DNA of 64,000 nucleotides, taken from a phage. The stretch lies in sequence record PZ445430.1, one strand, 5' to 3'. Made by a program: the position numbers and the translations under genes. Under the pieces are notes generated by a model. That model was not told where the DNA came from and did not search any database. It saw only the letters and a list, made by a program, of their open reading frames with translations. How positions within the stretch are numbered: the stretch's first letter is position 1; every line of letters starts with the position of its first letter. Below, piece after piece: positions 1 to 64,000 of this stretch.

Positions 1-482
1 TTCAAGATCTGGACTAAACTCCAGCATATAGCTGATAGCATTTAAATCTTGAAGGTTTATTCCAGTCCTGCCATTTACAATAACAGTAGGGAATTGGTAC
101 ATCATAGCACCAGCATCATCTAGGACACACCAATGCTTGAGCTTATATTTTTCGACGAAACGTAAAACAGAATTACCCCGAGATAAACCACCTCCAGTAA
201 AATCTGTTGTACCAAGGAAACGATCGATCAAACCGAGCCCGGTCATAATCTGAACGTTCTCCATCTCATTTCGTACAGAAAACCATGAAGATACCCCAAC
301 AATCATTATTGGGGATGGCTTAAGAAAGTTCTGAAAAGCCTGGAGTAATGGCTTGTAAACCCAATCACCACCAAAGAATAGCTTCTCACTATCTGGAGCA
401 TGATGGTGAGAGATGCTCGAATTGAGCACCCCATCAATATCCAGGAAAATCACAGGAGTATTACTTATTTCCACCAGTAGCA
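1..482 (-). CDS. HAD-family hydrolase, truncated by window edge
   Basis: Minus-strand ORF from ATG at 482 runs off the window; translation has HAD motif I FLDIDGVLN. Confidence 0.5.
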
Positions 483-646
483 TCCCACGTCCAGACTTTA
501 ACTTCATCAGTAAAAGGAACTGGAACCTTCAATTCACCTTTACCCCACATAACAGATAGGAACAGAGAATAAATGGTAATCATACCGATTAGGTTGACAA
601 ACCATACTAGACCTTTCCAGATACCCTTAAAAATCTTCTTCACCAT
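461..646 (-). CDS. small membrane protein
   Basis: Internal Met of track ORF 461..769; AAGGAGGG RBS upstream; hydrophobic segment. Confidence 0.4.
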   Translation of the reverse strand: MVKKIFKGIWKGLVWFVNLIGMITIYSLFLSVMWGKGELKVPVPFTDEVKVWTWDATGGNK

Positions 647-809
647 ATTCTCCCTCCTTAATAAGGAACTCTTTCCATTCTGCTGTATCCTCATAGATAA
701 CGCAGAAATCATCACTCTTCCATGAGAAGTCATCAGTAGCAAATTCGAAACGGTAGCACCAACTACCATCTGGCCATACTAAAAGATCACACATGCTTTT
801 CTGGGACAT
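627..809 (-). CDS. hypothetical protein
   Basis: Start overlaps upstream stop (coupled); internal Met of track ORF 627..950. Confidence 0.4.
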   Translation of the reverse strand: MSQKSMCDLLVWPDGSWCYRFEFATDDFSWKSDDFCVIYEDTAEWKEFLIKEGEYGEEDF

Positions 810-1638
810 AAATATTTCCCTCCATAAAAGCTTCAACTTGATCAATAAAGTGTTTATTACCAAAAACTTCGGCAGCTCCAGCACGCCATACAGTAACACC
901 ACGTTTCTCATACTCAAGCTGTTCGTCATAACGAACTTGTGGGTTAACAACCATCATCTTAGTTCCACGACATACAGCAGGAAATAATTCCCAGTTGAAG
1001 TTGATAACTTGGTTACTACAACCCACCACAATAACCATGTCATTGCTAGTAAGAGTATCAAACAGGTTGATTTGACCCATGTACCACGGAGCTGTCTCAC
1101 CAAAGAACACCACGTTTGGTTTTACCCATTCGTAATCTTCAGGGGCAATCGCAGTATACCCAACATCTTCGATGATTTGATTGCGACCCTGATGATAGAT
1201 CACCTCTTTCAAGTACCCGTGAGCGTGAATGATTTCATCACGAGGGATACCAGCACGTTCCAGAAGGTCATCAACGTTAGTAGTGAAGTTCTTCACGCTA
1301 CCCGCATCATAACGCTGGAACCATTCTGCAATTCGCAGATGGGCAATGTTAGGCTCAACAGTCTGTAGTTCCTGACGACGCATGTTGTAGAACTCATGAG
1401 TCTTGAGATACAGATCGTTACCATCTTCATCAATGCCAGGGAAACGAGCGCTGAAGTAGTTAGGATCATCTTCACCACAGAAGCGACGGAAGCCAGCTTC
1501 AAAGTTAGGCAAGCTACATACTTCCTCTAGATCGTACTCATCCCACAAAGATTTTCCACTAGCAGTATCAGTACGGAAAGCACGAACACCACTATCTACA
1601 CTCAAACCTGCACCACTAACAACAATTAGTCTACGCAT
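787..1638 (-). CDS. Sir2-family NAD-dependent deacylase-like protein
   Basis: Sirtuin motifs in translation: GAGLSVDSGVRAFR, TTNVDDLLERAG, HAHG. Confidence 0.6.
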   Translation of the reverse strand: MRRLIVVSGAGLSVDSGVRAFRTDTASGKSLWDEYDLEEVCSLPNFEAGFRRFCGEDDPNYFSARFPGIDEDGNDLYLKTHEFYNMRRQELQTVEPNIAHLRIAEWFQRYDAGSVKNFTTNVDDLLERAGIPRDEIIHAHGYLKEVIYHQGRNQIIEDVGYTAIAPEDYEWVKPNVVFFGETAPWYMGQINLFDTLTSNDMVIVVGCSNQVINFNWELFPAVCRGTKMMVVNPQVRYDEQLEYEKRGVTVWRAGAAEVFGNKHFIDQVEAFMEGNIYVPEKHV

Positions 1639-1831
1639 TATACGATTCCTTGCTTGAATCCTTCGATGATATTTTGGAGCAGAATTGCTTCTTCTGGGCG
1701 AACCTTCTCTTGCTTAATAAGCATATCCAAACCAGCAATACAGGTAGCTACTCCAGCATTATACCCAGCATTCCACTGCTCCATAAGCATATTTTCTAAA
1801 TTACTTTTTAGATTCTGATTCAAGAAGTCCA
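1638..1831 (-). CDS. hypothetical protein
   Basis: Internal Met with GGAGG RBS within track ORF 1638..1916. Confidence 0.4.
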
Positions 1832-2004
1832 TAAAGTTTTTCCTCCAATTCCATAATACGATTTTCGTAAGAAGCACGCAGCTTCTCGATGGACAAAGCA
1901 CGAACTGTAACTTCATCTGAATTGATCGCTAGCTGAGCTAGATCTTCTGTTTCCATACGTCCGTTGTAAATTAAGCGATATTTAAGATGTTTTACGTTTT
2001 TCAT
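1801..2004 (-). CDS. hypothetical protein
   Basis: ORF with AAGGAA RBS. Confidence 0.4.
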   Translation of the reverse strand: MKNVKHLKYRLIYNGRMETEDLAQLAINSDEVTVRALSIEKLRASYENRIMELEEKLYGLLESESKK

Positions 2005-2013
2005 TCTTGTTCC

Positions 2014-2295
2014 TTAGTTCTGTACTGTAAATTCATTCTTATCACAGTGAGCATAATAATACCCATACATACGATAAATTTTCACAGCCTTAGTAGACCC
2101 CTTCGATTCTTCATAATCAATCCAGAGCCACTTGTCTTTACCTACATAATGTACCCGAAACTTCTTAACTTTCTTATCATTCCATGTTGCAACAACACGA
2201 CGATAATCAAATCCACCCAACCAATCTAGAGCCTTACGTTCTTCACTAGGCTCTCCAAGATAGGAAACATCTACTTTCGGAAGCAATTCGCTCAT
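2014..2295 (-). CDS. hypothetical protein
   Basis: ORF with GAGGAG RBS. Confidence 0.5.
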   Translation of the reverse strand: MSELLPKVDVSYLGEPSEERKALDWLGGFDYRRVVATWNDKKVKKFRVHYVGKDKWLWIDYEESKGSTKAVKIYRMYGYYYAHCDKNEFTVQN

Positions 2296-2393
2296 AGCTT
2301 TCTCCTCTCAAATTTATAAATCAATTATACATAAGTTTTAGCTCGAAAGCAAATAAAATAAAAGCCAGGTCGACTAGCAACCTGGCTGATTCA

Positions 2394-4268
2394 TTATTTA
2401 GCGCGAATGTCCTGATGTTTCACTCGACCCATAACCTCATGTTGTTTACCTGGGTTAAATGGACGAGCACCTGGATTTCCGAGATATCCACAAACTCGAC
2501 GAGTTACCTCAAGAGTCTCAGGATCATGGTTGCCACAAATTGGGCATTTGAAACCATCCTCAGAAGCTATAGTTTCACCCAAGAACCCACATTCCCCACA
2601 AGAGTCTACTGGAGTATTAATACCAAAGTAATGAACTTTACTTGCGGCATAGTTAATAACCCATTCCAGTGCATCTGGGAATCGTTTCATATCCGGCAAT
2701 TCCACATAGGAAATGCATCCACCAGAAGCAATTGGAGTAAAGTTAGACTCATAATCGAACTTCACGTTTGGAGCAACCTTACGTTCTACATCAAGGTGAT
2801 GGGAATTAGTGTAATATCCTTTAGCCAGAATATCTTCATGCTCTGGAAAATACTCACGGTCTAGGCGACAGAAGCGATCACATAGAGATTCAGATGGTGT
2901 AGCATATAGACTATACCCTAATTGAGTCTCTTCCTTCTTCTGATCAGCACGATCACGCATGTATTGTAGCACACGTTGAACGAACTTGACACAAGACTCA
3001 GACATTGTATCTACATCTTTACCAAACATGAACTGCAACATTTCGTGGCAGCCTATATATCCTAGAGATACAGAAGCACGCTTGTAGAAATGATCAAACA
3101 CATACTCATCTGGCCCCAGACGTAATCCAAAGGCTCCTGACATATAGAGGATGGGCGCAGCTTTAGCTTGGATGTATTTTAAGCGATCAACCCTCCACTC
3201 CAATGCTTTTAACGCGGTATCCACACGCAGCTCAAGTAGATCGAAGAATAGATCAATATTTCCTTCCGCTTCGATAGCGATTCGAGGAAGGTTTACGGAA
3301 ACAACGCCTAAGTTGTTACGACCAGAAGTTTCACCATCTTCCGCAGCAGCCAGGAATGAACGACAGCCCATAGAGACTTTGTAGTCTCCCGTAACTTCTA
3401 CAACCTTATCATAACTGATGTAGTCAGGATACATACGTTCAGCAGTACATTTCATAGCTAACTTCTTGATATCATAGTTAACATCACCAGGTTTCATGTT
3501 TACGCCATCACGCAAAACAAATACCAGTTTAGGGAAGATAGCTGTACGTTTATTGATACCCAAACCATCCATACGCACTTCTAGGATTGCTTTCTGTACA
3601 AGACGTGCTTCCCAAGAAGTTCCTAGACCAAACCCAAAGGTAATAAACGGACTTTGACCATTAGAGTTGAACATCGTATTGATTTCATACTCCAGGCCCT
3701 GACAGGCATCGTAAACTTCTTTCTCAGTCATTTCCGTAGCCATTACAGATGCTTTAGCTTCATCCTTAGTCCAACGCTTTGCAAACGCATGATTCTTATC
3801 ATAAGACTTACGAACATAAGGAGCCAATACTTCATCTAATCGGTCTACAGAAGTACCCCCATATTGATGTGAACTAACCTGAGTGATAATCTGAGCTGTG
3901 ATAGCAGCCGCAGTAGTAATAGAGTTTGGTGTACTGATTTCAGCATTACCAACCTTCATACCATTCTTCAACATATCTTCCAAAGCAACCAGGCAACAGT
4001 TAGTCATACCTAACGCAGCGTAATCAGCATCATGGAAGTGAATATCACCAATCATGTGAGCATTTCGAATCTGGATTGGCATTTCTTCCAGAATCAGATA
4101 TTTACTCAATTCCCCTGCAAGCATATCCCTTTGTGTAGGGAAACGTTCTGAGGGCTTATTGGCATTATTAAACAGCAGCTCTTCATCTGCTGAACCTTCG
4201 ATAATTTCTTTGCAGTTTCGAATCAAGGACTGCATTCCTTTATACTTTAGTTCTTCATTGTGATTCAT
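2394..4268 (-). CDS. nrdD: anaerobic ribonucleoside-triphosphate reductase (class III)
   Basis: 624 aa; C-terminal glycyl-radical motif RVCGYLG and Cys-rich zinc site. Confidence 0.9.
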   Translation of the reverse strand: MNHNEELKYKGMQSLIRNCKEIIEGSADEELLFNNANKPSERFPTQRDMLAGELSKYLILEEMPIQIRNAHMIGDIHFHDADYAALGMTNCCLVALEDMLKNGMKVGNAEISTPNSITTAAAITAQIITQVSSHQYGGTSVDRLDEVLAPYVRKSYDKNHAFAKRWTKDEAKASVMATEMTEKEVYDACQGLEYEINTMFNSNGQSPFITFGFGLGTSWEARLVQKAILEVRMDGLGINKRTAIFPKLVFVLRDGVNMKPGDVNYDIKKLAMKCTAERMYPDYISYDKVVEVTGDYKVSMGCRSFLAAAEDGETSGRNNLGVVSVNLPRIAIEAEGNIDLFFDLLELRVDTALKALEWRVDRLKYIQAKAAPILYMSGAFGLRLGPDEYVFDHFYKRASVSLGYIGCHEMLQFMFGKDVDTMSESCVKFVQRVLQYMRDRADQKKEETQLGYSLYATPSESLCDRFCRLDREYFPEHEDILAKGYYTNSHHLDVERKVAPNVKFDYESNFTPIASGGCISYVELPDMKRFPDALEWVINYAASKVHYFGINTPVDSCGECGFLGETIASEDGFKCPICGNHDPETLEVTRRVCGYLGNPGARPFNPGKQHEVMGRVKHQDIRAK

Positions 4269-4518
4269 TATACCCTCCTTCTCTAACTAAGACTACTATT
4301 ATAACTCATTCGAAGGCGGATGTCAACAATATTTTACTATAAAGTTCTGTAACATGATCTGAGTCAAAAAATTTTATTTGCCAACCTCTACTAAAAATAG
4401 TATAATCACGCACCCGTGCACGCGATATAAAATGATTATCTAGTACCATACATCTCCCAATAAAAGCAAGCAAATTTTTTATTTAAATGCAATATCATAG
4501 GCTTATTTAAAATTGTAG

Positions 4519-4547
4519 TTGCTTTCTCCCGTATATATTGGTATAAT
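4519..4547 (+). promoter_or_regulatory. sigma70-type early promoter (TTGCTT-17-TATAAT)
   Basis: -35 at 4519-4524, -10 at 4542-4547, A-rich upstream. Confidence 0.6.
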
Positions 4548-4620
4548 ATATTTGTAAGTTGATAAACAAGATCTTTTTGTTGATCCTCTGTTAGCGAAGT
4601 ACACTATAGGAGTGTTATTT

Positions 4621-5373
4621 ATGGGAAAAGCACGTCAAAAAAGAGAGAACCGCAATGGTTCAAGAAAGCGTGGCAACAAGTACGAGAGTAACGTAATTCA
4701 AGCAGATTTCTCTGGTGATTACGCCAATCCAGTTGCTAAACCCCTAGTTGGTAAAAACCGTGAGCAAAAATCATATATCAATATGATCAAGAACAACACA
4801 GTGACTGTGGGTATTGGTGAACCAGGTACTGGTAAAACCTTTATTCCATCCGTTCTTGCAGCTCAGGAACTCGTAGACATTCACTCAGATATTGAGCAAG
4901 TGATCCTCGTGCGTCCGAACGAACCTCTAGGTAAATCTCTTGGTATGCTCCCAGGTGATCTGGCAGAAAAGCTAGAGCCTTGGTTGGAACCAATAGCCGA
5001 TGGCATGAAATGGGCAATCGGTGATCACGCCTACAAAGGATATGTCGAACGTCAGAAAATTAAATTCCTGGCTATCGAACATGCCCGTGGCCGAACTTTC
5101 AACAACTCCTATGTAATTGTCGATGAAGCTCAGAATATCTCCGTTGAAGCAATGATCTGTCTCCTGACTCGTGTAGGACAAGATTGTCGTTTAATTATCT
5201 GTGGGGATATAGCGCAGAAAGACATCAAGGGTGATTCAGGTCTAGCACTTCTTATGGAAGTCTATGAGAAGTATGAAAACTCTCCTTTCTCTATGATCGA
5301 ACTGATCGACAACGTTCGCTCACCAGAGTCTAAAGCATTCTACGATATCTTTAAGGATATGGGGAAGGTGTAA
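4621..5373 (+). CDS. phoH: PhoH-like ATPase
   Basis: P-loop GEPGTGKTF; ATG 4621 sits 6 nt after AGGAG. Confidence 0.85.
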   Translation: MGKARQKRENRNGSRKRGNKYESNVIQADFSGDYANPVAKPLVGKNREQKSYINMIKNNTVTVGIGEPGTGKTFIPSVLAAQELVDIHSDIEQVILVRPNEPLGKSLGMLPGDLAEKLEPWLEPIADGMKWAIGDHAYKGYVERQKIKFLAIEHARGRTFNNSYVIVDEAQNISVEAMICLLTRVGQDCRLIICGDIAQKDIKGDSGLALLMEVYEKYENSPFSMIELIDNVRSPESKAFYDIFKDMGKV

Positions 5374-5374
5374 T

Positions 5375-5617
5375 ATGGGAAACGTCGTACATCTGCACCG
5401 CAAAACTAAGATCCACCGTACTTCATTGAGTGCTGCTAATATGATTACACGTAAGGAAGGGGAAGAAAGTCCTAAGACTACCCTAGCGTGGAAAATTGTA
5501 GCCTCTAATCCAAATCGGCCATTCAACTATAATGAACTGAGTACTTCTATAGACATTCTTATGGCTAAGGAAATACGACAGAAACTAACTGATATGACCG
5601 ATAAACTTAAATGGTAA
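5375..5617 (+). CDS. hypothetical protein
   Basis: ORF coupled to phoH stop; AAGGTG RBS. Confidence 0.4.
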   Translation: MGNVVHLHRKTKIHRTSLSAANMITRKEGEESPKTTLAWKIVASNPNRPFNYNELSTSIDILMAKEIRQKLTDMTDKLKW

Positions 5618-5624
5618 GACAGAC

Positions 5625-5660
5625 GAGCCTGGGTATGAAAATATCCGGGCTCTTTTTATC
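5625..5660 (+). terminator. rho-independent terminator
   Basis: Hairpin gagcctgg..ccgggctc followed by TTTTTAT. Confidence 0.6.
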
Positions 5661-5673
5661 TGTAAAATTGTAC

Positions 5674-5702
5674 TTGCAAAATGACCCAAAACAAAGTAGA
5701 AT
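5674..5702 (+). promoter_or_regulatory. sigma70-type promoter (TTGCAA-17-TAGAAT)
   Basis: Upstream of nrdA. Confidence 0.45.
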
Positions 5703-5740
5703 ATCTTCTAAATCCTGATAACTACAAAAAGGAAAGCCAA

Positions 5741-8071
5741 ATGAGCCATCGTATCGAAAAAGTAATTAAACGTGACGGTACTGTTCAGGACTTTGCTCCT
5801 GAAAAACTCAATGATTGGGCTGCATGGGCATGTAAAGATACTGACGTAAGTTGGTCTGCCGTAGTTATGGCTGCCCTGAAAAATCTACCCAAAGGTGTTG
5901 TAGACTCCGATACACTCCAAGATGTGTTAATTAAAGCCGCTGAAGGTCTTATCAAAGACAACCCAGCATATGATACTGTAGCAAAGGAATTACGTCTTGC
6001 GCAGATGCGTAAACGCCTATATGATTCCTTTGAACCTCCTTCTCTGCGTTTCTTCCACGATCATATGGTTCGTATTGGCGCCTGGGAAGACATGAGTGCA
6101 TGGATTAGCGATGATCATTTTGATGCTCTGAATCAAGTTATTGATCATGATCGCGATCGTTTATTCACCAGTGGTGGACTGAAACAGTTCTTCGACAAGT
6201 ATTCCCGTCGTAATATTGCAACTGGTGAAATTTATGAAACCCCGCAGTTTGCCTACATGGGTATGGCAATGGCGATGTTATCTCAACCTAACTGGACAAT
6301 CCTAGATGCAATCGACCTCTACAATGCAATGTCGCTCCACAAAATCAACGTTCCTACGCCGCCACTGGTTGGCCTGCGCTCTAGTGACCGTGGATTTGCT
6401 AGTTGCTGTCTCGTGGATTCCACTGACACGCTGGATTCAATCGACACAGCCGAGCACATCGTCTTCAAAATGGTCGCAGCCAGAGCGGGAATCGGGTATC
6501 ATCTTGAAAGCCGATCAATTGCTGATCCGGTGCGAAATGGGGCATTCCCGCATTCCGGAAAACTGCCATATTATCGACACATTGACCGATCAGTAAAAGC
6601 TAACACTCAGCAAACCCGTGGTGGTTCTGCTACTGTGTCTTACCCATACTTCGATCCTGAAATCATTCAATTGATGCAAGTTAAGCAGCAACGTGCTACA
6701 GACGAGAATAAAATCGATAAGATGGATTACTCTCTGAGCTTTAACAACCTCCTGCTAAAACGTTACCTGAAAAACGAAGATATTACGCTAATGTCCTACT
6801 TCTACGCACCAGAAGTTCATGAAGCGTTTTATGGCGAAGATGAGGCTAAGTTTGAAGAAATCTACGTGGCAGCGGAGAAACGTGTGGCATCTCTTACAAA
6901 GATCGACCACGAAGGAAAAACAATTCCAGCAGCTCCTAGAATCTCTGCAAAAGAAATCCTAGATACTTGGTTACGTATCCGTATGGAAACAGGGCGTATG
7001 TATGCTCATCACATTGGTGAATCTAACCGTCATGGTAACTTCCTTGACCCGATTCGTATGACCAACCTTTGTGTTGAAATTACTCAGCCAACCCGTCCAT
7101 TCCATCACATTACGGAGCTGTATAAGACCCAAGATCAGTTAGACGATATGCGTCCAGAAGATATTGGTGAAGTATCTCTGTGTAACTTAGGTGGTGTTGT
7201 ACTAGGTCGTATGGAATCTCTGGCTGAATGGGAGAAAACTTGCTACATTCTTCTGAAATTCGTTGATACAATCATCGAGATTCAGGATTACCCATTCCCA
7301 ACTATGGAGTACACGGCTAAGAAACGTCGTAACGTTGGTATTGGTCTGATGAACGCAGCAGGTGCAATGGCAGCAGAAGGTTTGGCTTACGAAGGTGTTG
7401 AAGCCCGTAACTGGATTCACCGTGAAGCTGAAAAGCTGTCCTACTTCCTACATAAAGCCTCTGTACGTCTGGCTAAAGAACAAGGTGCATGTGACTGGTT
7501 TAATCGTACTAAACCATCCAAAGGAACTCTGGTAATCGACACGTACAAGAAAACTGTTGATGAACTGGTAACTGTAGGTCTAGAAATGGATTGGGAATCT
7601 CTGCGTGCAGATATTCTGAAATATGGTATGCGCAACTCTGTTCTGACTGCTCAGATGCCGGGTGAAAGTTCCTCTGTACTGCTAGGTGTTACTAACTCTA
7701 TCGAGCCGCCTCGTAAGATTGTATCTATCAAGGGTAGTGCAGTTAATAAAGTAATTGCAATTGCTCCAGGTGCAACCGATTGGGATACATTAATGAGTTA
7801 TAAACTAGCTTATGATGTAGATCGTATCGAGTGGATAAAATGGGTAGCAACCATGCAGAAATTCTTCAGTCAGTCTATCAGTACGAATATGTACTATGAC
7901 TACACCAAGTTTGAGAATGAAATCATTCCTGGTCCAGTAGTAGTTCGTGATTTCATGACTGCTGTTAAGTACGGCTGGAAAACTTGGTACTACGCTAACT
8001 TCAACACTGAAAATGGTGGTGGAGCTGGTGAAGAAGCAGCAGGTTGTGCATCAGGTGGTTGTAACCTGTAA
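5741..8071 (+). CDS. nrdA: ribonucleotide reductase class Ia alpha subunit
   Basis: ATP-cone N-terminus (VIKRDGTVQDF); AAGGAAAG RBS before ATG 5741. Confidence 0.9.
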   Translation: MSHRIEKVIKRDGTVQDFAPEKLNDWAAWACKDTDVSWSAVVMAALKNLPKGVVDSDTLQDVLIKAAEGLIKDNPAYDTVAKELRLAQMRKRLYDSFEPPSLRFFHDHMVRIGAWEDMSAWISDDHFDALNQVIDHDRDRLFTSGGLKQFFDKYSRRNIATGEIYETPQFAYMGMAMAMLSQPNWTILDAIDLYNAMSLHKINVPTPPLVGLRSSDRGFASCCLVDSTDTLDSIDTAEHIVFKMVAARAGIGYHLESRSIADPVRNGAFPHSGKLPYYRHIDRSVKANTQQTRGGSATVSYPYFDPEIIQLMQVKQQRATDENKIDKMDYSLSFNNLLLKRYLKNEDITLMSYFYAPEVHEAFYGEDEAKFEEIYVAAEKRVASLTKIDHEGKTIPAAPRISAKEILDTWLRIRMETGRMYAHHIGESNRHGNFLDPIRMTNLCVEITQPTRPFHHITELYKTQDQLDDMRPEDIGEVSLCNLGGVVLGRMESLAEWEKTCYILLKFVDTIIEIQDYPFPTMEYTAKKRRNVGIGLMNAAGAMAAEGLAYEGVEARNWIHREAEKLSYFLHKASVRLAKEQGACDWFNRTKPSKGTLVIDTYKKTVDELVTVGLEMDWESLRADILKYGMRNSVLTAQMPGESSSVLLGVTNSIEPPRKIVSIKGSAVNKVIAIAPGATDWDTLMSYKLAYDVDRIEWIKWVATMQKFFSQSISTNMYYDYTKFENEIIPGPVVVRDFMTAVKYGWKTWYYANFNTENGGGAGEEAAGCASGGCNL

Positions 8072-8080
8072 TAAAAACAA

Positions 8081-8106
8081 GGAGATCTTCGGGTCTCCTT
8101 TTTCTT
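8081..8106 (+). terminator. rho-independent terminator
   Basis: Hairpin ggagatc-ttcg-ggtctcc plus T-run. Confidence 0.6.
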
Positions 8107-8117
8107 TGAAATTTTAC

Positions 8118-8146
8118 TTGCTAATCGCTACCAGATTTGCTATAAT
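8118..8146 (+). promoter_or_regulatory. early promoter (TTGCTA-17-TATAAT)
   Basis: -35 at 8118-8123, -10 at 8141-8146. Confidence 0.6.
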
Positions 8147-8187
8147 ATTCCTGAAATAGTGAGAAATAGTGAGAAAGAGGAAAATCA

Positions 8188-9333
8188 ATGACTACTTTAC
8201 TAAACCTGAATTGGGATCATACTAACGCTGACCTTTTCCTGGGCGATTCTCTTGGTATCGCAGATTACGTTCGTGTAGCACATCCTGAACTTGAGCGTCT
8301 AGCACTTTTGCAACGTTCTCAATTTTGGACTGAAACTGAAATCAGTCTGGAAGCCGATAAGAAACAATGGCCAAACCTCCCGCGTGATATTCAGGAAATT
8401 ACTCTCCTGAACTTAGCATGGCAGACCCAAACAGATTCTTTCATTAGCCGTGCTCCTGAAGCAGCTATTATGCCGCTTGTAAGCCGTCCTGAATTGGAGG
8501 GTATGCTCAAGCAGTGGAGCTACTTCGAAGATCTGCACAGCCGTGCATATAGTAACATTATTCGTAACGTTCTGACTGATCCAGCAGAATTTATTGATTC
8601 TGTAACTAAAAACCAAGAAGCATTTGCACGTATCGCAGATTCTGTTGAACTGTTTGATGAATTGTATCTGTTAGGCCAGTATTTCCTTGCAGTACGTGAT
8701 CATCGTGGTGATAATACTTATCCAGAAACTGAGTTCCCTGAAGTTAAACGTGAAACTCAGGCTAAACTGTTAGACGCTTACTTTGCAATCTATGGTCTGG
8801 AAGCAATGCAGTTCTACGCATCCTTTGCATGTACCTTTGCTCTAGCAGAGAACGATATTCTGCAAGGTATTGCTAAGAACCTGCAATTAATCGCTAAAGA
8901 TGAAGCTCTACATACTCAAATGTCTAAAGCTATCATCCAGATTATGTTCCAGCAGTTTGATAAAGATCTGGTAGATGAAGCATTAGCTAAAGCACCAGCA
9001 CAACTCCTAAAAACTCTGAAAACTGAGATTGAATGGGGCCACTTTATCTTTAAAGGCCGCAGTCTGATTGGTTTGAACGCAGAATTGCTTGAAGAATACC
9101 TTTACTTTGTAGGACGTAACGCATTTATGCACATTGGTGTAGAATGGCCAAGCCACTTACCTGTAATTACTAAGAACCCTATTCCGTGGATTATGAACTG
9201 GTTGGATACTACATCTTTACAACCTGCTCCACAAGAGATTCAGATTGGTGCAGCGTACCGTGTAGGTCAAGTAACTGAAACCTCTGCTGATACTCTGAAA
9301 GATCTTGGCAACGAATTTGAGGATATGTTCTAA
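8188..9333 (+). CDS. nrdB: ribonucleotide reductase class Ia beta subunit
   Basis: 381 aa directly after nrdA; di-iron/tyrosyl-radical family assigned by size, position and overall resemblance. Confidence 0.85.
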   Translation: MTTLLNLNWDHTNADLFLGDSLGIADYVRVAHPELERLALLQRSQFWTETEISLEADKKQWPNLPRDIQEITLLNLAWQTQTDSFISRAPEAAIMPLVSRPELEGMLKQWSYFEDLHSRAYSNIIRNVLTDPAEFIDSVTKNQEAFARIADSVELFDELYLLGQYFLAVRDHRGDNTYPETEFPEVKRETQAKLLDAYFAIYGLEAMQFYASFACTFALAENDILQGIAKNLQLIAKDEALHTQMSKAIIQIMFQQFDKDLVDEALAKAPAQLLKTLKTEIEWGHFIFKGRSLIGLNAELLEEYLYFVGRNAFMHIGVEWPSHLPVITKNPIPWIMNWLDTTSLQPAPQEIQIGAAYRVGQVTETSADTLKDLGNEFEDMF

Positions 9334-9863
9334 TGATAGCAGCAATCTATGCAACTGGGCCGAATGGGGAGTTCGGCCTCAATGGTAAGCTCCCCTGGGG
9401 TTCTTTCAAAGAAGAACTAGATATCTTCTATGCTACATTGGATTCTCTGGCACCTGACAATATTATTGTAGGAGCAGGAACTTGGTTAGCATTCCCTGAG
9501 ACTCTGCAAAAAAGAATACTAGGAGATTCTGACCTATTTATTTATGCAAATAGACCACTACCGAACTCTATAAGATCAGCTACACGCATAAGCAACATTG
9601 GATACCGTCTGCCTGATTTTCTCAAGGAAGAGGTAACTGTAGTATTAGGGGGAGCAACTCTGCTTCTTGAAATGTATGTCAAAAATCATCTAGATATGGC
9701 GTATATCTCTACTATTACTTCAGCCACACCATTATCTGCTGATGTACATCTGCATCATCATATTACTTTAACTAATTCAATGGCAACTAGAATGGACTAT
9801 GTGGCAGGACAGAATGCAGATAAAACGCTTTCATTCTTACAAGAATTGGTGATATTTAAATGA
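9333..9863 (+). CDS. frd: dihydrofolate reductase-like protein
   Basis: 176 aa; N-terminus [22 protein letters not shown] resembles DHFR; coupled to nrdB and thyA. Confidence 0.6.
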
Positions 9864-10714
9864 AGCAATATATTGAAACTGGAAAACGTATTCTTGAAGA
9901 GGGTGTATGGGTAACGAATCCTAGAACAGGGGTTCGTTGCCTAACCATTATTGATGCAGACTTTACCTTTAACGTAGGAGCAGGAGAACTGCCGCTAGTA
10001 ACTACTCGTAAAGCATTTGCTAAACAAGCAATAATGGAAATGATCGGATATCTCCGTGGGTACGACTCAGCAGCACAATTCCGCGCTATTGGTGTTAATA
10101 CATGGAATGCTAATGCAAATGAAAATATTGCCTGGCTAGGTAATCCATTCCGTAAAGGCGAGGATGATATGGGACGAGTCTATGGTGTTCAAGGACGTCA
10201 TTGGACTAATTCTGATGGTATGGTATTTGATCAGTTAGCCAAAGTCTATCATAATTTGAAAAGAGGGATTGACGATCGTGGAGAAATTTTAACTTTTTGG
10301 AACCCTGGGGAATTTCGTAGAGGATGCCTACGTCCGTGTATGCATACCCATCAATTCTCTATTTTAGGTGATACACTATACCTAAACTCTTTCCAGAGGT
10401 CTAATGATTTCTTGCTGGGCCAAGTATTTAATATGGTGCAATGCTATGCACTTCTAGCTATTATGGCACAGATTACAGGTCTTAAGCCAGGTATTGCTCG
10501 TCAAAAGATTATTAATCTTCATATCTATGAAGATCAGTATAATGTTCTGATGGAGCACAAGCAATTCGATCGTGAACCTTTTGCACCTCCTACTTTAGAA
10601 ATCAATCCAAATATTAGAACTTTGGATGATGTATTAACGTGGGTAAGTAAGGATGATTTTACTGTTCGTGGCTATGAACACCATCCTGCTATTGCATATC
10701 CATTTACGGTGTAA
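9860..10714 (+). CDS. thyA: thymidylate synthase
   Basis: Active-site region [11 protein letters not shown] and overall ThyA-like sequence. Confidence 0.85.
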
Positions 10715-10717
10715 CAT

Positions 10718-11071
10718 ATGTTAATTATACTATTATTTGTCATATTCTTTCTAAAACATTTTATGGCCGATTATACACTCCAAACTCCATATATGCTAAG
10801 AAAGACGAATAAAATAGGGTGGAAACTTCCATTATTAACCCATTCGCTAGTACATGCTGGATTAACATTTGCAATTCTAATCCTATTCACATCACCAGGA
10901 ATGTCTATAGCTTTAGCTATTATGGAATTAATTCTACACTTTATTATAGATTATTGGAAAGCACAACGCTGTAAATACGCTATAAGCGATGCTAAGTTTT
11001 GGATAGCTTTAGGATTTGATCAGTTACTGCATTATCTGACATACGCCCTAATAATCTTGATTATAATCTAA
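10718..11071 (+). CDS. membrane protein
   Basis: ORF with several hydrophobic helices. Confidence 0.45.
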   Translation: MLIILLFVIFFLKHFMADYTLQTPYMLRKTNKIGWKLPLLTHSLVHAGLTFAILILFTSPGMSIALAIMELILHFIIDYWKAQRCKYAISDAKFWIALGFDQLLHYLTYALIILIII

Positions 11072-11076
11072 TTCAA

Positions 11077-11102
11077 ATAGCCCTTCGGGGCTATTATATT
11101 TA
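11077..11102 (+). terminator. rho-independent terminator
   Basis: Hairpin atagccc-ttcg-gggctat followed by T-rich run. Confidence 0.55.
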
Positions 11103-11110
11103 AATTTCAT

Positions 11111-11139
11111 TTGCTTACTGAGTGAAATTCAAATATAAT
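11111..11139 (+). promoter_or_regulatory. early promoter (TTGCTT-17-TATAAT)
   Basis: -35 at 11111-11116, -10 at 11134-11139. Confidence 0.55.
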
Positions 11140-11169
11140 ATACTTCTAGTTTGACAGAAGGATTTAATA

Positions 11170-11748
11170 ATGACAGCCATAGTAGCATTTAAATATAAAG
11201 ATAAAGTATACTTAGCTGGTGATCGTATGGGTTCTAATGGCTATACGAAACTGCTGGTTAAAAATCCGAAAGTATTCAAAATCTCTGATGATTTGTACTT
11301 CGGATACACTAGTTCCTTCTACATGGGACAATTACTAGAGCATAGCTTTACTGTACCACCACGTTTAGCAGATATTTCCGATGATAAATATTTATATACG
11401 GAAATAGTACCTAAATTACGTGATATGTTTAACCAGAAAGATTTTGGCGAAAAGAAAAATGAAAAATATGCTGAACCTAATCTGGGACAATTTATTATGC
11501 TCTACAAAGGAAGAATCTTTATTTTCCAATCTAATGCTTCTATTCTAGAAGTTGAATATGCCGGTGTAGGCTGTGGAGGAGAAGATGTACTTTCCAGTAT
11601 TCGTACAGGTTTAGCTATTGCGGATTGTCGAGCCACAGATTTAGATGTAGATGATATATTTGAAATCATTGATCTGGCTTTTACGCATTGTGCAGATTAT
11701 ATGTGTGGTGTATCTTCTCAACATGATGTATTAGTAATTGGAGAATAA
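11170..11748 (+). CDS. hypothetical protein, possible Ntn-hydrolase (HslV/proteasome-like)
   Basis: N-terminus MTAIVAFKYKDKVYLAGDRMG resembles Thr-nucleophile start of HslV; weak. Confidence 0.35.
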   Translation: MTAIVAFKYKDKVYLAGDRMGSNGYTKLLVKNPKVFKISDDLYFGYTSSFYMGQLLEHSFTVPPRLADISDDKYLYTEIVPKLRDMFNQKDFGEKKNEKYAEPNLGQFIMLYKGRIFIFQSNASILEVEYAGVGCGGEDVLSSIRTGLAIADCRATDLDVDDIFEIIDLAFTHCADYMCGVSSQHDVLVIGE

Positions 11749-11750
11749 AT

Positions 11751-12020
11751 ATGTCTATTCTTTTATCTGCTTTAGAAGCAAAACAAAATACTATTGCTAG
11801 CATTAAAAAGGAAGTAATTGACCTAGAATCACTTATTGCCATAGAGATTGACAAAGCTATCAAAGATAAAGAATTTAACTGTCACATCCAGGGATTAACT
11901 GAATACTCAGAAAACGCTAGAAATAGCGTCATGCAAAAACTTAGCAAACTAGGTTATGTTGTAGAAGCTAAGTATGAACAGCGTGAAGGTTTTTGGCTTG
12001 AAATTGATTGGAGCAAATAA
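11751..12020 (+). CDS. hypothetical protein
   Basis: ORF coupled to upstream gene. Confidence 0.5.
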   Translation: MSILLSALEAKQNTIASIKKEVIDLESLIAIEIDKAIKDKEFNCHIQGLTEYSENARNSVMQKLSKLGYVVEAKYEQREGFWLEIDWSK

Positions 12021-12496
12021 TGTCGGTTTTCCACATATATACAGATGGTGCATGTAAAGGCAATCCTGGTTTAGGTGCGTGGGGATTCGTTGTCTATAAT
12101 GATAATGATGATCGTATTGGCTCTAAATCTGGCTTCAGCCCTAAAACTACTAATAACGAAATGGAACTTACTGCAATTGTAGAAGTTCTTCGTTGGTCTA
12201 CTAAGAAAGATAATCGTCCAGTAATTATCTACACTGATTCTGCTTACTGCAAAAATGGTATGGAAAGCTGGATGTGGTCTTGGCAGAAGAAAGGCTGGAA
12301 GAAGGGAGATGGTGAAACTCCTCTTAATCTAGAACTCTGGCAAGAAGCATTTAAACTAACTCAACAGTATATTAACTTCCATGATACCAATCCAACCTTT
12401 GTTAAGGTTAAAGGTCACTCAGGTATTCGTGGTAATGAAGAAGTTGATGCTCTATGCAATACTGTAATTACTGAGCAAGAACTTGCTGAGATGTAA
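12020..12496 (+). CDS. rnhA: ribonuclease H
   Basis: RNase HI-like motifs (IYTDGACKGNPG, TDSAY, HSGIRGNEEVD); GGAG RBS. Confidence 0.8.
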   Translation: MSVFHIYTDGACKGNPGLGAWGFVVYNDNDDRIGSKSGFSPKTTNNEMELTAIVEVLRWSTKKDNRPVIIYTDSAYCKNGMESWMWSWQKKGWKKGDGETPLNLELWQEAFKLTQQYINFHDTNPTFVKVKGHSGIRGNEEVDALCNTVITEQELAEM

Positions 12497-12516
12497 TAAA
12501 TAATTTAAAAATTCAC

Positions 12517-12545
12517 TTGCTTAAAGCCCTCGAATTTAGTATAAT
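12517..12545 (+). promoter_or_regulatory. early promoter (TTGCTT-17-TATAAT)
   Basis: -35 at 12517-12522, -10 at 12540-12545. Confidence 0.6.
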
Positions 12546-12572
12546 ATTCGTATTGAAAGTGAGGAGGGCTTT

Positions 12573-12851
12573 ATGCGAATTTACAACTCAAATTCATTAG
12601 GATTTAAACCTTTGAGAAAACGCGCACAATCTCCGCGTCAGATCAGAAAGGCAAATATTGGTGAGCCAGAAACTAGGCTTCCACCACCTCCGGAGCAGCG
12701 TCTAGTTTATCTAGATGAAGAATTAGCCGAAAGGGAACGCAAAGCTCAAGAAGAAATTGAGCGTAAGAAACTGTGTACTGCTCCTGCATATAACAAGGGT
12801 GGTTATCAGTACGTTTCCAGTGAGGAACAAGCTAAGATGATCGGCAGATAA
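12573..12851 (+). CDS. hypothetical protein
   Basis: ORF with GAGGAGGG RBS. Confidence 0.5.
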   Translation: MRIYNSNSLGFKPLRKRAQSPRQIRKANIGEPETRLPPPPEQRLVYLDEELAERERKAQEEIERKKLCTAPAYNKGGYQYVSSEEQAKMIGR

Positions 12852-12867
12852 TTTTTAAAAAATTCAT

Positions 12868-12896
12868 TTGCTAAACGCTTCAAAATTTCGTATAAT
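12868..12896 (+). promoter_or_regulatory. early promoter (TTGCTA-17-TATAAT)
   Basis: -35 at 12868-12873, -10 at 12891-12896. Confidence 0.6.
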
Positions 12897-12934
12897 ATAT
12901 CTCATAAATTGATCAACAAAAAGGAAAACAAATA

Positions 12935-13450
12935 ATGGCTAAGCAGAAAAACGCAAAAACTCAGGCAGCTCCGGCAGTTAAAACTTTCGCTCAGACCGAA
13001 GCCAATCGTAAGGCTCGTCTGGAACGTCATCTGCGTAAGCATCCTACTGATGCTCAGGCTCAGACTGCCCTGAAGTCTGCGGCTCCGGTTCGCCAGAAGC
13101 CGAAGGCCAAGAACTCTACTCGCGCAACTGCTAAGCAGGTTGTGTTCATCAAGGGTGAAGGTCATAAGTCTGTACCGGTAACTCTGAGCTTTAACGGCGG
13201 TGCTGAGATGTTCGCCCGCAACGGTATGGCTCTGAAAGACTACGAAAAAGCAGTCAATCAGAAGCGTAAGCCAATGGCTGACGTAATGCGTGAATCCCGT
13301 GGACAGTTTGGCTCCGTTAAACCGAATATTTTCGGTGTAGAGTATAGCCGTGACAACGTTCGCGCTCTGTGCTACGGTATCGGTATTAAGTTTACTGGTG
13401 CTTCTGATCGTAAATCCGCTAAACCTACTCGTAAGCGTAAAGCGAAGTAA
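12935..13450 (+). CDS. basic Ala/Lys-rich protein, possible DNA-binding
   Basis: 171 aa; Lys/Arg/Ala-rich N-terminus; CTG/CGT-rich codon usage unlike neighbours. Confidence 0.55.
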   Translation: MAKQKNAKTQAAPAVKTFAQTEANRKARLERHLRKHPTDAQAQTALKSAAPVRQKPKAKNSTRATAKQVVFIKGEGHKSVPVTLSFNGGAEMFARNGMALKDYEKAVNQKRKPMADVMRESRGQFGSVKPNIFGVEYSRDNVRALCYGIGIKFTGASDRKSAKPTRKRKAK

Positions 13451-13458
13451 TGATTGAT

Positions 13459-13472
13459 GGGGCGAAAGCCCC
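13459..13472 (+). terminator. stable GNRA-type hairpin GGGGCGAAAGCCCC
   Basis: Perfect 5-bp stem; no clear T-run. Confidence 0.35.
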
Positions 13473-13511
13473 ATATACTAACTCTTTCTCTGACTAATTA
13501 AGGATATTTTT

Positions 13512-13727
13512 ATGTTCTCTAAGAAACCACGTTCCGTTACTGAAATCGTTGCTTCCTTTACCACTATTACTGATGAACTTCAAGCTCGTATTGAAGCTGA
13601 CCAGAAAACTGCTGCTGATATTCAGAAACAGCAGGAAGAACTCGCTCTGAAACTGGCTGAAACCAATAAGAGTGAAAAATCTGCTCAAACTATTAAGGAA
13701 AATATCCTTAAACTGCTGGGCAAGTAA
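13512..13727 (+). CDS. hypothetical protein
   Basis: ORF with RBS. Confidence 0.5.
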   Translation: MFSKKPRSVTEIVASFTTITDELQARIEADQKTAADIQKQQEELALKLAETNKSEKSAQTIKENILKLLGK

Positions 13728-13736
13728 TTTAAATCA

Positions 13737-13758
13737 GGGGGCGAAAGCCCCTCTTATT
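13737..13758 (+). terminator. hairpin GGGGCGAAAGCCCC plus T-rich tail
   Basis: Second copy of the same hairpin. Confidence 0.45.
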
Positions 13759-13768
13759 TGGAGAAACT

Positions 13769-13981
13769 ATGCGTAACTTCGTTGCAAAGAATGATTTTAA
13801 CCGTGCTAGCACTCACAAGTCTGCTAGAGACTACACTCGTCTTTCTAAACATGAGCTTCTAGAAGAAATCATGGAAGAAAACTGGGATGTTAGTGAAAAT
13901 GGAACAGACCTGTTTGAAGAAGAGGAAGTTCCTCTGAAAGACCCCAAACAGTGGGAGTCTATTAAAGAGACAGCTCTTTAA
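13769..13981 (+). CDS. hypothetical acidic protein
   Basis: ORF with GGAG RBS. Confidence 0.5.
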   Translation: MRNFVAKNDFNRASTHKSARDYTRLSKHELLEEIMEENWDVSENGTDLFEEEEVPLKDPKQWESIKETAL

Positions 13982-14011
13982 TAGTTTTCTACAACAATAA
14001 AGGACATAATT

Positions 14012-14713
14012 ATGAAATTCAAGCCCTTTGGTATGCTGGACATTGAATCTCTAGGTACTCCAGGAAATTGCGGTACTACTCATATTGCAATGCCTTCTTT
14101 CGCTTTTGTAGCGATGCACGGAATTGATAAAGATCCTGATCTGGTATTCGTTACTCTAGACGTTCAAGATCAGCTTAATGCGGGTGCTAAGGTAACTGCC
14201 TCTACTATTGCATTCTGGATGGATCAAGCTAAAAACAGTCCATCTGCGCTCCATATTATGGAGGCTCTAAATGGTCGTAATCCTAAGCTGATTGCCTTCC
14301 GTGATGGTAAGCATCACTGCACTAATGACGTAGGCTCTAATTATGCTGCCTTCTCTATGGCTCAGAACATTATGGAATTGTCTCTAGGAGATAATGCTCT
14401 GTATTACGGCAATGGCCCAGAGTTTGATATGACAATCTACTCTGCAAATACGTTCCATGCCGGAACCCATGAAGAAATAGTTCCGTGGAAATTCTGGAAC
14501 TTAGGTAACGTTCGATCTTTCCGTAATCAGTGGATGCAAGCTGGTTATAGCTATAAAGATCTAGAAGCCGAAGGTGCTAGCTGGGCAAAAGCTAAAATGG
14601 AAAAGATGGACACCATTCGTTATGGAATCTATCCTGTGAAGCATGATCCAGCATTCGATGCTTTAGTTGAAAGTTATTGTGTAGCCGTCATGATCGAAAA
14701 AATCAAAATTTGA
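14012..14713 (+). CDS. DEDDh-type 3'-5' exonuclease-like protein
   Basis: Candidate Exo motifs MLDIESLGT, GNGPEFD, HDPAFDA. Confidence 0.55.
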   Translation: MKFKPFGMLDIESLGTPGNCGTTHIAMPSFAFVAMHGIDKDPDLVFVTLDVQDQLNAGAKVTASTIAFWMDQAKNSPSALHIMEALNGRNPKLIAFRDGKHHCTNDVGSNYAAFSMAQNIMELSLGDNALYYGNGPEFDMTIYSANTFHAGTHEEIVPWKFWNLGNVRSFRNQWMQAGYSYKDLEAEGASWAKAKMEKMDTIRYGIYPVKHDPAFDALVESYCVAVMIEKIKI

Positions 14714-14714
14714 T

Positions 14715-14743
14715 TTGCTTTCAGCTCCAAAATTCTGTATAAT
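14715..14743 (+). promoter_or_regulatory. early promoter (TTGCTT-17-TATAAT)
   Basis: -35 at 14715-14720, -10 at 14738-14743. Confidence 0.6.
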
Positions 14744-14783
14744 ATATTCATAAATTTGAGAGAACAACAAAAGGAAAATAATT

Positions 14784-14966
14784 ATGCCAGTATCTAAAAA
14801 CGTCCGTAAAAATGGTAAAGTAGCAAAACGTAACCTGGGTCTGCGTCGTATGGCTGAGTGTCAGTCCGGCATCCAGAAAATCTTTAATGTACTGAATCGC
14901 GCCAACCCGAATATTGATAACAGTTCTGATACTGTTCTGCGCACTCTGCTGGCAATCGGTCTGTAA
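14784..14966 (+). CDS. hypothetical basic protein
   Basis: ORF with AAGGAAA RBS. Confidence 0.45.
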   Translation: MPVSKNVRKNGKVAKRNLGLRRMAECQSGIQKIFNVLNRANPNIDNSSDTVLRTLLAIGL

Positions 14967-15020
14967 TAGGCCGTTTTTAAAACAAATTCAAATCTCAAAC
15001 TTCATATAAGGAAGCAAATA

Positions 15021-15659
15021 ATGACTACTCGTATCTCTAAAACTCGTGCTCTGGCAACTATCAAGTCTCTGGAAGCTAAAATCCGTAAAGCTACTGAACA
15101 ACAGCTTTTGATCGCTGTTGGTGAAGGTAAGGACAAGAACCAAGTTGTCGTTGGCGCTGCAATCGAAGTAGATGCTCTGTCTACTCGTATTAAGACTGAT
15201 TTCCAGTCTCTGCTGGATATGATGTCCCAGCGTGATCAGCTGAAAGCTGCGCTGATCAAGAGCAATGCTGAAACTGTTGTAGAGATCGGTTCTCGCTCTA
15301 TGACTGTTGCGGAAGCAATCGAAGCTAAGCGTTCTATGGAACTCAAAGCTCAGTTGCTGGCTAACATGCGTAAGCAGTTCCATGCTGCTACTGTTAAGTT
15401 TAACACTCAGAAGGCTCAGTTTGACGCCAAGTATGAGCGTCTGCAGGATACCATGGCTACCCGCGACAAGAAGACTTCCGAGGATGAAGTTAAGATGCAG
15501 CTTAACCTGCTGGAACTCAAGAACACTCCGTTCCTGATCGATCCGCTGGAGCTAGAAAAGCTGATCAAGCAACACGACGAAGAATACCAGGACTTTGCAA
15601 CTAACGTTGACTTTGTTCTGTCTGAGTCCAACGCCTCTACTTTCATCGAAGTAGAGTAA
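15021..15659 (+). CDS. hypothetical protein
   Basis: 212 aa; AAGGAAG RBS; codon usage like 12935..13450. Confidence 0.55.
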   Translation: MTTRISKTRALATIKSLEAKIRKATEQQLLIAVGEGKDKNQVVVGAAIEVDALSTRIKTDFQSLLDMMSQRDQLKAALIKSNAETVVEIGSRSMTVAEAIEAKRSMELKAQLLANMRKQFHAATVKFNTQKAQFDAKYERLQDTMATRDKKTSEDEVKMQLNLLELKNTPFLIDPLELEKLIKQHDEEYQDFATNVDFVLSESNASTFIEVE

Positions 15660-16039
15660 TAATTTAAAAGACTAGTAAATCGGTAGACGAAAGCCCAAGC
15701 ATCTTACCTCGCAGCAGCGGTTGAAATACGAGGTTAAATAAGACCGCTGACCATACTATAAAGTATAATCTATTGGAGATTATGTTTATTACACCAGCCT
15801 CTTAAGCTGAACTGTAAAAACGGTCGTTGGTAGTACCAACACAACTTCAAAGATCAACGCTCAAGTATGAAAGCTGAAAAGTTAAAAGAACTCAAACTTC
15901 TAACCTTCTAAAGCTAAAAGATGCAAAGTATTCGTTGATGATTCAAACCCTAGATCAAAGGTACATGGCTCATAAGATATGGCCTGTGGCGCCTCTAGGC
16001 TGTTTATCGGTTCACTAGTCTCTCAATTTAAAAATGTAT

Positions 16040-16068
16040 TTGCTAATTAGTTTAGTTTTCTATATAAT
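16040..16068 (+). promoter_or_regulatory. early promoter (TTGCTA-17-TATAAT)
   Basis: -35 at 16040-16045, -10 at 16063-16068. Confidence 0.6.
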
Positions 16069-16098
16069 ATATTTTTAAATTGATGAGACGAGGCTATT

Positions 16099-16416
16099 AT
16101 GATTTTTCATATTCTGATTGATGATGTTCGTGACCTGCATGGGATGGATATTATCATTCGAACCCCCGAAGCCGCTATTGAGTTTCTGAATACAACCGAT
16201 ACCACCGGACATTTCGTTTATATGGATAATGATCTGGCTGTAGATGGTATGGAAGGTTATCAAATTCTTCGTTTACTCCTAGAATTTGGACAGAGACCCA
16301 AGAAAGTGGTACTAGTAACCTCGAACCCTGTAGCTAAGCAGAACATGCGTAATGATTTGCTTGACGAAGGGTATCAAGAAAGCCCTAATCGTATTGAGTA
16401 CGATTGGCCGGAGTAA
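16099..16416 (+). CDS. hypothetical protein
   Basis: ORF with GAGG RBS. Confidence 0.5.
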   Translation: MIFHILIDDVRDLHGMDIIIRTPEAAIEFLNTTDTTGHFVYMDNDLAVDGMEGYQILRLLLEFGQRPKKVVLVTSNPVAKQNMRNDLLDEGYQESPNRIEYDWPE

Positions 16417-16421
16417 ATAAA

Positions 16422-16871
16422 ATGAAGGCAGCTTTGCTTCTAATAGCTGCCCTAACCTATAGCTTCAATAGTCATGCTACCTACGACTCAAAGCAGATTG
16501 ATTGCATTGCAAAAAATATCTACTTCGAAGCACGAGGTGAGGGCACAAAGGGAATGATTGCAGTTGCACAGGTTACTAAAAACCGTGTAAACTCCGGTAA
16601 ATTCCCTGATTCTTACTGTAAAGTAGTATATCAGTCTAACCAATTCAGCTGGACAGCTAAAAAACCTAGGGTTGATAAAACAGATGAGACTTGGCAAGTT
16701 GCTAAGAACTTAGCTAGAGTGATATACTACGTTGATTTACCACAAGATCCAACACAGGGGGCGTTATACTTCCATAGTGGTAAAGATAAACCGTACTGGA
16801 CAAAGAAGTTTAAGAAAACAACGAAGATTCAAGGCCATACGTTCTACAAGCCTGTGGTTAAGAAAACTTAA
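16422..16871 (+). CDS. secreted cell-wall hydrolase (SleB/Hydrolase_2-like)
   Basis: Signal peptide MKAALLLIAALTYSFNSHA; motif NIYFEARGEG..AVAQVTKNR. Confidence 0.55.
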   Translation: MKAALLLIAALTYSFNSHATYDSKQIDCIAKNIYFEARGEGTKGMIAVAQVTKNRVNSGKFPDSYCKVVYQSNQFSWTAKKPRVDKTDETWQVAKNLARVIYYVDLPQDPTQGALYFHSGKDKPYWTKKFKKTTKIQGHTFYKPVVKKT

Positions 16872-16878
16872 AAATTCG

Positions 16879-16907
16879 ATTGCTTAAAGACTTAAATTTC
16901 TGTATAA
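16879..16907 (+). promoter_or_regulatory. early promoter (TTGCTT-17-TATAAT)
   Basis: -35 at 16879-16884, -10 at 16902-16907. Confidence 0.6.
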
Positions 16908-16939
16908 TACTTTCATAAATTAATGAGAGGAAGCGAAAT

Positions 16940-17110
16940 ATGAAATCAGTTGTAATTATTGGTGTTAATACCCGTGGTATCCGTACTACGAAAACAGTTA
17001 AAACTACTAACGTTGCTGAAATTACTACAAACCCTAAGAAGTTTGATTTCGCCAAAGTCTCGGCAGTTATGACAGAACAATCTTTTAACCAAGTACTGGG
17101 AATTAAATAA
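16940..17110 (+). CDS. small hypothetical protein (56 aa)
   Basis: Short ORF with GAGAGGAAG RBS, coupled to next gene. Confidence 0.35.
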   Translation: MKSVVIIGVNTRGIRTTKTVKTTNVAEITTNPKKFDFAKVSAVMTEQSFNQVLGIK

Positions 17111-17553
17111 TGGAAGAAAATATTCTAAATGTTTTGCGTAGGGCTTTGCAGGAATCTAAGATTGATGGCTCTGATAAAGAGGTAGCTAAAAGCTACCAGA
17201 CCATAATCGAAGATCTTCAGCGTGTTGATAAAGACTTCATTACTTCTGAACAGTTTGTGTCTTATCTCAAAGCTCAGCTGAAAAGCATTAATCAGACGAA
17301 AGCTAAACTTCATGGTCAAGACCTTGATAATTATAGCTTGCAGTCTGCTCAGTATGAATATATACTGAACAAATGGCTACAACAGTATCTGCCGCCTCAG
17401 CTTTCTGATTCTGAGATTCGCAAATACTTTGCAGAATTAGTTACGTTGAACCCTGGGATTACGAAGAGTATGCTGATGAAAGCGATTAAGGAAGAATTCC
17501 CTGGTCGTTATGACGGTGGCATCGCTGCTCAGGTTGCTGGCGAATTTAACTAA
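17110..17553 (+). CDS. hypothetical protein
   Basis: ORF. Confidence 0.5.
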   Translation: MEENILNVLRRALQESKIDGSDKEVAKSYQTIIEDLQRVDKDFITSEQFVSYLKAQLKSINQTKAKLHGQDLDNYSLQSAQYEYILNKWLQQYLPPQLSDSEIRKYFAELVTLNPGITKSMLMKAIKEEFPGRYDGGIAAQVAGEFN

Positions 17554-17561
17554 AAATTGAT

Positions 17562-17590
17562 TTGCTAAACGCTTCAAAATTCTGTATAAT
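17562..17590 (+). promoter_or_regulatory. early promoter (TTGCTA-17-TATAAT) reading into an ORF-free region
   Basis: -35 at 17562-17567, -10 at 17585-17590. Confidence 0.6.
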
Positions 17591-17845
17591 AGATTCATAA
17601 ATTAGAGAACAGCGAGCCGATTACGCTGAGTGAGTTTAGTGATTCCTACTAGGATAGCTACTCCACTGAATAGAGTCGGTGAGTTGGAGACTAGTAAGTA
17701 CTCTGAGAGAGGCTACGAGCTAACGCTTATTGCTATTGATAGGGAACTGAAAATCTGCGGAAAACTCGGGAGCTGTCCCGAAATCTCGTAAACTCTTCTC
17801 TAGTTTATGTTAGTGGGGTGTCGAACTGACTTATGTGATAACACT

Positions 17846-17917
17846 GCCGTCCTAGTATAAACGGTAATATCAAACCGTAACTGGTGGAAGATGCAGGTTC
17901 GAATCCTGCGGTCGGAA
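17846..17917 (+). ncRNA. tRNA-like element
   Basis: Canonical T-arm GCAGGTTCGAATCCTGC; acceptor and anticodon stems do not pair; no CCA. Confidence 0.3.
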
Positions 17918-18449
17918 AGAATCAGATAACTCGGGCTTATACCGGATAAGCATTCGCTGCTGTAGTACATACTATGACGGTTCAGGAGGTACGCCTCCTG
18001 ATCAGTATTAGGTTAGAATCGAAACAGCTAAACCACGAGGAAACCTGACGGCCTCAACCAAACTCGGAACTCGGGATCACTGCCTAGTGTGTACCCCGTT
18101 TAACCTGAGACTAGGCATCCAGCTTCGCATCGAAAATCGGAGGTGCGATTCTAACAGACCGCGTGAATATGAGAGTGGGAAACGCTGACATGAGAGATGT
18201 CACTAATGGTGCCCAATAGTACAGGTAATTCGCGATAATTCCTGTTGAGCGGCAGCAGTAGGCTGGGAGTCATGACCTAAGCCTAACCGAGTTCTTCACA
18301 TACGGAGAACATAACCACAAAGTCACCCTGACTTAAACTGGAAGATATTGTCTGACGGAAGGGCTGCAGAGCTTAATCTGAGGGGGCTGACCCTACCTAC
18401 CGTCGGGTATCTTTAAGAGCTTTTATAAGAGTTCTTAAAAATACCTAAA

Positions 18450-18524
18450 CGGGGTGTAGTCTAAGGGATAGGCAGGAGTCTTCTAAATTCCTTTATGCAG
18501 GTTCGAATCCTGTCACCTCGGCCA
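18450..18524 (+). tRNA. tRNA-Arg(TCT)
   Basis: Manual cloverleaf; anticodon loop CTTCTAA; CCA encoded. Confidence 0.7.
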
Positions 18525-18550
18525 ATTTTATTAACTGCTAGGAAAATAAA

Positions 18551-18751
18551 GTGAAAACACGATATATAGTAAAAGTAGTAGGTGAACATTCACAAGTAAA
18601 TACCACCGATGTTACAGCGCTAGCATTTGAAGTAGTCTCCGGTATAGTCATATTTCATAACGGAGATATCAAAGCTCCTGAATTTGCTGTGGATGCTAGC
18701 CTGTTTATTTCTGCAACTAAAGTAACTGTAGTAGCTAACTCTTCTAAATAA
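18551..18751 (+). CDS. hypothetical protein
   Basis: ORF with GTG start after AGGAAA RBS. Confidence 0.4.
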   Translation: MKTRYIVKVVGEHSQVNTTDVTALAFEVVSGIVIFHNGDIKAPEFAVDASLFISATKVTVVANSSK

Positions 18752-18762
18752 TAAGGAAATAT

Positions 18763-19707
18763 ATGTTTACTAAAAACACTAAAGAACTGACTTCCGATCA
18801 AAAAGTAATTCGTACTATTAAACGTTGGGGCGTTGGTGCTGTAGTTGGTCTTGGCGCTCTTATTCTGGCTCTCAATTCCTATACAGTTGTTCAGGACGGT
18901 ACGGTTAAAACTCAGACTTTCCTGGGTAAAGTTAGTCCTAATCCTGTATTGCCGGGGTTCCATATTGTCAACCCATTCGCCTCTTTTGATACTTTTAGTA
19001 CGAAAGATATTTCTATGAAACTGGATAAACTTCAGGTTCCTAGCCAGGATAAGTTTAAGTCCACTGTTGACATTACCGTTATGTTGCAGTTTGATGGTGC
19101 TAAAGCTCCTATGAACCGTGTTAACGCAGGTACTCAGGATCAAGCTCTGAACAAGTACGTTGAAGAGAAGATGCTATCTACTATTCGTGAGTTTGGTAAG
19201 TCTGTACCAAAAGCACAAGATCTGTTCGACGCTAAGATTCAGGCTCAACTGCAAACTGCTATTCAGCAAGAAGTAGAAGAGTACGCGCGTCCTTATGGTT
19301 ACACGGTTAAGCAAGTATTCCTTCAGGATATTACTCTGCCACCTGTAATCATGGAACAGGTACAAAACACAAAAGTTCGTGAAGAACAAGTTAACGCCGC
19401 TAAAGCTGAATTGGCTCGTGTTGAACAAGAAGCACAGCAGAAAGTTAAGCAAGCTGAAGCTGATCGTTCTGCTCGTGAAAACATGGCAGTAGCTAACGAA
19501 CGTGACGCAGATGCTAAACTGTACGCAGCTAAGAAAGAAGCTGAAGCTAACGCCGCGCTGCAACGTACCATTACTCCTGAAATGATTCGTTGGAAGCAGC
19601 TGGAAGTTGAAATGCTTCGTGCTGAAAAATACCAAGGTGGTGTACCGCAGACTATTGTTGGTACTGGCTACGATGGTCAAATGATCATGGATATGCGTAA
19701 CAAGTAA
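18763..19707 (+). CDS. SPFH/band-7 (HflK/C, prohibitin-like) membrane protein
   Basis: N-terminal TM helix, SPFH-like core, long Ala/Glu/Lys coiled coil. Confidence 0.7.
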   Translation: MFTKNTKELTSDQKVIRTIKRWGVGAVVGLGALILALNSYTVVQDGTVKTQTFLGKVSPNPVLPGFHIVNPFASFDTFSTKDISMKLDKLQVPSQDKFKSTVDITVMLQFDGAKAPMNRVNAGTQDQALNKYVEEKMLSTIREFGKSVPKAQDLFDAKIQAQLQTAIQQEVEEYARPYGYTVKQVFLQDITLPPVIMEQVQNTKVREEQVNAAKAELARVEQEAQQKVKQAEADRSARENMAVANERDADAKLYAAKKEAEANAALQRTITPEMIRWKQLEVEMLRAEKYQGGVPQTIVGTGYDGQMIMDMRNK

Positions 19708-19730
19708 TAGTTACACGTAATCTTCGAACC

Positions 19731-19768
19731 AAGCCCGCGTTTCCTCCGAGAGCGCGGGCTTTTCTGTA
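19731..19768 (+). terminator. rho-independent terminator
   Basis: Hairpin aagcccgcg..cgcgggctt plus T-run. Confidence 0.6.
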
Positions 19769-19919
19769 TTTAAGGCAAAAGAAAAGCCCATAAGTTATTC
19801 AACTAAGGTCTTTAGTATTTAATTCTTTAATTCTTTAGAATCATATACTATTATTGTAGCAACAACGTGCTACCACTAAATGCCTTGAGATTTTTCCACT
19901 AAAAAGTTTAAAAATTCGA

Positions 19920-19948
19920 TTGCTTGAACGCTAAATTCTCTGTATAAT
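19920..19948 (+). promoter_or_regulatory. early promoter (TTGCTT-17-TATAAT)
   Basis: -35 at 19920-19925, -10 at 19943-19948. Confidence 0.6.
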
Positions 19949-19978
19949 ATATTTATAAATTTGAGAGAGGAATCAAAT

Positions 19979-21034
19979 ATGATTAAGACTGGTCTAGTAA
20001 TTGGTAAGTTCGCGCCATTAACGCGTGGTCATATTAACCTAATAAACACAGCAGCAACTATGTGTGAACGAGTTATTGTTGTAGTTAGTCATGATAATCG
20101 TTGGCTGGATAAGCAGAACACACGTGATCAGGAAGTATTACAGTTAAAGAATCGACTTCGTTGGTTAGAACAAACTTACGCGGATATTGAGCACATTTCG
20201 GTAGAGTACATTATTGAAGATGATATTCCTGAATATCCGAATGGTTGGCCGGAATATGCTAGAATCCTTAATGAAAATTACGGACATTTGCCTGAGATCA
20301 CCGTTTTCTCTAGCGAACTAGACTATGATGCAGAATATAAGAAATATCTGCCGAAGTTTGGTCATTATATTGTAGATTCTGATCGGACTCGTGTTCCAAT
20401 CTCAGCTACAATGATTCGTAATGATCTTATGAAGTATTGGGAGTTTCTTCCTAGCGTAGTTCGTAAAGATTACGTGCGTAAGGTTGTAATCATTGGGACT
20501 GAAAGCTCGGGAAAGACTACTTTAACAAAATACCTTGCGAAGCTATACAACACTTCGTGGGTAGAAGAATATGGCCGAACGTATTGTGAAGTTGATCTAG
20601 TTGGTAACGAAAATCTACTTACCAGTGAAGATTACAGTAAAATTGCGTTCAGACACAAAGAGCTAGAGTTTGAGGCAGAACGTACTGCAAATAAGATCAT
20701 GTTTGTAGACACAAATGCTTTTATTACTGAGTTCTACCACAGACTTTATGAACATCGTAAGAATCCTGTGGTTACAGCAATTGCAAAAGAAGAACATTAC
20801 GATTTAGTAATTGTTCTAGCGCCTACTGTTAAGTGGGTAGATGATGGTTTACGTATTAACTCCGATCGTTCAATTACTTCTGAACTGTTCGAGCAGATGA
20901 AGAAAGAATTTCCAAATCAGTTCCCTGAAGGGCGTACTGTTTACATCGACTCCCCGGACTACAAAGTTCGTATGGACGAAGCAGTAAACGCAGTAGACTG
21001 GCTGATTCATCACTTTAACGTTGGAGAGTTTTAA
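19979..21034 (+). CDS. nadR: NadR-like bifunctional NMN adenylyltransferase / ribosylnicotinamide kinase
   Basis: Nucleotidyltransferase motif GKFAPLTRGH at N-terminus; P-loop GTESSGKTT in C-terminal half. Confidence 0.7.
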   Translation: MIKTGLVIGKFAPLTRGHINLINTAATMCERVIVVVSHDNRWLDKQNTRDQEVLQLKNRLRWLEQTYADIEHISVEYIIEDDIPEYPNGWPEYARILNENYGHLPEITVFSSELDYDAEYKKYLPKFGHYIVDSDRTRVPISATMIRNDLMKYWEFLPSVVRKDYVRKVVIIGTESSGKTTLTKYLAKLYNTSWVEEYGRTYCEVDLVGNENLLTSEDYSKIAFRHKELEFEAERTANKIMFVDTNAFITEFYHRLYEHRKNPVVTAIAKEEHYDLVIVLAPTVKWVDDGLRINSDRSITSELFEQMKKEFPNQFPEGRTVYIDSPDYKVRMDEAVNAVDWLIHHFNVGEF

Positions 21035-21035
21035 T

Positions 21036-21713
21036 ATGACTAACTATCTTGTAAATGACTTTAAAAACTGGAAACCTTTGGAATATCTGTGGCTGTTTAT
21101 AGCAGTCGCCTTTATTAGTTTAGCAAACTATAATGGTACAGCTCTAGATTGGGCTACTGCAATAACCAATGTGGTTTGTGTTATTCTGGTTGCAAAAGGA
21201 CGTGTTTCCAACTATATTTGGGGCTTAGTGGGTGTTCTTACATATGGTATTACAGCTTTAAACGCAGATCTTTATGGTAACGCTGCACTAAACCTGCTAT
21301 ACTACGTTCCTATGCAGTTTTATGGAATGTACTTATGGCATAAAAATAAGCCAAGTAATCTGCCAGATGTTCCAACTAAGTTTCTGACTAAAGCCCAAGC
21401 TCTGCTGACTCTAGGGATTCTAGCAGTAGCCACGTTAGGGTATGGTAGTTTCTTAGCTACTACAGCTGATCCATTCCCAATGCTCGATGCATTTACTGCG
21501 GTTGGTAGTGTGATCGCTATGTGGCTTATGGTTAAGCAGTATGCCGAGCAGTGGCTGATCTGGATTGCTATTAACATTGGTACTGTGTACATTTGGCTTG
21601 TAACTGCTCAATCTACAGGTGCATCTTATGCAATCCTAGCAATGTGGCTAGTATTCTTAGGTAACTCTATTATGGGAGCCTATAAAGGATACTTTGTACG
21701 CGTTAACAAATAA
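21036..21713 (+). CDS. pnuC: PnuC-like nicotinamide riboside transporter
   Basis: About 226 aa polytopic membrane protein coupled to nadR-like gene. Confidence 0.65.
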   Translation: MTNYLVNDFKNWKPLEYLWLFIAVAFISLANYNGTALDWATAITNVVCVILVAKGRVSNYIWGLVGVLTYGITALNADLYGNAALNLLYYVPMQFYGMYLWHKNKPSNLPDVPTKFLTKAQALLTLGILAVATLGYGSFLATTADPFPMLDAFTAVGSVIAMWLMVKQYAEQWLIWIAINIGTVYIWLVTAQSTGASYAILAMWLVFLGNSIMGAYKGYFVRVNK

Positions 21714-21722
21714 AGTAGTTAT

Positions 21723-21745
21723 AGCCCTCGCTTAGAGGGCTATTA
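21723..21745 (+). terminator. rho-independent terminator
   Basis: Hairpin agccctc-gctta-gagggct then T-rich. Confidence 0.5.
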
Positions 21746-21760
21746 TACAGAAATTTTCAC

Positions 21761-21789
21761 TTGCTTAATATAGAAAATTTCTGTATAAT
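21761..21789 (+). promoter_or_regulatory. early promoter (TTGCTT-17-TATAAT)
   Basis: -35 at 21761-21766, -10 at 21784-21789. Confidence 0.6.
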
Positions 21790-21819
21790 ATATTTATAAA
21801 TTCGAGAGAGGAATCAAAC

Positions 21820-22116
21820 ATGAAACGCATTGTACTTGCATTGACTCTAGTATCTACTTCTGTATTTGCTGCTCCGCAACAGGAACTTTGTCAAGTTCAG
21901 GTTTGTAATAAGCTAGAACGATTTACTCTAAACATTTGGTCCCATATTAAAGATAATATGGGTGAACAGTGTTTTGATATTGTTCTGCCAAAAGAACAGG
22001 CTATTCCTGGTGCTGTTCTTAGCTCAGAATCACGTTGGTGGCAGGGTTCTTCTATCAATCCAACTAAGAAGTCAGTGACACGTATCAAACAAGTATATCA
22101 GTGCAAGGTTCAGTAA
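21820..22116 (+). CDS. secreted protein
   Basis: Signal peptide MKRIVLALTLVSTSVFAAP. Confidence 0.5.
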   Translation: MKRIVLALTLVSTSVFAAPQQELCQVQVCNKLERFTLNIWSHIKDNMGEQCFDIVLPKEQAIPGAVLSSESRWWQGSSINPTKKSVTRIKQVYQCKVQ

Positions 22117-22124
22117 AATTTCAC

Positions 22125-22153
22125 TTGCTTAATGTCGAAATTTTCTGTATAAT
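22125..22153 (+). promoter_or_regulatory. early promoter (TTGCTT-17-TATAAT) ahead of tRNA genes
   Basis: -35 at 22125-22130, -10 at 22148-22153. Confidence 0.6.
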
Positions 22154-22167
22154 ATATTCATAAATTC

Positions 22168-22261
22168 GGAAGATTAACCCTAATGGTAAGGGAGCTGTTT
22201 GCTAAACAGCCAGTAGCTGTGGAGACACGGTGTGCCAGTTCGAATCTGGCATCTTCCTCCA
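22168..22261 (+). tRNA. tRNA-Ser(GCT)
   Basis: Acceptor ggaagat/atcttcc; anticodon arm gctgt-TTGCTAA-acagc; long variable arm; CCA encoded. Confidence 0.75.
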
Positions 22262-22266
22262 GATTT

Positions 22267-22344
22267 GGTTCTCAAGCTCATTTGGTATGAGCCGTCGCCT
22301 CATAAGCGAAAGGTAGGTAGGTTCGAATCCTCCGGGAGCCACCA
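22267..22344 (+). tRNA. tRNA(CAT), Met or Ile-lysidine
   Basis: T-loop TTCGAAT; anticodon loop CTCATAA; CCA encoded. Confidence 0.65.
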
Positions 22345-22361
22345 ATTAATTAGGAGACTAT

Positions 22362-22547
22362 ATGTCACGCTTTCGAGAAATTGCTCAAGAGCTAGAAGAA
22401 TGTATGTGTACTGAATGTTGGGGTTCTGGCACTCAAAATGATGCTGAACCTGGGGACATTTTCTATAACGAATGGGAATGTCCTACCTGTAAAGGTTCTG
22501 GCATTAACCCTAATTATGCAATTTCTTTTGATATTGAGCGAGGCTAA
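22362..22547 (+). CDS. small Cys-rich (zinc-ribbon-like) protein
   Basis: AGGAG RBS; CxxC..CxxC pattern. Confidence 0.5.
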   Translation: MSRFREIAQELEECMCTECWGSGTQNDAEPGDIFYNEWECPTCKGSGINPNYAISFDIERG

Positions 22548-22548
22548 A

Positions 22549-22887
22549 ATGGATATTTTTACAACTCCGGCAGTCAACCTTTTAGGTGTAGGTCTGTTCC
22601 AAGCTACCATCTATCGTATTGATGATACCACAGATGTAGTAACGTTCATTGTACCAGAGTTCTTCCTAGAAAAGTTCTTTGAAGAGTTTGAGCAGTTTCG
22701 TGAAGAACACAATGCTCATTCCGATATGGAAGATCTAGCAGCTATGTTCCCTGCGGTTTACGGCTATATCTTTGAAGGTAATGGCCTAGATCTTAATAAA
22801 TCTGAACTCGTTGAACTTAACTGGGGCATCAATTTTGAAGTTGGCTCTCCATTCCCTCGATATTTCCAGGGTTTAGAGATTCGCTAA
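22549..22887 (+). CDS. hypothetical protein
   Basis: Internal ATG of track ORF 22438..22887 with GAGG RBS. Confidence 0.5.
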   Translation: MDIFTTPAVNLLGVGLFQATIYRIDDTTDVVTFIVPEFFLEKFFEEFEQFREEHNAHSDMEDLAAMFPAVYGYIFEGNGLDLNKSELVELNWGINFEVGSPFPRYFQGLEIR

Positions 22888-22895
22888 GATTACAT

Positions 22896-22972
22896 GGGGG
22901 TGTAATCGAATTGGCATAGGTACTGGACTTAAAATTCAGGTTTTGTGGGTTCGAATCCCACCACCCCTACCA
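22896..22972 (+). tRNA. tRNA-Leu(TAA), short type-I-like
   Basis: Acceptor gggggtg/cacccct; anticodon arm ctgga-CTTAAAA-ttcag; CCA encoded. Confidence 0.55.
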
Positions 22973-22987
22973 AATTAAGGAAATAAA

Positions 22988-23131
22988 ATGAAAGCTATTA
23001 AGAAAGCACTGCGTAAATTTATGTACTGTCGTTTTCATAGCATCAAGGCTTCAACTAATGGTACGACTTACGATCGCTATGATCCTAAGTTTGGCTTACA
23101 CTCTAAACAACTGGAGAAAACAAATGGCTAA
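22988..23131 (+). CDS. small hypothetical protein (47 aa)
   Basis: AAGGAAA RBS. Confidence 0.3.
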   Translation: MKAIKKALRKFMYCRFHSIKASTNGTTYDRYDPKFGLHSKQLEKTNG

Positions 23132-23330
23132 TCCTGAAATTACGGCACAACGCTTTATGCTGAAAGGAATTATTGCTGAAGCAGGCATGACAGAAGAAGT
23201 TGCAGATTTTCAAAAGCAATTCCTCAATATTCTCACTCAAGCCAAAGAGCTAGGAGAGAAAGAACATGGCGCGGCTATTATGGCAATCACATTGGTTGGG
23301 CTTGATCTGGCTGAAGAATCAGGAGTTTAA
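23124..23330 (+). CDS. hypothetical protein
   Basis: Internal ATG of track ORF 23058..23330 with GGAGAAAA RBS. Confidence 0.45.
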   Translation: MANPEITAQRFMLKGIIAEAGMTEEVADFQKQFLNILTQAKELGEKEHGAAIMAITLVGLDLAEESGV

Positions 23331-23360
23331 CTCCTCCAAGCAGAAATTTTAAAAATGTAC

Positions 23361-23390
23361 TTGCTTTTTACTTAAGATTTCTGCTATAAT
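23361..23390 (+). promoter_or_regulatory. early promoter (TTGCTT-18-TATAAT)
   Basis: -35 at 23361-23366, -10 at 23385-23390. Confidence 0.55.
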
Positions 23391-23419
23391 AGTTATATAA
23401 GTTGATGAGAGGAATCAGA

Positions 23420-23692
23420 ATGTTAAAACGTTTTGCAGCAACTGGTATTGAAAGCTCAGTATGTAAATCCTGGGGTGGTTGGGAAGGTGAGATCGAGTGG
23501 CTTTATTTCTACAATGTAGAACTTCTTCCAGAGATCAAAGCTCAATGTATTGAGGCTGGTATGGCTCCTGATGCTACGGCTGATGTTGAAATCAGCATGA
23601 ATAAGCTAGAGGGTCGAGTAGTCACTGTTACTGATGAAGGTGAAGAGGTATTCGAACTTCCATTCACTTTGAAAGTCACTCCTGGCTTCTAG
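23420..23692 (+). CDS. hypothetical protein
   Basis: ORF with GAGAGG RBS. Confidence 0.5.
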   Translation: MLKRFAATGIESSVCKSWGGWEGEIEWLYFYNVELLPEIKAQCIEAGMAPDATADVEISMNKLEGRVVTVTDEGEEVFELPFTLKVTPGF

Positions 23693-23731
23693 TAACTGAT
23701 ACAGCACTGAGCAAGTTCTTTAAAATCTTAC

Positions 23732-23760
23732 TTGCTCAGTCCTTCAAAACTTGATATAAT
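23732..23760 (+). promoter_or_regulatory. early promoter (TTGCTC-17-TATAAT) ahead of tRNA block
   Basis: -35 at 23732-23737, -10 at 23755-23760. Confidence 0.55.
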
Positions 23761-23885
23761 AGTTATCTAATTTGGAAAACATATCTGAATGAGAAGTAAC
23801 TAAGCGAGTTGCTTTTAGGGGTAAAGTCAGGATAGCCTGAAATATTCCACCTTGAGTTTAACCGACTTACTTTTCATTCAAATAT

Positions 23886-23966
23886 GGGGGATTGGCTCAG
23901 TGGCGACGGCGCCTGGCTGTAGACCGGGTATATCACGCGGAGGTTCGAGTCCTCCATCTCCCACCA
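23886..23966 (+). tRNA. tRNA-Tyr(GTA)
   Basis: Acceptor gggggat/atctccc; anticodon arm cctgg-CTGTAGA-ccggg; T-loop TTCGAGT; CCA encoded. Confidence 0.7.
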
Positions 23967-23974
23967 AAATTAAT

Positions 23975-24049
23975 GCACCTATCGTCTAATGGTTAGGACA
24001 TCAGGATTTCAATCTGAGAATCGGAGTTCAATTCTCCGTGGGTGTGCCA
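23975..24049 (+). tRNA. tRNA-Glu(TTC)
   Basis: Anticodon loop ATTTCAA; T-loop TTCAATT; CCA encoded. Confidence 0.65.
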
Positions 24050-24058
24050 ATTAATAAT

Positions 24059-24129
24059 TGGGGTACGCATAGGTTGCTAGTGGGCCTCCAAAACCCATGA
24101 AAAGGTTTCGAATACCTTTACCCCTGCCA
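24059..24129 (+). tRNA. tRNA-Trp(CCA)
   Basis: Anticodon loop CTCCAAA; short with mismatched first acceptor pair; CCA encoded. Confidence 0.5.
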
Positions 24130-24135
24130 ATATTT

Positions 24136-24210
24136 GCACCTTTAGCTGAGATGGATTAGCGCTTGCCTGAAGAGCTTGAGAGGTTCGTTCAATTCGAACA
24201 GGGTGCACCA
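24136..24210 (+). tRNA. tRNA-Phe(GAA)
   Basis: D-stem gctg/tagc; anticodon loop CTGAAGA with two U-U mismatches in stem; CCA encoded. Confidence 0.55.
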
Positions 24211-24227
24211 ATTTGAAGGAGATGCTG

Positions 24228-24500
24228 ATGCATCCTGAAAACTTCTTTATATACTGTACTAGTCTTTTGCTTAAACGCCGGATTAATAAAGTATATCACT
24301 ACAGAGCTAGTCAACAGCCTTATGTTTATGATTCTAGTGGAGATCATATTCCACTTGAGCAACTAGGGACTGATTATATGGTTTTGAAGCACTTTAATGA
24401 GGCGAAGATCTCTAGCGTTCATAACCGACAAAACTCTAAAACGTGGTGGCATAAGAAGCGTAAGAAAGGCATCAAATTTCTTAAAAATGTAGTTGCTTAA
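24228..24500 (+). CDS. hypothetical basic protein
   Basis: ATG 6 nt after AAGGAG; 3' end overlaps -35 of next promoter. Confidence 0.4.
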   Translation: MHPENFFIYCTSLLLKRRINKVYHYRASQQPYVYDSSGDHIPLEQLGTDYMVLKHFNEAKISSVHNRQNSKTWWHKKRKKGIKFLKNVVA

Positions 24501-24521
24501 ATCCTTAAAGTTCTGTATAAT
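24493..24521 (+). promoter_or_regulatory. early promoter (TTGCTT-17-TATAAT)
   Basis: -35 at 24493-24498, -10 at 24516-24521. Confidence 0.55.
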
Positions 24522-24549
24522 TATTACATAAATTGAACTGGAGAACTAG

Positions 24550-24738
24550 ATGAAAGCACCTAAACCGAAATTAGTTAAGTTCGACTGCTGTGATACTGAA
24601 ATCTTATTTACTAAGTTTGGTGAATTTAAGATGTGTGAATGTGGAACATGTGGTTACGATCATGGTGATGGATATTATTGCAGAACCCTAGGGCCTTCTG
24701 AACTAATCCACTTCTCATGGCCGGAAAGTAAAGAATAA
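24550..24738 (+). CDS. small Cys-rich protein
   Basis: GGAG RBS; multiple Cys pairs. Confidence 0.5.
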   Translation: MKAPKPKLVKFDCCDTEILFTKFGEFKMCECGTCGYDHGDGYYCRTLGPSELIHFSWPESKE

Positions 24739-24740
24739 TA

Positions 24741-24816
24741 CGACCGTTGGCTGAATGGCTTAGGCGGAGGCCTGCAAAACCTCCTTATGTGAGTTCGAAT
24801 CTCATGCGGTCGTCCA
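24741..24816 (+). tRNA. tRNA-Cys(GCA)
   Basis: Acceptor cgaccgt/gcggtcg; anticodon loop CTGCAAA; CCA encoded. Confidence 0.65.
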
Positions 24817-24968
24817 ATTTGCTGAAAGAATTGTTAAATCAATTCAGGCACGCGTAGGAACACTGCCTCAGTAATTGAAAGATGAGGCACGGTTTGGAGA
24901 GGTATGCCGCTACACGCTACGGTGCTAACTCCGTCTAGGTGAAAATCCTAGTCAGCAATATAAATTTA

Positions 24969-25054
24969 GGGTCGTTGGCTGAACGGTTTAAGCGCCGGAC
25001 TGTTAATCCGTATCCGCAAGGATAAAGTAGGTTCAACTCCTACACGGCCCGCCA
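24969..25054 (+). tRNA. tRNA-Asn(GTT) candidate with extra 15-nt arm
   Basis: Acceptor gggtcgt/acggccc; anticodon loop CTGTTAA; extra hairpin atcc-gcaa-ggat; CCA encoded. Confidence 0.5.
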
Positions 25055-25081
25055 ATTTCACTAACAACTGAGGAAATAGAT

Positions 25082-25267
25082 ATGACAACTCGTGCAATTG
25101 CTCTACTAGAAGCTGATCGTGATAATCTGATTAATAATATTAAGGTTCGTGGTAATATTATTAAGGCTCTGAAAGCTGAACTTCTTGAAGAACTTCAAGG
25201 TCAAGTAGAGCGTCGTGAAGCTCTAAAAGAGGTTGAGGAAGCTATCGAAAAACTCAAAACTGAGTAA
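25082..25267 (+). CDS. hypothetical coiled-coil protein
   Basis: ORF with GAGGAAA RBS. Confidence 0.5.
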   Translation: MTTRAIALLEADRDNLINNIKVRGNIIKALKAELLEELQGQVERREALKEVEEAIEKLKTE

Positions 25268-25275
25268 ACAAATTA

Positions 25276-25352
25276 TGCGATCGGGGCTGGCTTGGTAATG
25301 GTACTCCCCTGTCACGGGAGAGAATGTGGGTTCGAATCCCATCGGTCGCGCC
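25276..25352 (+). tRNA. tRNA-Asp(GTC)
   Basis: Acceptor gcgatcg/cggtcgc; anticodon arm ctccc-CTGTCAC-gggag; CCA encoded. Confidence 0.75.
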
Positions 25353-25429
25353 AATTTTTGCAGGACGCTGGTATAGATAACCACCGCGTGGGAAGTGTCT
25401 ATATTTAGAGCACTGCAAAACATAATAAT

Positions 25430-25505
25430 ACATCCATAGCTCAATGGTTAGAGCTACCGCCTCTTAAGCGGAGGGTTCTAGGTTCAAGTCCTAGTGGGTG
25501 TACCA
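25430..25505 (+). tRNA. tRNA-Lys(CTT)
   Basis: D-stem gctc/gagc; anticodon loop CTCTTAA; T-loop TTCAAGT; CCA encoded. Confidence 0.6.
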
Positions 25506-25587
25506 AACATCAGAGCAGCGTGATGTACTGCAAAGACCCAAAGTCCGGGGTGGACTTCTTGATTCAAAGGAGCAGGCATTAATTATC

Positions 25588-25709
25588 ATTCTAGCGTGGT
25601 GGAGAGGGGACACCAGCTTGCCGAGGGTAGAAGCTCGTTCGATTCGAGTGAAAGAATGGTTCTCGTAAATCCGCACAAGTGATAGCAGGTTCAAGTCCTG
25701 CCTAGATTG
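25588..25709 (+). ncRNA. degenerate tRNA-like element (about 120 nt)
   Basis: T-arm gcagg-TTCAAGT-cctgc and second T-loop-like ctcg-TTCGATT-cgag; pairable acceptor 122 nt apart; no CCA. Confidence 0.25.
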
Positions 25710-25718
25710 ACTTATTAT

Positions 25719-25792
25719 GCGTTCGTAGTTAAAAGGTATAATTTTTGGTTGCCAACCAGAAGTTGAGGGTTCGATTCCCTCCGACCGCACCA
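25719..25792 (+). tRNA. tRNA-Gly(GCC)
   Basis: Anticodon arm tttgg-TTGCCAA-ccaga; T-loop TTCGATT; CCA encoded. Confidence 0.65.
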
Positions 25793-26040
25793 AATTTAGG
25801 TTTCTGCTTCCTAGAGAACTGACTCCTAGATAAACAAGGCGATGAGTTTCCGGCCGGTTCTAGTCGCTGAAAATCCTCCCGACCAGGTAGGTGTAAGTAA
25901 ACGAAAGTTTACTTATTAAGTAAGTCCGACACATCGGCGGGTGTGTTCTAGTACTTAAAGAAGGTCTCGCAAACTTTCTCGCTAGCATGAGTTCATAGCT
26001 CGGTGACTTACCTAATAAGTAAATTTATTAAAAAATGTAG

Positions 26041-26069
26041 TTGCTATTTAGCTTAATTCTCTGTATAAT
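26041..26069 (+). promoter_or_regulatory. early promoter (TTGCTA-17-TATAAT)
   Basis: -35 at 26041-26046, -10 at 26064-26069. Confidence 0.6.
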
Positions 26070-26101
26070 ATATTTTATAAAGTGAGTTAACAAAGAATAT
26101 T

Positions 26102-26179
26102 CTCCGTGTAGCTCAGTTTGGCCAGAGCGTTTCGTTTGGGGCGATAGGGTCGGGGGTTCAAATCCTCCCACGGAGACCA
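26102..26179 (+). tRNA. tRNA-Pro(TGG)
   Basis: Acceptor ctccgtg/cacggag; anticodon loop TTTGGGG; CCA encoded. Confidence 0.65.
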
Positions 26180-26185
26180 AACAAT

Positions 26186-26263
26186 TGCGGGTTAGATCTC
26201 TGGTAGAGATCGCTAGTCTCATAAGCTAGAAAGAGGTAGGTTCGATTCCTACACCCGCTTCCA
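26186..26263 (+). tRNA. tRNA(CAT), Met or Ile-lysidine
   Basis: D-stem gatc/gatc; anticodon arm ctagt-CTCATAA-gctag; CCA encoded. Confidence 0.65.
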
Positions 26264-26284
26264 ATTTAATAGAAGGATTTCGAA

Positions 26285-26449
26285 ATGAAATTATTTCGTT
26301 TAAAAGTAAGTGATCTACGTTCTAGCAAAGATCGTAAGAAGTATCCACTAGCTCACTATGGTAAAGATGAAAACGAAGTGATGGCGGAATTTGGTATTAA
26401 TCATCCTTACTTGAAAGTCTACTCTATTAAAGAAGTATACATGTATTAA
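26285..26449 (+). CDS. small hypothetical protein (54 aa)
   Basis: AGAAGGA RBS; lies between tRNA genes. Confidence 0.35.
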   Translation: MKLFRLKVSDLRSSKDRKKYPLAHYGKDENEVMAEFGINHPYLKVYSIKEVYMY

Positions 26450-26451
26450 AT

Positions 26452-26529
26452 TGACCGTTAACTCAACTGGATAAGAGTACCGAGCTTTTACCTCGTAGGT
26501 TCTGGGTTCGAATCCCAGACGGTCAACCA
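26452..26529 (+). tRNA. tRNA-Lys(TTT)
   Basis: Acceptor tgaccgt/acggtca; D-stem actc/gagt; anticodon loop CTTTTAC; CCA encoded. Confidence 0.65.
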
Positions 26530-26546
26530 ATTTAAAGGAATTTGTT

Positions 26547-26864
26547 ATGAATATTAACAAAGTTCTAGAAACAATATCAGAAATGTCTGGTAGAGCTGGA
26601 AAACGCTTTACTGAACTATGCATTAAAAATCAAAAAGTACCAGAACATCAATGTCATTATTGTCGAGACTGTGAACAATACCATGAAATGTGTATGGTTG
26701 AAGATTGGGTCTGGGATCAGATAAGAAAAGAGCAACCCAAAGATATTGTTCTATGTTTTACTTGTATGGAACGACGTTTAGGACGTAAAATTACGCTCAA
26801 AGATCTTAAACATGTTCCCTGTAACGCTCCTTACTTCATTGGCTTTAGAATGGAGAGATTTTAA
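26547..26864 (+). CDS. Cys-rich hypothetical protein
   Basis: AAAGGAA RBS; CHYCRDC and CFTC motifs. Confidence 0.5.
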   Translation: MNINKVLETISEMSGRAGKRFTELCIKNQKVPEHQCHYCRDCEQYHEMCMVEDWVWDQIRKEQPKDIVLCFTCMERRLGRKITLKDLKHVPCNAPYFIGFRMERF

Positions 26865-26997
26865 TGACTATCTGGTTTTATTTAATGAAGCAGAAAATAA
26901 GAGATTCCTATGTATTCTCTGCTGACTTTACAATAGGTATGTTTATAGCAGGTTTCTGTGAATTTGTAGTTGAAGCCTACATCATAGGAAGTCTTTT

Positions 26998-27071
26998 GCT
27001 CGGTTAGTTTAATGGGAGAACCCCGTCTTTACACGGCGGTTGCGATAGTTCGATTCTATCACCGAGTACCA
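26998..27071 (+). tRNA. tRNA-Val(TAC)
   Basis: Anticodon arm ccgtc-TTTACAC-ggcgg; T-loop TTCGATT; CCA encoded. Confidence 0.7.
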
Positions 27072-27096
27072 ATTAACTCAAAATAAGGAATTGCAA

Positions 27097-27450
27097 ATGC
27101 AATTATCAAGCAAGGTTCAAGGCTATTTCGGGCATGTAACAATGGAGTTCGCTATCTCTAAAGGTTGGGACTTCGAACAAGATCTAGCTGAATTCTACAA
27201 AGATATTGATCTGAATGTACCGTACATAGGACTCTCTACTGGTCAAGAGATCACAGAAGGCGATGTGTTCAAGGCAAGTCAAGGTGAGGTAACACCTAGT
27301 TTTGCCGAGTTCTGGTTAGGAATTACTCTGAAAGATGATGCACCGGATGGTGGTGTGGTTATGCAGAGTATGCACTCTGGAAGCTCTGATTACCTTTTCG
27401 TTAGTGACGTTAAGGAAATACAAGAAATCTGCAAAAATGTACTTGCTTGA
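27097..27450 (+). CDS. hypothetical protein
   Basis: AAGGAA RBS; 3' end overlaps -35 of next promoter. Confidence 0.5.
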   Translation: MQLSSKVQGYFGHVTMEFAISKGWDFEQDLAEFYKDIDLNVPYIGLSTGQEITEGDVFKASQGEVTPSFAEFWLGITLKDDAPDGGVVMQSMHSGSSDYLFVSDVKEIQEICKNVLA

Positions 27451-27471
27451 TGCTTAATTTCTTGTTATAAT
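27443..27471 (+). promoter_or_regulatory. early promoter (TTGCTT-17-TATAAT)
   Basis: -35 at 27443-27448, -10 at 27466-27471. Confidence 0.55.
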
Positions 27472-27734
27472 ATTTATATAAATCGATGAGGAGAAATCCT
27501 CATCAAAGTTCACTAAGGTATTAGCTCGACCTAGGACTGGCTGCCAACAAGCACAGTTGCAATTAGACCCCTAATGGCGGGGGGATACTTTGCAATAAGT
27601 TCTAGATTAGTCCACTAGATTCAGCGGCAACTGAATAGTGTATCGGGTTTGTGAAGAGCGGTTATCCTCTACTGGCTAATGTCTGAGGGTAATACGCACA
27701 CCGAGCTAATAGCCTTAGTAAACTTAAAGATTTT

Positions 27735-27808
27735 GGGGATATAGTTTAATGGTAGAACATCTGCCTTGCACGCAGAAGACGAGGGTTCAACTCCCTCTTT
27801 CTCCACCA
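27735..27808 (+). tRNA. tRNA-Ala(TGC)
   Basis: Anticodon arm tctgc-CTTGCAC-gcaga; T-loop TTCAACT; CCA encoded. Confidence 0.7.
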
Positions 27809-27813
27809 AATTC

Positions 27814-27889
27814 GGGGTCATAGGTTATTTGGTTAAACTTACTGCCTTGCAAGCAGTGGAACTCAGTTCAATTCTGAGTGACTCCACCA
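27814..27889 (+). tRNA. tRNA-Ala(TGC), second copy
   Basis: Anticodon arm actgc-CTTGCAA-gcagt; T-loop TTCAATT; CCA encoded. Confidence 0.6.
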
Positions 27890-27908
27890 AACAAATTAAG
27901 GAAATAAT

Positions 27909-28127
27909 ATGGTATTCTTAGTAGCCTCTGTAGTTCTTGCAGCTTTAGCACTAGCTATCTATTTTAGAACTGTTAAAGATTTAGCTAAAGAAAAGAAAAC
28001 TTTCTTTACTGATTATTCTTGGGGCGCTCCATATACTGTCCGCTTTATCAGCTTAGAAGCTATGCTGATAATGGTATTCAGTGGCGTAGGTTCCATTGTT
28101 GCGGGATTATTATTTATTTCTAACTAA
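27909..28127 (+). CDS. small membrane protein
   Basis: AAGGAAA RBS; two hydrophobic helices. Confidence 0.5.
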   Translation: MVFLVASVVLAALALAIYFRTVKDLAKEKKTFFTDYSWGAPYTVRFISLEAMLIMVFSGVGSIVAGLLFISN

Positions 28128-28134
28128 ATAAAAT

Positions 28135-28215
28135 GGGGATGTGGCGAAATTGGCAGACGCGCTAGATTTAGGTTCTAGTCTCCGGGTGTGGGTTCGAGTC
28201 CCTCCATCCCTACCA
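28135..28215 (+). tRNA. tRNA-Leu(TAG)
   Basis: Anticodon arm ctaga-TTTAGGT-tctag; 9-nt variable region; CCA encoded. Confidence 0.65.
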
Positions 28216-28389
28216 AACATTGGATTAACTCATGATGAAAACTCCTATAACTGATATCTGGTTAGCTGTTAATACGTTAACTAAAGAGTATGTGTTTATA
28301 GAGTATGGTCAGAGGTATGACCAAAAGATGTATAATCTCATACTTCCAGTATCCGCTAATGAAGTTTATGATTTAATCCTGAGATCTAC

Positions 28390-28482
28390 GGAAGAGCAAA
28401 TCGACTTGGTGACGAAAACCACTTGGAAAGTGGCTGACTTGTGAAAGCAGGCTTGAGAGTTCGAATCTCTCTTCTTCCGCCA
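28390..28482 (+). tRNA. tRNA-Ser(GGA)
   Basis: Acceptor ggaagag/ttcttcc; anticodon loop TTGGAAA; long variable arm; T-loop TTCGAAT; CCA encoded. Confidence 0.55.
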
Positions 28483-28496
28483 AACAAAATTTATAG

Positions 28497-28591
28497 GGTA
28501 GGTCAATCCAACGGCTGGCGCTGGACTCCGACTTGAAATCGGTTGATCGTAGTGATACGGTGTAAGGGTTCGATCCCCTTACCTACCCCCA
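28497..28591 (+). tRNA. tRNA-Ser(TGA)
   Basis: Acceptor ggtaggt/acctacc; anticodon loop CTTGAAA; long variable arm; CCA encoded. Confidence 0.6.
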
Positions 28592-28596
28592 AATCT

Positions 28597-28728
28597 TGAA
28601 GTATGCCGGAATCGGTAGACGGGGCTTCCTAAAGGGCGTAAGAGGAACATCCACTCCTCATAAGATACCCGAAAACGAGGCTGAGATAAATGGTCTATCT
28701 CGTGAAGGTTCAAGTCCTTCTGCTTCTT
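28597..28728 (+). ncRNA. tRNA-like element with Leu-type D-arm (about 130 nt)
   Basis: D-arm ccgg-AATCGGTAGAC-gggg, T-arm gaagg-TTCAAGT-ccttc, pairable acceptor; extra 45 nt internally; no CCA. Confidence 0.25.
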
Positions 28729-28906
28729 GATATTCAATGGCTCAAAGAGTAACGGTGCACCTTTCTAGAGAATTTTCTGGGCGAGAATCCAGAAGTAATC
28801 AACTAGTTGTTAGTGTGATGAGTTTCGGAGAGCCGCCACAATTGAAGTCTTTAGAATGGGTATCGCCCTTTAGCCCCTCCGAAAGGGATAACTAGAGATT
28901 TCAATT

Positions 28907-28983
28907 GTGGCTATATCATAATTGGTTAATGATCCTGATTGTGAATCAGGCCTATGTGGATTCGAATTCCACTAGCCACCCCA
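28907..28983 (+). tRNA. tRNA-His(GTG)
   Basis: Acceptor gtggcta/tagccac; anticodon arm cctga-TTGTGAA-tcagg; CCA encoded. Confidence 0.75.
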
Positions 28984-28989
28984 AATATT

Positions 28990-29064
28990 GCGTCCTTATT
29001 TCAATGGAAAGAATGTAAAGCTACGAACTTTACGATCGGGGTTCGATTCCCTGAGGATGCACCA
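28990..29064 (+). tRNA. tRNA-Arg(ACG)
   Basis: Anticodon arm taaag-CTACGAA-cttta; T-loop TTCGATT; CCA encoded. Confidence 0.75.
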
Positions 29065-29088
29065 ATTAACTTATATAGGAAATAAAAT

Positions 29089-29289
29089 ATGGCTGATTTC
29101 TGCAAAGAATGCTCTATCGATATGTGGGGCAAAGATACTGGTGATCTTTCTGGTCTGATTACAGAAGCCGAAGTTAAAGAAGGCTATGGTGCTGTTGTAA
29201 TCTGTGAAGGTTGTGGTATTATTCGTGTTGATCATAATGGTAAACGTCTAGAAGAACCAGATCCAATTGCCACGGTTCCTGTAGAATAA
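29089..29289 (+). CDS. small Cys-rich protein
   Basis: AGGAAA RBS; CKEC..CEGC. Confidence 0.5.
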   Translation: MADFCKECSIDMWGKDTGDLSGLITEAEVKEGYGAVVICEGCGIIRVDHNGKRLEEPDPIATVPVE

Positions 29290-29296
29290 AAATTAT

Positions 29297-29372
29297 TGGG
29301 ATGTAGATCAATTGGCAGATCGTCGGCCTCTGACTCCGAAGGTTCCACGTTCGATCCGTGGCATCCCAGCCA
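29297..29372 (+). tRNA. tRNA-Gln(CTG)
   Basis: D-stem gatc/gatc; anticodon loop CTCTGAC with C-U mismatch closing the stem; CCA encoded. Confidence 0.65.
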
Positions 29373-29378
29373 AATACT

Positions 29379-29454
29379 TGGAGAGTAGTGTAACGGTTAG
29401 CACAACGGCCTTTGACTCCGTTAATGGTAGGTTCGATTCCTCCTTCTCCAGCCA
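29379..29454 (+). tRNA. tRNA-Gln(TTG)
   Basis: Anticodon loop CTTTGAC with same C-U mismatch; CCA encoded. Confidence 0.65.
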
Positions 29455-29460
29455 ATTTAT

Positions 29461-29535
29461 GCGTGATTAGTTCAGTGGCTAGAATAACTGGCTTCCAACC
29501 AGTAGACACGAGTTCGACTCTCGTATCCCGCACCA
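29461..29535 (+). tRNA. tRNA-Gly(TCC)
   Basis: Anticodon arm actgg-CTTCCAA-ccagt; T-loop TTCGACT; CCA encoded. Confidence 0.7.
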
Positions 29536-29550
29536 ATTTAAGGAAACGTT

Positions 29551-29757
29551 ATGGACGTTTTTGAGTTTCGTAATAAAAACCCTAATAGGCGAGTTTTAAT
29601 TATTGGTGAAACATACCGAGCTTATGAGCAGGAAGACGGTTCGGTTTTATTAAATGATGAAAAGCAAGGCTATAGCTTTCATCCGGAAGAAACATATGAA
29701 GAATTTCGTACTAAGTTTCTTTTACCAGACTGGCTAGCAATAGCTGAGCAAAGATAA
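29551..29757 (+). CDS. hypothetical protein
   Basis: AAGGAAA RBS. Confidence 0.5.
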   Translation: MDVFEFRNKNPNRRVLIIGETYRAYEQEDGSVLLNDEKQGYSFHPEETYEEFRTKFLLPDWLAIAEQR

Positions 29758-29764
29758 CCCGAAG

Positions 29765-29923
29765 ATGGCTGATAATCTAAAGGTAGATAAACGAATGAAG
29801 CACGTTGAGGTTGAGTTGGGTGAAGAACGTTTAAAACTCTCCTTCGAATTCTTACAACAGTTGGCTATGACAGTAATGTCTGATAAGTCTCCTGTATTTG
29901 AAAAAGAAATTCCGTTGAAATAA
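29765..29923 (+). CDS. small hypothetical protein (52 aa)
   Basis: Short ORF, weak RBS. Confidence 0.3.
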   Translation: MADNLKVDKRMKHVEVELGEERLKLSFEFLQQLAMTVMSDKSPVFEKEIPLK

Positions 29924-29933
29924 CGGGTTTATT

Positions 29934-30008
29934 GCTCCTAAAGCATTGCTGGCGATGCAGTTGCCTTGTAAGCATCTGAACCGGGTTCGATTCCTGGTGG
30001 GAGCACCA
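29934..30008 (+). tRNA. tRNA-Thr(TGT)
   Basis: D-stem gcat/atgc; anticodon loop CTTGTAA; T-loop TTCGATT; CCA encoded. Confidence 0.65.
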
Positions 30009-30023
30009 AATTTAAAAATTCAT

Positions 30024-30052
30024 TTGCCTTCTCTCTTATTTCTTGTTATAAT
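30024..30052 (+). promoter_or_regulatory. early promoter (TTGCCT-17-TATAAT)
   Basis: -35 at 30024-30029, -10 at 30047-30052. Confidence 0.55.
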
Positions 30053-30082
30053 ATTTATATAAATTAATGAGAGGGAAACCAA

Positions 30083-30376
30083 ATGAAACGTTATCTTTCT
30101 GTCGTGTTCCAAACGGGTGGTCAACGCTACACTTACGAATTTCCTGAGTCTTGGAAAATAAAAGAAGGTGATCAAGTTGTTGTGCTAACACCTCGTGAAG
30201 GCTTCAAAGTAGTAACGGTTAAACAAGTATTTCCAAAAGATCACGAACCATCTAAGTCTATTCAGTACAAGATGATTCACGGTCTGGTACGAAAAGTACC
30301 TAGAACAGAAGTCGAAGTAGATAAAACTGGTGAAGCTAAATACCAGTATACCTCTTACTTAGACGAGTTGTTATAA
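30083..30376 (+). CDS. hypothetical protein
   Basis: GAGAGGGAAA RBS. Confidence 0.5.
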   Translation: MKRYLSVVFQTGGQRYTYEFPESWKIKEGDQVVVLTPREGFKVVTVKQVFPKDHEPSKSIQYKMIHGLVRKVPRTEVEVDKTGEAKYQYTSYLDELL

Positions 30377-30582
30377 TGAGAATTACTTTCACAGAAAAGA
30401 TTATGGGCAATGGTGTTATGATCATTACCGCATGGGATGGTAATCAGTGGTGTAGTGTTTCAGGTATTAAGCCTGAAGAACAAACACTAGAAAATATCTC
30501 AAAGATTAAGCGAAGAATGGCAGAACGTGCACGACTTCCAGGTGCGCCTAGAAATGGTAAACGTTCTGCAATTAAATGTTAA
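30376..30582 (+). CDS. hypothetical protein
   Basis: Coupled to upstream gene (ATGA overlap). Confidence 0.45.
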   Translation: MRITFTEKIMGNGVMIITAWDGNQWCSVSGIKPEEQTLENISKIKRRMAERARLPGAPRNGKRSAIKC

Positions 30583-30583
30583 T

Positions 30584-30660
30584 GCTTCGGTAGCTTAGCG
30601 ATCTAAAGCACTCGGCTGATAACCGAGAGATCGGGGGTTTAAATCCCTCCCGGAGTACCA
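30584..30660 (+). tRNA. tRNA-Ile(GAT)
   Basis: D-stem gctt/aagc; anticodon arm ctcgg-CTGATAA-ccgag; CCA encoded. Confidence 0.75.
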
Positions 30661-30756
30661 AATTTAGGAAGTAAGACTATGCGTCCAGGAAAGTTTAAAA
30701 AAGCTAATTGGTCTAAAGAGTATAAAGAATACTTACTTAGTCTAGTAAAACATAAT

Positions 30757-30832
30757 AGTTAGTTGGCAGAGAGGTTATGCACCTCCTTCATACGGAGCGA
30801 CTACAGTGGTTCAAATCCACTACTAACTACCA
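30757..30832 (+). tRNA. tRNA(CAT), third copy
   Basis: Acceptor agttagt/actaact; anticodon loop TTCATAC; T-arm agtgg-TTCAAAT-ccact; CCA encoded. Confidence 0.65.
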
Positions 30833-31015
30833 AAGATAAGATCAGGCCTTTGTGCCAGATCTCTGTGTTTATTAAACTGAATGGGACTATCAATCCACAA
30901 GCCGGACTACGAGCGATTATCGGGTATTCACTTAATAAACAGCCTGCCTCCCAGTTTTTATCTTGCTTCTGGGTTAACAAAAAGCTGAGCCAAATTCTAA
31001 CATCATGGAGATCTA

Positions 31016-31384
31016 ATGAAAGCGTACCAAAACCTTAAATCCGGCGTAATTAACCTTGTTCATGACAATCAGATCATTCAATTATACTCTAAAGATGGTG
31101 AACTTAAACAAAAAGTTCTAGTTGAAGATCTAGAAGGTATCACACCTCACTTTGATACTGAAGCCTTTCGCATCGTAGATGTTGAAGTAGTTCCTCAGGT
31201 CGAGGGCGGTCAGCACCTAAATGTCAATGTGTTAAGTCGTGATCAGCTTTTGGATGCACAGAAACATCCTGAAAAATACCCTCAGTTGACCATTCGTGTC
31301 TCTGGCTATGCTGTTCGATTTAATGCACTGACGCGTGAACAACAGAACGACGTTATTAGTCGTACATTTACTCAGGCGATATAA
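31016..31384 (+). CDS. grcA: GrcA-like autonomous glycyl-radical cofactor
   Basis: Translation matches GrcA/PFL C-terminus: [43 protein letters not shown]. Confidence 0.8.
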
Positions 31385-31465
31385 TGGGGTTTGGATACGA
31401 TTTCTCCCAGCTACGCAAGGTAGTCGAGCAAACTCCATTTATCTCCCAAGTTTTAGGAGAAATGT

Positions 31466-31759
31466 GTGGATCGAGCATTAAGACGCCATCACCGGCAACG
31501 TGTGAAAAACAATCGCAAAAAGTATTGGACAGTCTTCCCACATGAAGAAAGTCCTAAGCGGTTAGGCATTATCACTACCACTCCTTGCATCTGTTCTTGT
31601 TGGATGTGTGGGAATCCTCGCAAATACTATAAGAATAGTAAAGCAGGTATGAAAATCTCGGAGATTAAAAAGATGGAATCGACTGAACTGATTATCGGAT
31701 ATGGCGAAGGTATTTCAAATGATGAATTTGATGGCTTCGTAGGTTTCGGTGAAGGTTAA
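31466..31759 (+). CDS. Cys-rich hypothetical protein
   Basis: GTG start 6 nt after AGGAG; CICSCWMC motif. Confidence 0.45.
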   Translation: MDRALRRHHRQRVKNNRKKYWTVFPHEESPKRLGIITTTPCICSCWMCGNPRKYYKNSKAGMKISEIKKMESTELIIGYGEGISNDEFDGFVGFGEG

Positions 31760-31768
31760 TTAATAATA

Positions 31769-31806
31769 AACCCCAGCTATTGAATAAGTAGTCTGGGGTT
31801 TTCTTG
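31769..31806 (+). terminator. rho-independent terminator
   Basis: Hairpin accccag..ctggggt plus TTTTCTT. Confidence 0.6.
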
Positions 31807-31823
31807 TATATAGGATTTTCGAA

Positions 31824-32009
31824 ATGAAAATTTTTAAAGTAAACTATAGCGGCCTGTGGTTAGGTGGTACAGCTATTGTTGTTGCGGAAACTGCGGAAGA
31901 AGCAATCGAACTGGCTAGAAACCATAGAAGTTCTATAGAATTCGAGAATGTGACAGTAGAAGAACTCCCTAGCAGTGGGGTAGTATACAACGACAACGGA
32001 GATTACTGA
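31824..32009 (+). CDS. hypothetical protein
   Basis: ORF, weak RBS. Confidence 0.4.
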   Translation: MKIFKVNYSGLWLGGTAIVVAETAEEAIELARNHRSSIEFENVTVEELPSSGVVYNDNGDY

Positions 32010-32067
32010 TGTTATATTTTGAAGTTCGCCCACATTAAGTTAATTTAAAAGACTTAATGGAGGTAAT

Positions 32068-32463
32068 ATGAGCCGTACATATCGTAAACAATCTGGAAAT
32101 CGTCACTGGCGTGATTCACATCGTTCTACTTATAACTTTCATAGCAATAATATCCGTATTCCGTATATCTACACGGATAGGGATGGTAAACAGTGGAAGT
32201 ATTATCAAGTTCGATCCAATGAAGCATGGGCTAAAACTTGGGATGAAATTGAGAAGGAGATTCAGGAAAATATCATCCGTAACGAGAAGAAAGATGGGCA
32301 CTGGTGGGATTCTGTTAGTAGGAACGTTAAGTGGCATTCTAACAAAATGGTTCGTCAGGGAAACCGTCGTGAACTTCATCATGTGATGAAAGATCCAGAA
32401 AATTACGACTATAATCGCGATCATGATCTGCGTAAGCGTGGATTATGGTGGTGCTACGACTAA
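32068..32463 (+). CDS. hypothetical basic His/Trp-rich protein
   Basis: GGAGG RBS. Confidence 0.5.
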   Translation: MSRTYRKQSGNRHWRDSHRSTYNFHSNNIRIPYIYTDRDGKQWKYYQVRSNEAWAKTWDEIEKEIQENIIRNEKKDGHWWDSVSRNVKWHSNKMVRQGNRRELHHVMKDPENYDYNRDHDLRKRGLWWCYD

Positions 32464-32480
32464 TTTCGTAAATAATTCAT

Positions 32481-32510
32481 TTGCTAAAACCCTCTTTTCT
32501 TGATATAATA
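32481..32510 (+). promoter_or_regulatory. early promoter (TTGCTA-18-TATAAT)
   Basis: -35 at 32481-32486, -10 at 32505-32510. Confidence 0.55.
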
Positions 32511-32539
32511 TTTATATAAATTGATGAGAGGGCTTTGAA

Positions 32540-32821
32540 ATGAAAACTCGCTTAGACTGCGCTGTCCATGTTCTTGAGCATGATGTTGTTGGGACTTGTA
32601 TGTCCTATCATGAAGCAGGCAGAATGATTGTTAAACGTATTGCTGATGTTTGTAGTTTGAAAATCACAGAAGATGAAGCAGACGAACTGCTTGGACAGGC
32701 AATAGAGAAAACAGAAATTTTCTTGTGCGATTCTTGTTCTTGGTGGTGTGAAGCTCACGAACATTCTTTCAATGATTATGATGTATGCCGTGACTGTAAG
32801 GAGGATGATGAAGATGAGTAA
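32540..32821 (+). CDS. Cys-rich acidic protein
   Basis: GAGAGGG RBS. Confidence 0.5.
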   Translation: MKTRLDCAVHVLEHDVVGTCMSYHEAGRMIVKRIADVCSLKITEDEADELLGQAIEKTEIFLCDSCSWWCEAHEHSFNDYDVCRDCKEDDEDE

Positions 32822-33029
32822 TTTCTGTTCTCCTTTCGTTACCTTTAGAACTTCTAATTATAAGGACTGTTCTATAAATATAACTACAGTGGCATTAATA
32901 ATTAGTGAAGGCCCTAATAGGTGTAAAGTGTATGTGACTGGAGACTCTATCGGTGTAACTATAGATACTAGTCGAGAAGGCGTACTACAGGCTATCACGA
33001 ATAAACTAAGAGAGTTGCATTATGCGTAA
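32814..33029 (+). CDS. hypothetical protein
   Basis: ATG overlapping upstream stop; AAGGAGG RBS. Confidence 0.4.
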   Translation: MSNFCSPFVTFRTSNYKDCSINITTVALIISEGPNRCKVYVTGDSIGVTIDTSREGVLQAITNKLRELHYA

Positions 33030-33321
33030 ACTTATTATTGCTCTAGTAATTTCAGCAGTTAGTTTCGGTTCTCTGGCATCCACCAAAGTTTCTATGAAAA
33101 ATGGTAATATTAAAGTTCAGCAGAACGGTATTACCACCGAATATGGTAAAGTGCGTGATATTAAAGAACGTAATGGCAAAGTAGAGATCTATACTAATAA
33201 AAACTTCTCTACTCCGGCTGTTACTGTTAGCAAACGTGGTGAAATCACTACTCAACGTTCTAACAATTCCGATTCGTTTACTTGTCGTTATGATTGCGAC
33301 TTTGAAGGTGAAGATGACTAA
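33022..33321 (+). CDS. secreted protein
   Basis: Signal peptide MRKLIIALVISAVSFGSLAS. Confidence 0.5.
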   Translation: MRKLIIALVISAVSFGSLASTKVSMKNGNIKVQQNGITTEYGKVRDIKERNGKVEIYTNKNFSTPAVTVSKRGEITTQRSNNSDSFTCRYDCDFEGEDD

Positions 33322-33733
33322 TTTAGATCCTAGAATTAAACTTGCGATTGAAGAAATCCAAGATCAAATCGATGAGGACTTCACTGTTTGGTCAAGATTT
33401 GGTAATGGTGAGGGTTGTCAGCTTTATAGTATGAAAATGGGTATCTCGATTGAACTTAGTATCAATCCCGAGGGCAACGTAGAAGCCCAACCCACGTTCA
33501 GTGTTCCAGGTTTCTCTGGATTTGTTATGGGCATGAAATTATGTTTGCCAAACAAACATCTTTACCGTGTTATCTGTCAGCTAGAAACGATTAAACATTT
33601 CTTACCTGAAGGTAACATTAACGATTACTATCATGAGGTTGTAGCAGCCCACATGATGAAGGAACGCAAACGTCGGAGAGAAGAACGTGAAAGAGCTAAA
33701 TCTCAACAGTCTAGTTCAGATTCCAGCAACTGA
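33314..33733 (+). CDS. hypothetical protein
   Basis: ATG overlapping upstream stop; Arg/Glu-rich C-terminus. Confidence 0.5.
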   Translation: MTNLDPRIKLAIEEIQDQIDEDFTVWSRFGNGEGCQLYSMKMGISIELSINPEGNVEAQPTFSVPGFSGFVMGMKLCLPNKHLYRVICQLETIKHFLPEGNINDYYHEVVAAHMMKERKRRREERERAKSQQSSSDSSN

Positions 33734-33980
33734 TGCTGTACTAGAGTATCTTAGAAATGATCACACTAAATTCTGGACTGATTATAGCTACGAGCATAAA
33801 TCAGATTTAGCTACTGATTTTGCAAATAAACGAATAGCTGAGTATACAGATCCTAGAGTTAAGAATGATATGATTACTTTACCACTTTGGGATGTGATGG
33901 AAAAGTTTGGCAAAGACTTATGCACAGGTTGTGTACCATTGTTTGTTACTATTTTAGTTGACGAAAAGGATCTTAAATGA
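33687..33980 (+). CDS. hypothetical protein
   Basis: GTG start; overlaps upstream gene by 47 nt. Confidence 0.4.
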   Translation: MKELNLNSLVQIPATDAVLEYLRNDHTKFWTDYSYEHKSDLATDFANKRIAEYTDPRVKNDMITLPLWDVMEKFGKDLCTGCVPLFVTILVDEKDLK

Positions 33981-34261
33981 TTATCTCTCCATTTGCTTTG
34001 TGGTTTGTTATTGGTGCAGTTGTCGCGATTTACAGTCTGATTGATGATCTGTATATCTCTAAAAATAAAGATGTTATTCTTTATGTTATAAACAAGTATC
34101 GTCCACCAGAATTAGCAGAATTTGACGATGAAAAGATGTTCAAATTCATTATGTCAGGTATGCTTATTATGGACACCTTGTTCGGACCAGTAGCCACTTA
34201 TTTCTTCTTCCGTAAGACTCGTAAGATGAAAAAGTTCCGTGCTGAAATGCAGAACAAGTAA
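33977..34261 (+). CDS. membrane protein
   Basis: Hydrophobic helices; coupled. Confidence 0.5.
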   Translation: MIISPFALWFVIGAVVAIYSLIDDLYISKNKDVILYVINKYRPPELAEFDDEKMFKFIMSGMLIMDTLFGPVATYFFFRKTRKMKKFRAEMQNK

Positions 34262-34377
34262 AGAACTAGCGTAGGACCGAGTTGCGTCACCTGCAACTGT
34301 TACGGATAAGGGAGTCGTGCCCCTTAGTGCGGTAAGTGGTGAGTTGGTCGCTGACCTCAACTTTAACTGGAGATATC

Positions 34378-34719
34378 ATGAGCTTTATTTTATTCATTGT
34401 AGCAGCATGGTTTATTATTGGTTTAGGCTATGCTATTGCAGTTATTCGTCATCTGGATGAATATTCTGCTGAATGGTTTATTAAGTACCTACGTTTAGAC
34501 GATCAAGAATACGAGTTCGACAGTGCTGAGGAAAGACAGGCTGTCCAGTCAATGACCCCCAGAGAATGCTTGCTTTACATGCGTGTAATTGGTTTCTTTG
34601 GACTGTTGGTAGCAGGACCGCTAGGTCTTACTATTGCGCCCTATAAAGAAGTTATTGACGACATTAAACTATGGAGAACCGCTGGATCGCTACGTCGTGC
34701 TAGAGAATTAAGTAAATAA
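34378..34719 (+). CDS. membrane protein
   Basis: Internal ATG of track ORF 34336..34719 with GGAG RBS. Confidence 0.5.
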   Translation: MSFILFIVAAWFIIGLGYAIAVIRHLDEYSAEWFIKYLRLDDQEYEFDSAEERQAVQSMTPRECLLYMRVIGFFGLLVAGPLGLTIAPYKEVIDDIKLWRTAGSLRRARELSK

Positions 34720-34760
34720 GAGTGATGATAATCACCTCCTAGCAAGAATAATAATGACAA

Positions 34761-34796
34761 AGCCCAGCCTGCAATTTTGCGACTGGGCTATTTTTG
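34761..34796 (+). terminator. rho-independent terminator
   Basis: Hairpin agcccag..ctgggct plus TATTTTTG. Confidence 0.6.
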
Positions 34797-34810
34797 TAAT
34801 AAAATTTCAG

Positions 34811-34839
34811 TTGCTCAGATGCCACAAGTATTGTATAAT
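34811..34839 (+). promoter_or_regulatory. early promoter (TTGCTC-17-TATAAT)
   Basis: -35 at 34811-34816, -10 at 34834-34839. Confidence 0.55.
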
Positions 34840-34870
34840 ATGTTTATAGATTGAGGCAAAAGGATAATTT

Positions 34871-35569
34871 ATGAGAATCATTTCAAAGTTCAATGATGTA
34901 TACGATTTGCAGAATAGTTTATTTGATCCAGATCGTGTCTGGGAGCGTAAAACTGAAGAGCTGCTGGTAAAAGTAACTGACGATGTAGAAAAGAATATCG
35001 TTCATAATCGTCAAGTGTTTCGTGAAGGTTCCTTATCCTTCCGTGGTGACTTCGAATACTCAGTAAATCCACTGTTTATTGCAGGTGAAGTTTATTGGTT
35101 ACATGAGCTGTCCTGCTGGCATCCAGCATTCAGTTTCAAAACGTTCAATATCGATGCTGTGTTCGATAAAATGGAAGAAATGGGATTACATGCCCGTTCT
35201 TATTTACTAGACAAGAATCGTGGTGATGTTCGTGAAACTATGCGAGATATGTTGGTTGAAGCAAAACCTAAAGCAGAACGTATCTTATCTGAACTGCGTG
35301 TACCAATTGCGTATGTGAAAGGTATTAAGAAGAACGATAACGATGATGTTCGTAACTTCGTAATTCAGACCAACATTCGTTTCCACCAGTCGGGTATTCC
35401 GTGGCAGGAAATTGAAAGTAACTTATACCGTTTACACCAAGTTCTCGAACAGTATATTTTCGGTGTACTAGGAACTGGTGAGCCTGATATGATTACCGTA
35501 TCAGATAAAGACAGGTTAGCAGCACATGGATTTGATACAAAAACTTCTTTCAGGAATATGGCAAGGTAA
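34871..35569 (+). CDS. hypothetical protein
   Basis: 232 aa; AAAGGA RBS. Confidence 0.55.
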   Translation: MRIISKFNDVYDLQNSLFDPDRVWERKTEELLVKVTDDVEKNIVHNRQVFREGSLSFRGDFEYSVNPLFIAGEVYWLHELSCWHPAFSFKTFNIDAVFDKMEEMGLHARSYLLDKNRGDVRETMRDMLVEAKPKAERILSELRVPIAYVKGIKKNDNDDVRNFVIQTNIRFHQSGIPWQEIESNLYRLHQVLEQYIFGVLGTGEPDMITVSDKDRLAAHGFDTKTSFRNMAR

Positions 35570-35975
35570 GTGGTATATACTGGGAGCTGGTCTTGCGATA
35601 GGTATCGGATTCGGTGCTTATCACTTAGTAAATAAGGTTGAAACTCTAGCTGGGGATCTTGCAGTTGCGACTAAAAAGATATCCACTCTAGAGACTTCCC
35701 TTAATAAGGTGAAAACTGAAAGTGAACTTCGGGAGACTCGAATGAATCAGTATTTCACAATGAATAATATTTCGCAAGCAGATCTAGACAAAAAGATTAA
35801 GCAGTTAGATAAAGCTCTTAGTCGTCAAGATGTTATCGCTGCAAAGCCTGGATTGGTAACATTAATTGCTAAAAAGCAGAATAAAGAGTTCGAGGAAAGA
35901 TTAGCGTGTTTAACTGGAAACTTGGAGTACTGCTCGCAGCCGCAATCACAATCACAGGCTGTGCAGAAGAAATAA
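35526..35975 (+). CDS. i-spanin-like protein (N-terminal TM helix plus coiled coil)
   Basis: TM segment WYILGAGLAIGIGFGAY then charged coiled-coil region. Confidence 0.4.
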   Translation: MDLIQKLLSGIWQGKWYILGAGLAIGIGFGAYHLVNKVETLAGDLAVATKKISTLETSLNKVKTESELRETRMNQYFTMNNISQADLDKKIKQLDKALSRQDVIAAKPGLVTLIAKKQNKEFEERLACLTGNLEYCSQPQSQSQAVQKK

Positions 35976-36259
35976 AACCAGAGCCATCCCATGAGTTAAA
36001 GCAAGCTCATGTCGATTGGCCTAAAGGACTTCAGCCTTGTAGTTTTGATTTCAAATTCGAAAAGAAATTAGCTACAAATGGTGAAGATGGCGTAGTAGTT
36101 GTTGTACCTTACAAAGATTGGAATGCAAAAGCAAAATGCGAGGAAGCAGTTTACTCTTACATTTCACGACTGACCGGTATGGTTTGCTTCTATCGTCAGG
36201 ATTTACAAGAAAAACGTTGCTTAGTTTATTATCCACCCATTACAAATAGGAAAGATTAA
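35906..36259 (+). CDS. lipoprotein, o-spanin-like
   Basis: GTG start after GAGGAAAG RBS; lipobox LLAAAITITGC; starts inside 3' end of preceding gene. Confidence 0.4.
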   Translation: MFNWKLGVLLAAAITITGCAEEIKPEPSHELKQAHVDWPKGLQPCSFDFKFEKKLATNGEDGVVVVVPYKDWNAKAKCEEAVYSYISRLTGMVCFYRQDLQEKRCLVYYPPITNRKD

Positions 36260-37011
36260 TGTCAGTATTAGTCGGTTTACATGGTGAGGCTGGTGCGGGA
36301 AAAGATACTGTTGCAAAATTAATGATTGACTGGTGTAACGACACGTTCCCAACGTGTTTATCCCGTCGGTACAGTTTTGCTAAACCCGTTTACGAACTTG
36401 CATCCGTAATCCTCGGGGTAACTCCAGAGTTTCTGGGAGAGCGCAGGGGAAAAGAGATTGACCAATGGTTTACGGTCACACAATCTCAATTGGAGCGAGC
36501 TAGAGACGTATGGTTTAAGTATGGTATCGATAAGTTTGAGGACTTCTCGTACGTTTGGCCGATTTTTGAAGGAAAATACCTTGATCCTCAGCAATTGATT
36601 GGGCAAGCTGATGATGCGCTATATAGCGTGTTTATCTCCCCAAGAAAAATGCTTCAGCTTGTAGGTACTGAGTTAGGAAGGCAGCTGGTGCATGAACGCA
36701 TTTGGCTCATAATTCTGGAGCAATCCATCGATAAAGACGATCCAGACGTCGCAATCGTTACCGATGTGCGTTTCCCCAATGAGGGAGAGCTAATCATGGA
36801 AACCAATACTCTAGATATGGATTCCATGCTTATTAAGGTTGAATCTGGTATTACTAATAAGTATCGCATCGAGACAGATCACCCGTCTGAAAGCGGTATT
36901 CCTGAAAAATACATTTCTCATAAATTTGAGAATACCTTCAACGGACTTGATGCACTTCGTACCGATGTGTACCACTTCTGTGACTTAGAGCTAGAACCAC
37001 TAGTTGGATAA
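36259..37011 (+). CDS. dnk: deoxynucleoside monophosphate kinase
   Basis: P-loop LHGEAGAGKDT similar to T4 gp1-type dNMP kinase. Confidence 0.7.
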   Translation: MSVLVGLHGEAGAGKDTVAKLMIDWCNDTFPTCLSRRYSFAKPVYELASVILGVTPEFLGERRGKEIDQWFTVTQSQLERARDVWFKYGIDKFEDFSYVWPIFEGKYLDPQQLIGQADDALYSVFISPRKMLQLVGTELGRQLVHERIWLIILEQSIDKDDPDVAIVTDVRFPNEGELIMETNTLDMDSMLIKVESGITNKYRIETDHPSESGIPEKYISHKFENTFNGLDALRTDVYHFCDLELEPLVG

Positions 37012-37023
37012 TTAAGGATCACT

Positions 37024-37623
37024 ATGACTAATAAGAAAGAAGAAAAGACTAACCTGTTTCACACTGTTCACCAATCTAACGAATATACCTTTTTCTTTGA
37101 TGAAGAATTAGGTTCACCAGATGAGTATCGTGACCTATCTATGATACTGATGCAGGCTGGTGAAGAAGATGAAATTAATCTGATGATTAATGGGCCAGGT
37201 GGTTACGTTGATACTGCTGCCCAGCTATCTAACTTAATCGCTAACTGTCGTGGAACGGTTATTGGACACCTGCTCGGTCCTAGTGCTTCTGCTTATTGCA
37301 CAATCTTCCTGTCTTGCCACGGTTGGGTTGTACATCCACATGCTACGCTTATGGGACATACGTTCTCTGGCGGATTCTGTGAGAAAGGTCAAGAAATCAA
37401 GAAAGCCTATGAATCCTACAACCAGTTTGTAGAAGATATGATGCTAGATATTTACTTTCCGTTCTTCTCTGTCGACGAAATCGAGGACATGGTAAAAGAG
37501 AATAAGAATATCTATCTTAACAGCAAAGAAATCAATAAGCGTATTAAAATTTTGGCGAATTATCGCAAAGAGCAATATAGTAAAGCTCAAGCCCCACATC
37601 CAGAAGAACATGGAGAAGTGTAA
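37024..37623 (+). CDS. ClpP-like (S14) serine peptidase
   Basis: INGPGGYVDTAAQ resembles ClpP INSPGG; candidate Ser (GPSASAY) and His (HPH). Confidence 0.45.
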   Translation: MTNKKEEKTNLFHTVHQSNEYTFFFDEELGSPDEYRDLSMILMQAGEEDEINLMINGPGGYVDTAAQLSNLIANCRGTVIGHLLGPSASAYCTIFLSCHGWVVHPHATLMGHTFSGGFCEKGQEIKKAYESYNQFVEDMMLDIYFPFFSVDEIEDMVKENKNIYLNSKEINKRIKILANYRKEQYSKAQAPHPEEHGEV

Positions 37624-37632
37624 GTAGTTTTA

Positions 37633-37664
37633 AGCCAGAGTTTAACGACTCTGGCTTTTCTTTT
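37633..37664 (+). terminator. rho-independent terminator
   Basis: Hairpin gccagagt..actctggc plus TTTTCTTTT. Confidence 0.6.
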
Positions 37665-37779
37665 GCCTAAAATTCTTCTTGACAACGACAAAAAATTGTG
37701 CTCCAGAAGTGATCTTAAAAAACACATTGTAATTTTACTCTAGAATTAGTATAATGGTAGTGGTTAGAGGAGGTTACAA

Positions 37780-38436
37780 GTGGAAAAGTTTATACAACTA
37801 TTAACGATACTGCTACAAGAAGCGAAAGATCCAGCTTCACTACTAAAACGTCTGCTAACTATCTTAGTTGCTGTCATTATTTTCTTGTTTGTAAGTAACA
37901 CTAGCGAGGTGATGTCATTTTTAAAGACTTTCTCCACGTCTTCGGTTTTACAGGATGTTCAAACCCAAAGGATAGATAACTTTCCTAATGTAGCACGAGA
38001 AAAAAGTATGGTTCTTTTCTCCCAGACTGGTGCGGATGCCGTTTTTGTAGTAAAGTATAAACCAGATGCTATAAATGATTATTCAAACATTATTGCATGG
38101 GAAAGCAATGCGCAATTGGATAGGGCTGACTTGGCCGATAAAGCAGTAAATAAGACGTCTGAACTTTATAGACGTCACCTGGAAGGCTTTAACTACGCTG
38201 CGGATTTAAGTGTAAAAGTAAATAAATATACAGGGTCAAATATACCAGCATTTAAGAACATTACTTTTAATTACGTCTACACTTGTCCATATTTCAACCT
38301 AAATAATATCTATGCTGGATACATAGGTATTGCATGGAAGGATAAACCCGTAGATACAGCTGATTCGGAACAATTTAATGAGTACTTAGCAAAGCTCTGT
38401 TCCCCACAACGGAGATCATTAGGTAGATCTATATGA
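37780..38436 (+). CDS. holin-like membrane protein
   Basis: GTG start after GGAGG RBS; N-terminal TM helix; coupled to endolysin. Confidence 0.5.
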   Translation: MEKFIQLLTILLQEAKDPASLLKRLLTILVAVIIFLFVSNTSEVMSFLKTFSTSSVLQDVQTQRIDNFPNVAREKSMVLFSQTGADAVFVVKYKPDAINDYSNIIAWESNAQLDRADLADKAVNKTSELYRRHLEGFNYAADLSVKVNKYTGSNIPAFKNITFNYVYTCPYFNLNNIYAGYIGIAWKDKPVDTADSEQFNEYLAKLCSPQRRSLGRSI

Positions 38437-38846
38437 GTTTTAAATTTGGTAAAAATAGCGAAAAACAATTAGCAACTGTTAAGCCCGAGCTACAAAAGGT
38501 AGCTCGTAGGGCTTTAGAACTATCCCCATACGATTTCACAATCGTACAAGGTATTCGTACAGTAGCACAAAGTGCCCAAAATATTGCTAATGGTACTTCA
38601 TTCTTGAAAGACCCTAGCAAAAGTAAGCATGTAACTGGAGACGCTATAGATTTTGCACCATATATTAATGGTAAGATTGACTGGAAAGATCTGGAAGCAT
38701 TTTGGGCTGTTAAGAAGGCTTTTGAACAAGCCGGTAAGGAACTTGGTATCAAACTTCGTTTTGGTGCCGACTGGAATAGTTCTGGTGATTATCATGATGA
38801 GATCGATCGTGGTACTTACGACGGTGGTCACGTAGAATTAGTCTGA
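38433..38846 (+). CDS. lys: endolysin, L-alanoyl-D-glutamate peptidase (M15)
   Basis: 137 aa; zinc-site motifs HVTGDAIDF and DxxH (DYHDEIDRGTYDGGHVE). Confidence 0.8.
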   Translation: MSFKFGKNSEKQLATVKPELQKVARRALELSPYDFTIVQGIRTVAQSAQNIANGTSFLKDPSKSKHVTGDAIDFAPYINGKIDWKDLEAFWAVKKAFEQAGKELGIKLRFGADWNSSGDYHDEIDRGTYDGGHVELV

Positions 38847-38856
38847 TAATAAATCA

Positions 38857-38881
38857 AGGCGGGGTAACTCCCGCCTTTTAA
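38857..38881 (+). terminator. rho-independent terminator
   Basis: Hairpin ggcgggg-taac-tcccgcc plus TTTTA. Confidence 0.6.
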
Positions 38882-38921
38882 AGCAAAGGGGGCTTTAAAA
38901 ACTTAATGATAGGAGAAAGCC

Positions 38922-39338
38922 ATGTTTGCAGAACTATTCACCATGATGTTACTAGGAATATGGAAGATAAGCCTAGTAGTTTTCATTTTAATGATAATTC
39001 TTACGGTTGTCGCACTAGTTACACAAAATGACACATTAAAGAAAGTCGTTCATGGGCTAGAGTATATAATTATGGGCACATTCGGCGTTTGCAAATGCAA
39101 CTGCCAGAGAAATACGAAATATTGTTGGCTTTGGATGGAGTTAGAAAACTGCATAACAGTAGCCCTAGCTGTCTCATTCGGTATGATTCTTATGGCCCTT
39201 ACTCTAGCATTGATACCACTGATGTTAGCTGGGGGAGTCACGGCTTATTTCACCCTTTTCTCCCCTATACTTATGTATTCAATATATCCAATAACAATGT
39301 ACCTAGTTAGGAAGAGATTCCCACATCAAGCACATTAA
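38922..39338 (+). CDS. membrane protein
   Basis: AGGAGAAAG RBS; multiple TM helices. Confidence 0.5.
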   Translation: MFAELFTMMLLGIWKISLVVFILMIILTVVALVTQNDTLKKVVHGLEYIIMGTFGVCKCNCQRNTKYCWLWMELENCITVALAVSFGMILMALTLALIPLMLAGGVTAYFTLFSPILMYSIYPITMYLVRKRFPHQAH

Positions 39339-39351
39339 TATAAAAAAGTAG

Positions 39352-39380
39352 TTGACTTTCCGCTGAAATTTTTATATAAT
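39352..39380 (+). promoter_or_regulatory. early promoter (TTGACT-17-TATAAT)
   Basis: -35 at 39352-39357, -10 at 39375-39380. Confidence 0.55.
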
Positions 39381-39413
39381 ATTTGTATAAATTGAATCAG
39401 AGGAGTTTCACAA

Positions 39414-39824
39414 ATGTCAGATCGTTACTACACTCAGATGGCTAACCATTACAATATGGCTCCGTATGAATTGAACATCGCATTACGTGACCTCGATTCA
39501 CCAGAGCGTGCAAAACTTGAGAAAAAGGCGGGAATTCGTATGTCTAGCAAGGGCAAGAAACTTACTCGTATTGACTTAAATACCATGCTAATGGAAGAGC
39601 TTGGCGTGAATATTGAAGGTCAGAAGTTGCCTCTCAATGTTCTTGAAACGATGCTGGATAAAGTCAAAAAGAAAACCTATAAGAAAGTACAAGTACCGGA
39701 AGGCAGGCTAAAAGCCCCTTATCAGGCTGCTGTATCTGAGTGCTTAGGTGCTACCTTAGATCTTAGCACTGCAACTGTTAAAGTTATGAAGGCATTTTTG
39801 GAGGCCATTAATAAACATGAGTAA
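39414..39824 (+). CDS. hypothetical protein
   Basis: GAGGAG RBS. Confidence 0.5.
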   Translation: MSDRYYTQMANHYNMAPYELNIALRDLDSPERAKLEKKAGIRMSSKGKKLTRIDLNTMLMEELGVNIEGQKLPLNVLETMLDKVKKKTYKKVQVPEGRLKAPYQAAVSECLGATLDLSTATVKVMKAFLEAINKHE

Positions 39825-40107
39825 ATTAGTATATCTGTTAAAGGGATCTACCTGCAATCCGTGCAAAATGTTCGAGCCTGTATTTGATAAAGTAGTACAG
39901 GACTACAGTCTAGAAGTTCATAAAGAGACTGATAACACAGAACTTATGCAGAAATTTGGCGTTCGTCAGGTTCCTGTAGTAGTTCTAGCAGATCGTCTCC
40001 CAAATGGTCGTGTGGAAGCCAACCACATTCTGATTGGTCGTCAGCTTCGTAAAGAAACTATGCACGATGCAATCAAAAACTTCCTGGAAGATAACCCAGA
40101 AGATTAA
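39817..40107 (+). CDS. thioredoxin/glutaredoxin-like protein
   Basis: CxxC motif STCNPCKMF near N-terminus; RQVPVVVL. Confidence 0.5.
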   Translation: MSKLVYLLKGSTCNPCKMFEPVFDKVVQDYSLEVHKETDNTELMQKFGVRQVPVVVLADRLPNGRVEANHILIGRQLRKETMHDAIKNFLEDNPED

Positions 40108-40116
40108 TAAATCCAA

Positions 40117-40147
40117 CCCAGATCTTAGCTGATCTGGGTTTTTTATT
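40117..40147 (+). terminator. rho-independent terminator
   Basis: Hairpin cccagatc-ttagct-gatctggg plus TTTTTTAT. Confidence 0.65.
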
Positions 40148-40149
40148 AC

Positions 40150-40178
40150 TTGCTTTCTGCTAAAAATTTTGATATAAT
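40150..40178 (+). promoter_or_regulatory. early promoter (TTGCTT-17-TATAAT)
   Basis: -35 at 40150-40155, -10 at 40173-40178. Confidence 0.55.
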
Positions 40179-40208
40179 ATTTATATAAATTTGAGAGAGG
40201 AATAACAA

Positions 40209-41069
40209 ATGGCTAAATTTAACCTGCACGAAATGTTAGTAGTACCAGACGATGTTAACCTGTTCTTCGTAGGAGATATTCACGGCTGTAATGATATGCT
40301 GGAAGATGCTCTTAAACTAGCAGGATATAAAGAAAAGCGGGATTATGTTGTCTGTGTTGGCGACCTAATTGACCGTGGCCCGCAGAACCTACAGGTTCTA
40401 GCTAAGTTCCTGTATAATCCACGCTACCGTAGCGTTCGTGGCAACCACGACCAATTTATGATTGGTGGTGATTACGCCAACTGGATGTACAACGGTGGCA
40501 TGTGGGCTATGAATGAGCTAGATACTGATACCATTAAGGCTATTGGTGCAGATATGGCTAAAAAGATGCCAGTATTTATGACTGTCCTGCATCGTGGTAA
40601 GAAATATGGTGTTGTTCATGGCGGAGTACCATTCCAGTATAAAGAAAATGGTAATGAAGTAAAAACACCAAACTGGGATGATATTATTGATCGCATCGCT
40701 GCTAGCGAAAATGATCCTCATGATCATCCAGCTTACTATATCGAGCCATATCTATGGGATCGTGATGTAATCCAGGAAATTAGTTTCCACTTGTCTAAGC
40801 AAGGTGCTGAGCATCCATATTTCCAGCGTTATGCAGGGTTTAAGGATGAATTAGTTGTAGAAGTGCCGCCAGTTGGGAGTGTGGATTTCGTATTCCACGG
40901 TCATACTGGTGTTCCTTACCCAATTCTATATAAGAACCGTGTTTATCTTGATACTGGCGGTGTTTTCAACGGGCAGTTGACGGTTGCGCAAGTTAATGAT
41001 GAAGCTGGTAAAATCATGACATTTACCACAGATAAAAATGATAGCTGTGGTGTACAGAGGATTCTATAA
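40209..41069 (+). CDS. Ser/Thr protein phosphatase (calcineurin-like metallophosphoesterase)
   Basis: Motifs GDIHGC, GDLIDRGP, GNHD. Confidence 0.75.
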   Translation: MAKFNLHEMLVVPDDVNLFFVGDIHGCNDMLEDALKLAGYKEKRDYVVCVGDLIDRGPQNLQVLAKFLYNPRYRSVRGNHDQFMIGGDYANWMYNGGMWAMNELDTDTIKAIGADMAKKMPVFMTVLHRGKKYGVVHGGVPFQYKENGNEVKTPNWDDIIDRIAASENDPHDHPAYYIEPYLWDRDVIQEISFHLSKQGAEHPYFQRYAGFKDELVVEVPPVGSVDFVFHGHTGVPYPILYKNRVYLDTGGVFNGQLTVAQVNDEAGKIMTFTTDKNDSCGVQRIL

Positions 41070-41437
41070 TGGAACGTGAAGAACGCTATGTTGTAATTAA
41101 GCTGAGCGACATTGAAGAAGGTTTAAAACTAGGGCATATCAGCCCTAGTACTGTTACCGCATTAGAGCATATCGTAACTACAGTATGGTTTAGTCGAGCA
41201 CAACGTGGTAAAGAAGATCTCAAAACTGTCGTGGTAGAACAAGATTGGCCGGAATACGAAGAAGTCTGGCGAATGATAGAGAATCGTGTAGCCTTTGAAC
41301 AGGCTCGTCAGGAGCAATTAGATAAAGGCTACGCCGATGCAAAGGAACATCATGAAATTCATGACGAGATATTCAAACTTCGTGGTATTAGTAGTTACTG
41401 TCAAGGCTGGAATAAATATGCGGAGGAAGTTCTGTAA
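41069..41437 (+). CDS. hypothetical protein
   Basis: Coupled ORF. Confidence 0.5.
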   Translation: MEREERYVVIKLSDIEEGLKLGHISPSTVTALEHIVTTVWFSRAQRGKEDLKTVVVEQDWPEYEEVWRMIENRVAFEQARQEQLDKGYADAKEHHEIHDEIFKLRGISSYCQGWNKYAEEVL

Positions 41438-41643
41438 TGAAGAGATTACTTCTATTATCAGTGCTAATACTAGCTGGATGTGATTCCTATGAGAATAATA
41501 TGAGATTTACTGCAGAAGATACAAAACACTTATGTGATGTAGCGGGAGGTGAGCTAGATTATTCCAGCATTCAAATTGGACTCACAAAAGGTATATTCTA
41601 CGATAGCTATACTATTACCTCTACTTGTGTAAGGAATAAATAA
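41437..41643 (+). CDS. small lipoprotein
   Basis: Lipobox LLSVLILAGC. Confidence 0.5.
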   Translation: MKRLLLLSVLILAGCDSYENNMRFTAEDTKHLCDVAGGELDYSSIQIGLTKGIFYDSYTITSTCVRNK

Positions 41644-41750
41644 TGAAAAAGACACGCCAAGAAATTGATGCCGAAGTTCTTTTTGGCATTGCAGTTTGTG
41701 TGGAGCTAGCTTTACTGCTAGCCTTACCATTTATTCTATAAGGATTAAAC

Positions 41751-42341
41751 ATGAAAGTTAAATTCTGGTCGGAGTTGCACTTAGACCACCCCGGAATTCT
41801 TCGCTTCCGTCCGTGGTTTAAGAATATGAAAGAGCATGACGAATATATTCTGGATACTTTGTCCAAGCACATTGGCAAGCGTACTAAGCTTGTCCTGCTA
41901 GGAGATACTGCTGTTGGCCGAGAGGGTCTGGCAAAATTAAAATCGGTTATCCATAATGTGCCTAACCAGTTAATCATGGGCAACCACGATGCTGAACGTC
42001 AGGGTATTCGCATTCGTGATCTAGTAGACGTTTATGATGATATTCAGGCTCTAGGTAAGCAAACAGGTGGTGGCAAGAAGTTCTGGCTGTCCCACTGTCC
42101 TTTACACCCAGAGGAACTTCGTGGTAAACTGAACATCCACGGACATGTGCACACCAATTCGGTGCGTGACCCACGTTATATCAACGTCTCTTTTGAGATG
42201 AGCAAGGCTCCTATTCCTCTAGAGGATATTGTGTCTGGCAAGTTCACAAGCTACGATAAAGTAGTTAACTGCACTACAGGTGAAGTACTCCAAATTGGTG
42301 AAGATGTGGCAGCAGTATTAAGGGGAGATATCAATGTTTGA
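41751..42341 (+). CDS. metallophosphoesterase
   Basis: Motifs LLGDTAVG, MGNHD, GHVH. Confidence 0.65.
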   Translation: MKVKFWSELHLDHPGILRFRPWFKNMKEHDEYILDTLSKHIGKRTKLVLLGDTAVGREGLAKLKSVIHNVPNQLIMGNHDAERQGIRIRDLVDVYDDIQALGKQTGGGKKFWLSHCPLHPEELRGKLNIHGHVHTNSVRDPRYINVSFEMSKAPIPLEDIVSGKFTSYDKVVNCTTGEVLQIGEDVAAVLRGDINV

Positions 42342-42443
42342 TTTTGATGGAATGACTCGTGATATAATTGTAGCAGCAGCAATAATTATCACTATTTCTT
42401 TCCTACTTGGCGTAGGAGTAGGTATTTTATTATAAAAATTCAG

Positions 42444-42472
42444 TTGCTAAAATGCTTAGTTTTCTGTATAAT
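42444..42472 (+). promoter_or_regulatory. early promoter (TTGCTA-17-TATAAT)
   Basis: -35 at 42444-42449, -10 at 42467-42472. Confidence 0.55.
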
Positions 42473-42502
42473 TACTTTATAAATTGATGAGAAGGAATCA
42501 AA

Positions 42503-42934
42503 ATGCAAAAGATTGATAAAGCACTTTTAATCGCAACAGCAGATAAGTTTGAGCAAGTTAAAGCTACTTTTAAGGCAGTCTTTCAGTCTTATGTTCAAGA
42601 CAAATCGAACCCGATTTCTGAGCGTTTGATGATGTGGGAATGTTTTGCTTGCAATGCTCTGCTAATTTCCGATTATAAAGGAGAAGTATCTGAGGAATTG
42701 CATGAGATCTTTATTAATGAGGATACTCCACGCTATCAGTTAGTGAACTTCCAAGATCTAGCTGAGCAAGTTATTCCTGATGATCTTTGGGACAAGTATT
42801 ACGGCGATCCTGAAGAAGATGGTATGGAACCTGAGAAGTGCATCGAACTGATCTGTAAAGATCACCCTGAAATTGCTGAGAAATTTGAGCTAGTATTTGC
42901 TTCTGAGTTCTCAGGTTTCGTTAACGATTGGTAA
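42503..42934 (+). CDS. hypothetical acidic protein
   Basis: GAAGGAA RBS. Confidence 0.5.
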   Translation: MQKIDKALLIATADKFEQVKATFKAVFQSYVQDKSNPISERLMMWECFACNALLISDYKGEVSEELHEIFINEDTPRYQLVNFQDLAEQVIPDDLWDKYYGDPEEDGMEPEKCIELICKDHPEIAEKFELVFASEFSGFVNDW

Positions 42935-42951
42935 GTAATTAAAAAATTCAG

Positions 42952-42980
42952 TTGCTTTTAGCTTTAAAATTCTGTATAAT
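42952..42980 (+). promoter_or_regulatory. early promoter (TTGCTT-17-TATAAT)
   Basis: -35 at 42952-42957, -10 at 42975-42980. Confidence 0.55.
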
Positions 42981-43012
42981 AAGTTCATAAATTAATGAGA
43001 GAGGAAATTCTA

Positions 43013-43264
43013 ATGGAAAACATGACTAAAACTGAAATGGCTAACGTTCTGGCAATTCTCCTCGATATGCAGGGTTTTGAAGGTCAGCTCATGAAGATGT
43101 CTATTCCGGCAATGAAAAAGATGTATGATTCTCTGAACAAAAATGCTATGGCATTCAACCTCGCTAAACAGGAAGCACGTTTTGCGAAAGAGCATCAGGC
43201 AACTGCGGAACGTCGTGCAGCATCTTTTGAGCGTGAAGTTAAGCAACTGAAAGGTAAGAAATAA
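43013..43264 (+). CDS. hypothetical protein
   Basis: Internal ATG of track ORF 42995..43264 after GAGAGAGG RBS. Confidence 0.45.
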   Translation: MENMTKTEMANVLAILLDMQGFEGQLMKMSIPAMKKMYDSLNKNAMAFNLAKQEARFAKEHQATAERRAASFEREVKQLKGKK

Positions 43265-43671
43265 TGACTAATGGAAAATTCTTACTTGTACTATGGCTGA
43301 ATGCCCTAGTCTCTCTAGCTATCACACTCGGTGTTACCGATTTCATGCTTAACCAGCGTGATAAAGTAGAAGTTAAGGAAGCCCCAACCCCGCATAAGGA
43401 TAAATGGGAAGAGGCAAAGAAAGCAGCCATGGAAATGGAGCAGAGACACCGTCAACAAGGTGAATATGCTGATGAACAATTCTCCAGATTTACAGGGGTT
43501 ACAGTAATAGATGTTTTAAGATCTGGTGACACAAATCAAGCAAAAATTATGGTAGAAGAAGGGAAGATTTTTTGCCAAAATAAAGGTAGTGTCTTATTTA
43601 AGATCAAATTTTATGGAAATGTAGAAGAAGTACCGCCATCCATGTGGTGTGCTAATGGAGTATTTAAATGA
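43264..43671 (+). CDS. membrane-anchored protein
   Basis: N-terminal TM helix; coupled. Confidence 0.5.
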   Translation: MTNGKFLLVLWLNALVSLAITLGVTDFMLNQRDKVEVKEAPTPHKDKWEEAKKAAMEMEQRHRQQGEYADEQFSRFTGVTVIDVLRSGDTNQAKIMVEEGKIFCQNKGSVLFKIKFYGNVEEVPPSMWCANGVFK

Positions 43672-43949
43672 TTACAGAAATTTTAATTGGATTGCTGGTT
43701 CTCACGACTTTGGCAGCAATTGGCGGAATCATTGGCATTCTTAATGCTAATAAAAATATGGAAGCAATGAAGGCCACCAACAATGCACTATGGGAAAAGT
43801 ATATAGCTGCTGAGAAAGATATTGAGGACACGCAAAGACGTTCAGATCTTCTTAAAGAAAAGCTAAAGAATGTTGAAGCTCTTGTTGGTAACACTAAACT
43901 TCCTATCAAAGTCCTGCGCGCTCAGGTAATCACGGAGATTAAGAAATGA
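43668..43949 (+). CDS. membrane-anchored coiled-coil protein
   Basis: N-terminal TM helix; coupled. Confidence 0.5.
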   Translation: MITEILIGLLVLTTLAAIGGIIGILNANKNMEAMKATNNALWEKYIAAEKDIEDTQRRSDLLKEKLKNVEALVGNTKLPIKVLRAQVITEIKK

Positions 43950-44191
43950 TGTTAATTATCTTAGCTTTTTATTTGGTTATTGTTGGTGTTTTGGTTACTA
44001 AGTATCATACCTGGACTCCGAAGAACGTTGGTAAAGTAGCACTATTTGTTCTGCCAGTTCCTGTTATCATCGTTGCTATGTTGTTCACAATGTTGGCTGG
44101 TAAAGTGACAAAAACTGACGTTAAACGCATTGTAGACGAACTACAACAATCTTCTGACATGATCGAGGATATCCTGAAAGATGAAGCTTAA
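43946..44191 (+). CDS. small membrane protein
   Basis: Two hydrophobic helices; coupled. Confidence 0.5.
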   Translation: MMLIILAFYLVIVGVLVTKYHTWTPKNVGKVALFVLPVPVIIVAMLFTMLAGKVTKTDVKRIVDELQQSSDMIEDILKDEA

Positions 44192-44513
44192 TTTTAGTGA
44201 ATTAACCCTGCTAGATGAGTTTCTAGGTTTTGTTACTGAGCGTGGGTTTATTAACGTAGATCCTCAGACACTAGAAGTCCTGCGATCTATCCAGAATAAA
44301 ACTAAAACAGATCTGGAAGACTTATGGCGACCGCTTTCTGAGCTAACTCCTCTTAACATGAAAGTGATTGTTAAAAATATTGAAACTGGTGAAGAACGTG
44401 AAATGGTTCGTAAAGAACTGGCTAATAGTTATTCTCCAGAGTCCTTAGTGATGCATCATGACGATGAACCAGAAACACTTTGGACAGCCCATTACGTTTG
44501 GCGTCTACCTTGA
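44181..44513 (+). CDS. hypothetical protein
   Basis: Coupled ORF. Confidence 0.5.
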   Translation: MKLNFSELTLLDEFLGFVTERGFINVDPQTLEVLRSIQNKTKTDLEDLWRPLSELTPLNMKVIVKNIETGEEREMVRKELANSYSPESLVMHHDDEPETLWTAHYVWRLP

Positions 44514-44613
44514 TTGATTTAACAACTGTTACGGCAATCCTAATCTTCGGTTTAGTGGTTGCCGTTTTCATAATCGTTGAGCAGGCCAAAGTAATACGGA
44601 GACTTAAAAATAG

Positions 44614-44814
44614 ATGATTAATTTTTATAACCCTAATTTGCAGAAAGCAACGTGGGATTACTTTATAATTCTACCCGCTTTTATGTTAAGTTGTGCAATC
44701 ATTAACATTATGTATCAAGAAGCGGGCTGGACAGTTCAAGATTTCCACGTTTCACAAGTTCTTCCTTTCATGTATGAAGGCGTTATCGCAGCAATAAATG
44801 GAGTTCGTAAATGA
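44614..44814 (+). CDS. hypothetical protein
   Basis: ORF. Confidence 0.45.
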   Translation: MINFYNPNLQKATWDYFIILPAFMLSCAIINIMYQEAGWTVQDFHVSQVLPFMYEGVIAAINGVRK

Positions 44815-45278
44815 CAGCACTGCAAAGATTACAGAATTACTGGTTTGATGGCCAATTTAATGATTTATTCATCCAGTTGTTTGTCGAAACGAACGGACGC
44901 TTTAACTACCGCTTCTTTAATACTTTCCATGAGACGAAGTTCTCACATACAGAAATTAATGCAGCTATCCAAGATCTCACCGGTTCTAAGGTAATTCCTT
45001 ATCGTGATGTAGATTTTGCACCTGACTGTTTTGGTTTTGAATTGTTTAAGAAAGCGTATAAATTCGGTAAGTTCGAAGATGCACGACATTGGGTTCACGA
45101 CTTCTGGTATAACACCGATATCGTTCCTAGCCGTGTACTGATCCTCAACTGGATTGCAAAACAACATCCACCTAAAGCACAATCCTCCTTCTTACCAACA
45201 GATACAGGAAACCTTTATTATGACATCAAAGAAAAATCCAGTACTCGAACAGATGAAGCTGTTGGAGAAGCAGATTGA
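44811..45278 (+). CDS. hypothetical protein
   Basis: Coupled ORF. Confidence 0.5.
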   Translation: MTALQRLQNYWFDGQFNDLFIQLFVETNGRFNYRFFNTFHETKFSHTEINAAIQDLTGSKVIPYRDVDFAPDCFGFELFKKAYKFGKFEDARHWVHDFWYNTDIVPSRVLILNWIAKQHPPKAQSSFLPTDTGNLYYDIKEKSSTRTDEAVGEAD

Positions 45279-45603
45279 GAAAGGAGAGGTGGACAGTCAA
45301 GATATCGTCCAACACGTCTTTGATACTACAGTGGAATGCGCTAATCCGCTGGTGGCAGGAGAAACCTCCGATATACTAGGGCTGTTAATGGCTGTTGGTC
45401 AGCTAATTGAGATTACCCAAGAAGAGCTGGATAATGATGAAGAAGTAACTGTTCATGATGTTCTCGGTGCTCTAGATCTGATTGTTAATGCTTATGCTTT
45501 TAAACGTCGCCACTCAATTGATGAATATCTAGTTTCTCGTGAGATTACTGAATCTCTTCTAGAAACCGCTGATATGGCCTTAAACGGCAAGAAACTTCAC
45601 TAA
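45220..45603 (+). CDS. hypothetical acidic protein
   Basis: Internal ATG of track ORF 45154..45603; overlaps upstream gene 3' end. Confidence 0.45.
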   Translation: MTSKKNPVLEQMKLLEKQIEKGEVDSQDIVQHVFDTTVECANPLVAGETSDILGLLMAVGQLIEITQEELDNDEEVTVHDVLGALDLIVNAYAFKRRHSIDEYLVSREITESLLETADMALNGKKLH

Positions 45604-45613
45604 GGAAATAATT

Positions 45614-46036
45614 ATGCAATTTAACGTTATATCTGCTTTTCCAGGGTGTGGTAAGACTTACTTTACTAAGTGTTTTCCACGTGTACTAGACTCAGATTCT
45701 TCTAAGTTCCCGAAGGATAACTTTCCAGCGAACTATATTGAGCACATTTCACAAGCTATAGAAGAAGGTAAACTGATCTTAGTTTCTAGCCATAAAGAAG
45801 TACGGGATGCCCTTCATGCTGCTGGAATAGATTTTATTCTGCTTTATCCAGAACGAGAGCTAAAAGAAGAATATTTAGCTAGGTATAAAGAAAGAGGAAG
45901 TCCTGATAGCTTTATCTCTTTACTTGATAGTAAATGGGATGAATGGATAACCTCCTGTGAATGTGACCCTGCGATCTCTATTCCTATGGAATCAGGTGAA
46001 TTTATAACGGATTTAGTGAGCATTGATGCTACCTAA
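45614..46036 (+). CDS. P-loop NTPase/kinase-like protein
   Basis: Walker A AFPGCGKTY at N-terminus. Confidence 0.5.
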   Translation: MQFNVISAFPGCGKTYFTKCFPRVLDSDSSKFPKDNFPANYIEHISQAIEEGKLILVSSHKEVRDALHAAGIDFILLYPERELKEEYLARYKERGSPDSFISLLDSKWDEWITSCECDPAISIPMESGEFITDLVSIDAT

Positions 46037-46044
46037 TTTCTAGA

Positions 46045-46074
46045 GGCCAGGACTTAATTGTTCTGGCCTTTCGT
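46045..46074 (+). terminator. rho-independent terminator
   Basis: Hairpin ggccag..ctggcc plus TTTCGTG. Confidence 0.5.
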
Positions 46075-46091
46075 GTATCAAGGAAATTCAA

Positions 46092-46295
46092 ATGCAAGTA
46101 TATGTTCTTACTAGAGATATAAATGAGTACAATCAAGAGGGAATGTACTTCGTAAAGGTATTCGCTGAAAAGCCTAATAAACAACAATTATTAGCTGCTG
46201 GAGTACCAGAAGATCAGGCTAACTATCTATTACAAGATAAAGAATATACGGAGTATGCTTACGAATGCTTCTATCTTAACTGTGAGACTATTTAG
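46092..46295 (+). CDS. hypothetical protein
   Basis: AAGGAAA RBS. Confidence 0.45.
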   Translation: MQVYVLTRDINEYNQEGMYFVKVFAEKPNKQQLLAAGVPEDQANYLLQDKEYTEYAYECFYLNCETI

Positions 46296-46296
46296 C

Positions 46297-46815
46297 ATGA
46301 GAGATAAAATAAACGAATTACTCTATGAGGAAGCACTACAATTCCCTATAAATAGATTCACTAAATCAGATGGATCTATTAATAGAACTAAACTCAAACA
46401 ACTTCATCCAGACTTCCAGCAAGATGCACTTAATCTAATCTTTATTAGAAGAGCTGTTGAAGCACATGGTAAGTTCTTTGGGTATGAAAGAGTTAAGTAT
46501 AGAACGATGCAACAGCAAGTTGAGATCTATTGTCCAGATCATGATGGTTACTTCTTGCAAACTGCACGCTCTCACTTAGAAGGTCATGGTTGCCGACTAT
46601 GTGCTCATAAAGTTGTGACACGCTTAACAGACTATGGAGTGTACACCGTACCGGCACCTTTCCACAAATTTGTAGTTGACGGCGAGCACATAATTTGGTA
46701 TAATAAAGATCAAAAGTTAAAACAGGAGTTAAAGAAAGATGGAGTACGTAGTCTGGTCAAACCCATTAGCTCTACTCTCCCACAAACTGTTCAAGACGAC
46801 GTGGGGGAGACATGA
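46297..46815 (+). CDS. Cys/His-rich protein, possibly nuclease-like
   Basis: Internal ATG of track ORF 46255..46815; CPDHDG..H..GHGCRLCAH cluster. Confidence 0.45.
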   Translation: MRDKINELLYEEALQFPINRFTKSDGSINRTKLKQLHPDFQQDALNLIFIRRAVEAHGKFFGYERVKYRTMQQQVEIYCPDHDGYFLQTARSHLEGHGCRLCAHKVVTRLTDYGVYTVPAPFHKFVVDGEHIIWYNKDQKLKQELKKDGVRSLVKPISSTLPQTVQDDVGET

Positions 46816-47026
46816 GATAACTGTTAATGAGAGTCCACTTAATCATCAACATCCTTTAGTCCCGACTCTCTACAAGATTATTATAAATGATACAGAATAT
46901 TTACTAGATGATTTTGGTAAAGAGTTTGTACAAAAAGCCATAGACAACAATAACATTTCTATGGGCGAATTAATTAATAGAGCATCTAACTTTGATAAGA
47001 GTTGGATGTTAATTTGGAGTAACTAA
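46739..47026 (+). CDS. hypothetical protein
   Basis: Overlaps upstream gene by 77 nt; start uncertain. Confidence 0.35.
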   Translation: MEYVVWSNPLALLSHKLFKTTWGRHEITVNESPLNHQHPLVPTLYKIIINDTEYLLDDFGKEFVQKAIDNNNISMGELINRASNFDKSWMLIWSN

Positions 47027-47259
47027 TGGAATATGTATTAATTATCTTAGCAATTGCATTAGTATTTGCTATTAACACTGCTGTGCATAAGACTCGTGAA
47101 GCCAATCAGGTTATTGACGATAACGTGAAGTTGCGTAGCAAAGTTACTAATCTCAAACAACAGCGTGAAGCTCTGAAGTTATTCGTGGCTCAAGGTAGCC
47201 TAGAGCATGCACCGGAAGACTTCATTGTTTATCTTAAACGTTACATGGGAATCAAATAA
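47026..47259 (+). CDS. membrane-anchored coiled-coil protein
   Basis: Coupled ORF. Confidence 0.45.
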   Translation: MEYVLIILAIALVFAINTAVHKTREANQVIDDNVKLRSKVTNLKQQREALKLFVAQGSLEHAPEDFIVYLKRYMGIK

Positions 47260-47444
47260 TGGAAACATTACTTCTTATATTACTGGGCGGTTCACTCTTA
47301 ACTATTCTAGGCTTGATACTGATTTGCAGTCGTCTTAATACTAAGAATCTAGAGTTAAACTGTGAGAACGAGATTCTTAACAGAGAAATTAAACAACACA
47401 ATATCGCAGCTCGTAAGCTGTTAGATAAACTGGAGAATAAATAA
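47259..47444 (+). CDS. small membrane protein
   Basis: Coupled ORF. Confidence 0.45.
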   Translation: METLLLILLGGSLLTILGLILICSRLNTKNLELNCENEILNREIKQHNIAARKLLDKLENK

Positions 47445-48055
47445 TGTTTACACAACAAACCATTAAAGTAGTAGCAGATCATGAACTCGACACATGGGAT
47501 TACAGCTTTAAAGATCTGACTGCTACAGTACAGTTTAAATCTATGCAACTGTCGTTTTTGCACACTGATCTTCAAGGTTGCAAGGAATTTCAGGCTAAGC
47601 TTATGAATGCTCGTGCTATCTTTGGCACGGCTCGTATCCCGGCTGATAATCTGATTAATGCACTAATCGATGCTGGATACAAACTCGTGAAGACTGAGGT
47701 GAATCGCCCTAGTACTCCAGTGACTATTCGGGATCCGTGGCAGTCGGGGCCAATCGCAATGCTGAATAATTCTGATAAAAGATTAATGTCGGATATGCAC
47801 AATGTTCCTTGTGGTGGCGTGGTAAGCAATACGCAAGCATATAAGTTTGGGGAAGCATCTAGCGTAGACGAGTGGAATAAAGCTGGCGTTGCAATGATGG
47901 GCTTTGCAAAAGATCGCGGAGCACAAGAAGACTCCGGAGTTTCTAGGAACTCATATACTATTCGTTTGAGCAATCCTAGCAAAGAAGGTGAGCTTGAAGA
48001 AATGTTAACGAAAGTATTCGAAGCTATTGATGCAGATAAGGCTAGAGGTCGTTAA
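47444..48055 (+). CDS. hypothetical protein
   Basis: Coupled ORF. Confidence 0.5.
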   Translation: MFTQQTIKVVADHELDTWDYSFKDLTATVQFKSMQLSFLHTDLQGCKEFQAKLMNARAIFGTARIPADNLINALIDAGYKLVKTEVNRPSTPVTIRDPWQSGPIAMLNNSDKRLMSDMHNVPCGGVVSNTQAYKFGEASSVDEWNKAGVAMMGFAKDRGAQEDSGVSRNSYTIRLSNPSKEGELEEMLTKVFEAIDADKARGR

Positions 48056-48363
48056 TGGATATAATTACTCAGTTTACTGTAGGCCGCTGTAAGGTGGCCA
48101 CACTCAATAAACATACAGTCGGAGTTAGTACATTATCTGAAAACGAATATGAACAAAAAGAAGATATGCAGTATATTCTCTTCATTGGTTCAGATGATAT
48201 GAAGTTACTTAAAGACCTAGTATTTAAGTTACCTCCAAATATAAAAATAACACCTAGAAATATATCTCACTTATCTGAGCAGCTAGGGTTTACGTGGATT
48301 AAGTTAGATCCTTCAGTGAAATCAGTAACAAAAACTAAACCAAAACCGGATGATTATATATGA
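48055..48363 (+). CDS. hypothetical protein
   Basis: Coupled ORF. Confidence 0.5.
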   Translation: MDIITQFTVGRCKVATLNKHTVGVSTLSENEYEQKEDMQYILFIGSDDMKLLKDLVFKLPPNIKITPRNISHLSEQLGFTWIKLDPSVKSVTKTKPKPDDYI

Positions 48364-49085
48364 GTATAAAAAAGAATTTAGCAGAGATTATTAAGTTAGC
48401 TAGAGCTTGTAATGGAAAGAATGTTTCCGAACTTAATGAGTTAGAAGCTCATGCAGTAGCATTTTGTGCAGAGTTTTATCCAGCATATATTAATGCTAGT
48501 GGGCAACCTAAATATAATAAAGATGCAGAAGAAGTTACTCTAGCACCTTCTTATATTAGTTTACGTCGTCTGATTCAAACTGTTGATCCTACTATTAAAG
48601 GATTTTCAGCAGATTCATTCCACGTCTTTGCAGATAAAGAACTCCCGCATTTTAAAGAAGGAAATGCAAAGTCATGTTTAGAATGTTATCCTAATATTCT
48701 GATGATTCCTCAAAAGCAATGTAAATACGATCATCTCCCTAGACTTACAAAGAAAGTAGAACCACCATATTCTTCTCTATCTGAATTAAAGCTAGGAATC
48801 GTATCTACACTTGCGCAGGTTCATCTAAGTATAGTTGACGAATCAACATCATCTAACCATATTCTAGATGCTGCTCACTTTGAAATCTTACGTGATCCTG
48901 AACAAGCTAGAAAAGTTGCAAGATCTGTTAAGTTTGATATCGAAACAATTCTTGACACTAAACAAGAAACTAGATCTAGGGGAAGTGTAGATTATTCTGC
49001 GCTAAATTCCGAGTCATCTTACCTAGCAACATTCCTTTTCATGGCATCGAAGGGAGTCATACTCAAAGTCAATCACGATCTATAA
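48360..49085 (+). CDS. hypothetical protein
   Basis: Last gene of the plus-strand early block. Confidence 0.5.
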   Translation: MSIKKNLAEIIKLARACNGKNVSELNELEAHAVAFCAEFYPAYINASGQPKYNKDAEEVTLAPSYISLRRLIQTVDPTIKGFSADSFHVFADKELPHFKEGNAKSCLECYPNILMIPQKQCKYDHLPRLTKKVEPPYSSLSELKLGIVSTLAQVHLSIVDESTSSNHILDAAHFEILRDPEQARKVARSVKFDIETILDTKQETRSRGSVDYSALNSESSYLATFLFMASKGVILKVNHDL

Positions 49086-49574
49086 ACGTTAGCAAAATCT
49101 TCTTGACATTATTTGAGCTGCATGTTATAATAATCTCATAGATTAAAAACATCAACTTGTTTTTACCTCTAGGCCGTAGATTTACATCATTCCTCGTAGG
49201 AAAACACTTGATGACGGTTCTGCTTGCAGGTTCTCGTCAATTGTTCTTCCTCCCCGAGACTCAGGAGGATGTATCAAATCGCACGCGCCTAGAGGGGCTA
49301 ACTCTCATGAAATGGGGGTATATTAACTTTTATTTACCTTATAATATTTAAAGGCAATATTTGTGTTCAAGATGATACACCGGTTGCCGCTCATCTGCTA
49401 GGACGGCACAACACTTTCTAGTAGACTCCTAAGTTTCTAGGAAAACTCACGCATTCTAGGGCAGTTTCTCTCCAACGTCACATATCCTAGGCCGGTTTTC
49501 CTATACAGGGCGGTTATAGGGAGGGCGGTTATTTCTAGACAACATTTTTCCAAAACACATTTCTGGATTTTACT

Positions 49575-50176
49575 GTCGGATTTGCACACTATGTTTCTAG
49601 AAATTTATGGTCGGATTTGCACATTGATAGGAGTCTCCAAAGTTTTTAGGAACACTGAAAATAGCAGCATTATTTCGGGCCGAAGGCCCATATTTGCCTG
49701 CGTTTTTAGAGCCACAGGAATTTTCACTTGTCAAGCGATTTTGCCCCATTTTGCTAATAAAATTTCGCTTTATCTCCACTAATCTCAATTCTAGCCAAAA
49801 CACCCCACATTATCCCCAAAAACGCAGCAAACCGGTGCTGAAGCACCACTACAGCTGCATCCTCCATAGTTCCTCCCAAAAACCTCGTCGGATTCGCACT
49901 TCTCCCCAAACCCACACAATCACACACCCTCTCATCGAAGTCACAAAAATATTCCTGAAACCATAAATCTGTCTCCTAGCAAACTCATGTCGTATTTGCA
50001 CATATACGGCTGGATTTGTGCGCAGCACGAGTCTGCCCGAGTTTTTAGGAAAATTCATTGTCGGATTCGCACACTATAAAAATATTTGCCATCGGATTTG
50101 CACACTACCAAAAATTGTCGGATTCGCACATATACGCTGGCACGTAATCCGTGGGGGCAAATGTCGGATTTGCACA
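49575..50176. repeat. iteron-like array, about 9 copies of GTCGGATT(T/C)GCACA
   Basis: Copies near 49575, 49610, 49887, 49989, 50060, 50092, 50117, 50163 plus a variant at 50010. Confidence 0.75.
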
Positions 50177-50228
50177 AAAGCGCAGGGCAAATAGAAAATG
50201 CCCTGCCTGCCGAAATGCAACTGATAAT

Positions 50229-50400
50229 GAGATTGATTCGCATTTGAGAAGTGGAATGCGAATGAGAATAGTTATCATTTGACTACCTGAATACGAATGA
50301 GAATGATTTGCATTTAGGAAGGGAAACGCGAATGATAATGAGAATGATTCGCATTTAGGAAGGGAAACGCGAATGATAATGAGAATGATTCGCATTTAGA
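50229..50400. repeat. tandem direct repeats, about 3.5 copies of a 41-bp unit
   Basis: Unit gagaatgattcgcatttaggaagggaaacgcgaatgataat; two perfect copies at 50299-50380. Confidence 0.8.
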
Positions 50401-50429
50401 AAGCGAAGTGAGAAACACTGTTATTTAAG

Positions 50430-50438
50430 TTATCCACA
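50430..50438 (+). promoter_or_regulatory. DnaA box TTATCCACA
   Basis: Exact 9-mer consensus; TTATCAACA-like variants at 50491-50513. Confidence 0.55.
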
Positions 50439-50521
50439 GGTTTATTAACAGCACGATTTGACTTGACAAAATCCTAGCGATTTTGAGGCGTTTTCAACAG
50501 ACTTATCAACAGGTTATTCTA

Positions 50522-50537
50522 CTGTATATTTATACAG
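50522..50537. promoter_or_regulatory. LexA (SOS) box CTGTATATTTATACAG
   Basis: Palindromic CTGT-N8-ACAG; extended TACTGTATATTTATACAGTA is one substitution from the E. coli consensus. Confidence 0.6.
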
Positions 50538-50570
50538 TATTTCTGTGTAGTGAATAACTCTAATATAGCT

Positions 50571-50603
50571 CTAAAACGCTCTGTAACGCATTCTAACGCG
50601 TTT
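50571..50603 (+). repeat. direct repeat copy 1 (ctaaaacgctctgtaacgc..gcgttt)
   Basis: Near-identical to 54700-54731; both preceded by ttatcaacagg. Confidence 0.7.
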
Positions 50604-50686
50604 ATTTTTGGAGGAGGTATTTTAATAAGGGGAAATTTGTTTGCAGGCAGAAAAGGCGGGGCGCAACTATCTGGCCCCCGTTATTA

Positions 50687-50881
50687 TTAGTCTGGTAGTC
50701 GATGTGTGATCTTTTCGCTTTCGCCGTAGGAGTCTACCAAATGTTGATAGTAACCATCGTTATCATAAATCACTTTATCATAATCGCCACGCTCCACCGC
50801 TTGCCGATTTTCCCGCGTATCAGGCACAAAGAAAGTATCAACGGTAACAGTAGTTTTAGTTACAACAATTTTATCACTCAT
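50687..50881 (-). CDS. hypothetical protein
   Basis: Last gene of minus-strand operon. Confidence 0.45.
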   Translation of the reverse strand: MSDKIVVTKTTVTVDTFFVPDTRENRQAVERGDYDKVIYDNDGYYQHLVDSYGESEKITHRLPD

Positions 50882-51011
50882 AACGCCATCGCTCCTAGAA
50901 TGAGAATGATTATCAATATCATTGTAAAGCCATTACCAAATCGTAAACGCTGGGAATGTTTCCCAGCGGTATTATTAGATTTATGGCTTTGTGTTTTTCG
51001 CCACCAGCTAT

Positions 51012-51224
51012 TCACGGTTTTAAATTCTCTATAGTTAATTTTGCGCGGATAGTAATTCCGTATAATTCGCCTCCCTTGTTTCTTACATCAGGTAGCCAGT
51101 CCCACAATTCAGGGTATCCGCTTAAAATTCCTAGCGATGCAAGATTAGCAATAAAACCGGCTATAGTAACCGCTTCCAGTGAAATAGTTACACGATTATT
51201 AATAACTAAAGTAAACTTTTTCAT
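51012..51224 (-). CDS. hypothetical protein
   Basis: Minus-strand operon member; coupled. Confidence 0.45.
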   Translation of the reverse strand: MKKFTLVINNRVTISLEAVTIAGFIANLASLGILSGYPELWDWLPDVRNKGGELYGITIRAKLTIENLKP

Positions 51225-51565
51225 TGCGCCACCTTTCGAAACGCTGTTTCGATACTTTCAGCGGTTGATTGAATATACGCGCCTTTCATAATCAGGCGCT
51301 CCGTACATACTTTGCGGAAAATGTCAATAAATTCATTTTCATTTTCCGCTATTAACGCTTCCCCCATAACCTGAATATCGCATGAGTTAAAAGTAAGAAA
51401 CTGAAAGGCAAGCTCGCGAGCGACAACGGCAGAAATTTTATAATGTGCTTTGCCTTCATAGATATTAACCACGCCTTTATAAACTGGTGAAAGCTGATTT
51501 AAATAGTTTGCTAATAATGCCGAACGGCAATTAGCAACAAAACGATTGCCCTCGTAAATAACCAT
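51221..51565 (-). CDS. hypothetical protein
   Basis: Minus-strand operon member. Confidence 0.5.
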   Translation of the reverse strand: MVIYEGNRFVANCRSALLANYLNQLSPVYKGVVNIYEGKAHYKISAVVARELAFQFLTFNSCDIQVMGEALIAENENEFIDIFRKVCTERLIMKGAYIQSTAESIETAFRKVAQ

Positions 51566-51674
51566 TTGTCAAGCTCCTAAAGCTGGGAAAATATCATGTA
51601 CATTTTTAAAACAAATGCGGCGACGGAACATACAACGCCAACGGTAGCAAACGCTAGAGCAATATATAAGGATC

Positions 51675-51887
51675 TCATAATACCCCACGAAACGCAGCGT
51701 AAAAAGTAGCAAAGTGTTTAACCGTTTCGGCTATCAAATTGCCACGCTTGTCAAATTTCTTTTCTGTAACACGGAAAGCGTTTTTGTTGCGTGCTACATA
51801 TTCGATTTTACAATCTGGACGCTCGAACGTGTTAACATCCACCAGCTTAAAACCTTTGGAACGGGCAAGGGAAACATTCTTTAACAT
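51675..51887 (-). CDS. hypothetical basic protein
   Basis: AGGGG RBS. Confidence 0.45.
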   Translation of the reverse strand: MLKNVSLARSKGFKLVDVNTFERPDCKIEYVARNKNAFRVTEKKFDKRGNLIAETVKHFATFYAAFRGVL

Positions 51888-51889
51888 TT

Positions 51890-52039
51890 TTATTCCCCTT
51901 TACCAGTCATACAGCCTAACAAGTAAGAAAACCCCGCGATACCTGCTCCAATAATAACCACGTTAACGCCGAAAGCTATTACAAACAGTGATAAAATAGC
52001 GCCCAAGATACTAGCTAGAATAGATCGAAAAATAACCAT
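51890..52039 (-). CDS. small membrane protein (49 aa)
   Basis: AGGAG RBS; two hydrophobic helices; below track size cutoff. Confidence 0.35.
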   Translation of the reverse strand: MVIFRSILASILGAILSLFVIAFGVNVVIIGAGIAGFSYLLGCMTGKGE

Positions 52040-52085
52040 TTTATTAGCTCCTAGAAATTAGGGGATAATATACCCCCTTTATTAA

Positions 52086-52313
52086 TTACATTAAAACAAT
52101 TTTTGCCGCTTGCTTTTTAGTGCAATGGTTAGCTTTCAATTCATCCAGCAAAAATCCGGCGGTTTGCTGGTCAATCTTGTCATTGTCGTAAAGCCCCTGA
52201 ATGGTAACATAAGTTTTACCTATGCCGAACTCAGAAACCATAACGCTGACAATAGCGGGAACGGATACCCATTCCATACCGTTAAAAATTGCAGAAGATG
52301 ATGAATGTACCAT
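52086..52313 (-). CDS. hypothetical protein
   Basis: Minus-strand operon member. Confidence 0.45.
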   Translation of the reverse strand: MVHSSSSAIFNGMEWVSVPAIVSVMVSEFGIGKTYVTIQGLYDNDKIDQQTAGFLLDELKANHCTKKQAAKIVLM

Positions 52314-52420
52314 TTTAACGCCTCCTAGAAATCAGGGAAAATTTTCAATCCACCGTTTCGGTGTAAAGGCATTATAACAAAAAAGGTCGCCATAATAGGC
52401 GACCTTTACAAAACTTTACA

Positions 52421-52915
52421 TTAGACTATTTCTAATGCTTCAACATTAAAACAGCGTTTTAGTTCTTTCTGTAAAACGGCATATTCATCCCAACGGGAAT
52501 TATCAGGAATATAAACAAGCTGTTTTAATCGGTTTGCGTATAATAACGCCTTGTTACCAATTATTTCCGCGCCACCGTGTTTAATAATTAGTTTCATAAC
52601 GGTATTAATAGGATCGCCGCCATTTACATAAGTACCGGACTTACTCAATTGATAATGATAAAGACTCGCATATACATTATCATTTTCAATCCATTCCCCT
52701 GTTTCTTCATCTTCTTCCCCATCGCTACCGAAACGAGAAGCATTATCATATGCGTGTTCGTTTGCGAAAGCATCCAGATCACAGCCAGCGGGAACAAAAT
52801 GTTCCTCCGTCCAGCCCTCCCCGCAATAGCCAGTATGACAATCAACTAAAACGATCATATCGTGTTTAGCTTCACTCACACTTTCTAGCGAAAAGCCATA
52901 TTTTTCTTCTGACAT
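52421..52915 (-). CDS. acidic hypothetical protein
   Basis: 164 aa with Asp/Glu-rich stretch (SDGEEDEETGEWIEND). Confidence 0.5.
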   Translation of the reverse strand: MSEEKYGFSLESVSEAKHDMIVLVDCHTGYCGEGWTEEHFVPAGCDLDAFANEHAYDNASRFGSDGEEDEETGEWIENDNVYASLYHYQLSKSGTYVNGGDPINTVMKLIIKHGGAEIIGNKALLYANRLKQLVYIPDNSRWDEYAVLQKELKRCFNVEALEIV

Positions 52916-52979
52916 AACTAGACTCCTAACAATTAACAGGGAAATAGTAAAGCGGGGAAATAATCCCCGCTAGTAATTA

Positions 52980-53981
52980 TTATTCGCTTTCGGTGTTAGT
53001 GGCAAAGGTAGAAATATCGATACCTTTTACCATTTCGTCGATCATTTCAGCAATATTGAAACTCTGTACCATTTCCAACATTGCCGCTTCCATTGCCGCG
53101 CCTGCTACCGCTTTAGCTTTTGCGTTAGTCGGGGCGTACTGGTCAACCGCTACGCTTAACAGGTTAGCGATCACTACGCGACCAATCGGAGTATCAATAT
53201 AACCTTTAATCATAAACGGCGCTTTTTTAGCCGCTACTTTTGTGATTTGAGTCAATGCAATTTTACCCGCTTCCAGTTTAGCAGCGTTTACAACGGCAGA
53301 TTTGTTAGCAGCAACGATAGAAGATACTTTAGACATAATATTTCCTTTATTTTCAGTAGTTTGCGCATTTGCGCTTGAAGTTTGAGAGTTTACAGCCTGT
53401 TTTGCTACGTTGTCAACTGGTTTTAGTGTAAATCCAGCATTTGCAATGTTTGATTCATTCCCATACTCTAAATAATCGTTAGGGATCAACATGTTACCGC
53501 TAGCGCGTTCAAAACACAATACGCCAGTTGTTTCGATTGCGTCACTATCAGCACCTTTATAACTGGATGATAATTCACGCCAGATACTATTTAATAACGA
53601 TCCGACACTATCCAATCTGATATTATTTACTTTTGTTGCTGTTACCTGCTCTTTTTCTTGCACGTTATATAATCGCGCAATGTAACCACTATGGGACTCA
53701 CTATAACCAACAATGATAAAATCAATATCAGTTCCCCGACTATTACGGAAAATGTGATAATCACGGTTGAAAATTACTAGCGCCCTTGTCTGGTCTAGTA
53801 ATAGCGTGAAATCATCGACTGAATAATGAGTATCATTATTGTCTAAAATTTCATCGTGAATCTTTTCAACCATTGCCGCCTTATGTTGTAGGCTTGCTGG
53901 ACTTGATCCGTCTAGCAGGTTGCGCAAACTACCCTTAATAATAGTGGCGTTTGCTGGTACTGCAATTCTTACAGTAGACAT
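52980..53981 (-). CDS. hypothetical protein (333 aa), first gene of minus-strand operon
   Basis: Long ORF with Ala/Lys-rich C-terminal half; no recognisable motif. Confidence 0.55.
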   Translation of the reverse strand: MSTVRIAVPANATIIKGSLRNLLDGSSPASLQHKAAMVEKIHDEILDNNDTHYSVDDFTLLLDQTRALVIFNRDYHIFRNSRGTDIDFIIVGYSESHSGYIARLYNVQEKEQVTATKVNNIRLDSVGSLLNSIWRELSSSYKGADSDAIETTGVLCFERASGNMLIPNDYLEYGNESNIANAGFTLKPVDNVAKQAVNSQTSSANAQTTENKGNIMSKVSSIVAANKSAVVNAAKLEAGKIALTQITKVAAKKAPFMIKGYIDTPIGRVVIANLLSVAVDQYAPTNAKAKAVAGAAMEAAMLEMVQSFNIAEMIDEMVKGIDISTFATNTESE

Positions 53982-54230
53982 TTCTTTGTCTCCATCGTTA
54001 ATCGGTGAGTGAATGATATAGATATTTGTTTGTTAGGGGCAAGAAAAAAGAAAAGGTTTTTTATTCCTTGCCTAACGCTTGTTTTTATGCTAATCGCGCG
54101 TTTTCTATTTCTAGCTATCTGTAAGCGTACACAAGGCTTTATTATAATAAGGGTAGCAGTGAGAAAACGCCGTGTAGCGTGTTCTAGGCCGCTTAAATTT
54201 GATTGCGGTTGTTACTGCTACCATTCTACC

Positions 54231-54246
54231 CTGTATATTTATACAG
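54231..54246. promoter_or_regulatory. LexA (SOS) box CTGTATATTTATACAG
   Basis: Identical 16-mer to 50522-50537; about 250 bp upstream of operon start; half-site CTGTATATA at 54255. Confidence 0.6.
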
Positions 54247-54266
54247 TAGGATAACCTGTATATAAG

Positions 54267-54324
54267 TCTGTGGATAAGTCGCCAAATCGTCGCCTATTGC
54301 GTCAAGTTATTTTGTGCTGTGGAT
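54267..54324. promoter_or_regulatory. two DnaA boxes (TGTGGATAA) in reverse orientation
   Basis: Exact boxes at 54267-54275 and 54316-54324. Confidence 0.55.
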
Positions 54325-54339
54325 AACTTTGTGAATAAC

Positions 54340-54440
54340 CTAAATGATAGTGGTTCTCACTTAGCTGATAGTTTCTTATAGTTATTATTTCTCTTTAATT
54401 TATATGTATATTATATAATATGAAATAGTTAGTTGGCTAA
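54340..54440. other. AT-rich tract, possible DNA-unwinding element
   Basis: About 85 percent A+T next to DnaA boxes. Confidence 0.35.
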
Positions 54441-54699
54441 TAGGTTTTTAGATTATTAATAGTCTGCTAACTGTTTCGGCTGCTACAATCCACCAGCGTG
54501 ACTATCCTTCTAGTGATTGTTAGTCTGCTACTATTTTCTAGCGTTACCAATTCTTAAATGATAATCATTTGCATTGTAGGAAACTTACGAAAACAGTAAG
54601 AAAATAACATGTCAATAGCTAACGCTGCAATGCACAAAAATAAATTTTGTCAATACCCGAAAGTTATTAAATGTGATGCGGATAAGTTATCAACAGGGT

Positions 54700-54731
54700 C
54701 TAAAACGCTCTGTAACGCTCTCTAAGCGTTT
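54700..54731 (+). repeat. direct repeat copy 2
   Basis: Matches 50571-50603; preceded by ttatcaacagg at 54687-54697. Confidence 0.7.
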
Positions 54732-55116
54732 TTAGTCAAAAGCTAGGCAAGTGCATTGCCACTATGCCGATCTCCTCACCACGAGGATTTTAGATTTTGT
54801 CAAGTACCCTAGAGCAGATATAAATGAAAAAATTACTTGCTAAAATGGTTGTTTTGGTGTTATTCGCACGCCTGTTTCATTAAATTTAGTGCGCCGCTTG
54901 CCGTGGTGCGGGTAGTGGTTTTCTTTACGTTTCTTTACAAAAATAAGGTTGCGCCATTTTCGGGAATCCCCTATTATTTATCTCGTAGGACGGCAAGACG
55001 GAAACGAAAGGCCAGAATACAACGGCGGGGAAGTTTACCGCCACGCTCTTTAAAAATTAGGGAACATCTTAAAGCCTATCGGCGGTAAACTTATACATTA
55101 TAAGGAACTGACGATA

Positions 55117-55335
55117 ATGATCAAATCAAAAAACGCTTTAGTGATTAGTGCAAAACCTGCTAGCGCATTAGATAGCAGAACAAAAAATTTGTTGACAGTA
55201 GCGCAACGATCTGTAAAATACAGATTCAAGCAATACAAGAAAGGTAAGCAGCAAGGTCTGGAAATGGTGTGGCGTAATATAATGATTGATTTATATAACT
55301 CACATCAAATCGAAAAAAGTTTAAAAAACGCTTGA
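55117..55335 (+). CDS. hypothetical basic protein
   Basis: AAGGAA RBS. Confidence 0.4.
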   Translation: MIKSKNALVISAKPASALDSRTKNLLTVAQRSVKYRFKQYKKGKQQGLEMVWRNIMIDLYNSHQIEKSLKNA

Positions 55336-55501
55336 CACGCTAGCCGATAGGTTTTAAGATGTTCCCCGTAGTAACTGCTCTTTAACAATTTGGAAAAACG
55401 GTAATGTTTAGGCTAACTCCTAGCGGATTATAATCTAATAGCGTTTCAAAGTATCGAGGCGCTATTGTGGAATAATCCCCCAATAAACCGGAGTATTAAA
55501 A

Positions 55502-55753
55502 ATGCAAAACGTTATTACCGCGCCGAAAGTAGGTCAATCTGTATTTATTCCTTTCGTTACTAAAACGGATGAATTAACTGGAAAAGCCGAACGTATTAAA
55601 GGTGCGGCGCTTGATCCTTTCGATAAAATTGAAGCGGTCTATGCGGAAACGGAACGCAGTAACCACGGCAAGCCAATTTATAATGTTCGCGTTAAATCCG
55701 GCGACGTTGTAAAGGTCATTCAGAAAGATGATAAATGGCAAGCTATCGCCTAG
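55502..55753 (+). CDS. hypothetical protein
   Basis: GGAG RBS. Confidence 0.45.
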   Translation: MQNVITAPKVGQSVFIPFVTKTDELTGKAERIKGAALDPFDKIEAVYAETERSNHGKPIYNVRVKSGDVVKVIQKDDKWQAIA

Positions 55754-55977
55754 TAGCTTATTACTAACCCGCGCCTTTAATCGGCGTAAATAAATAAGGC
55801 TAGCGCCTCATGTTAGATTTTCGATATATTAACCATGTAGTGTGAACAATGTTATGGCACACAATTTAAACTTATATGATTAGTGTTACTTTTATATTGC
55901 CCTGAAATATGGGCAATATAACGATTAACATTAGTTAATCATAATCCCTTAATTAATAATTGAATGGAGTATTTATT

Positions 55978-56394
55978 ATGTCTAACGTTAAAACCGAAAA
56001 AACCGCAAAATTCTCTTGGAACGAAGAAAACACCGAAAAAGCTGTTTCTATGTATTCTGAAATGGTCGCTAAAAGCGGAATTGAATTTGCTAACACTGAC
56101 GGCTTAAAAGAAATTGCCGCCGCCGTTGGCGCCGCTAGTCCGGTGTCTGTACGTTCTAAACTGACAAGCGCGAAAGCGTACCAGAAAAGCGATAAACCGC
56201 GTAAAGTTGGCGGCGGGTCTAGTGTCCGTAAAGCTCACTATGTGCGCGTTATGGCTAAACATGCCATTGATGCTGGCGTTATCAAAGACGCTGACGATCT
56301 GGCAAGTCTGGAAAGTGCAAAACTGGAAACGCTGGAAGCCGTAGCGCAATTGTTAGGCGTAGCGGAGGAAGTAAAACAGGCCGCAGGTGAATAA
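55978..56394 (+). CDS. hypothetical protein
   Basis: Internal ATG of track ORF 55960..56394 after TGGAG RBS. Confidence 0.5.
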   Translation: MSNVKTEKTAKFSWNEENTEKAVSMYSEMVAKSGIEFANTDGLKEIAAAVGAASPVSVRSKLTSAKAYQKSDKPRKVGGGSSVRKAHYVRVMAKHAIDAGVIKDADDLASLESAKLETLEAVAQLLGVAEEVKQAAGE

Positions 56395-56443
56395 ATTTTA
56401 ATCAGCGGGGAATATTCCCCGCTATCCCTTAAAGGAGAATAAA

Positions 56444-56668
56444 GTGATTTTCTACCCTAGCGAAGCGTTTATTTTAGGTTTATTTATTATTGCCGCCGCT
56501 TTTATTCTGAATTATACGCGGTCAATTCTGGCAATAATCGGAATTAATAACGTTTACGCCGCAAATAATTTCCGCAAAAACGCGAACATTCAAAAATATA
56601 TGTCAATTATATTTCTTACAGTTGGCATTGTATTTGGCTTTTGTTCTAGTTTAATGCCGATTAATTAA
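56444..56668 (+). CDS. small membrane protein
   Basis: GTG start after AAAGGAG; two TM helices. Confidence 0.4.
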   Translation: MIFYPSEAFILGLFIIAAAFILNYTRSILAIIGINNVYAANNFRKNANIQKYMSIIFLTVGIVFGFCSSLMPIN

Positions 56669-56777
56669 ATGTTGCAAATTATAACGCCTTTTAAATTGTC
56701 CTCACTTCAGGCAAGGCGTTATATTTGGCAATATTGCCAGTATTAATATTTATCCCTTTATAGGAGTTGATTTAGTT

Positions 56778-58445
56778 ATGAATATTTCCGCAGAAAAACA
56801 AGCCCAGATCGTTAAACTTGCCGCTGATTTCAATTTCTACGGTAAGCGTTTACGCGCTACTAAACTGGAAGTTTGTGACGATATTTCAAAAGCTGTTTAC
56901 GATACAACGAAACATTCAACCGCAATTTGTGACTGGCTGGAAGCAAATAAGCCAGCTAAACCGAAAGCGGCAAAAGCTGAAAAGGCGATTAAAAATGATG
57001 ATCGCCCCGAAGCGGCGGGAATTGTTTCTAGTACCGTGGAACAATGGGAAGTTAAATCCGGTCGCCGTTTTATTCTAACGTCGATTCAAAATAATACTTT
57101 CCCGCATAAAAACTTTTTAGCAAGTCTGGAAAAATTCGCTGAATATATCGGCGCTGAATTGCTCGTTTCTAAATTCATTTACAATAAAAATGGATTCCAG
57201 AACGGCGACGGCAGCAAAGAAAAAATTAAATACGATCCCGCATTTGATAAATATATCTGTGATAAAAATGTTTTCTTGAATAATCGCCGCTTTGCTTTCA
57301 TGTCTGAAATTAACGTATTACCAACGGCAGATTATCCGCTTACAGGATTTGCAGAAACCGCCACGGCTTTAAATATTGACGGGCTGGCAATTGGTGCGGC
57401 AAAAATTACCGCTGAAAGTGTACCAGCGTTAAAAGGTGAAGTAGTGCGCCGTATGTATTCAACCGGAACGGCTACGCTTAAAAACTACATTCAGCAGAAA
57501 GCAGGTCAAAAAGCTGAGGCTCTGCATAATTTCGGCGCTTTGCTGGTGGAGTTCGACGACGATGGCGAATTTTTTGTGCGCCAGCTTGAAACAATGGACG
57601 AAAGCGGAATGTTCTATGATTTGAATATTTGCGCTATGCCTACCGGATGTTTTGAAACGTCCGATCATGTTTTAGGCTTGCAGTATGGCGATATTCACGC
57701 CGAAAAATTAGATGATGAATGCGCCGTTGCGTCATGGGCTAGTGAAAACAGCTTGCTTGATATTCTCAAGCCTAAATATCAGTTTATTCATGATGTGCAT
57801 GATTTTACATCGCGCAATCATCATAACCGCGCAAGTGGTGTATTCCTTGCTAAACAGTACGCCGCCGGACGTGACAAAGTTATTGACGATCTCATTGATA
57901 CCGGTCGCGTGTTGGAGTCAATGGAGCGTGATTTCTCTCAAACAATCATTGTTGAGTCTAACCATGATTTGGCGCTTTCCCGCTGGCTGGATGATCGTAA
58001 CGCAAACATTAAGGACGATCCCGCAAACGCCGAACTATATCACCGTTTAAACGCTGCAATTTACGCCGCAATCGGTGAACGTGACGAAACGTTTAACGTT
58101 CTAGATTACGCCTTGCGTAGTGTCGCAGGTTGTGAATTTAACGCTATTTTCCTGACGACAGACCAATCATTTAAAATCGCTGGCATTGAGTGCGGCGTAC
58201 ATGGTCACAATGGCATTAACGGCAGTCGGGGCAATCCTAAGCAGTTTAAAAAGTTGGGACGCCTTAACACTGGTCATACTCATACGGCTAGCATTTATGG
58301 CGGTGTTTATACCGCTGGCGTTGCTGGTAGTCTCGATATGGGTTACAACGTGGGCGCGTCAAGCTGGACGCAAACGCATTTAATTACCTATGCAAACGGT
58401 CAAAGAACATTGATCGACTTTAAGAATGGTAAATTCTTTGCATAA
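56778..58445 (+). CDS. A1: A1-like pre-early protein with metallophosphatase-type domain
   Basis: 555 aa; motifs GDIHAE, ESNHD, GHNG, GHTHT; size and position fit T5 A1 from memory. Confidence 0.55.
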   Translation: MNISAEKQAQIVKLAADFNFYGKRLRATKLEVCDDISKAVYDTTKHSTAICDWLEANKPAKPKAAKAEKAIKNDDRPEAAGIVSSTVEQWEVKSGRRFILTSIQNNTFPHKNFLASLEKFAEYIGAELLVSKFIYNKNGFQNGDGSKEKIKYDPAFDKYICDKNVFLNNRRFAFMSEINVLPTADYPLTGFAETATALNIDGLAIGAAKITAESVPALKGEVVRRMYSTGTATLKNYIQQKAGQKAEALHNFGALLVEFDDDGEFFVRQLETMDESGMFYDLNICAMPTGCFETSDHVLGLQYGDIHAEKLDDECAVASWASENSLLDILKPKYQFIHDVHDFTSRNHHNRASGVFLAKQYAAGRDKVIDDLIDTGRVLESMERDFSQTIIVESNHDLALSRWLDDRNANIKDDPANAELYHRLNAAIYAAIGERDETFNVLDYALRSVAGCEFNAIFLTTDQSFKIAGIECGVHGHNGINGSRGNPKQFKKLGRLNTGHTHTASIYGGVYTAGVAGSLDMGYNVGASSWTQTHLITYANGQRTLIDFKNGKFFA

Positions 58446-58497
58446 TTAAATTTAATCGGCGGTTGAAATATACCGCCATTAATAAAAGGTTTATTAA

Positions 58498-58755
58498 ATG
58501 AATATTGTATTACCTAAAACACTGGATAAAAAGCAGTATATAACGCCGGATGATATGGAATACGGCAAGGTATACCAATTCGATTATATGTTGGCTAGTC
58601 CGACGAATACAGGTTGTATTATTGCAGTTGATACCCGCGATAATGACGTGTTAACGTTTAATGATTATTCTGACTTTATGGAATGGTTAGATGATCAAAG
58701 TATCACTAATAATGGCGAATTAACGCCCTATCAATTAACGCTCACAATTAAATAA
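58498..58755 (+). CDS. hypothetical protein
   Basis: ORF, weak RBS. Confidence 0.45.
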   Translation: MNIVLPKTLDKKQYITPDDMEYGKVYQFDYMLASPTNTGCIIAVDTRDNDVLTFNDYSDFMEWLDDQSITNNGELTPYQLTLTIK

Positions 58756-58793
58756 TTTAATCCCGTAAATATAAATAATCTGGAGTTATAAAC

Positions 58794-59186
58794 ATGAAAC
58801 AACAAAATATTCCTTTCGACGCTGCAAAATCTTCCATCGTTCTAGTTTATTCTAATGGCGAGCGTTATCACGTCGAAGCGGGGCAAGTTAATTTTGATTT
58901 GCTGAATTATAACGACGCTTTGCAGGTTACTACCTTTGCTTATGATACCGGCAAAGTGGCAAGCCATACGAAAGCAAAAGGCGTTTACGCTGATACTTTG
59001 ACAGTGCAAACAATTATTATTGATGCGCTTAAATCCGGTCTAGCGTTTGCAGTTGTTAAGCCATGTCCGGTCTGCAATCCCGAAGCTAGCGCGATGGTTT
59101 ACACTTGCGTGGGGATTCGTTCTAGCGTACATGGTGAAGATCTTAGCTTTATTGGTGACGCGCTAGCGTATGGCCTCACTAATTAA
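58794..59186 (+). CDS. hypothetical protein, possible A2-like
   Basis: 130 aa downstream of A1-like gene; GGAG RBS; assignment by position only. Confidence 0.4.
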   Translation: MKQQNIPFDAAKSSIVLVYSNGERYHVEAGQVNFDLLNYNDALQVTTFAYDTGKVASHTKAKGVYADTLTVQTIIIDALKSGLAFAVVKPCPVCNPEASAMVYTCVGIRSSVHGEDLSFIGDALAYGLTN

Positions 59187-59273
59187 TAGTTAATTGAACA
59201 TTGCCAGCTAATCTAATATAATTAGCTGGCAAGATTGAATTAACCTAAATCCCTTAAATGGAGAATGTAACAA

Positions 59274-60008
59274 ATGAATCAAGTTAAAATGAATATTACC
59301 CGCACTTTCCCGCATATTTCCCGCGTTATGATTTGGGATTTAGACGGGACAATCATTAATTCATTCCATCGTGTAGCGCCTTGCTTTGATGATAACGGGA
59401 ATTTAAATTTAGTTAAGTATTCCCGCGAAGCCTGCAAACACGATTTAATTATGCAGGATTCTTTATTGCCATTGGTTGAATATATGCGCCAATGTATGAA
59501 TGATGCAAATACATTAAATATTATTTGTACCGCGCGCCTAATGTCTAAAAGCGATTATTTTTATTTGCGCAAACAAGGCTTGCGAGGGCGCGGAAATAGT
59601 AATATTCGCGTATTTTCCCGCGATACATTACATAAATACTTTGATGCAAATAAGGTTAGCGAAATATATCACAGCAAAGACGCAGTATATAAAAGCTATT
59701 ACTTTGAACTGTTTAAACAGCTATATCCAAACGCTGATTTTACAATGATTGATGATCATAAAGGTGTATTATCAGCGGCGGCAAGTGCTGGATTTAAAAC
59801 GCTGGATGCTCAAGCCGTTAACGATATCCTATCAATCGGCGTAACATTGATCGGTGAAACCTTTATTGATGAATCGCTTGATGATGATAACGATTATCAA
59901 TTCCTAGCCGATAGATTAAAAATGTGTTGGGAAGGTATGACCGAGGAAGAACGCGCAGAATATAGTTGCAGCCCGCAACAATTCATTGATAAATTAAAAG
60001 TCGCCTAA
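59274..60008 (+). CDS. dmp: HAD-family 5'-deoxyribonucleotidase-like protein
   Basis: 244 aa; HAD motif I MIWDLDGTII. Confidence 0.6.
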   Translation: MNQVKMNITRTFPHISRVMIWDLDGTIINSFHRVAPCFDDNGNLNLVKYSREACKHDLIMQDSLLPLVEYMRQCMNDANTLNIICTARLMSKSDYFYLRKQGLRGRGNSNIRVFSRDTLHKYFDANKVSEIYHSKDAVYKSYYFELFKQLYPNADFTMIDDHKGVLSAAASAGFKTLDAQAVNDILSIGVTLIGETFIDESLDDDNDYQFLADRLKMCWEGMTEEERAEYSCSPQQFIDKLKVA

Positions 60009-60024
60009 CAATTAAAAATAAAAT

Positions 60025-60057
60025 AGTCACACTGTGTAATGATAACATGGTGTGACT
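60025..60057. terminator. hairpin between convergent genes
   Basis: Stem agtcacac..gtgtgact with 17-nt loop. Confidence 0.4.
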
Positions 60058-60166
60058 ATTAGCTTGCTAATTACCGGGGCGGTAATGAGACTCATTCTCA
60101 TCTAGGGAACCTCTGGGCACACCTTCATGTGTAATCTTATGAGATTTGGCAAAAGTCAAATTAGCG

Positions 60167-60382
60167 CTATTTACGGACTGACTGCTTGAGAATGGACTGC
60201 CATAGAAGGTCAGTCTTAACAAGATTATTGATGTACTCAATAGCTTCATCAAATCTCATAAATCCTTCTGGAATTTCTGAAGACTTAGGAAAAACTTGTA
60301 GCATTTCCTGGGTGATGCCCATCTTTTCGAGTTCTTCTTGGGTTATCTCAAACTCCCCGAAAAACTTCCCGAATTCTTTCAT
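60167..60382 (-). CDS. hypothetical protein
   Basis: AGGAGAAG RBS. Confidence 0.45.
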   Translation of the reverse strand: MKEFGKFFGEFEITQEELEKMGITQEMLQVFPKSSEIPEGFMRFDEAIEYINNLVKTDLLWQSILKQSVRK

Positions 60383-60624
60383 GAGCTTCTCCTATCTACA
60401 GGCTTGTCTCCCGATTCTGACATACGAAATCTCCTCCGCGACGCCCGAGATCCATCCGACCACTCCCGCTCAAACTCCGCACGTTTCTCCGCAAACCTCC
60501 GCTCCCTTTCCGAAAGCTCCCGCGATATTCCCGCAACGTATTCACGATGCTTGTTAATCGCCCCGAGTGTTCCGAAGATCCCCGCAAGCACTCCGATAAT
60601 GAAGATAGCTACAAAGCTAAACAT
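60379..60624 (-). CDS. small membrane protein
   Basis: GAGAGGG RBS; N-terminal TM helix; Arg-rich tail. Confidence 0.45.
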   Translation of the reverse strand: MFSFVAIFIIGVLAGIFGTLGAINKHREYVAGISRELSERERRFAEKRAEFEREWSDGSRASRRRFRMSESGDKPVDRRSS

Positions 60625-60811
60625 CTAATTCCCTCTCAAGTTGGTGAATACGTGCCCGGTCATTACGTTGGGAGTCCAGTAACTTATCCATATTAATGTT
60701 TAGTTGGGTGACTTTATCCTCTAGCTTCTGTATACGATTACGATGTGACGTCATGTATCCAACAATCCAGACAATCCATACTACAAGTGTAATAAGTCCT
60801 AACCAATCCAT
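60617..60811 (-). CDS. small membrane protein with coiled coil
   Basis: GGGGAGA RBS; TM helix LITLVVWIVWIVGY. Confidence 0.45.
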   Translation of the reverse strand: MDWLGLITLVVWIVWIVGYMTSHRNRIQKLEDKVTQLNINMDKLLDSQRNDRARIHQLERELDV

Positions 60812-60915
60812 TATTTATCTCCCCGCAGCTTACGTTCAATACGAGCTAAGTGGTTATCTAGAATGCACTGTCCGATAATTACCACAACTAGTAAAGCAAT
60901 AATCACTACTTCCAT
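60811..60915 (-). CDS. small membrane peptide (34 aa)
   Basis: Short hydrophobic ORF coupled on both sides. Confidence 0.3.
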   Translation of the reverse strand: MEVVIIALLVVVIIGQCILDNHLARIERKLRGDK

Positions 60916-60987
60916 TATAACCACCCCGCCATAGCTGCTAACCAAAAGAGTACAAAGATAAAGAATAACACAGTCCCGAATCCGAAA

Positions 60988-61302
60988 CTATTTATCCAAC
61001 TTTCGTACACTTCCCCGCGTCTGTTCTTTCCTCTGTTGTCGTCTGACATCTCTTTGCTTCTCCTGTAGTCCTGGTATTTGGAATATCCTAGCAATTGCAC
61101 GAACCATTATGACCGTCCCGATAAGATCCATTACTTCATCGAAGCCGGATTCTTCTAGTAAGAAGGATGTTCCCATCACGTCTTCCATTGTATCTTCTAT
61201 GACGTCTTGAATGATTTCGTTAATCGCATCATGTATTGCTTTAGTCCTGAGATCTATTTCAAAGTTAACAGGTTCCTGAAAGGACTTTTCTTCATCTTGC
61301 AT
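60988..61302 (-). CDS. acidic hypothetical protein
   Basis: 104 aa ORF. Confidence 0.4.
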   Translation of the reverse strand: MQDEEKSFQEPVNFEIDLRTKAIHDAINEIIQDVIEDTMEDVMGTSFLLEESGFDEVMDLIGTVIMVRAIARIFQIPGLQEKQRDVRRQQRKEQTRGSVRKLDK

Positions 61303-61376
61303 TGTGTTTGCTACCTGTACCTCATCCCAGAAATAAAAATTTTTGTTTACTTCGAGATCTTTTTACTTTATACTAA

Positions 61377-61643
61377 TTACAAGTGACCAGATTGTTCTAG
61401 TTTAAATTTGCAATCGCCATATTTGAGATCAAACTGTGACAAATCCCACCACCCAAACTTAGTGCGTAACTGAGTTTTAGGGAATCGGTAGCCCACAGTA
61501 CGTGCTTCTCGAATATCTAAAGCATAGTGTTCTTCACCAACATGACCATAAGACTTCACGTATGCCTTACAGAATGGCTCGGGAGCCGGTACACAACCTG
61601 TCAACACTACTGCTGCAACTACGATGGCTAATAACTTTTTCAT
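61377..61643 (-). CDS. llp: lipoprotein, Llp-like receptor-blocking candidate
   Basis: Signal peptide with lipobox AAVVLTGC; divergent from adjacent tail-protein gene. Confidence 0.55.
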   Translation of the reverse strand: MKKLLAIVVAAVVLTGCVPAPEPFCKAYVKSYGHVGEEHYALDIREARTVGYRFPKTQLRTKFGWWDLSQFDLKYGDCKFKLEQSGHL

Positions 61644-61726
61644 AATCGTTCCTCTGTTTAATTTATAAATATATTATAGCAAAATAGAGGGATCTAAGCA
61701 AATACATTTTTAAAGAAGGAGATTGT

Positions 61727-63508
61727 ATGAGTTTTTTCGCAGGAAAATTTAGTGATGGTAAAACTGTATTATCTCTAAACGCTGCTAATGGTGGTGATAT
61801 AAATCAGCACTACTCTCCAAATACTAATAGTATCTTCCACTCAGATATGCCCTTCGTCCTAGTTGATGGGACTTATGAGGCTGCCCTAGGTGATGCAGGC
61901 AATGGGTATTTTGTTACTCAGATGCCTTGGGATATTATAAACATTAAATCCAATGATCCTGGTAGAGTTATACTAACTGCTATTGAGATAAACGGTACTC
62001 ATCGTGGCTTTCTGAATGGTACACAATCTCAGGTTGGCCAATTCTTAACATTCTTCGAAGATCAACCACGTGCTGGTGCTGAACTGGCTATAACATCTGC
62101 TTTTGCAATCGGTGATAGTTTAGCTCACGGTACTTATATATATAATGGTGGTCTTGGTCATGAGGAATCTATTGCTAGGCAAGGAACTGGTGGTACTTTA
62201 CTACAATCTTCCGGTTTCCAGATCTTTAGACCTGGTGGTGTTTCCGCAGGTGAAGCTATTTCCAGAGCCTGGGGATTAATGGGCTTTCCAACGGGTGTAT
62301 CTACAGTTCCTATAGAGGGTGGTAATGCAGACTATTGGGAGCCTAACTGGCAAGCGCCTATCGGGTCTGCTGGTAGAGGTCATGATTGGTTTTACGTTTG
62401 TAGTTCCAATATTCGTGGCTTTGCCGGTAAAAAAGGTGTACTACCAGATAACGTAAACGTTCTTTACCAATCTCCTGCATATCCAGAAAAAATATATGTT
62501 TGTAGAGGTTCTACTTCTAATATGGCTGCTCAGTCAGCTAGAAAGGTATATGTGCAAGACTGGTATAATGTTACACCTACTAAAGTTATTTGGTACGTGT
62601 TAAATCTACGTTATTCTAACGGTAGTATGGGGATCTCTGGTAACCCATTTACTGGTTCAGATATCTTGATATCTCCCTCTAACTTTACTATTAAAGGTGT
62701 TAGCTTACCAAATACAGGCTATAAATTTATTAACCAGAATGCTTTCGGAAACTTAGGCTATCGCCCTGATATGGAGTATGTTGGTAATAACGCTGCGTAT
62801 ACCGGAGTTTTTGGTGATAATACTGCACGATGTGAATTTATCGGCTCTAGTAATGGCGGGTTGTGGTCTCCTGTTAACTATGGAGGTGCTGCTTCTCAAA
62901 TTAGCCTTTATAAATTTGGGGTGGGTAAACAATGGTACGTAGATACTAATACCAATTCAATTGGTAATGAACATGGCCCTGTGTGGAGTCCTAGTACTGT
63001 ACCTCTCAGGCTATTCCCAGGCAACGTTGCAAGTACTTACGTAGGGGACGATATAACTCCATCCTACCCTGGTGCTGGTGACTTCTACACACCTTTGGCT
63101 ACAGTTTGGTTGGGATTACCAAATGCTCACTCTACTGTTATATTAACCACTGAAGTTATTATGGGTAACCTTAATACTGCTGGTATGCCTGTACGTACTT
63201 ATGGGGGTAGTGCTTGGCAGGTACAAGGTAGACGTCAACAAAGTTATACAGCTGGTGATGGTGTATTTCATCAGATTCTTACTCTGCCACCTGGCTATCT
63301 AGTACCATATCACAGTACAACTTCATATAGCTATACCCAAACGTGGGCTAGTAGACCTGATGAGATGGCTTTTCGTAGAAATGGGTATATTTATACAGTA
63401 AAAAACCTTGGTAATGGTAACGTTGAGTTAGGCGTTATTATCCATGCTGCCGAAGCAGCTGCTATCTTCTTACCAAGACTACGTGTAACAGTTCAACGCC
63501 TAACCTAA
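61727..63508 (+). CDS. receptor-binding tail protein candidate
   Basis: 593 aa, Gly/Asn/Ser/Thr/Tyr-rich; AAGGAG RBS; divergent from lipoprotein gene. Confidence 0.5.
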
Positions 63509-63518
63509 AGGAGGATAT

Positions 63519-64000
63519 ATGGCAAATGATGTATTAGTTCCTGATCTCATGTCTCCCGAAGGCATGGATGTTATTGAAGCCTATTTACAGTGTGGTAGTG
63601 ATGTTCCTGCCGCTGCTCGTAGTCTTGGGATGTCCGAGATTGCATTCCGTGATATAATGAATCGTGGGGAAGTTAAAAACTATCTTAACGATATCTTTAT
63701 GGAAAGCGGCTTCCGTAATCGCGACCGTTTGTTTGGGGTTCTTGATGAAGTTATCAAGCGCAAGTTGGAAGAACTCGAAGAAACTGGCATGGGTTCTGAC
63801 CAGGATATCATGGATATTCTCTGGAAGGCGCACAAGATGAAGATGGAAGAAATGAAAATGATGGTAGAACTGGAGAAAGTGAAGGCAGCAGCCCGTACTC
63901 CAGCTAATCAGACTAACATTCAGAATAATATTATTGCTGGAAGTGGTGACGAAAACTATATGAATCTTATTACCGCTCTAGCAGGAGGAGGTAAGAGATA
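63519..64000 (+). CDS. partial CDS, terminase small subunit-like (HTH plus coiled coil)
   Basis: AAGGAGG RBS; ORF open to window end; HTH-like [16 protein letters not shown]; assignment tentative. Confidence 0.35.

Follow-up and report, generated by a model that had tools for sequence, protein, structure and literature searches.

Escherichia phage SuperGirl probably carries two unrelated NAD+-using modules, a NARP3 cassette and an early Sir2/HAD operon

Three genes on a phage DNA of 64,000 nucleotides (PZ445430.1; this whole stretch is referred to as the window) raise the question whether a Sir2-like protein, a NadR-like enzyme and a PnuC-like transporter belong to one functional unit. A preliminary description had combined them into a single NAD-centred set, by which the phage would import nicotinamide riboside (NR) and rebuild NAD+ in the face of NAD-depleting immunity. 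The first 22 kb of the window were 100% identical to Escherichia phage SuperGirl (NC_105116.1), which is the T5-like Epseptimavirus Bas29 of the BASEL collection. GenBank labels were already present on all three genes: 'Sir2-like protein' (bas29_0053), 'putative nicotinamide-nucleotide adenylyltransferase' (bas29_0084) and 'nicotinamide mononucleotide transporter' (bas29_0085). The three ORFs were found where the preliminary description had placed them, with family matches far above chance (Pfam, NCBIfam, PDB), and the catalytic residues were present in all three proteins. The grouping itself, however, was not supported. Our main reading, with a probability of about 0.75, is that SuperGirl carries two unrelated, independently inherited NAD+-using modules: a NARP3 cassette (19920-21743) and an early Sir2/HAD operon (1-2352, minus strand), for which a function in RNA-end/2'-phosphate processing is predicted.

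The NadR-like gene (bas29_0084; 19979-21034, plus strand) codes for a polypeptide of 351 amino acids, identified as a bifunctional ribosylnicotinamide kinase / NMN adenylyltransferase by its Pfam domains (CTP_transf_like and AAA_28) and by NCBIfam and PDB matches. Its score against the NadR equivalog NF005988 was 256 bits (cut-off 201), with model positions 65-407 of 411 aligned. The alignment begins at model position 65, indicating that the N-terminal HTH region is absent; judged from its sequence, the protein is an enzyme only, without the role of a regulator. The NARP3 NadR-like enzyme is likewise called truncated in the published study (PMC13464706). In comparison with PDB 9X6F (Bas30_86), 349 of the 351 residues were identical (E=1e-240), and all 16 residues that had been mutated in that study, or listed there as contacting a ligand, were kept. 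Residues whose mutation showed that they are needed include K10, F11, S37, E80, P84, G89, F110, S112, D115, V139, I141, E230 and D275 (PMC13464706).

The PnuC-like NR transporter (bas29_0085; 21036-21713, plus strand; 225 amino acids) matched the Pfam family NMN_transporter (PF04973, E=2.2e-43), TIGR01528 (121.2 bits, cut-off 42.45) and the solved PnuC structure 4QTN (E=1.4e-32). It was identical to Bas30_87 at 223 of 225 positions, and the three probed residues (N45, Q94, N180) were all kept.

The two genes are adjacent on the plus strand. Their linkage is tight: the TAA stop codon of the NadR-like gene is separated by a single base from the ATG of the PnuC-like gene, and GGAGAG lies within the 3' end of the former. 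The ATG at 19979 is preceded by GAGAGAGGA. An exact match to the T5-type early promoter (TTGCTT-N17-TATAAT) was detected at 19920-19948 on the plus strand, 31 nt before this ATG; the motif has 14 exact matches in the window compared with 0.05 expected by chance. Upstream, an intrinsic terminator (19731-19761, plus strand; 12-bp stem with 7 GC pairs, followed by a T-run) ends the SPFH/lipoprotein gene and sets the pair apart, and downstream the next T5-type early promoter (21761-21789, plus strand, exact match) marks the start of the following unit. The arrangement of these three signals indicates, at the level of sequence, that the pair forms its own two-gene early transcription unit. A hairpin directly 3' of the PnuC stop codon (21721-21743, plus strand; 9-bp stem, weak T tail) was read from the sequence as a possible end of the unit and was not picked up by the terminator scan. 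No riboswitch was found at the pair, the Rfam matches in 1-30000 being tRNAs only.

The pair corresponds to the already published NARP3, i.e. Bas30_86/Bas30_87 of the sister phage TrudiRoth, described in August 2026 in Sci Adv (PMC13464706); the observation is thus correct and largely known. The NARP3 proteins were reported to bind and import NR and to convert it through NMN to NAD+, and their crystal structures (9X6F/9X6H) were determined. When the Bas30 proteins were expressed heterologously, NARP3 restored NAD+ and rescued T7 and lambda from Sir2-HerA by 10^3- to 10^4-fold; it also counteracts DSR1 (PMC13464706). The same role had earlier been hypothesised for BASEL phages (Osterman et al. 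2024). The part of the preliminary description that concerned the pair has therefore been demonstrated for orthologues with 99% identity, and it is from these characterised orthologues that we infer the biochemistry and the anti-defence role of the SuperGirl proteins. TrudiRoth and SuperGirl are both Epseptimaviruses from the same collection, and their cassettes agree in the order of the two genes, in genomic site, in protein sequence (99.4% and 99.1% identity) and in all probed residues. The differences are V109I and R259S in NadR and A25V and F116V in PnuC, none of them at a probed residue. Unlike SuperGirl, Bas30 has an extra ORF (bas30_0082) upstream of the tRNA-Arg gene.

In the mechanism proposed for SuperGirl, the early promoter would drive synthesis of the NadR-like enzyme and of the translationally coupled PnuC-like channel. 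PnuC would admit NR to the cell, the RNK domain would phosphorylate it to NMN, and the NMNAT domain would adenylate NMN to NAD+. Because the enzyme lacks the HTH repressor domain, the pathway would be unregulated during infection, and it could refill the NAD+ pool when Sir2- or TIR-type defences of the host destroy NAD+. NadR and PnuC are also encoded by the K-12 host itself, therefore the benefit of NARP3 would hinge on expression and regulation.

The phage proteins share with bacterial NadR (H. influenzae, 1LW7; E. coli) and PnuC (N. mucosa, 4QTN) the NMNAT and RNK domains, the Walker A sequence GTESSGKTT, the ISAT motif and the PnuC fold family, whereas identity to the cellular proteins, judged by eye from alignments, is low. 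The phage enzyme lacks the HTH repressor region, the N-terminal DNA-binding domain through which the trifunctional NadR of Enterobacteria exerts NAD-responsive repression. The (H/T)xGH motif opens with T in the phage (PLTRGH) but with H in H. influenzae and E. coli, and the phage genes, unlike their bacterial counterparts, are under the control of an early promoter of the phage. NARP1 (Adps+Namat) and NARP2 (Nampt+Nmnat) follow the same logic as NARP3, rebuilding NAD+ against NAD-depleting defence (Osterman et al. 2024), but with other substrates and enzymes. In contrast to these two pathways, NARP3 relies on a transporter and on a precursor from outside, NR; ADPR and nicotinamide are not recycled by it.

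The Sir2-like gene (bas29_0053; 787-1638, minus strand) is located 18 kb from the pair, on the opposite strand and in another operon. Counterparts of the Sir2-like gene (53% identity), of the HAD gene in its operon (90%) and of both DUF7415 genes next to the latter are present in phage T5, but NadR and PnuC were not detected there (best tblastn E=0.8 and 0.09, respectively). Neither NadR nor PnuC was found within 10 kb of Sir2 in any of 59 viral loci; Sir2 co-varies with RNA-repair genes instead. Only two of 30 T5-like metagenomic contigs had NARP3 downstream of the SPFH gene, and two contigs with a SuperGirl-type Sir2 (97-98% identity) were without NARP3. At least 337 'Escherichia' phage records contain this Sir2 without NadR (375 vs 38), while the reverse pattern, NadR without this Sir2, was seen in at least 305 'Vibrio' records. 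The NARP3 cassette is sporadic in its distribution and occupies a variable site; the Sir2-like gene belongs to another, older early operon, which forms part of the core of T5-like phages. What the two modules have in common is NAD+ as a metabolite; their inheritance is independent.

Two enzymes of SuperGirl consume NAD+: the Sir2-like protein and a split NAD-dependent DNA ligase, whose subunits A and B are encoded outside the window (bas29_0037/38). In addition, the Sir2 operon and the NadR-PnuC pair share the early-promoter class and should therefore be expressed in the same phase. This would fit a coordinated NAD economy, in which NARP3 mainly feeds the NAD+ consumers of the phage rather than opposing depletion. 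We consider such a role unlikely. These consumers do not need NARP3, since it is missing from T5 and most T5-like phages, which nevertheless have both Sir2 and the NAD-dependent ligase. Sir2 and NARP3 also show no physical or phyletic linkage. Moreover, NARP3 in the absence of Sir2 rescues unrelated phages from Sir2-HerA (PMC13464706).

The Sir2-like protein consists of 283 amino acids and matched Pfam SIR2 (PF02146) with E=8.4e-22 and 78.4 bits (cut-off 24). Among solved structures, E. coli CobB (1S5P) was its best match, and when the AF2 model (pLDDT 87.8) was compared with known structures by Foldseek, the top folds were CobB, Af1-Sir2 and SIRT5. It resembles CobB and SIRT5 (1S5P, 6RXJ) in fold (Foldseek E=1e-15, TM 0.83 normalised to the target), in the GAGxS, xNxD, HG and FGE motifs and in the Y-x-x-R pair, but differs from them by the missing zinc cysteines and a ~30-residue insertion at ~47-76, and identity is only ~25%. 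Residues of the NAD+-binding and catalytic motifs (G9-A10-G11, S13, S16, F21-R22, N121, D123, H140-G141) showed no or hardly any variation among 121 homologues, as did F179/E181, G206/S208 and N232; G180 was present in 107 of the 121. The class III pair Y84 and R87 is kept and invariant among the homologues. The segment between H140 and F179 lacks Cys, the CobB Cys positions aligning to Y148 and a gap, and no more than one Cys was found for the zinc module in any of the 121 homologues. Thus the protein looks catalytically competent, and its sequence places it among the descendants of class III (CobB/SIRT5-type) sirtuins, without a zinc module but with the NAD+ pocket and the catalytic His intact. 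Most likely it would cleave NAD+ and pass the ADP-ribose to a substrate; it is predicted to consume NAD+ and would not be a salvage enzyme.

The nearest sequences and folds, the conserved catalytic His, Asn and Asp together with Y84/R87, and the family label 'NAD-dependent deacetylase' in GenBank and PHROG are all consistent with an ordinary CobB-type lysine deacylase, such as a deacetylase or desuccinylase, by which proteins of the host or the phage would be reprogrammed in early infection. However, sirtuin deacetylases generally require zinc-binding cysteines, which are absent in the whole family of 121, and the protein scored far below the CobB equivalog cut-offs (92 vs 243 bits for NF001753, 75.7 vs 320 bits for NF040867). 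The recurrence of the gene among RNA-end-processing genes in different phage lineages, described below, also argues against a deacylase, which we regard as possible but doubtful. Defence Sir2 domains are without a zinc module too, and with its catalytic His and Asn kept the protein might resemble them as a free NADase that collapses host metabolism or excludes competitors, with NARP3 compensating. This appears very improbable: none of the PADLOC defence Sir2 models (of the ThsA, DSR1/2, Sir2-HerA and SPARSA kind) matched at E<=0.001, the nearest folds are deacylases, and the single-domain protein has no sensor, regulatory domain or partner fusion. Furthermore, T5-like phages without NARP3 also have the Sir2-like protein and would starve their own NAD-dependent ligase.

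Processing of RNA ends or 2'-phosphates is suggested by the surroundings of the gene. On the minus strand, the operon is limited upstream by the terminator after nrdD (2363-2387; L001 4387-4363; 10-bp stem with T-run). An exact match to the T5-type early promoter (2324-2352) lies between this terminator and the first ORF of the operon, at the place where the T5 annotation has promoter T5P31. Three small ORFs upstream of Sir2 (bas29_0054-56; 2014-2295, 1801-2004 and 1638-1832) matched only PHROGs of unknown function, and two between Sir2 and the HAD gene (bas29_0051/52; 627-809 and 461-646) had no Pfam match. Two genes downstream of Sir2 is the HAD_SAK_2 phosphatase gene (bas29_0050; 1-474, first 11 codons beyond the window edge). 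Its product contains the DIDGV and VLDD motifs and matched PF18143, the 'HAD domain in Swiss Army Knife RNA repair proteins' (E=6.8e-18). Outside the window it is followed by two DUF7415 paralogues and a terminator (L001 1108-1088).

The HAD gene was found near Sir2 in 28 of the 59 viral loci, and a ligase set, in rV5-like phages, in 11-13. In the rV5-like loci and in JES2013 the sirtuin gene is situated among genes for an RNA_lig_T4_1 ligase, cREC, a kinase and a metallophosphoesterase and a MazG-annotated gene, the order in JES2013 being ligase-cREC-Sir2. About 15 of the 59 loci had none of the RNA-repair genes queried, and no RNA ligase was seen near the Sir2-like gene among the genes examined in T5-like phages. 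The same gene association was described by Iyer, Burroughs, Anantharaman and Aravind (2022), who predicted a role in RNA repair for a phage sirtuin clade whose types are represented by Serratia phage BF, by phages V5 and Mydo, and by phage SP15. The Sir2-like protein belongs to this clade, with no difference separating it: its neighbourhood is their type-3 (sirtuin plus HAD Swiss-army-knife phosphatase), and its orthologues with 47-60% identity sit in the rV5-type ligase/cREC/kinase/MazG neighbourhood. Our literature search revealed no experimental paper following up the Tpt1/KptA-like activity predicted for the clade.

Because this gene context recurs in independent phage lineages, which is circumstantial evidence, the Sir2-like protein would function in RNA-end or 2'-phosphate processing by Tpt1/KptA-like chemistry rather than in protein deacylation. 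More tentatively, the zinc-less sirtuin and the HAD_SAK_2 phosphatase, perhaps with the DUF7415 pair, may constitute an NAD+-dependent RNA-end repair pathway that acts in Tpt1/KptA fashion on 2'-phosphates to counter the anticodon/tRNA nucleases of the host, with NARP3 also securing NAD+ in Epseptimaviruses. If true, Tpt1/KptA-type chemistry on 2'-phosphates would be a new activity for sirtuins.

The first 22 kb of the window were 100% identical to nucleotides 47304-69303 of NC_105116.1, the genome of Escherichia phage SuperGirl (BASEL phage Bas29; Demerecviridae, Epseptimavirus). Over the same region many Salmonella and Escherichia T5-like phages showed 97-98% identity and phage TrudiRoth 97.4%. 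The window closes (63519-64000) with the same 482 bases with which the GenBank record opens, the start of the small terminase gene, thus it spans the arbitrary start of the record. TrudiRoth carries a putative homing endonuclease gene between nrdA and nrdB (8676-9191 of the TrudiRoth stretch L002), which is absent from SuperGirl (window about 8072-8187). The three ORFs of the preliminary description were confirmed by Pfam and NCBIfam searches and were already annotated in GenBank. They are the genes of the Sir2-like protein (787-1638, minus strand; Pfam SIR2, E=8.4e-22; GenBank 'Sir2-like protein'), the NadR-like protein (19979-21034, plus strand; CTP_transf_like and AAA_28 (1e-31); 'putative nicotinamide-nucleotide adenylyltransferase') and the PnuC-like protein (21036-21713, plus strand; NMN_transporter, E=2.2e-43; 'nicotinamide mononucleotide transporter'). 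The NadR-like protein scored 256 bits against the NCBIfam NadR equivalog (cut-off 201). Since the alignment covered only model positions 65-407 of 411, it lacks the HTH region. The PnuC-like protein scored 121 bits against TIGR01528 (cut-off 42).

Two proteins of the sister BASEL phage TrudiRoth, Bas30_86 and Bas30_87, have been characterized as the NAD+-rebuilding pathway NARP3 (PMC13464706). The Bas30_87 transporter is trimeric and binds nicotinamide riboside (NR), the Bas30_86 enzyme converts NR to NMN and NMN to NAD+, and crystal structures have been solved (PMC13464706). Co-expression of NARP3 restored the NAD+/NADH depleted by Sir2-HerA and increased the plating of T7 and lambda against this system 10^3- to 10^4-fold; DSR1 was likewise counteracted (PMC13464706). 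The NadR-PnuC operon of BASEL phages had also been proposed as a probable extra route of NAD+ reconstitution (Osterman et al. 2024). The SuperGirl NadR-like protein was identical to the deposited chain 9X6F at 349 of 351 positions, and the PnuC-like protein to Bas30_87 at 223 of 225. All residues named or mutated in PMC13464706 were unchanged in SuperGirl (16/16 in NadR, 3/3 in PnuC). Because of this identity, the conserved residues and the earlier proposal of Osterman et al., the suggestion that the pair would import NR and rebuild NAD+ can be regarded as right, but already published. By analogy with its TrudiRoth orthologues, the SuperGirl pair represents a further, almost identical case of the NARP3 counter-defence and adds little that is new.

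The preceding SPFH/lipoprotein gene is closed by a strong terminator (19731-19761, plus strand). Next come a T5-type early promoter (TTGCTT-N17-TATAAT, 19920-19948, plus strand), the sequence ATAAATTTGAGAGAGGA and the NadR start codon ATG at 19979. A single base separates the NadR stop codon TAA from the PnuC ATG, and a GGAGAG sequence lies within the 3' end of the NadR gene, which makes translational coupling of the two genes plausible. A 9-bp hairpin could be read from the sequence 3' of the PnuC stop codon on the plus strand, and the next early promoter, an exact match to the motif, is at 21761-21789 (plus strand). The leader upstream of NadR is only about 25 nt long. No riboswitch (NAD+ or pnuC motifs) was detected upstream of the pair; at Rfam gathering thresholds only tRNAs were found in 1-30000. 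With its upstream terminator, own early promoter, close gene spacing, hairpin and following promoter, and with no riboswitch, the pair forms an early unit of its own, set within the tRNA-gene region. The tRNA cluster around the cassette is dense (26 Rfam matches in 17846-30000), with one of its tRNA genes immediately 5' of the SPFH gene.

The window contains 14 exact matches to TTGCTT-N17-TATAAT (at 2324, 4519, 11111, 12517, 14715, 16880, 19920, 21761, 22125, 24493, 27443, 40150, 42952 and 61673), compared with 0.05 expected by chance, often with ATAAATTTGAGAGAGGA and a start codon on their 3' side. These sites constitute the T5-type early promoter class, and the early transcription units of the window can be located by them. 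The motif probably resembles the well-known strong early promoters of T5, PN25 for example. A generic sigma-70 scan was discarded, as shuffled sequence gave more matches and the NadR promoter was placed in the wrong register; the explicit motif search used in its place was informative.

Neither NadR nor PnuC is encoded anywhere in the T5 genome (best tblastn E=0.8 and 0.09). At the corresponding site T5 has ORF072, ORF073 and 'kapc' on the opposite strand (37201-39712 of the T5 stretch L006). When 30 T5-like IMG/VR contigs were collected through the neighboring SPFH gene, NadR-PnuC was found downstream of this gene in only two. The T5-type cassette was present in 19 contigs, in 18 of them without NARP3 and in one together with it, and several contigs had neither. 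Judged from this distribution, NARP3 is an accessory cassette. T5-like phages have a hot spot of variation directly 3' of the SPFH/band-7 gene (window 19708-21830; loci L073-L102), occupied by NARP3, by the opposite-strand three-gene cassette, by both or by neither. In the Klebsiella phage Seu621 (Mydovirus; L003 5995-9380) a distantly related NadR (35% identity) and a PnuC-like transporter are encoded, whose genes are not adjacent because five small ORFs lie between them; the pairing may be looser in Vequintavirinae. A lead for Sir2-NadR adjacency, a Klebsiella phage record (H71) in which the NadR match is tagged 'Sir2', was dropped. The stretch inspected around NadR and PnuC in the related Mydovirus Seu621 (H72) has no gene annotated as Sir2, and by this comparison the tag seems to be an annotation mistake.

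The Sir2-like gene belongs to an operon of its own on the minus strand. Downstream of the nrdD terminator (2387-2363) there is a T5-type early promoter (2352-2324), followed by three small ORFs, the Sir2-like gene (787-1638), two small ORFs and the gene of a 168-aa HAD protein (1-474, cut by the window edge). The latter matched PF18143, 'HAD domain in Swiss Army Knife RNA repair proteins' (E=6.8e-18), and has kept the DxD and VLDD motifs. Immediately beyond the left edge of the window, two tandem DUF7415 paralogues (1132-1965 of the SuperGirl stretch L001; record 46435-47268) and a terminator complete the operon. Each paralogue carries two DUF7415 domains, and the T5 counterparts are 64-67% identical. 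The same operon is found in T5, where it runs from promoter T5P31 through ORF094-095, cobB, an Aeh1ORF302c-like gene, ORF098 and an Aeh1ORF298c-like gene to a terminator.

The genes neighboring this sirtuin were scanned in 59 IMG/VR loci. Within 2 kb and on the same strand, the HAD gene was found in 28 and the DUF7415 pair in 31 of the 59; the DUF7415 pair adjoins the sirtuin also in Klebsiella T5-like phages in which no HAD gene was detected. Within about 4 kb, the rV5-like loci (11-13 of 59) encode instead an RNA ligase of the Rnl1 type, together with a kinase, a metallophosphoesterase and a MazG-like protein. The sirtuin gene of Vequintavirus JES2013 follows RNA_lig_T4_1 and cREC_REC, in this order, and precedes a gene that carries the annotation nucleotide pyrophosphohydrolase (MazG-like, without a Pfam match); an AAA_33 kinase and a calcineurin-like phosphoesterase are encoded divergently. 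This arrangement corresponds to the sirtuin/RNA-repair gene pattern described for phages by Iyer, Burroughs, Anantharaman and Aravind (2022). According to the prediction of these authors, phage sirtuins for the most part constitute a separate clade with a KptA/Tpt1-like role in RNA repair; their type with a HAD Swiss-army-knife phosphatase is represented by the T5-like phage SP15. Literature searches found no experimental work on the T5 or any phage sirtuin and no follow-up to that study. The type-1 jumbo-phage RNA-repair neighborhood was not reproduced at L067, a 278-kb jumbo-phage contig; its Sir2 belongs to a different, more canonical clade and is uninformative for the window protein. The L067 Sir2 (9721-11198; 33% identity, full-length Pfam SIR2 match) is flanked by genes of a DUF4326 protein and a nucleoside 2-deoxyribosyltransferase-like protein, a different NAD/ADP-ribose-related neighborhood.

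RNA-end or 2'-phosphate processing, suggested by this gene context, was ranked first among the predicted functions of the Sir2-like protein. Protein deacylation, suggested by ancestry, was ranked second. The closest solved relatives by sequence were E.coli CobB (1S5P, 6RXJ), then Af1/Af2 Sir2, SIRT5, SIRT3 and SIRT2. An AlphaFold2 model built from 40 homologues, the T5 row being left out (pLDDT 87.8, pTM 0.86), placed CobB, Af1-Sir2 and SIRT5 on top in a Foldseek search of the PDB (E about 1e-15; TM 0.83 normalized to CobB). The Y-x-x-R pair of class III sirtuins binds the acyl carboxylate; Y84 and R87, which align with this pair of CobB, were invariant in the 40-41 aligned homologues. A free NADase was a distant third: none of the 50 PDB matches listed by Foldseek was a defense-type Sir2, and no PADLOC model matched. 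In 121 homologues, all from phages or phage-sized contigs, G9-A10-G11, S13, S16, F21-R22, N121, D123, H140-G141, F179/E181 (G180 in 107/121), G206/S208 and N232 were invariant or nearly so. The segment matching the zinc-cysteine region of CobB contained at most one cysteine in all 121, and none in the window protein, whose scores were far below the cut-offs of the CobB subfamily and equivalog models. The fold of the model, the conserved motifs, the absent cysteines and the low CobB scores indicate that the protein is an NAD+-binding, zinc-less derivative of class III sirtuins and probably active.

This sirtuin is widespread, with about 980 phage records in GenBank. SuperGirl-type and T5-type phages (loci L010-L064) share only about 52% identity in it, whereas the flanking HAD gene (1-474) and a 67-aa ORF (1801-2004) are 90% and 91% identical. 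The SuperGirl allele is nearer (60%) to the sirtuins of phi92-like and Justusliebigvirus myophages. For NrdD (2394-4268), too, genomes that are otherwise alike carry one of two allele types (about 60% and 93-100%). This pattern suggests mosaic allele replacement.

Inclusion of the Sir2-like gene in an NAD-centered set of three was not supported. It lies 18 kb from the pair in a separate minus-strand operon, and no NadR or PnuC was found within 10 kb of the sirtuin in any of the 59 IMG/VR loci. When GenBank records were split by the first word of the organism name, 'Escherichia' phages had this Sir2 in 375 and NadR in 38 records, thus at least 337 carry Sir2 without NadR; in 'Vibrio' phages NadR was present in 355 and this Sir2 in 50. 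At ≥95% identity, records with NadR (196) outnumbered those with Sir2 (172). Co-inheritance of the SuperGirl-type Sir2 allele with NARP3 was rejected, two IMG/VR contigs having the allele (97-98% identity) without NARP3. SuperGirl has a second enzyme that consumes NAD+, an NAD+-dependent DNA ligase divided between an A and a B subunit (bas29_0037/38), whose genes lie beyond the window (NC_105116.1 37971-39924). T5 likewise has a split NAD+-dependent ligase (dnlj1/dnlj2), so T5-like phages depend on NAD+ with or without NARP3. Apart from the metabolite and the class of early expression, the Sir2 module and NARP3 have nothing in common. The NAD-centered interpretation holds for the pair, for which it has been demonstrated in the literature, but was not supported for the Sir2-like gene. 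The 'NAD-centred gene set' groups genes by theme and does not form a functional unit.

What remains of interest is the biochemistry of the zinc-less phage sirtuin and a native-phage test of NARP3, for both of which SuperGirl would be convenient. The native-phage test was, by their own statement, beyond the reach of the authors of the NARP3 study (PMC13464706); SuperGirl, a BASEL phage growing on E.coli K-12, could serve for such a knockout. Activity of the Sir2-like protein, once shown, would represent either new chemistry for the sirtuin family or a phage deacylase acting on host proteins.

What the first reader, a model, noticed from the sequence alone, without database searches (positions are those of the whole stretch)
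12935..15659. Early genes with host-like codon usage and repeated GGGGCGAAAGCCCC hairpins
Genes 12935-13450 and 15021-15659 use CTG/CGT/GCT-rich codons and higher GC than their neighbours, suggesting very high expression or recent acquisition. The 171-aa product has a Lys/Ala-rich N-terminal tail like a nucleoid-binding protein. An identical 14-nt GNRA hairpin follows two genes in this block.
Basis: seen in the sequence. Interest (0 to 1): 0.45.

Follow-up and report, generated by a model that had tools for sequence, protein, structure and literature searches.

The report
Highly expressed T5-type early genes with terminator hairpins
Two early genes of unknown function in a T5-like coliphage are built for very high expression (strong promoters, host-optimal codons, stable RNA hairpins after the genes), which is ordinary phage gene architecture, although what the two abundant proteins do is still unknown.

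Summary
The window is Escherichia phage SuperGirl (Bas29), a T5-like phage.

- **Codon bias:** the 171-aa and 212-aa genes rank 5th and 4th of 171 phage genes in codon adaptation to E. coli. Only major capsid protein, SSB and the D5-like DNA-binding protein rank higher.
- **Hairpins:** GGGGCGAAAGCCCC occurs exactly twice.
- **Not recent acquisition:** both genes are syntenic across Demerecviridae and absent from 5,426 E. coli genomes. The 171-aa gene (T5.089 ortholog) sits directly behind a promoter matching T5's annotated P-H207.
- **Expression:** published RNA-seq of the related phage Bas33 puts the two orthologs 6th and 4th of 82 genes. Transcript drops about 74-fold across the hairpin.
- **Hairpin conservation:** the stem is invariant but the loop is not, including flipped loops. 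A distant relative has a different stem at the same site.
- **Optional slot:** the two copies bracket a slot holding 0, 1 or 2 genes.
- **Proteins:** the 171-aa protein is DUF7022, very basic and poorly foldable, with only a weak uS15-like motif. The 212-aa protein, annotated "tail fiber", has a DIP1984-like helical fold.

Neither function is known. The architecture is ordinary; interest is modest.

The parts
12868..12896 (+). T5-type sigma-70 early promoter (TTGCTA, 17-nt spacer, TATAAT, A-rich upstream), ortholog of T5 promoter P-H207. It drives the 171-aa gene.
   Evidence: Consensus scan scores 10 of 12. My own regex scan lists it with its flanks. Phage S114's record annotates it as 'P-H 207-like promoter', and the T5 record has 'promoter P-H 207' directly upstream of T5.089.
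12935..13450 (+). 171-aa gene (bas29_0069, T5.089 ortholog). It is DUF7022: very basic (pI 10.9, net +27), with a conserved N-terminal helix-loop-helix module and a conserved C-terminal FGSVKPNIFG...GIKFTG block. Function is unknown.
   Evidence: Pfam DUF7022 at E = 1.5e-79. CAI 0.705, rank 5 of 171. Alignment. AF2 pLDDT 64. Ortholog TPM 7677/6658 in Bas33.
13457..13474 (+). Hairpin 1: ATGGGGC-GAAA-GCCCCAT, a 7-bp stem at -13.8 kcal/mol with no U-tract after it. It is the left boundary of the optional-gene slot.
   Evidence: Conservation and loop variation.
13512..13727 (+). 71-aa accessory gene (bas29_0070, phrog_2380), CAI 0.658, rank 8. It is the cargo of the slot between the two hairpins and is absent from T5 and Bas33.
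   Evidence: It is present in 373 of 445 related phage records.
13737..13762 (+). Hairpin 2: GGGGGC-GAAA-GCCCCT followed by the U-rich tail CTTATTTGGA. It looks like an intrinsic terminator and corresponds, with its right flank, to the single hairpin of T5 and Bas33.
   Evidence: Terminator scan, fold at -15.7 kcal/mol, alignment. In Bas33 transcript falls about 74-fold across the orthologous hairpin.
13769..13981 (+). 70-aa gene (DUF7230, T5.088 ortholog), CAI 0.49. It is the first gene after the terminator-like hairpin.
   Evidence: Ortholog bas33_0072 has TPM of only 102/92.
13959..13984 (+). AT-rich 11-bp hairpin followed by TTTTCT, overlapping the stop codon of the 70-aa gene.
   Evidence: -12.8 kcal/mol, z = -4.25.
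14012..14713 (+). 233-aa gene (T5.087 ortholog), an Rv2179c-like 3'-5' exoribonuclease fold family. GenBank annotates it 'putative metallopeptidase'. CAI 0.45.
   Evidence: Pfam PF16473 at E = 1.3e-7. PHROG 255 'exonuclease' at E = 2.6e-52.
14715..14743 (+). Second T5-type early promoter (TTGCTT, 17-nt spacer, TATAAT) with the downstream box ATTCATAAATTTGAGAG. It drives the 60-aa and 212-aa genes.
   Evidence: It is annotated as a promoter in S114 and T5.
14784..14966 (+). 60-aa very basic gene (pI 11.4, T5.086 ortholog), CAI 0.66, rank 7.
   Evidence: Ortholog TPM 3368/3035.
14957..14973 (+). Weak hairpin CGGTCTG-TAA-TAGGCCG followed by TTTTT, straddling the stop codon of the 60-aa gene.
   Evidence: -7.6 kcal/mol, z = -1.8, so not distinguishable from chance.
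15021..15659 (+). 212-aa gene (bas29_0074, T5.085 ortholog). It is an acidic, mainly helical protein whose fold resembles DIP1984 (PDB 3KDQ). Many records mislabel it 'tail fiber protein'. Function is unknown.
15660..16039 (+). 380-nt conserved, structured non-coding stretch downstream of the 212-aa gene. It may be a 3'UTR, a non-coding RNA or a processing stem. Whether it belongs to the unit is uncertain.

Best explanation
The block consists of two early transcription units of a T5-like phage that are built to make a few proteins in very large amounts.

**Unit A.** A P-H207-type sigma-70 promoter (12868-12896) drives the 171-aa basic DUF7022 protein. Hairpin 1 follows, then the optional 71-aa gene, then hairpin 2 with a U-rich tail.

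**Unit B.** A second T5-type promoter (14715-14743) drives a 60-aa basic protein and the 212-aa DIP1984-like helical protein.

**Codon bias.** The host-like codon usage and raised GC come from translational selection on highly expressed genes, not from foreign origin.

**Hairpins.** The GGGGC/GCCCC stem-loops are RNA 3'-end elements.
- The copy with the U-rich tail (hairpin 2, equivalent to the only hairpin in T5 and Bas33) ends or strongly attenuates transcription and protects the upstream mRNA.
- Hairpin 1, which lacks a U-tract, probably lets RNA polymerase through to the 71-aa gene. At most it acts as a stabilising or processing structure.

**Optional slot.** Because the two copies are direct repeats, they also mark the ends of a 279-bp optional segment (hairpin plus 71-aa gene). 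The segment is gained or lost by recombination or slippage between the copies.

**Shown vs inferred.**
- Shown: the codon bias, promoter matches, hairpin conservation, the indel boundaries, and high RNA abundance with an RNA drop in the Bas33 ortholog.
- Inferred: termination as the cause of the drop (rather than processing), the different roles of hairpins 1 and 2, and every protein function.
- My working guess is that the 171-aa protein is a stoichiometric nucleic-acid-binding protein and the 212-aa protein a non-enzymatic, abundant structural or adaptor protein of early infection.
For: **Codon bias**
- CAI ranks 4 and 5 of 171, alongside MCP, SSB and the D5-like protein.
- Resampling gives z = 7.4 and 10.2.

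**Promoters**
- T5-type promoters lie directly upstream.
- They are annotated as P-H207 or P-H207-like in T5 and S114.

**Expression in Bas33, 20 min after infection** (PMC13250531 Dataset S1)
- Gene identities were checked: 80% and 94% amino-acid identity at the same coordinates.
- bas33_0071 has TPM 7677/6658 and bas33_0075 has 8541/6881, against 5136/3009 for the major capsid gene.
- These are ranks 6 and 4 of 82 genes.
- The six highest-CAI genes are all among the ten highest in TPM. Spearman rho is 0.38, p = 5e-4.

**RNA drop across the hairpin.** The Bas33 hairpin is GAGGGGC-GAAA-GCCCCTC followed by ATATTTT. Mean TPM falls from 7168 in bas33_0071 to 97 in bas33_0072.

**Hairpin conservation**
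- The stem GGGGC/GCCCC is invariant in 27 Markadamsvirinae loci. It is also identical in Pectobacterium phage DU_PP_V, where the protein is only 46-47% identical. Loops vary.
- A distant relative (L044) has a different stem, TTGGGAGCC-TTG-GCTCCCAA, at the same position between DUF7022 and DUF7230.

**General pattern.** Stable tetraloop hairpins sit 5-20 nt after the stops of MCP, SSB, NrdA, A2 and other genes in this genome.

**Optional slot**
- Hairpin count equals 1 plus the presence of the 71-aa gene in all 29 loci that have a hairpin.
- Single-hairpin phages combine the left flank of hairpin 1 with the right flank of hairpin 2.
- One locus carries two genes in the slot.

**Origin**
- No E. 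coli chromosomal match.
- Synteny is conserved in distant relatives.
Against: - No expression or 3'-end data exist for SuperGirl itself or for any two-hairpin phage. The Bas33 data are a single time point (20 min) with gene-level TPM only.
- In Bas33 the gene after next (bas33_0073) is back at TPM of about 3300. No promoter is annotated or obvious there. So the dip at bas33_0072 could reflect processing and differential decay rather than termination, or there is an unrecognised promoter.
- Hairpin 1 has no U-tract, and hairpin 2 has only 5 U in 8.
- Within the closely related phages the stem never varies, so there is no covariation among them.
- CAI correlates only moderately with TPM (rho 0.38). 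Some high-TPM genes have low CAI, for example bas33_0041 at 0.33.
- Protein abundance was not seen directly. The proteome lists of the two relevant papers were not available.
Confidence: 0.75

Rival explanations
1. The two genes were recently acquired from the host or another GC-richer donor, and their codon usage and GC reflect that origin.
For: - GC is 0.50 and 0.46 against 0.40 for the genome. The 171-aa gene matches E. coli's overall GC.
Against: - There is no megablast match in 5,426 complete E. coli genomes.
- DUF7022 occurs in 530 phage records; all the listed ones are T5-like. Its position is syntenic even in distant relatives.
- The 212-aa family's close relatives are phage genes.
- The bias is codon-specific. 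It favours the same optimal codons as E. coli ribosomal-protein genes, including AT-ending GCT, ACT, TCT, GGT and CGT.
- Orthologs in Tequintavirus keep high CAI, 0.58-0.67.
Confidence: 0.03
2. The hairpins are mainly DNA-level recombination or mobility elements that shuffle accessory genes, like the promoter-early stem-loop cassettes of T4-type phages. Any effect on RNA would be secondary.
For: - The two identical copies lie exactly at the ends of a present/absent 279-bp segment.
- The slot holds 0, 1 or 2 genes in different phages.
- Loops occur as reverse-complement pairs (GAAA/TTTC and TTCT/AGAA). This is what stem-mediated inversion at the DNA level would produce.
Against: - Single-hairpin phages keep the hairpin at the same place, so it is maintained without a partner.
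- A distant relative has a different hairpin at the same site.
- RNA abundance drops about 74-fold across it.
- Only two copies exist in the genome. No promoter is part of the repeat.
- Nucleotide identity of the cargo (89-93%) is not clearly different from much of the flanking DNA.
Confidence: 0.15
3. The 171-aa protein is a histone-like or nucleoid-associated DNA-binding protein. It would coat phage or host DNA early in infection.
For: - pI is 10.9 and net charge +27, with basic Lys/Ala-rich and Lys/Arg-rich termini.
- Expression is very high.
- The AF2 model has low confidence, as expected for a protein that folds on a nucleic acid.
Against: - There is no significant match to HU/IHF, H-NS, Fis, histone H1-like or any other DNA-binding family.
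- The only recurrent weak similarity is to an RNA-binding ribosomal protein.
- T5-like phages already have an abundant DNA-binding protein (D5) and an SSB.
Confidence: 0.2
4. The 212-aa protein is a tail fiber or virion protein, as annotated in T5 and many other records.
For: - PHROG 1491 carries the label 'tail fiber protein'.
- The same label appears in GenBank and UniProt records.
Against: - The gene lies in the early region behind a sigma-70 early promoter, far from the tail module.
- The fold is a DIP1984-like helical bundle with no fiber features.
- Relatives in other phages sit among DNA and RNA metabolism genes such as UvsY, RNA ligase and a PD-(D/E)XK nuclease.
- The phiR2-01 paper's main text does not name it among the major virion-associated proteins. 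Neighbouring early genes carry equally implausible labels such as 'tape-measure' and 'major capsid protein'.
Confidence: 0.03

Closest known systems
Strong early promoters of coliphage T5 (P-H207, P-N25, P-D/E20) and their transcription units
   Same: The promoter at 12868-12896 is the ortholog of the one the T5 GenBank record labels 'promoter P-H 207', in front of T5.089. It has the T5 hallmarks: an A-rich upstream block, TTGCT at -35, a 17-nt spacer and TATAAT. From my own knowledge (Gentz & Bujard 1985; Deuschle et al. 1986), P-H207 is among the strongest E. coli RNA polymerase promoters measured in vivo.
   Different: This phage belongs to the genus Epseptimavirus and the promoter differs from T5's at a few bases. 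I found nothing published about the gene the promoter drives.
Intrinsic terminators and stable tetraloop hairpins in phage intercistronic regions (for example the T4 CUUCGG and GNRA hairpins, Tuerk et al. 1988, cited from my own knowledge)
   Same: These are short GC-rich stems with 4-nt loops placed 5-20 nt after stop codons of highly expressed genes. The same genome has UUCG and UACG examples after MCP, SSB and NrdA. RNA drops across the orthologous hairpin in Bas33.
   Different: Hairpin 1 lacks a U-tract. The loop is not held as GNRA among relatives. No 3'-end mapping exists.
Promoter-early stem-loop (PeSL) cassettes of T4-type phages (Arbiol, Comeau & Krisch 2010, cited from my own knowledge)
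   Same: Repeated stem-loops flank optional small early genes and coincide with indel boundaries.
   Different: The repeat here is only the 14-nt stem-loop, with no promoter in it. There are only two copies per genome.
DIP1984 family (PDB 3KDQ; Pfam DUF6847 PF20935; NCBIfam NF038048)
   Different: No member reaches a curated cut-off. The phage protein is about 60 residues longer. The DIP1984 family itself has no established function.
Ribosomal protein uS15 (Pfam PF00312)
   Same: The conserved motif of the DUF7022 N-terminal module, RL-x-RHLK-x-HP-x-D-x-QA, aligns with the uS15 L-x2-HL-x2-H-x-KD-x2-S-x-RGL helix-loop-helix.
- 28 of 111 family members give sub-threshold PF00312 hits, best E = 6.7e-4. 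The next most frequent family is hit by 5.
- 6 of the 7 best PDB profile hits are uS15 chains, at E = 0.7-2.5.
- A 26-residue, 0.6 A match to B. subtilis S15 appears in Foldseek at E = 6.5.
   Different: Nothing is significant.
- hhalign against an enterobacterial S15 profile gives E = 0.3 over 18 columns.
- E. coli S15 scores 1.0 bit against the module HMM, which is within noise.
- The rest of the protein is unrelated.

Membership tests
Highly expressed genes under translational selection (host-adapted codon usage) | Codon adaptation index to the host's highly expressed genes well above the genome's own distribution | tested here: met
   CAI is 0.705 and 0.710 against a median of 0.389, ranks 5 and 4 of 171. 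z = 7.4 and 10.2 against synonymous resampling.
Highly expressed genes under translational selection (host-adapted codon usage) | High measured expression | tested here: met
   This was tested in the ortholog only. Bas33 RNA-seq puts the two genes at ranks 6 and 4 of 82 by TPM, above the major capsid gene. Protein-level data were not available.
Sigma-70 T5 early promoter | -35 TTGCT/TTGACA-like and -10 TATAAT hexamers with a 17-nt spacer and an A-rich upstream region, directly upstream of the gene | tested here: met
   Sites at 12868-12896 and 14715-14743. Both are annotated as promoters in the T5 and S114 records. Promoter activity was not measured here.
Intrinsic (Rho-independent) terminator | GC-rich stem-loop just downstream of a stop codon | tested here: met
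   The two hairpins fold at -13.8 and -15.7 kcal/mol, 8 and 10 nt after stop codons.
Intrinsic (Rho-independent) terminator | Run of U immediately 3' of the stem | tested here: inconclusive
   Hairpin 2 is followed by CTTATTTG and passes the scan's criterion of 5 T in 8. Hairpin 1 is followed by ATATACTAAC and does not.
Intrinsic (Rho-independent) terminator | Transcript 3' ends or a loss of RNA downstream | tested here: inconclusive
   Gene-level TPM drops about 74-fold across the orthologous single hairpin in Bas33. RNA then recovers at the next gene, and no 3'-end mapping exists.
GNRA tetraloop hairpin | G-N-R-A loop conserved as such | tested here: not met
   The loop is GAAA here. Orthologs carry TTCT, AGAA, TTTA, TTTC or GTCAT on the same stem.
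Pfam DUF7022 (PF22887) | Match above the gathering score | tested here: met
   266.5 bits against a cut-off of 27, E = 1.5e-79, full length.
Nucleoid-associated or histone-like DNA-binding proteins (HU/IHF, H-NS, H1-like) | Sequence or fold match to a known DNA-binding family | tested here: not met
   No such match appeared in Pfam, PDB sequence searches or Foldseek (the model has low confidence).
Nucleoid-associated or histone-like DNA-binding proteins (HU/IHF, H-NS, H1-like) | DNA binding | not testable with these tools
   Only the charge is known: pI 10.9, net +27.
Ribosomal protein uS15 (PF00312) | Match above the gathering score or a significant profile-profile score | tested here: not met
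   The best single-sequence E is 6.7e-4, below the cut-off. hhalign gives E = 0.3. E. coli S15 scores 1.0 bit.
DIP1984 / DUF6847 family | Sequence match above the curated cut-off | tested here: not met
   The window protein itself has no hit. Relatives reach at best E = 0.0074 (Pfam) and 0.0059 (NCBIfam).
DIP1984 / DUF6847 family | Same fold as PDB 3KDQ | tested here: met
Phage tail fiber protein (the label on PHROG 1491) | Fiber-like fold, late or structural gene context, presence in virions | tested here: not met
   The fold is a helical bundle. The context is an early region behind an early promoter. Relatives sit among nucleic-acid metabolism genes. Presence in virions was not tested.
PeSL-type mobile regulatory cassette | Repeat unit containing an early promoter plus a stem-loop, in many copies, flanking variable ORFs | tested here: not met
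   The repeat is the stem-loop only, with two copies per genome. It does flank a variable slot.

The most novel reading that the evidence does not exclude
The conserved N-terminal module of DUF7022 may be a uS15-like RNA-binding helix-loop-helix.

- The module's motif is N-R-x2-RL-x-RHLK-x-HP-x-D and it occurs in more than 100 small basic phage proteins.
- If the reading is right, T5-like phages flood the cell early with an abundant RNA- or ribosome-binding protein.
- Possible targets are 16S rRNA, the phage's own stable RNAs or tRNA precursors, or the conserved GGGGC hairpin at the end of its own mRNA.
- The H32, H36 and D39 positions of the window protein line up with residues that, from memory of the S15-rRNA crystal structures, contact the G-U/G-C motif of 16S rRNA helix 22.
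Probability: 0.1. Interest if true: 0.7.

Novelty: new member of a known kind. Interest (0 to 1): 0.33.

Why it matters
P-H207 is a classic, widely re-used strong promoter, yet the gene it naturally drives (T5.089, DUF7022) has no known function. The same is true of the equally abundant T5.085 (DIP1984-like).

By codon adaptation and RNA abundance these two sit with capsid protein, SSB and D5. They are therefore probably stoichiometric players in early T5 infection, and they are conserved across Demerecviridae. That makes them good targets for functional work.

The analysis also corrects widespread mis-annotation of these genes ('tail fiber', 'tape-measure', 'metallopeptidase'). It gives a clean small example of a terminator hairpin that doubles as the boundary of an accessory-gene slot.

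As genome architecture, none of this is surprising.

Tried and rejected
- **Rfam.** A scan of 12000-19000 at E <= 1 found nothing at the hairpins or in the 380-nt spacer.
- **PDB sequence searches.** Single sequences and profiles gave no significant hits for either protein. Weak Spy hits for the 212-aa protein (E = 0.016) look like generic coiled-coil similarity.
- **AF2 on the 171-aa protein.** The model has pLDDT 64, and Foldseek with it returned nothing with E < 1.
- **uS15 lead.** I tested it three ways (then 82 and 90). It did not reach significance, so I keep it only as a low-probability lead.
- **AFDB50 fold search.** The library was unavailable.
- **Horizontal exchange of the 71-aa cargo.** Its nucleotide identity to Tequintavirus copies (89-93%) is not clearly above much of the surrounding DNA, so I dropped the idea.
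- **Literature.** Searches for T5.089, T5.085, T5p087, T5p083 and DUF7022 found no papers. The phiR2-01 proteome tables are not held. Deuschle et al. 1986 is not held.
- **Bacterial relative of the 212-aa protein.** Its context in Solibacillus was uninformative.
- **T5 nick sites.** I considered the hairpins as T5 nick sites and rejected this. They do not contain the GCGC consensus given in the T5 record.

Full report
**Identity of the window.** The region 12500-16200 is 100% identical to Escherichia phage SuperGirl (Bas29, MZ501105.1; Demerecviridae, Markadamsvirinae, Epseptimavirus). About 445 T5-like phage records match it. The whole window equals SuperGirl 47304-110821 followed by bases 1-482. 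The finding lies in the early region, between the nucleotide-metabolism genes (nrdAB, frd, thy, RNase H) and the tRNA cluster. In T5 itself the orthologs are T5.089 (171 aa) and T5.085 (212 aa, labelled 'tail fiber protein').

**Checking the observation.** Both ORFs exist as described. I built codon-adaptation weights from 30 E. coli K-12 ribosomal-protein, EF-Tu/EF-G and rpoA genes and scored all 171 annotated SuperGirl CDS.
- The 212-aa gene scores 0.710 (rank 4) and the 171-aa gene 0.705 (rank 5).
- Only the major capsid protein (0.777), SSB (0.776) and the D5-like DNA-binding protein (0.773) score higher.
- The genome median is 0.389. The cryptic E. coli gsp genes, used as a low-expression control, average 0.34.
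- Redrawing synonymous codons from the rest of the phage gives z = 7.4 and 10.2.
- The bias is codon-specific. CTG is 75% of Leu against 20% elsewhere in the phage and 80% in E. coli ribosomal-protein genes. Arg uses only CGT and CGC. ATC is 81% of Ile and CAG 87% of Gln. The AT-ending optimal codons GCT, ACT, TCT and GGT are also favoured.
- The neighbouring 60-aa and 71-aa genes rank 7 and 8.
- One departure from host-like usage: Lys AAG is 69% in the two genes against 32% in E. coli ribosomal-protein genes.

The hairpin GGGGCGAAAGCCCC occurs exactly twice in 64 kb, where 0.11 matches are expected. One copy follows the 171-aa gene and the other follows the 71-aa gene. None follows the 212-aa gene.

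**High expression, not recent acquisition.**
- T5-type promoters sit directly in front of both units. The first is the ortholog of the promoter annotated 'P-H 207' in the T5 record and 'P-H 207-like' in S114.
- There is no match to the block in 5,426 complete E. coli genomes.
- DUF7022 is present in 530 phage records, and all the listed ones are T5-like.
- A distant metagenomic relative keeps the order thymidylate synthase, RNase H, small ORF, DUF7022, DUF7230, cell-wall hydrolase.

Direct support comes from a published data set, the RNA-seq of Tequintavirus Bas33 (HildyBeyeler) at 20 min after infection (PMC13250531, Dataset S1).
- Gene coordinates in that table match MZ501074. bas33_0071 is 80% identical to the 171-aa protein and bas33_0075 is 94% identical to the 212-aa protein.
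- Their TPM values in two replicates are 7677/6658 and 8541/6881. The major capsid gene has 5136/3009 and the D5-like gene 22868/16641.
- Among the 82 genes whose coordinates I could match, they rank 6th and 4th.
- The six genes with the highest CAI are all among the ten highest in TPM. Spearman rho is 0.38, p = 5e-4.

**The hairpins.** Both fold as predicted, at -13.8 and -15.7 kcal/mol. They belong to a general pattern in this genome: stable tetraloop hairpins lie 5-20 nt after the stops of MCP, SSB, NrdA, A2, the Clp-like protease, endolysin and others.

Comparison with 31 IMG/VR loci, T5 and Bas33 gives four results.
1. The stem GGGGC/GCCCC is invariant in all Markadamsvirinae. It is also identical in Pectobacterium phage DU_PP_V, whose protein is only 46-47% identical. 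The loop, in contrast, is GAAA, GAGA, GTAA, TTCT, AGAA, TTTA or TTTC, and My1 has GGGGGC-GTCAT-GCCCCC. GAAA/TTTC and TTCT/AGAA are reverse complements, so the loop has flipped at least twice. The GNRA loop is therefore not the selected feature.
2. A more distant relative has an unrelated GC-rich hairpin, TTGGGAGCC-TTG-GCTCCCAA, at the same place between DUF7022 and DUF7230. Sugarlandviruses have none.
3. The number of hairpins equals 1 plus the presence of the 71-aa gene in every locus that has a hairpin. In single-hairpin phages such as T5 and Bas33, the hairpin carries the left flank of hairpin 1 and the right flank of hairpin 2. A 279-bp unit (hairpin plus 71-aa gene) is therefore gained or lost exactly between the repeats. 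The cargo is present in 373 of about 445 records. One locus holds a second, roughly 86-aa ORF in the same slot.
4. Only the right-hand flank carries a U-rich tail: CTTATTTGG here and CATATTTTGG in T5 and Bas33. Hairpin 1 is followed by ATATACTAAC.

In Bas33, mean TPM falls from 7168 in bas33_0071 to 97 in bas33_0072 across the hairpin. I read hairpin 2 as the functional terminator or 3'-end element of the P-H207 transcript. Hairpin 1 would be a copy that RNA polymerase passes, allowing co-expression of the cargo gene. That second step is inference. One observation stays unexplained: bas33_0073 is back at TPM of about 3300 although no promoter is annotated or obvious in between. Processing with differential decay, or an unrecognised promoter, remains open.

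**The 171-aa protein.**
- It is a full-length DUF7022 (E = 1.5e-79) with pI 10.9 and net charge +27.
- The family alignment shows three parts. There is a conserved N-terminal block (TEANRKARLERHLRKHP-x-D-x-QA ... R-x-KP), a variable middle that is missing in shorter relatives, and a conserved C-terminal block (FGSVKPNIFGVEYSRENVRALCYGVGIKFTG) before a basic tail.
- AF2 gives pLDDT 64 overall, with 80-90 only for the helix-loop-helix at about residues 19-47.
- An exhaustive profile search found 135 proteins. Most share only the N-terminal 60 or so residues, and one of them sits at the syntenic position of a distant T5-like phage.
- The only recurring outside similarity is to ribosomal protein uS15. 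28 of 111 members give weak PF00312 hits, best E = 6.7e-4. Six of the seven best PDB profile hits are uS15, at E = 0.7-2.5. One 26-residue Foldseek match is to B. subtilis S15.
- The controls fail. hhalign against enterobacterial S15 gives E = 0.3, and E. coli S15 scores 1 bit, within noise.

I therefore do not file it under uS15. 'RNA-binding, S15-like motif' stays as a lead with about 10% probability.

**The 212-aa protein.**
- It has no Pfam family. PHROG 1491 labels it 'tail fiber'.
- It has 245 relatives, mostly from metagenomes and large virulent phages.
- AF2 gives pLDDT 89: long helical hairpins capped by a small sheet formed by the N-terminus, residues 86-95 and the C-terminus. The invariant residues (R9, R71, K75, N82, D197, SESN 201-204) fall in or next to those segments in the sequence.
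- DUF6847 and DIP1984_fam are the most frequent weak hits among relatives.
- BFVD matches are uncharacterised proteins of Aeromonas, Cronobacter, Acinetobacter and Bacillus phages.
- A distant relative sits among UvsY, RNA ligase and nuclease genes.

The 'tail fiber' label is not credible. The function is unknown.

**Verdict.** The best explanation is ordinary: abundant early gene products expressed from classic strong T5 promoters, with codon optimisation and terminator or stabiliser hairpins. The added twist is that the hairpin repeat delimits an accessory-gene slot. What remains of interest is the unknown function of two very abundant, family-wide conserved early proteins, and a conserved structured spacer downstream of the 212-aa gene.

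Noticed in passing
window 15660-16039: This 380-nt non-coding stretch lies between the 212-aa gene and the next T5-type promoter.
- It is 93-99% identical across 27 Markadamsvirinae loci, better conserved than much of the flanking coding DNA.
- It has no ORF of 28 aa or more.
- Its minimum free energy is -97.4 kcal/mol (z = -3.8).
- The consensus fold has a terminal helix of about 20 bp (roughly 15669-15688 paired with 16003-16022) and two compensatory pairs.
- It has no Rfam hit and is unannotated in T5.

It could be a structured 3'UTR, a non-coding RNA or an RNase III-type stem.
   Followed up: partly
Bas33 locus L047 2389-2654 (orthologous to window 13769-14012): In the Bas33 RNA-seq the gene after the hairpin (bas33_0072) has TPM of about 97. 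The next gene (bas33_0073, exonuclease-like) is back at about 3300, with no annotated or obvious promoter between them. Also, bas33_0075 (about 7700) has 2.4 times the TPM of its upstream operon partner bas33_0074 (about 3200). Either promoters are missing from the annotation or mRNA segments decay at different rates.
   Followed up: partly
IMG/VR loci L011, L026 (TTTC); L011, L017, L019, L029, L030 (TTCT); L021, L022, L027 (AGAA): Loops of the orthologous hairpins occur as reverse-complement pairs on an unchanged stem (GAAA vs TTTC, TTCT vs AGAA). The loop has therefore been inverted at least twice, as expected from stem-mediated flipping.
   Followed up: partly
L017 4797-5058: One Tequintavirus-type locus carries an extra ORF of about 86 aa directly after the 71-aa gene and before hairpin 2. 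The slot between the hairpins can therefore hold 0, 1 or 2 genes.
   Followed up: partly
window 25430-25505 (tRNA-Lys CUU) and the two genes of the finding: The two genes use AAG for 62-76% of Lys. The rest of the phage uses 38%, and E. coli ribosomal-protein genes 32%. The phage encodes a tRNA-Lys(CUU), a species that, to my knowledge, E. coli lacks. SSB and D5 do not share the AAG preference, but the tail tube gene does.
   Followed up: partly
window 17600-18450: The T5 record annotates the orthologous stretch as 'RNAX, stable RNA with unknown functions', transcribed from promoter P16-17 and ending at tRNA-Arg. SuperGirl annotates two small hypothetical ORFs there (bas29_0079 and bas29_0080). 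Rfam finds a borderline tRNA-like element at 17846-17917 (29.3 bits, gathering score 29).
   Followed up: no
window 14012-14713: The 233-aa gene is annotated 'putative metallopeptidase' in SuperGirl and many other records. It matches the Rv2179c-like 3'-5' exoribonuclease domain (E = 1.3e-7) and PHROG 255 'exonuclease' (E = 2.6e-52), and T5 calls it an exonuclease.
   Followed up: no
window 16099-16416: The 105-aa gene after the spacer matches the cREC_REC 'cyclic-phosphate processing receiver domain' (PF20274, E = 1e-15). The Bas33 gene at the corresponding position (bas33_0076) is annotated as containing an intein.
   Followed up: no
window 5625-5652, 8079-8100, 11076-11095 (and SuperGirl 6097-6118, 29003-29024 outside the window): Other stable tetraloop hairpins (GAAA, UUCG, UACG) sit 5-20 nt after stop codons. 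They follow the small ORF downstream of the PhoH-like gene, NrdA, a hypothetical gene, MCP and SSB, and most are followed by T-runs. This appears to be the phage's general terminator or stabiliser style.
   Followed up: partly
GenBank records matching window 12500-16200: These small early genes carry implausible automatic labels in many records: 'tail fiber protein' (212 aa), 'tail length tape-measure protein' (71 aa), and 'major capsid protein' and 'terminase large subunit' (SP_Thor). The 171-aa protein is labelled 'swarming motility protein' in phage BB1 and 'Virion structural protein' in UniProt.
   Followed up: no
PMC13250531 Dataset S1 vs MZ501074: In the paper's re-assembled Bas33 genome, coordinates agree with GenBank up to bas33_0082. 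From bas33_0123 onward they are about 9.7 kb lower, which suggests that the laboratory stock has lost most of the tRNA region.
   Followed up: no
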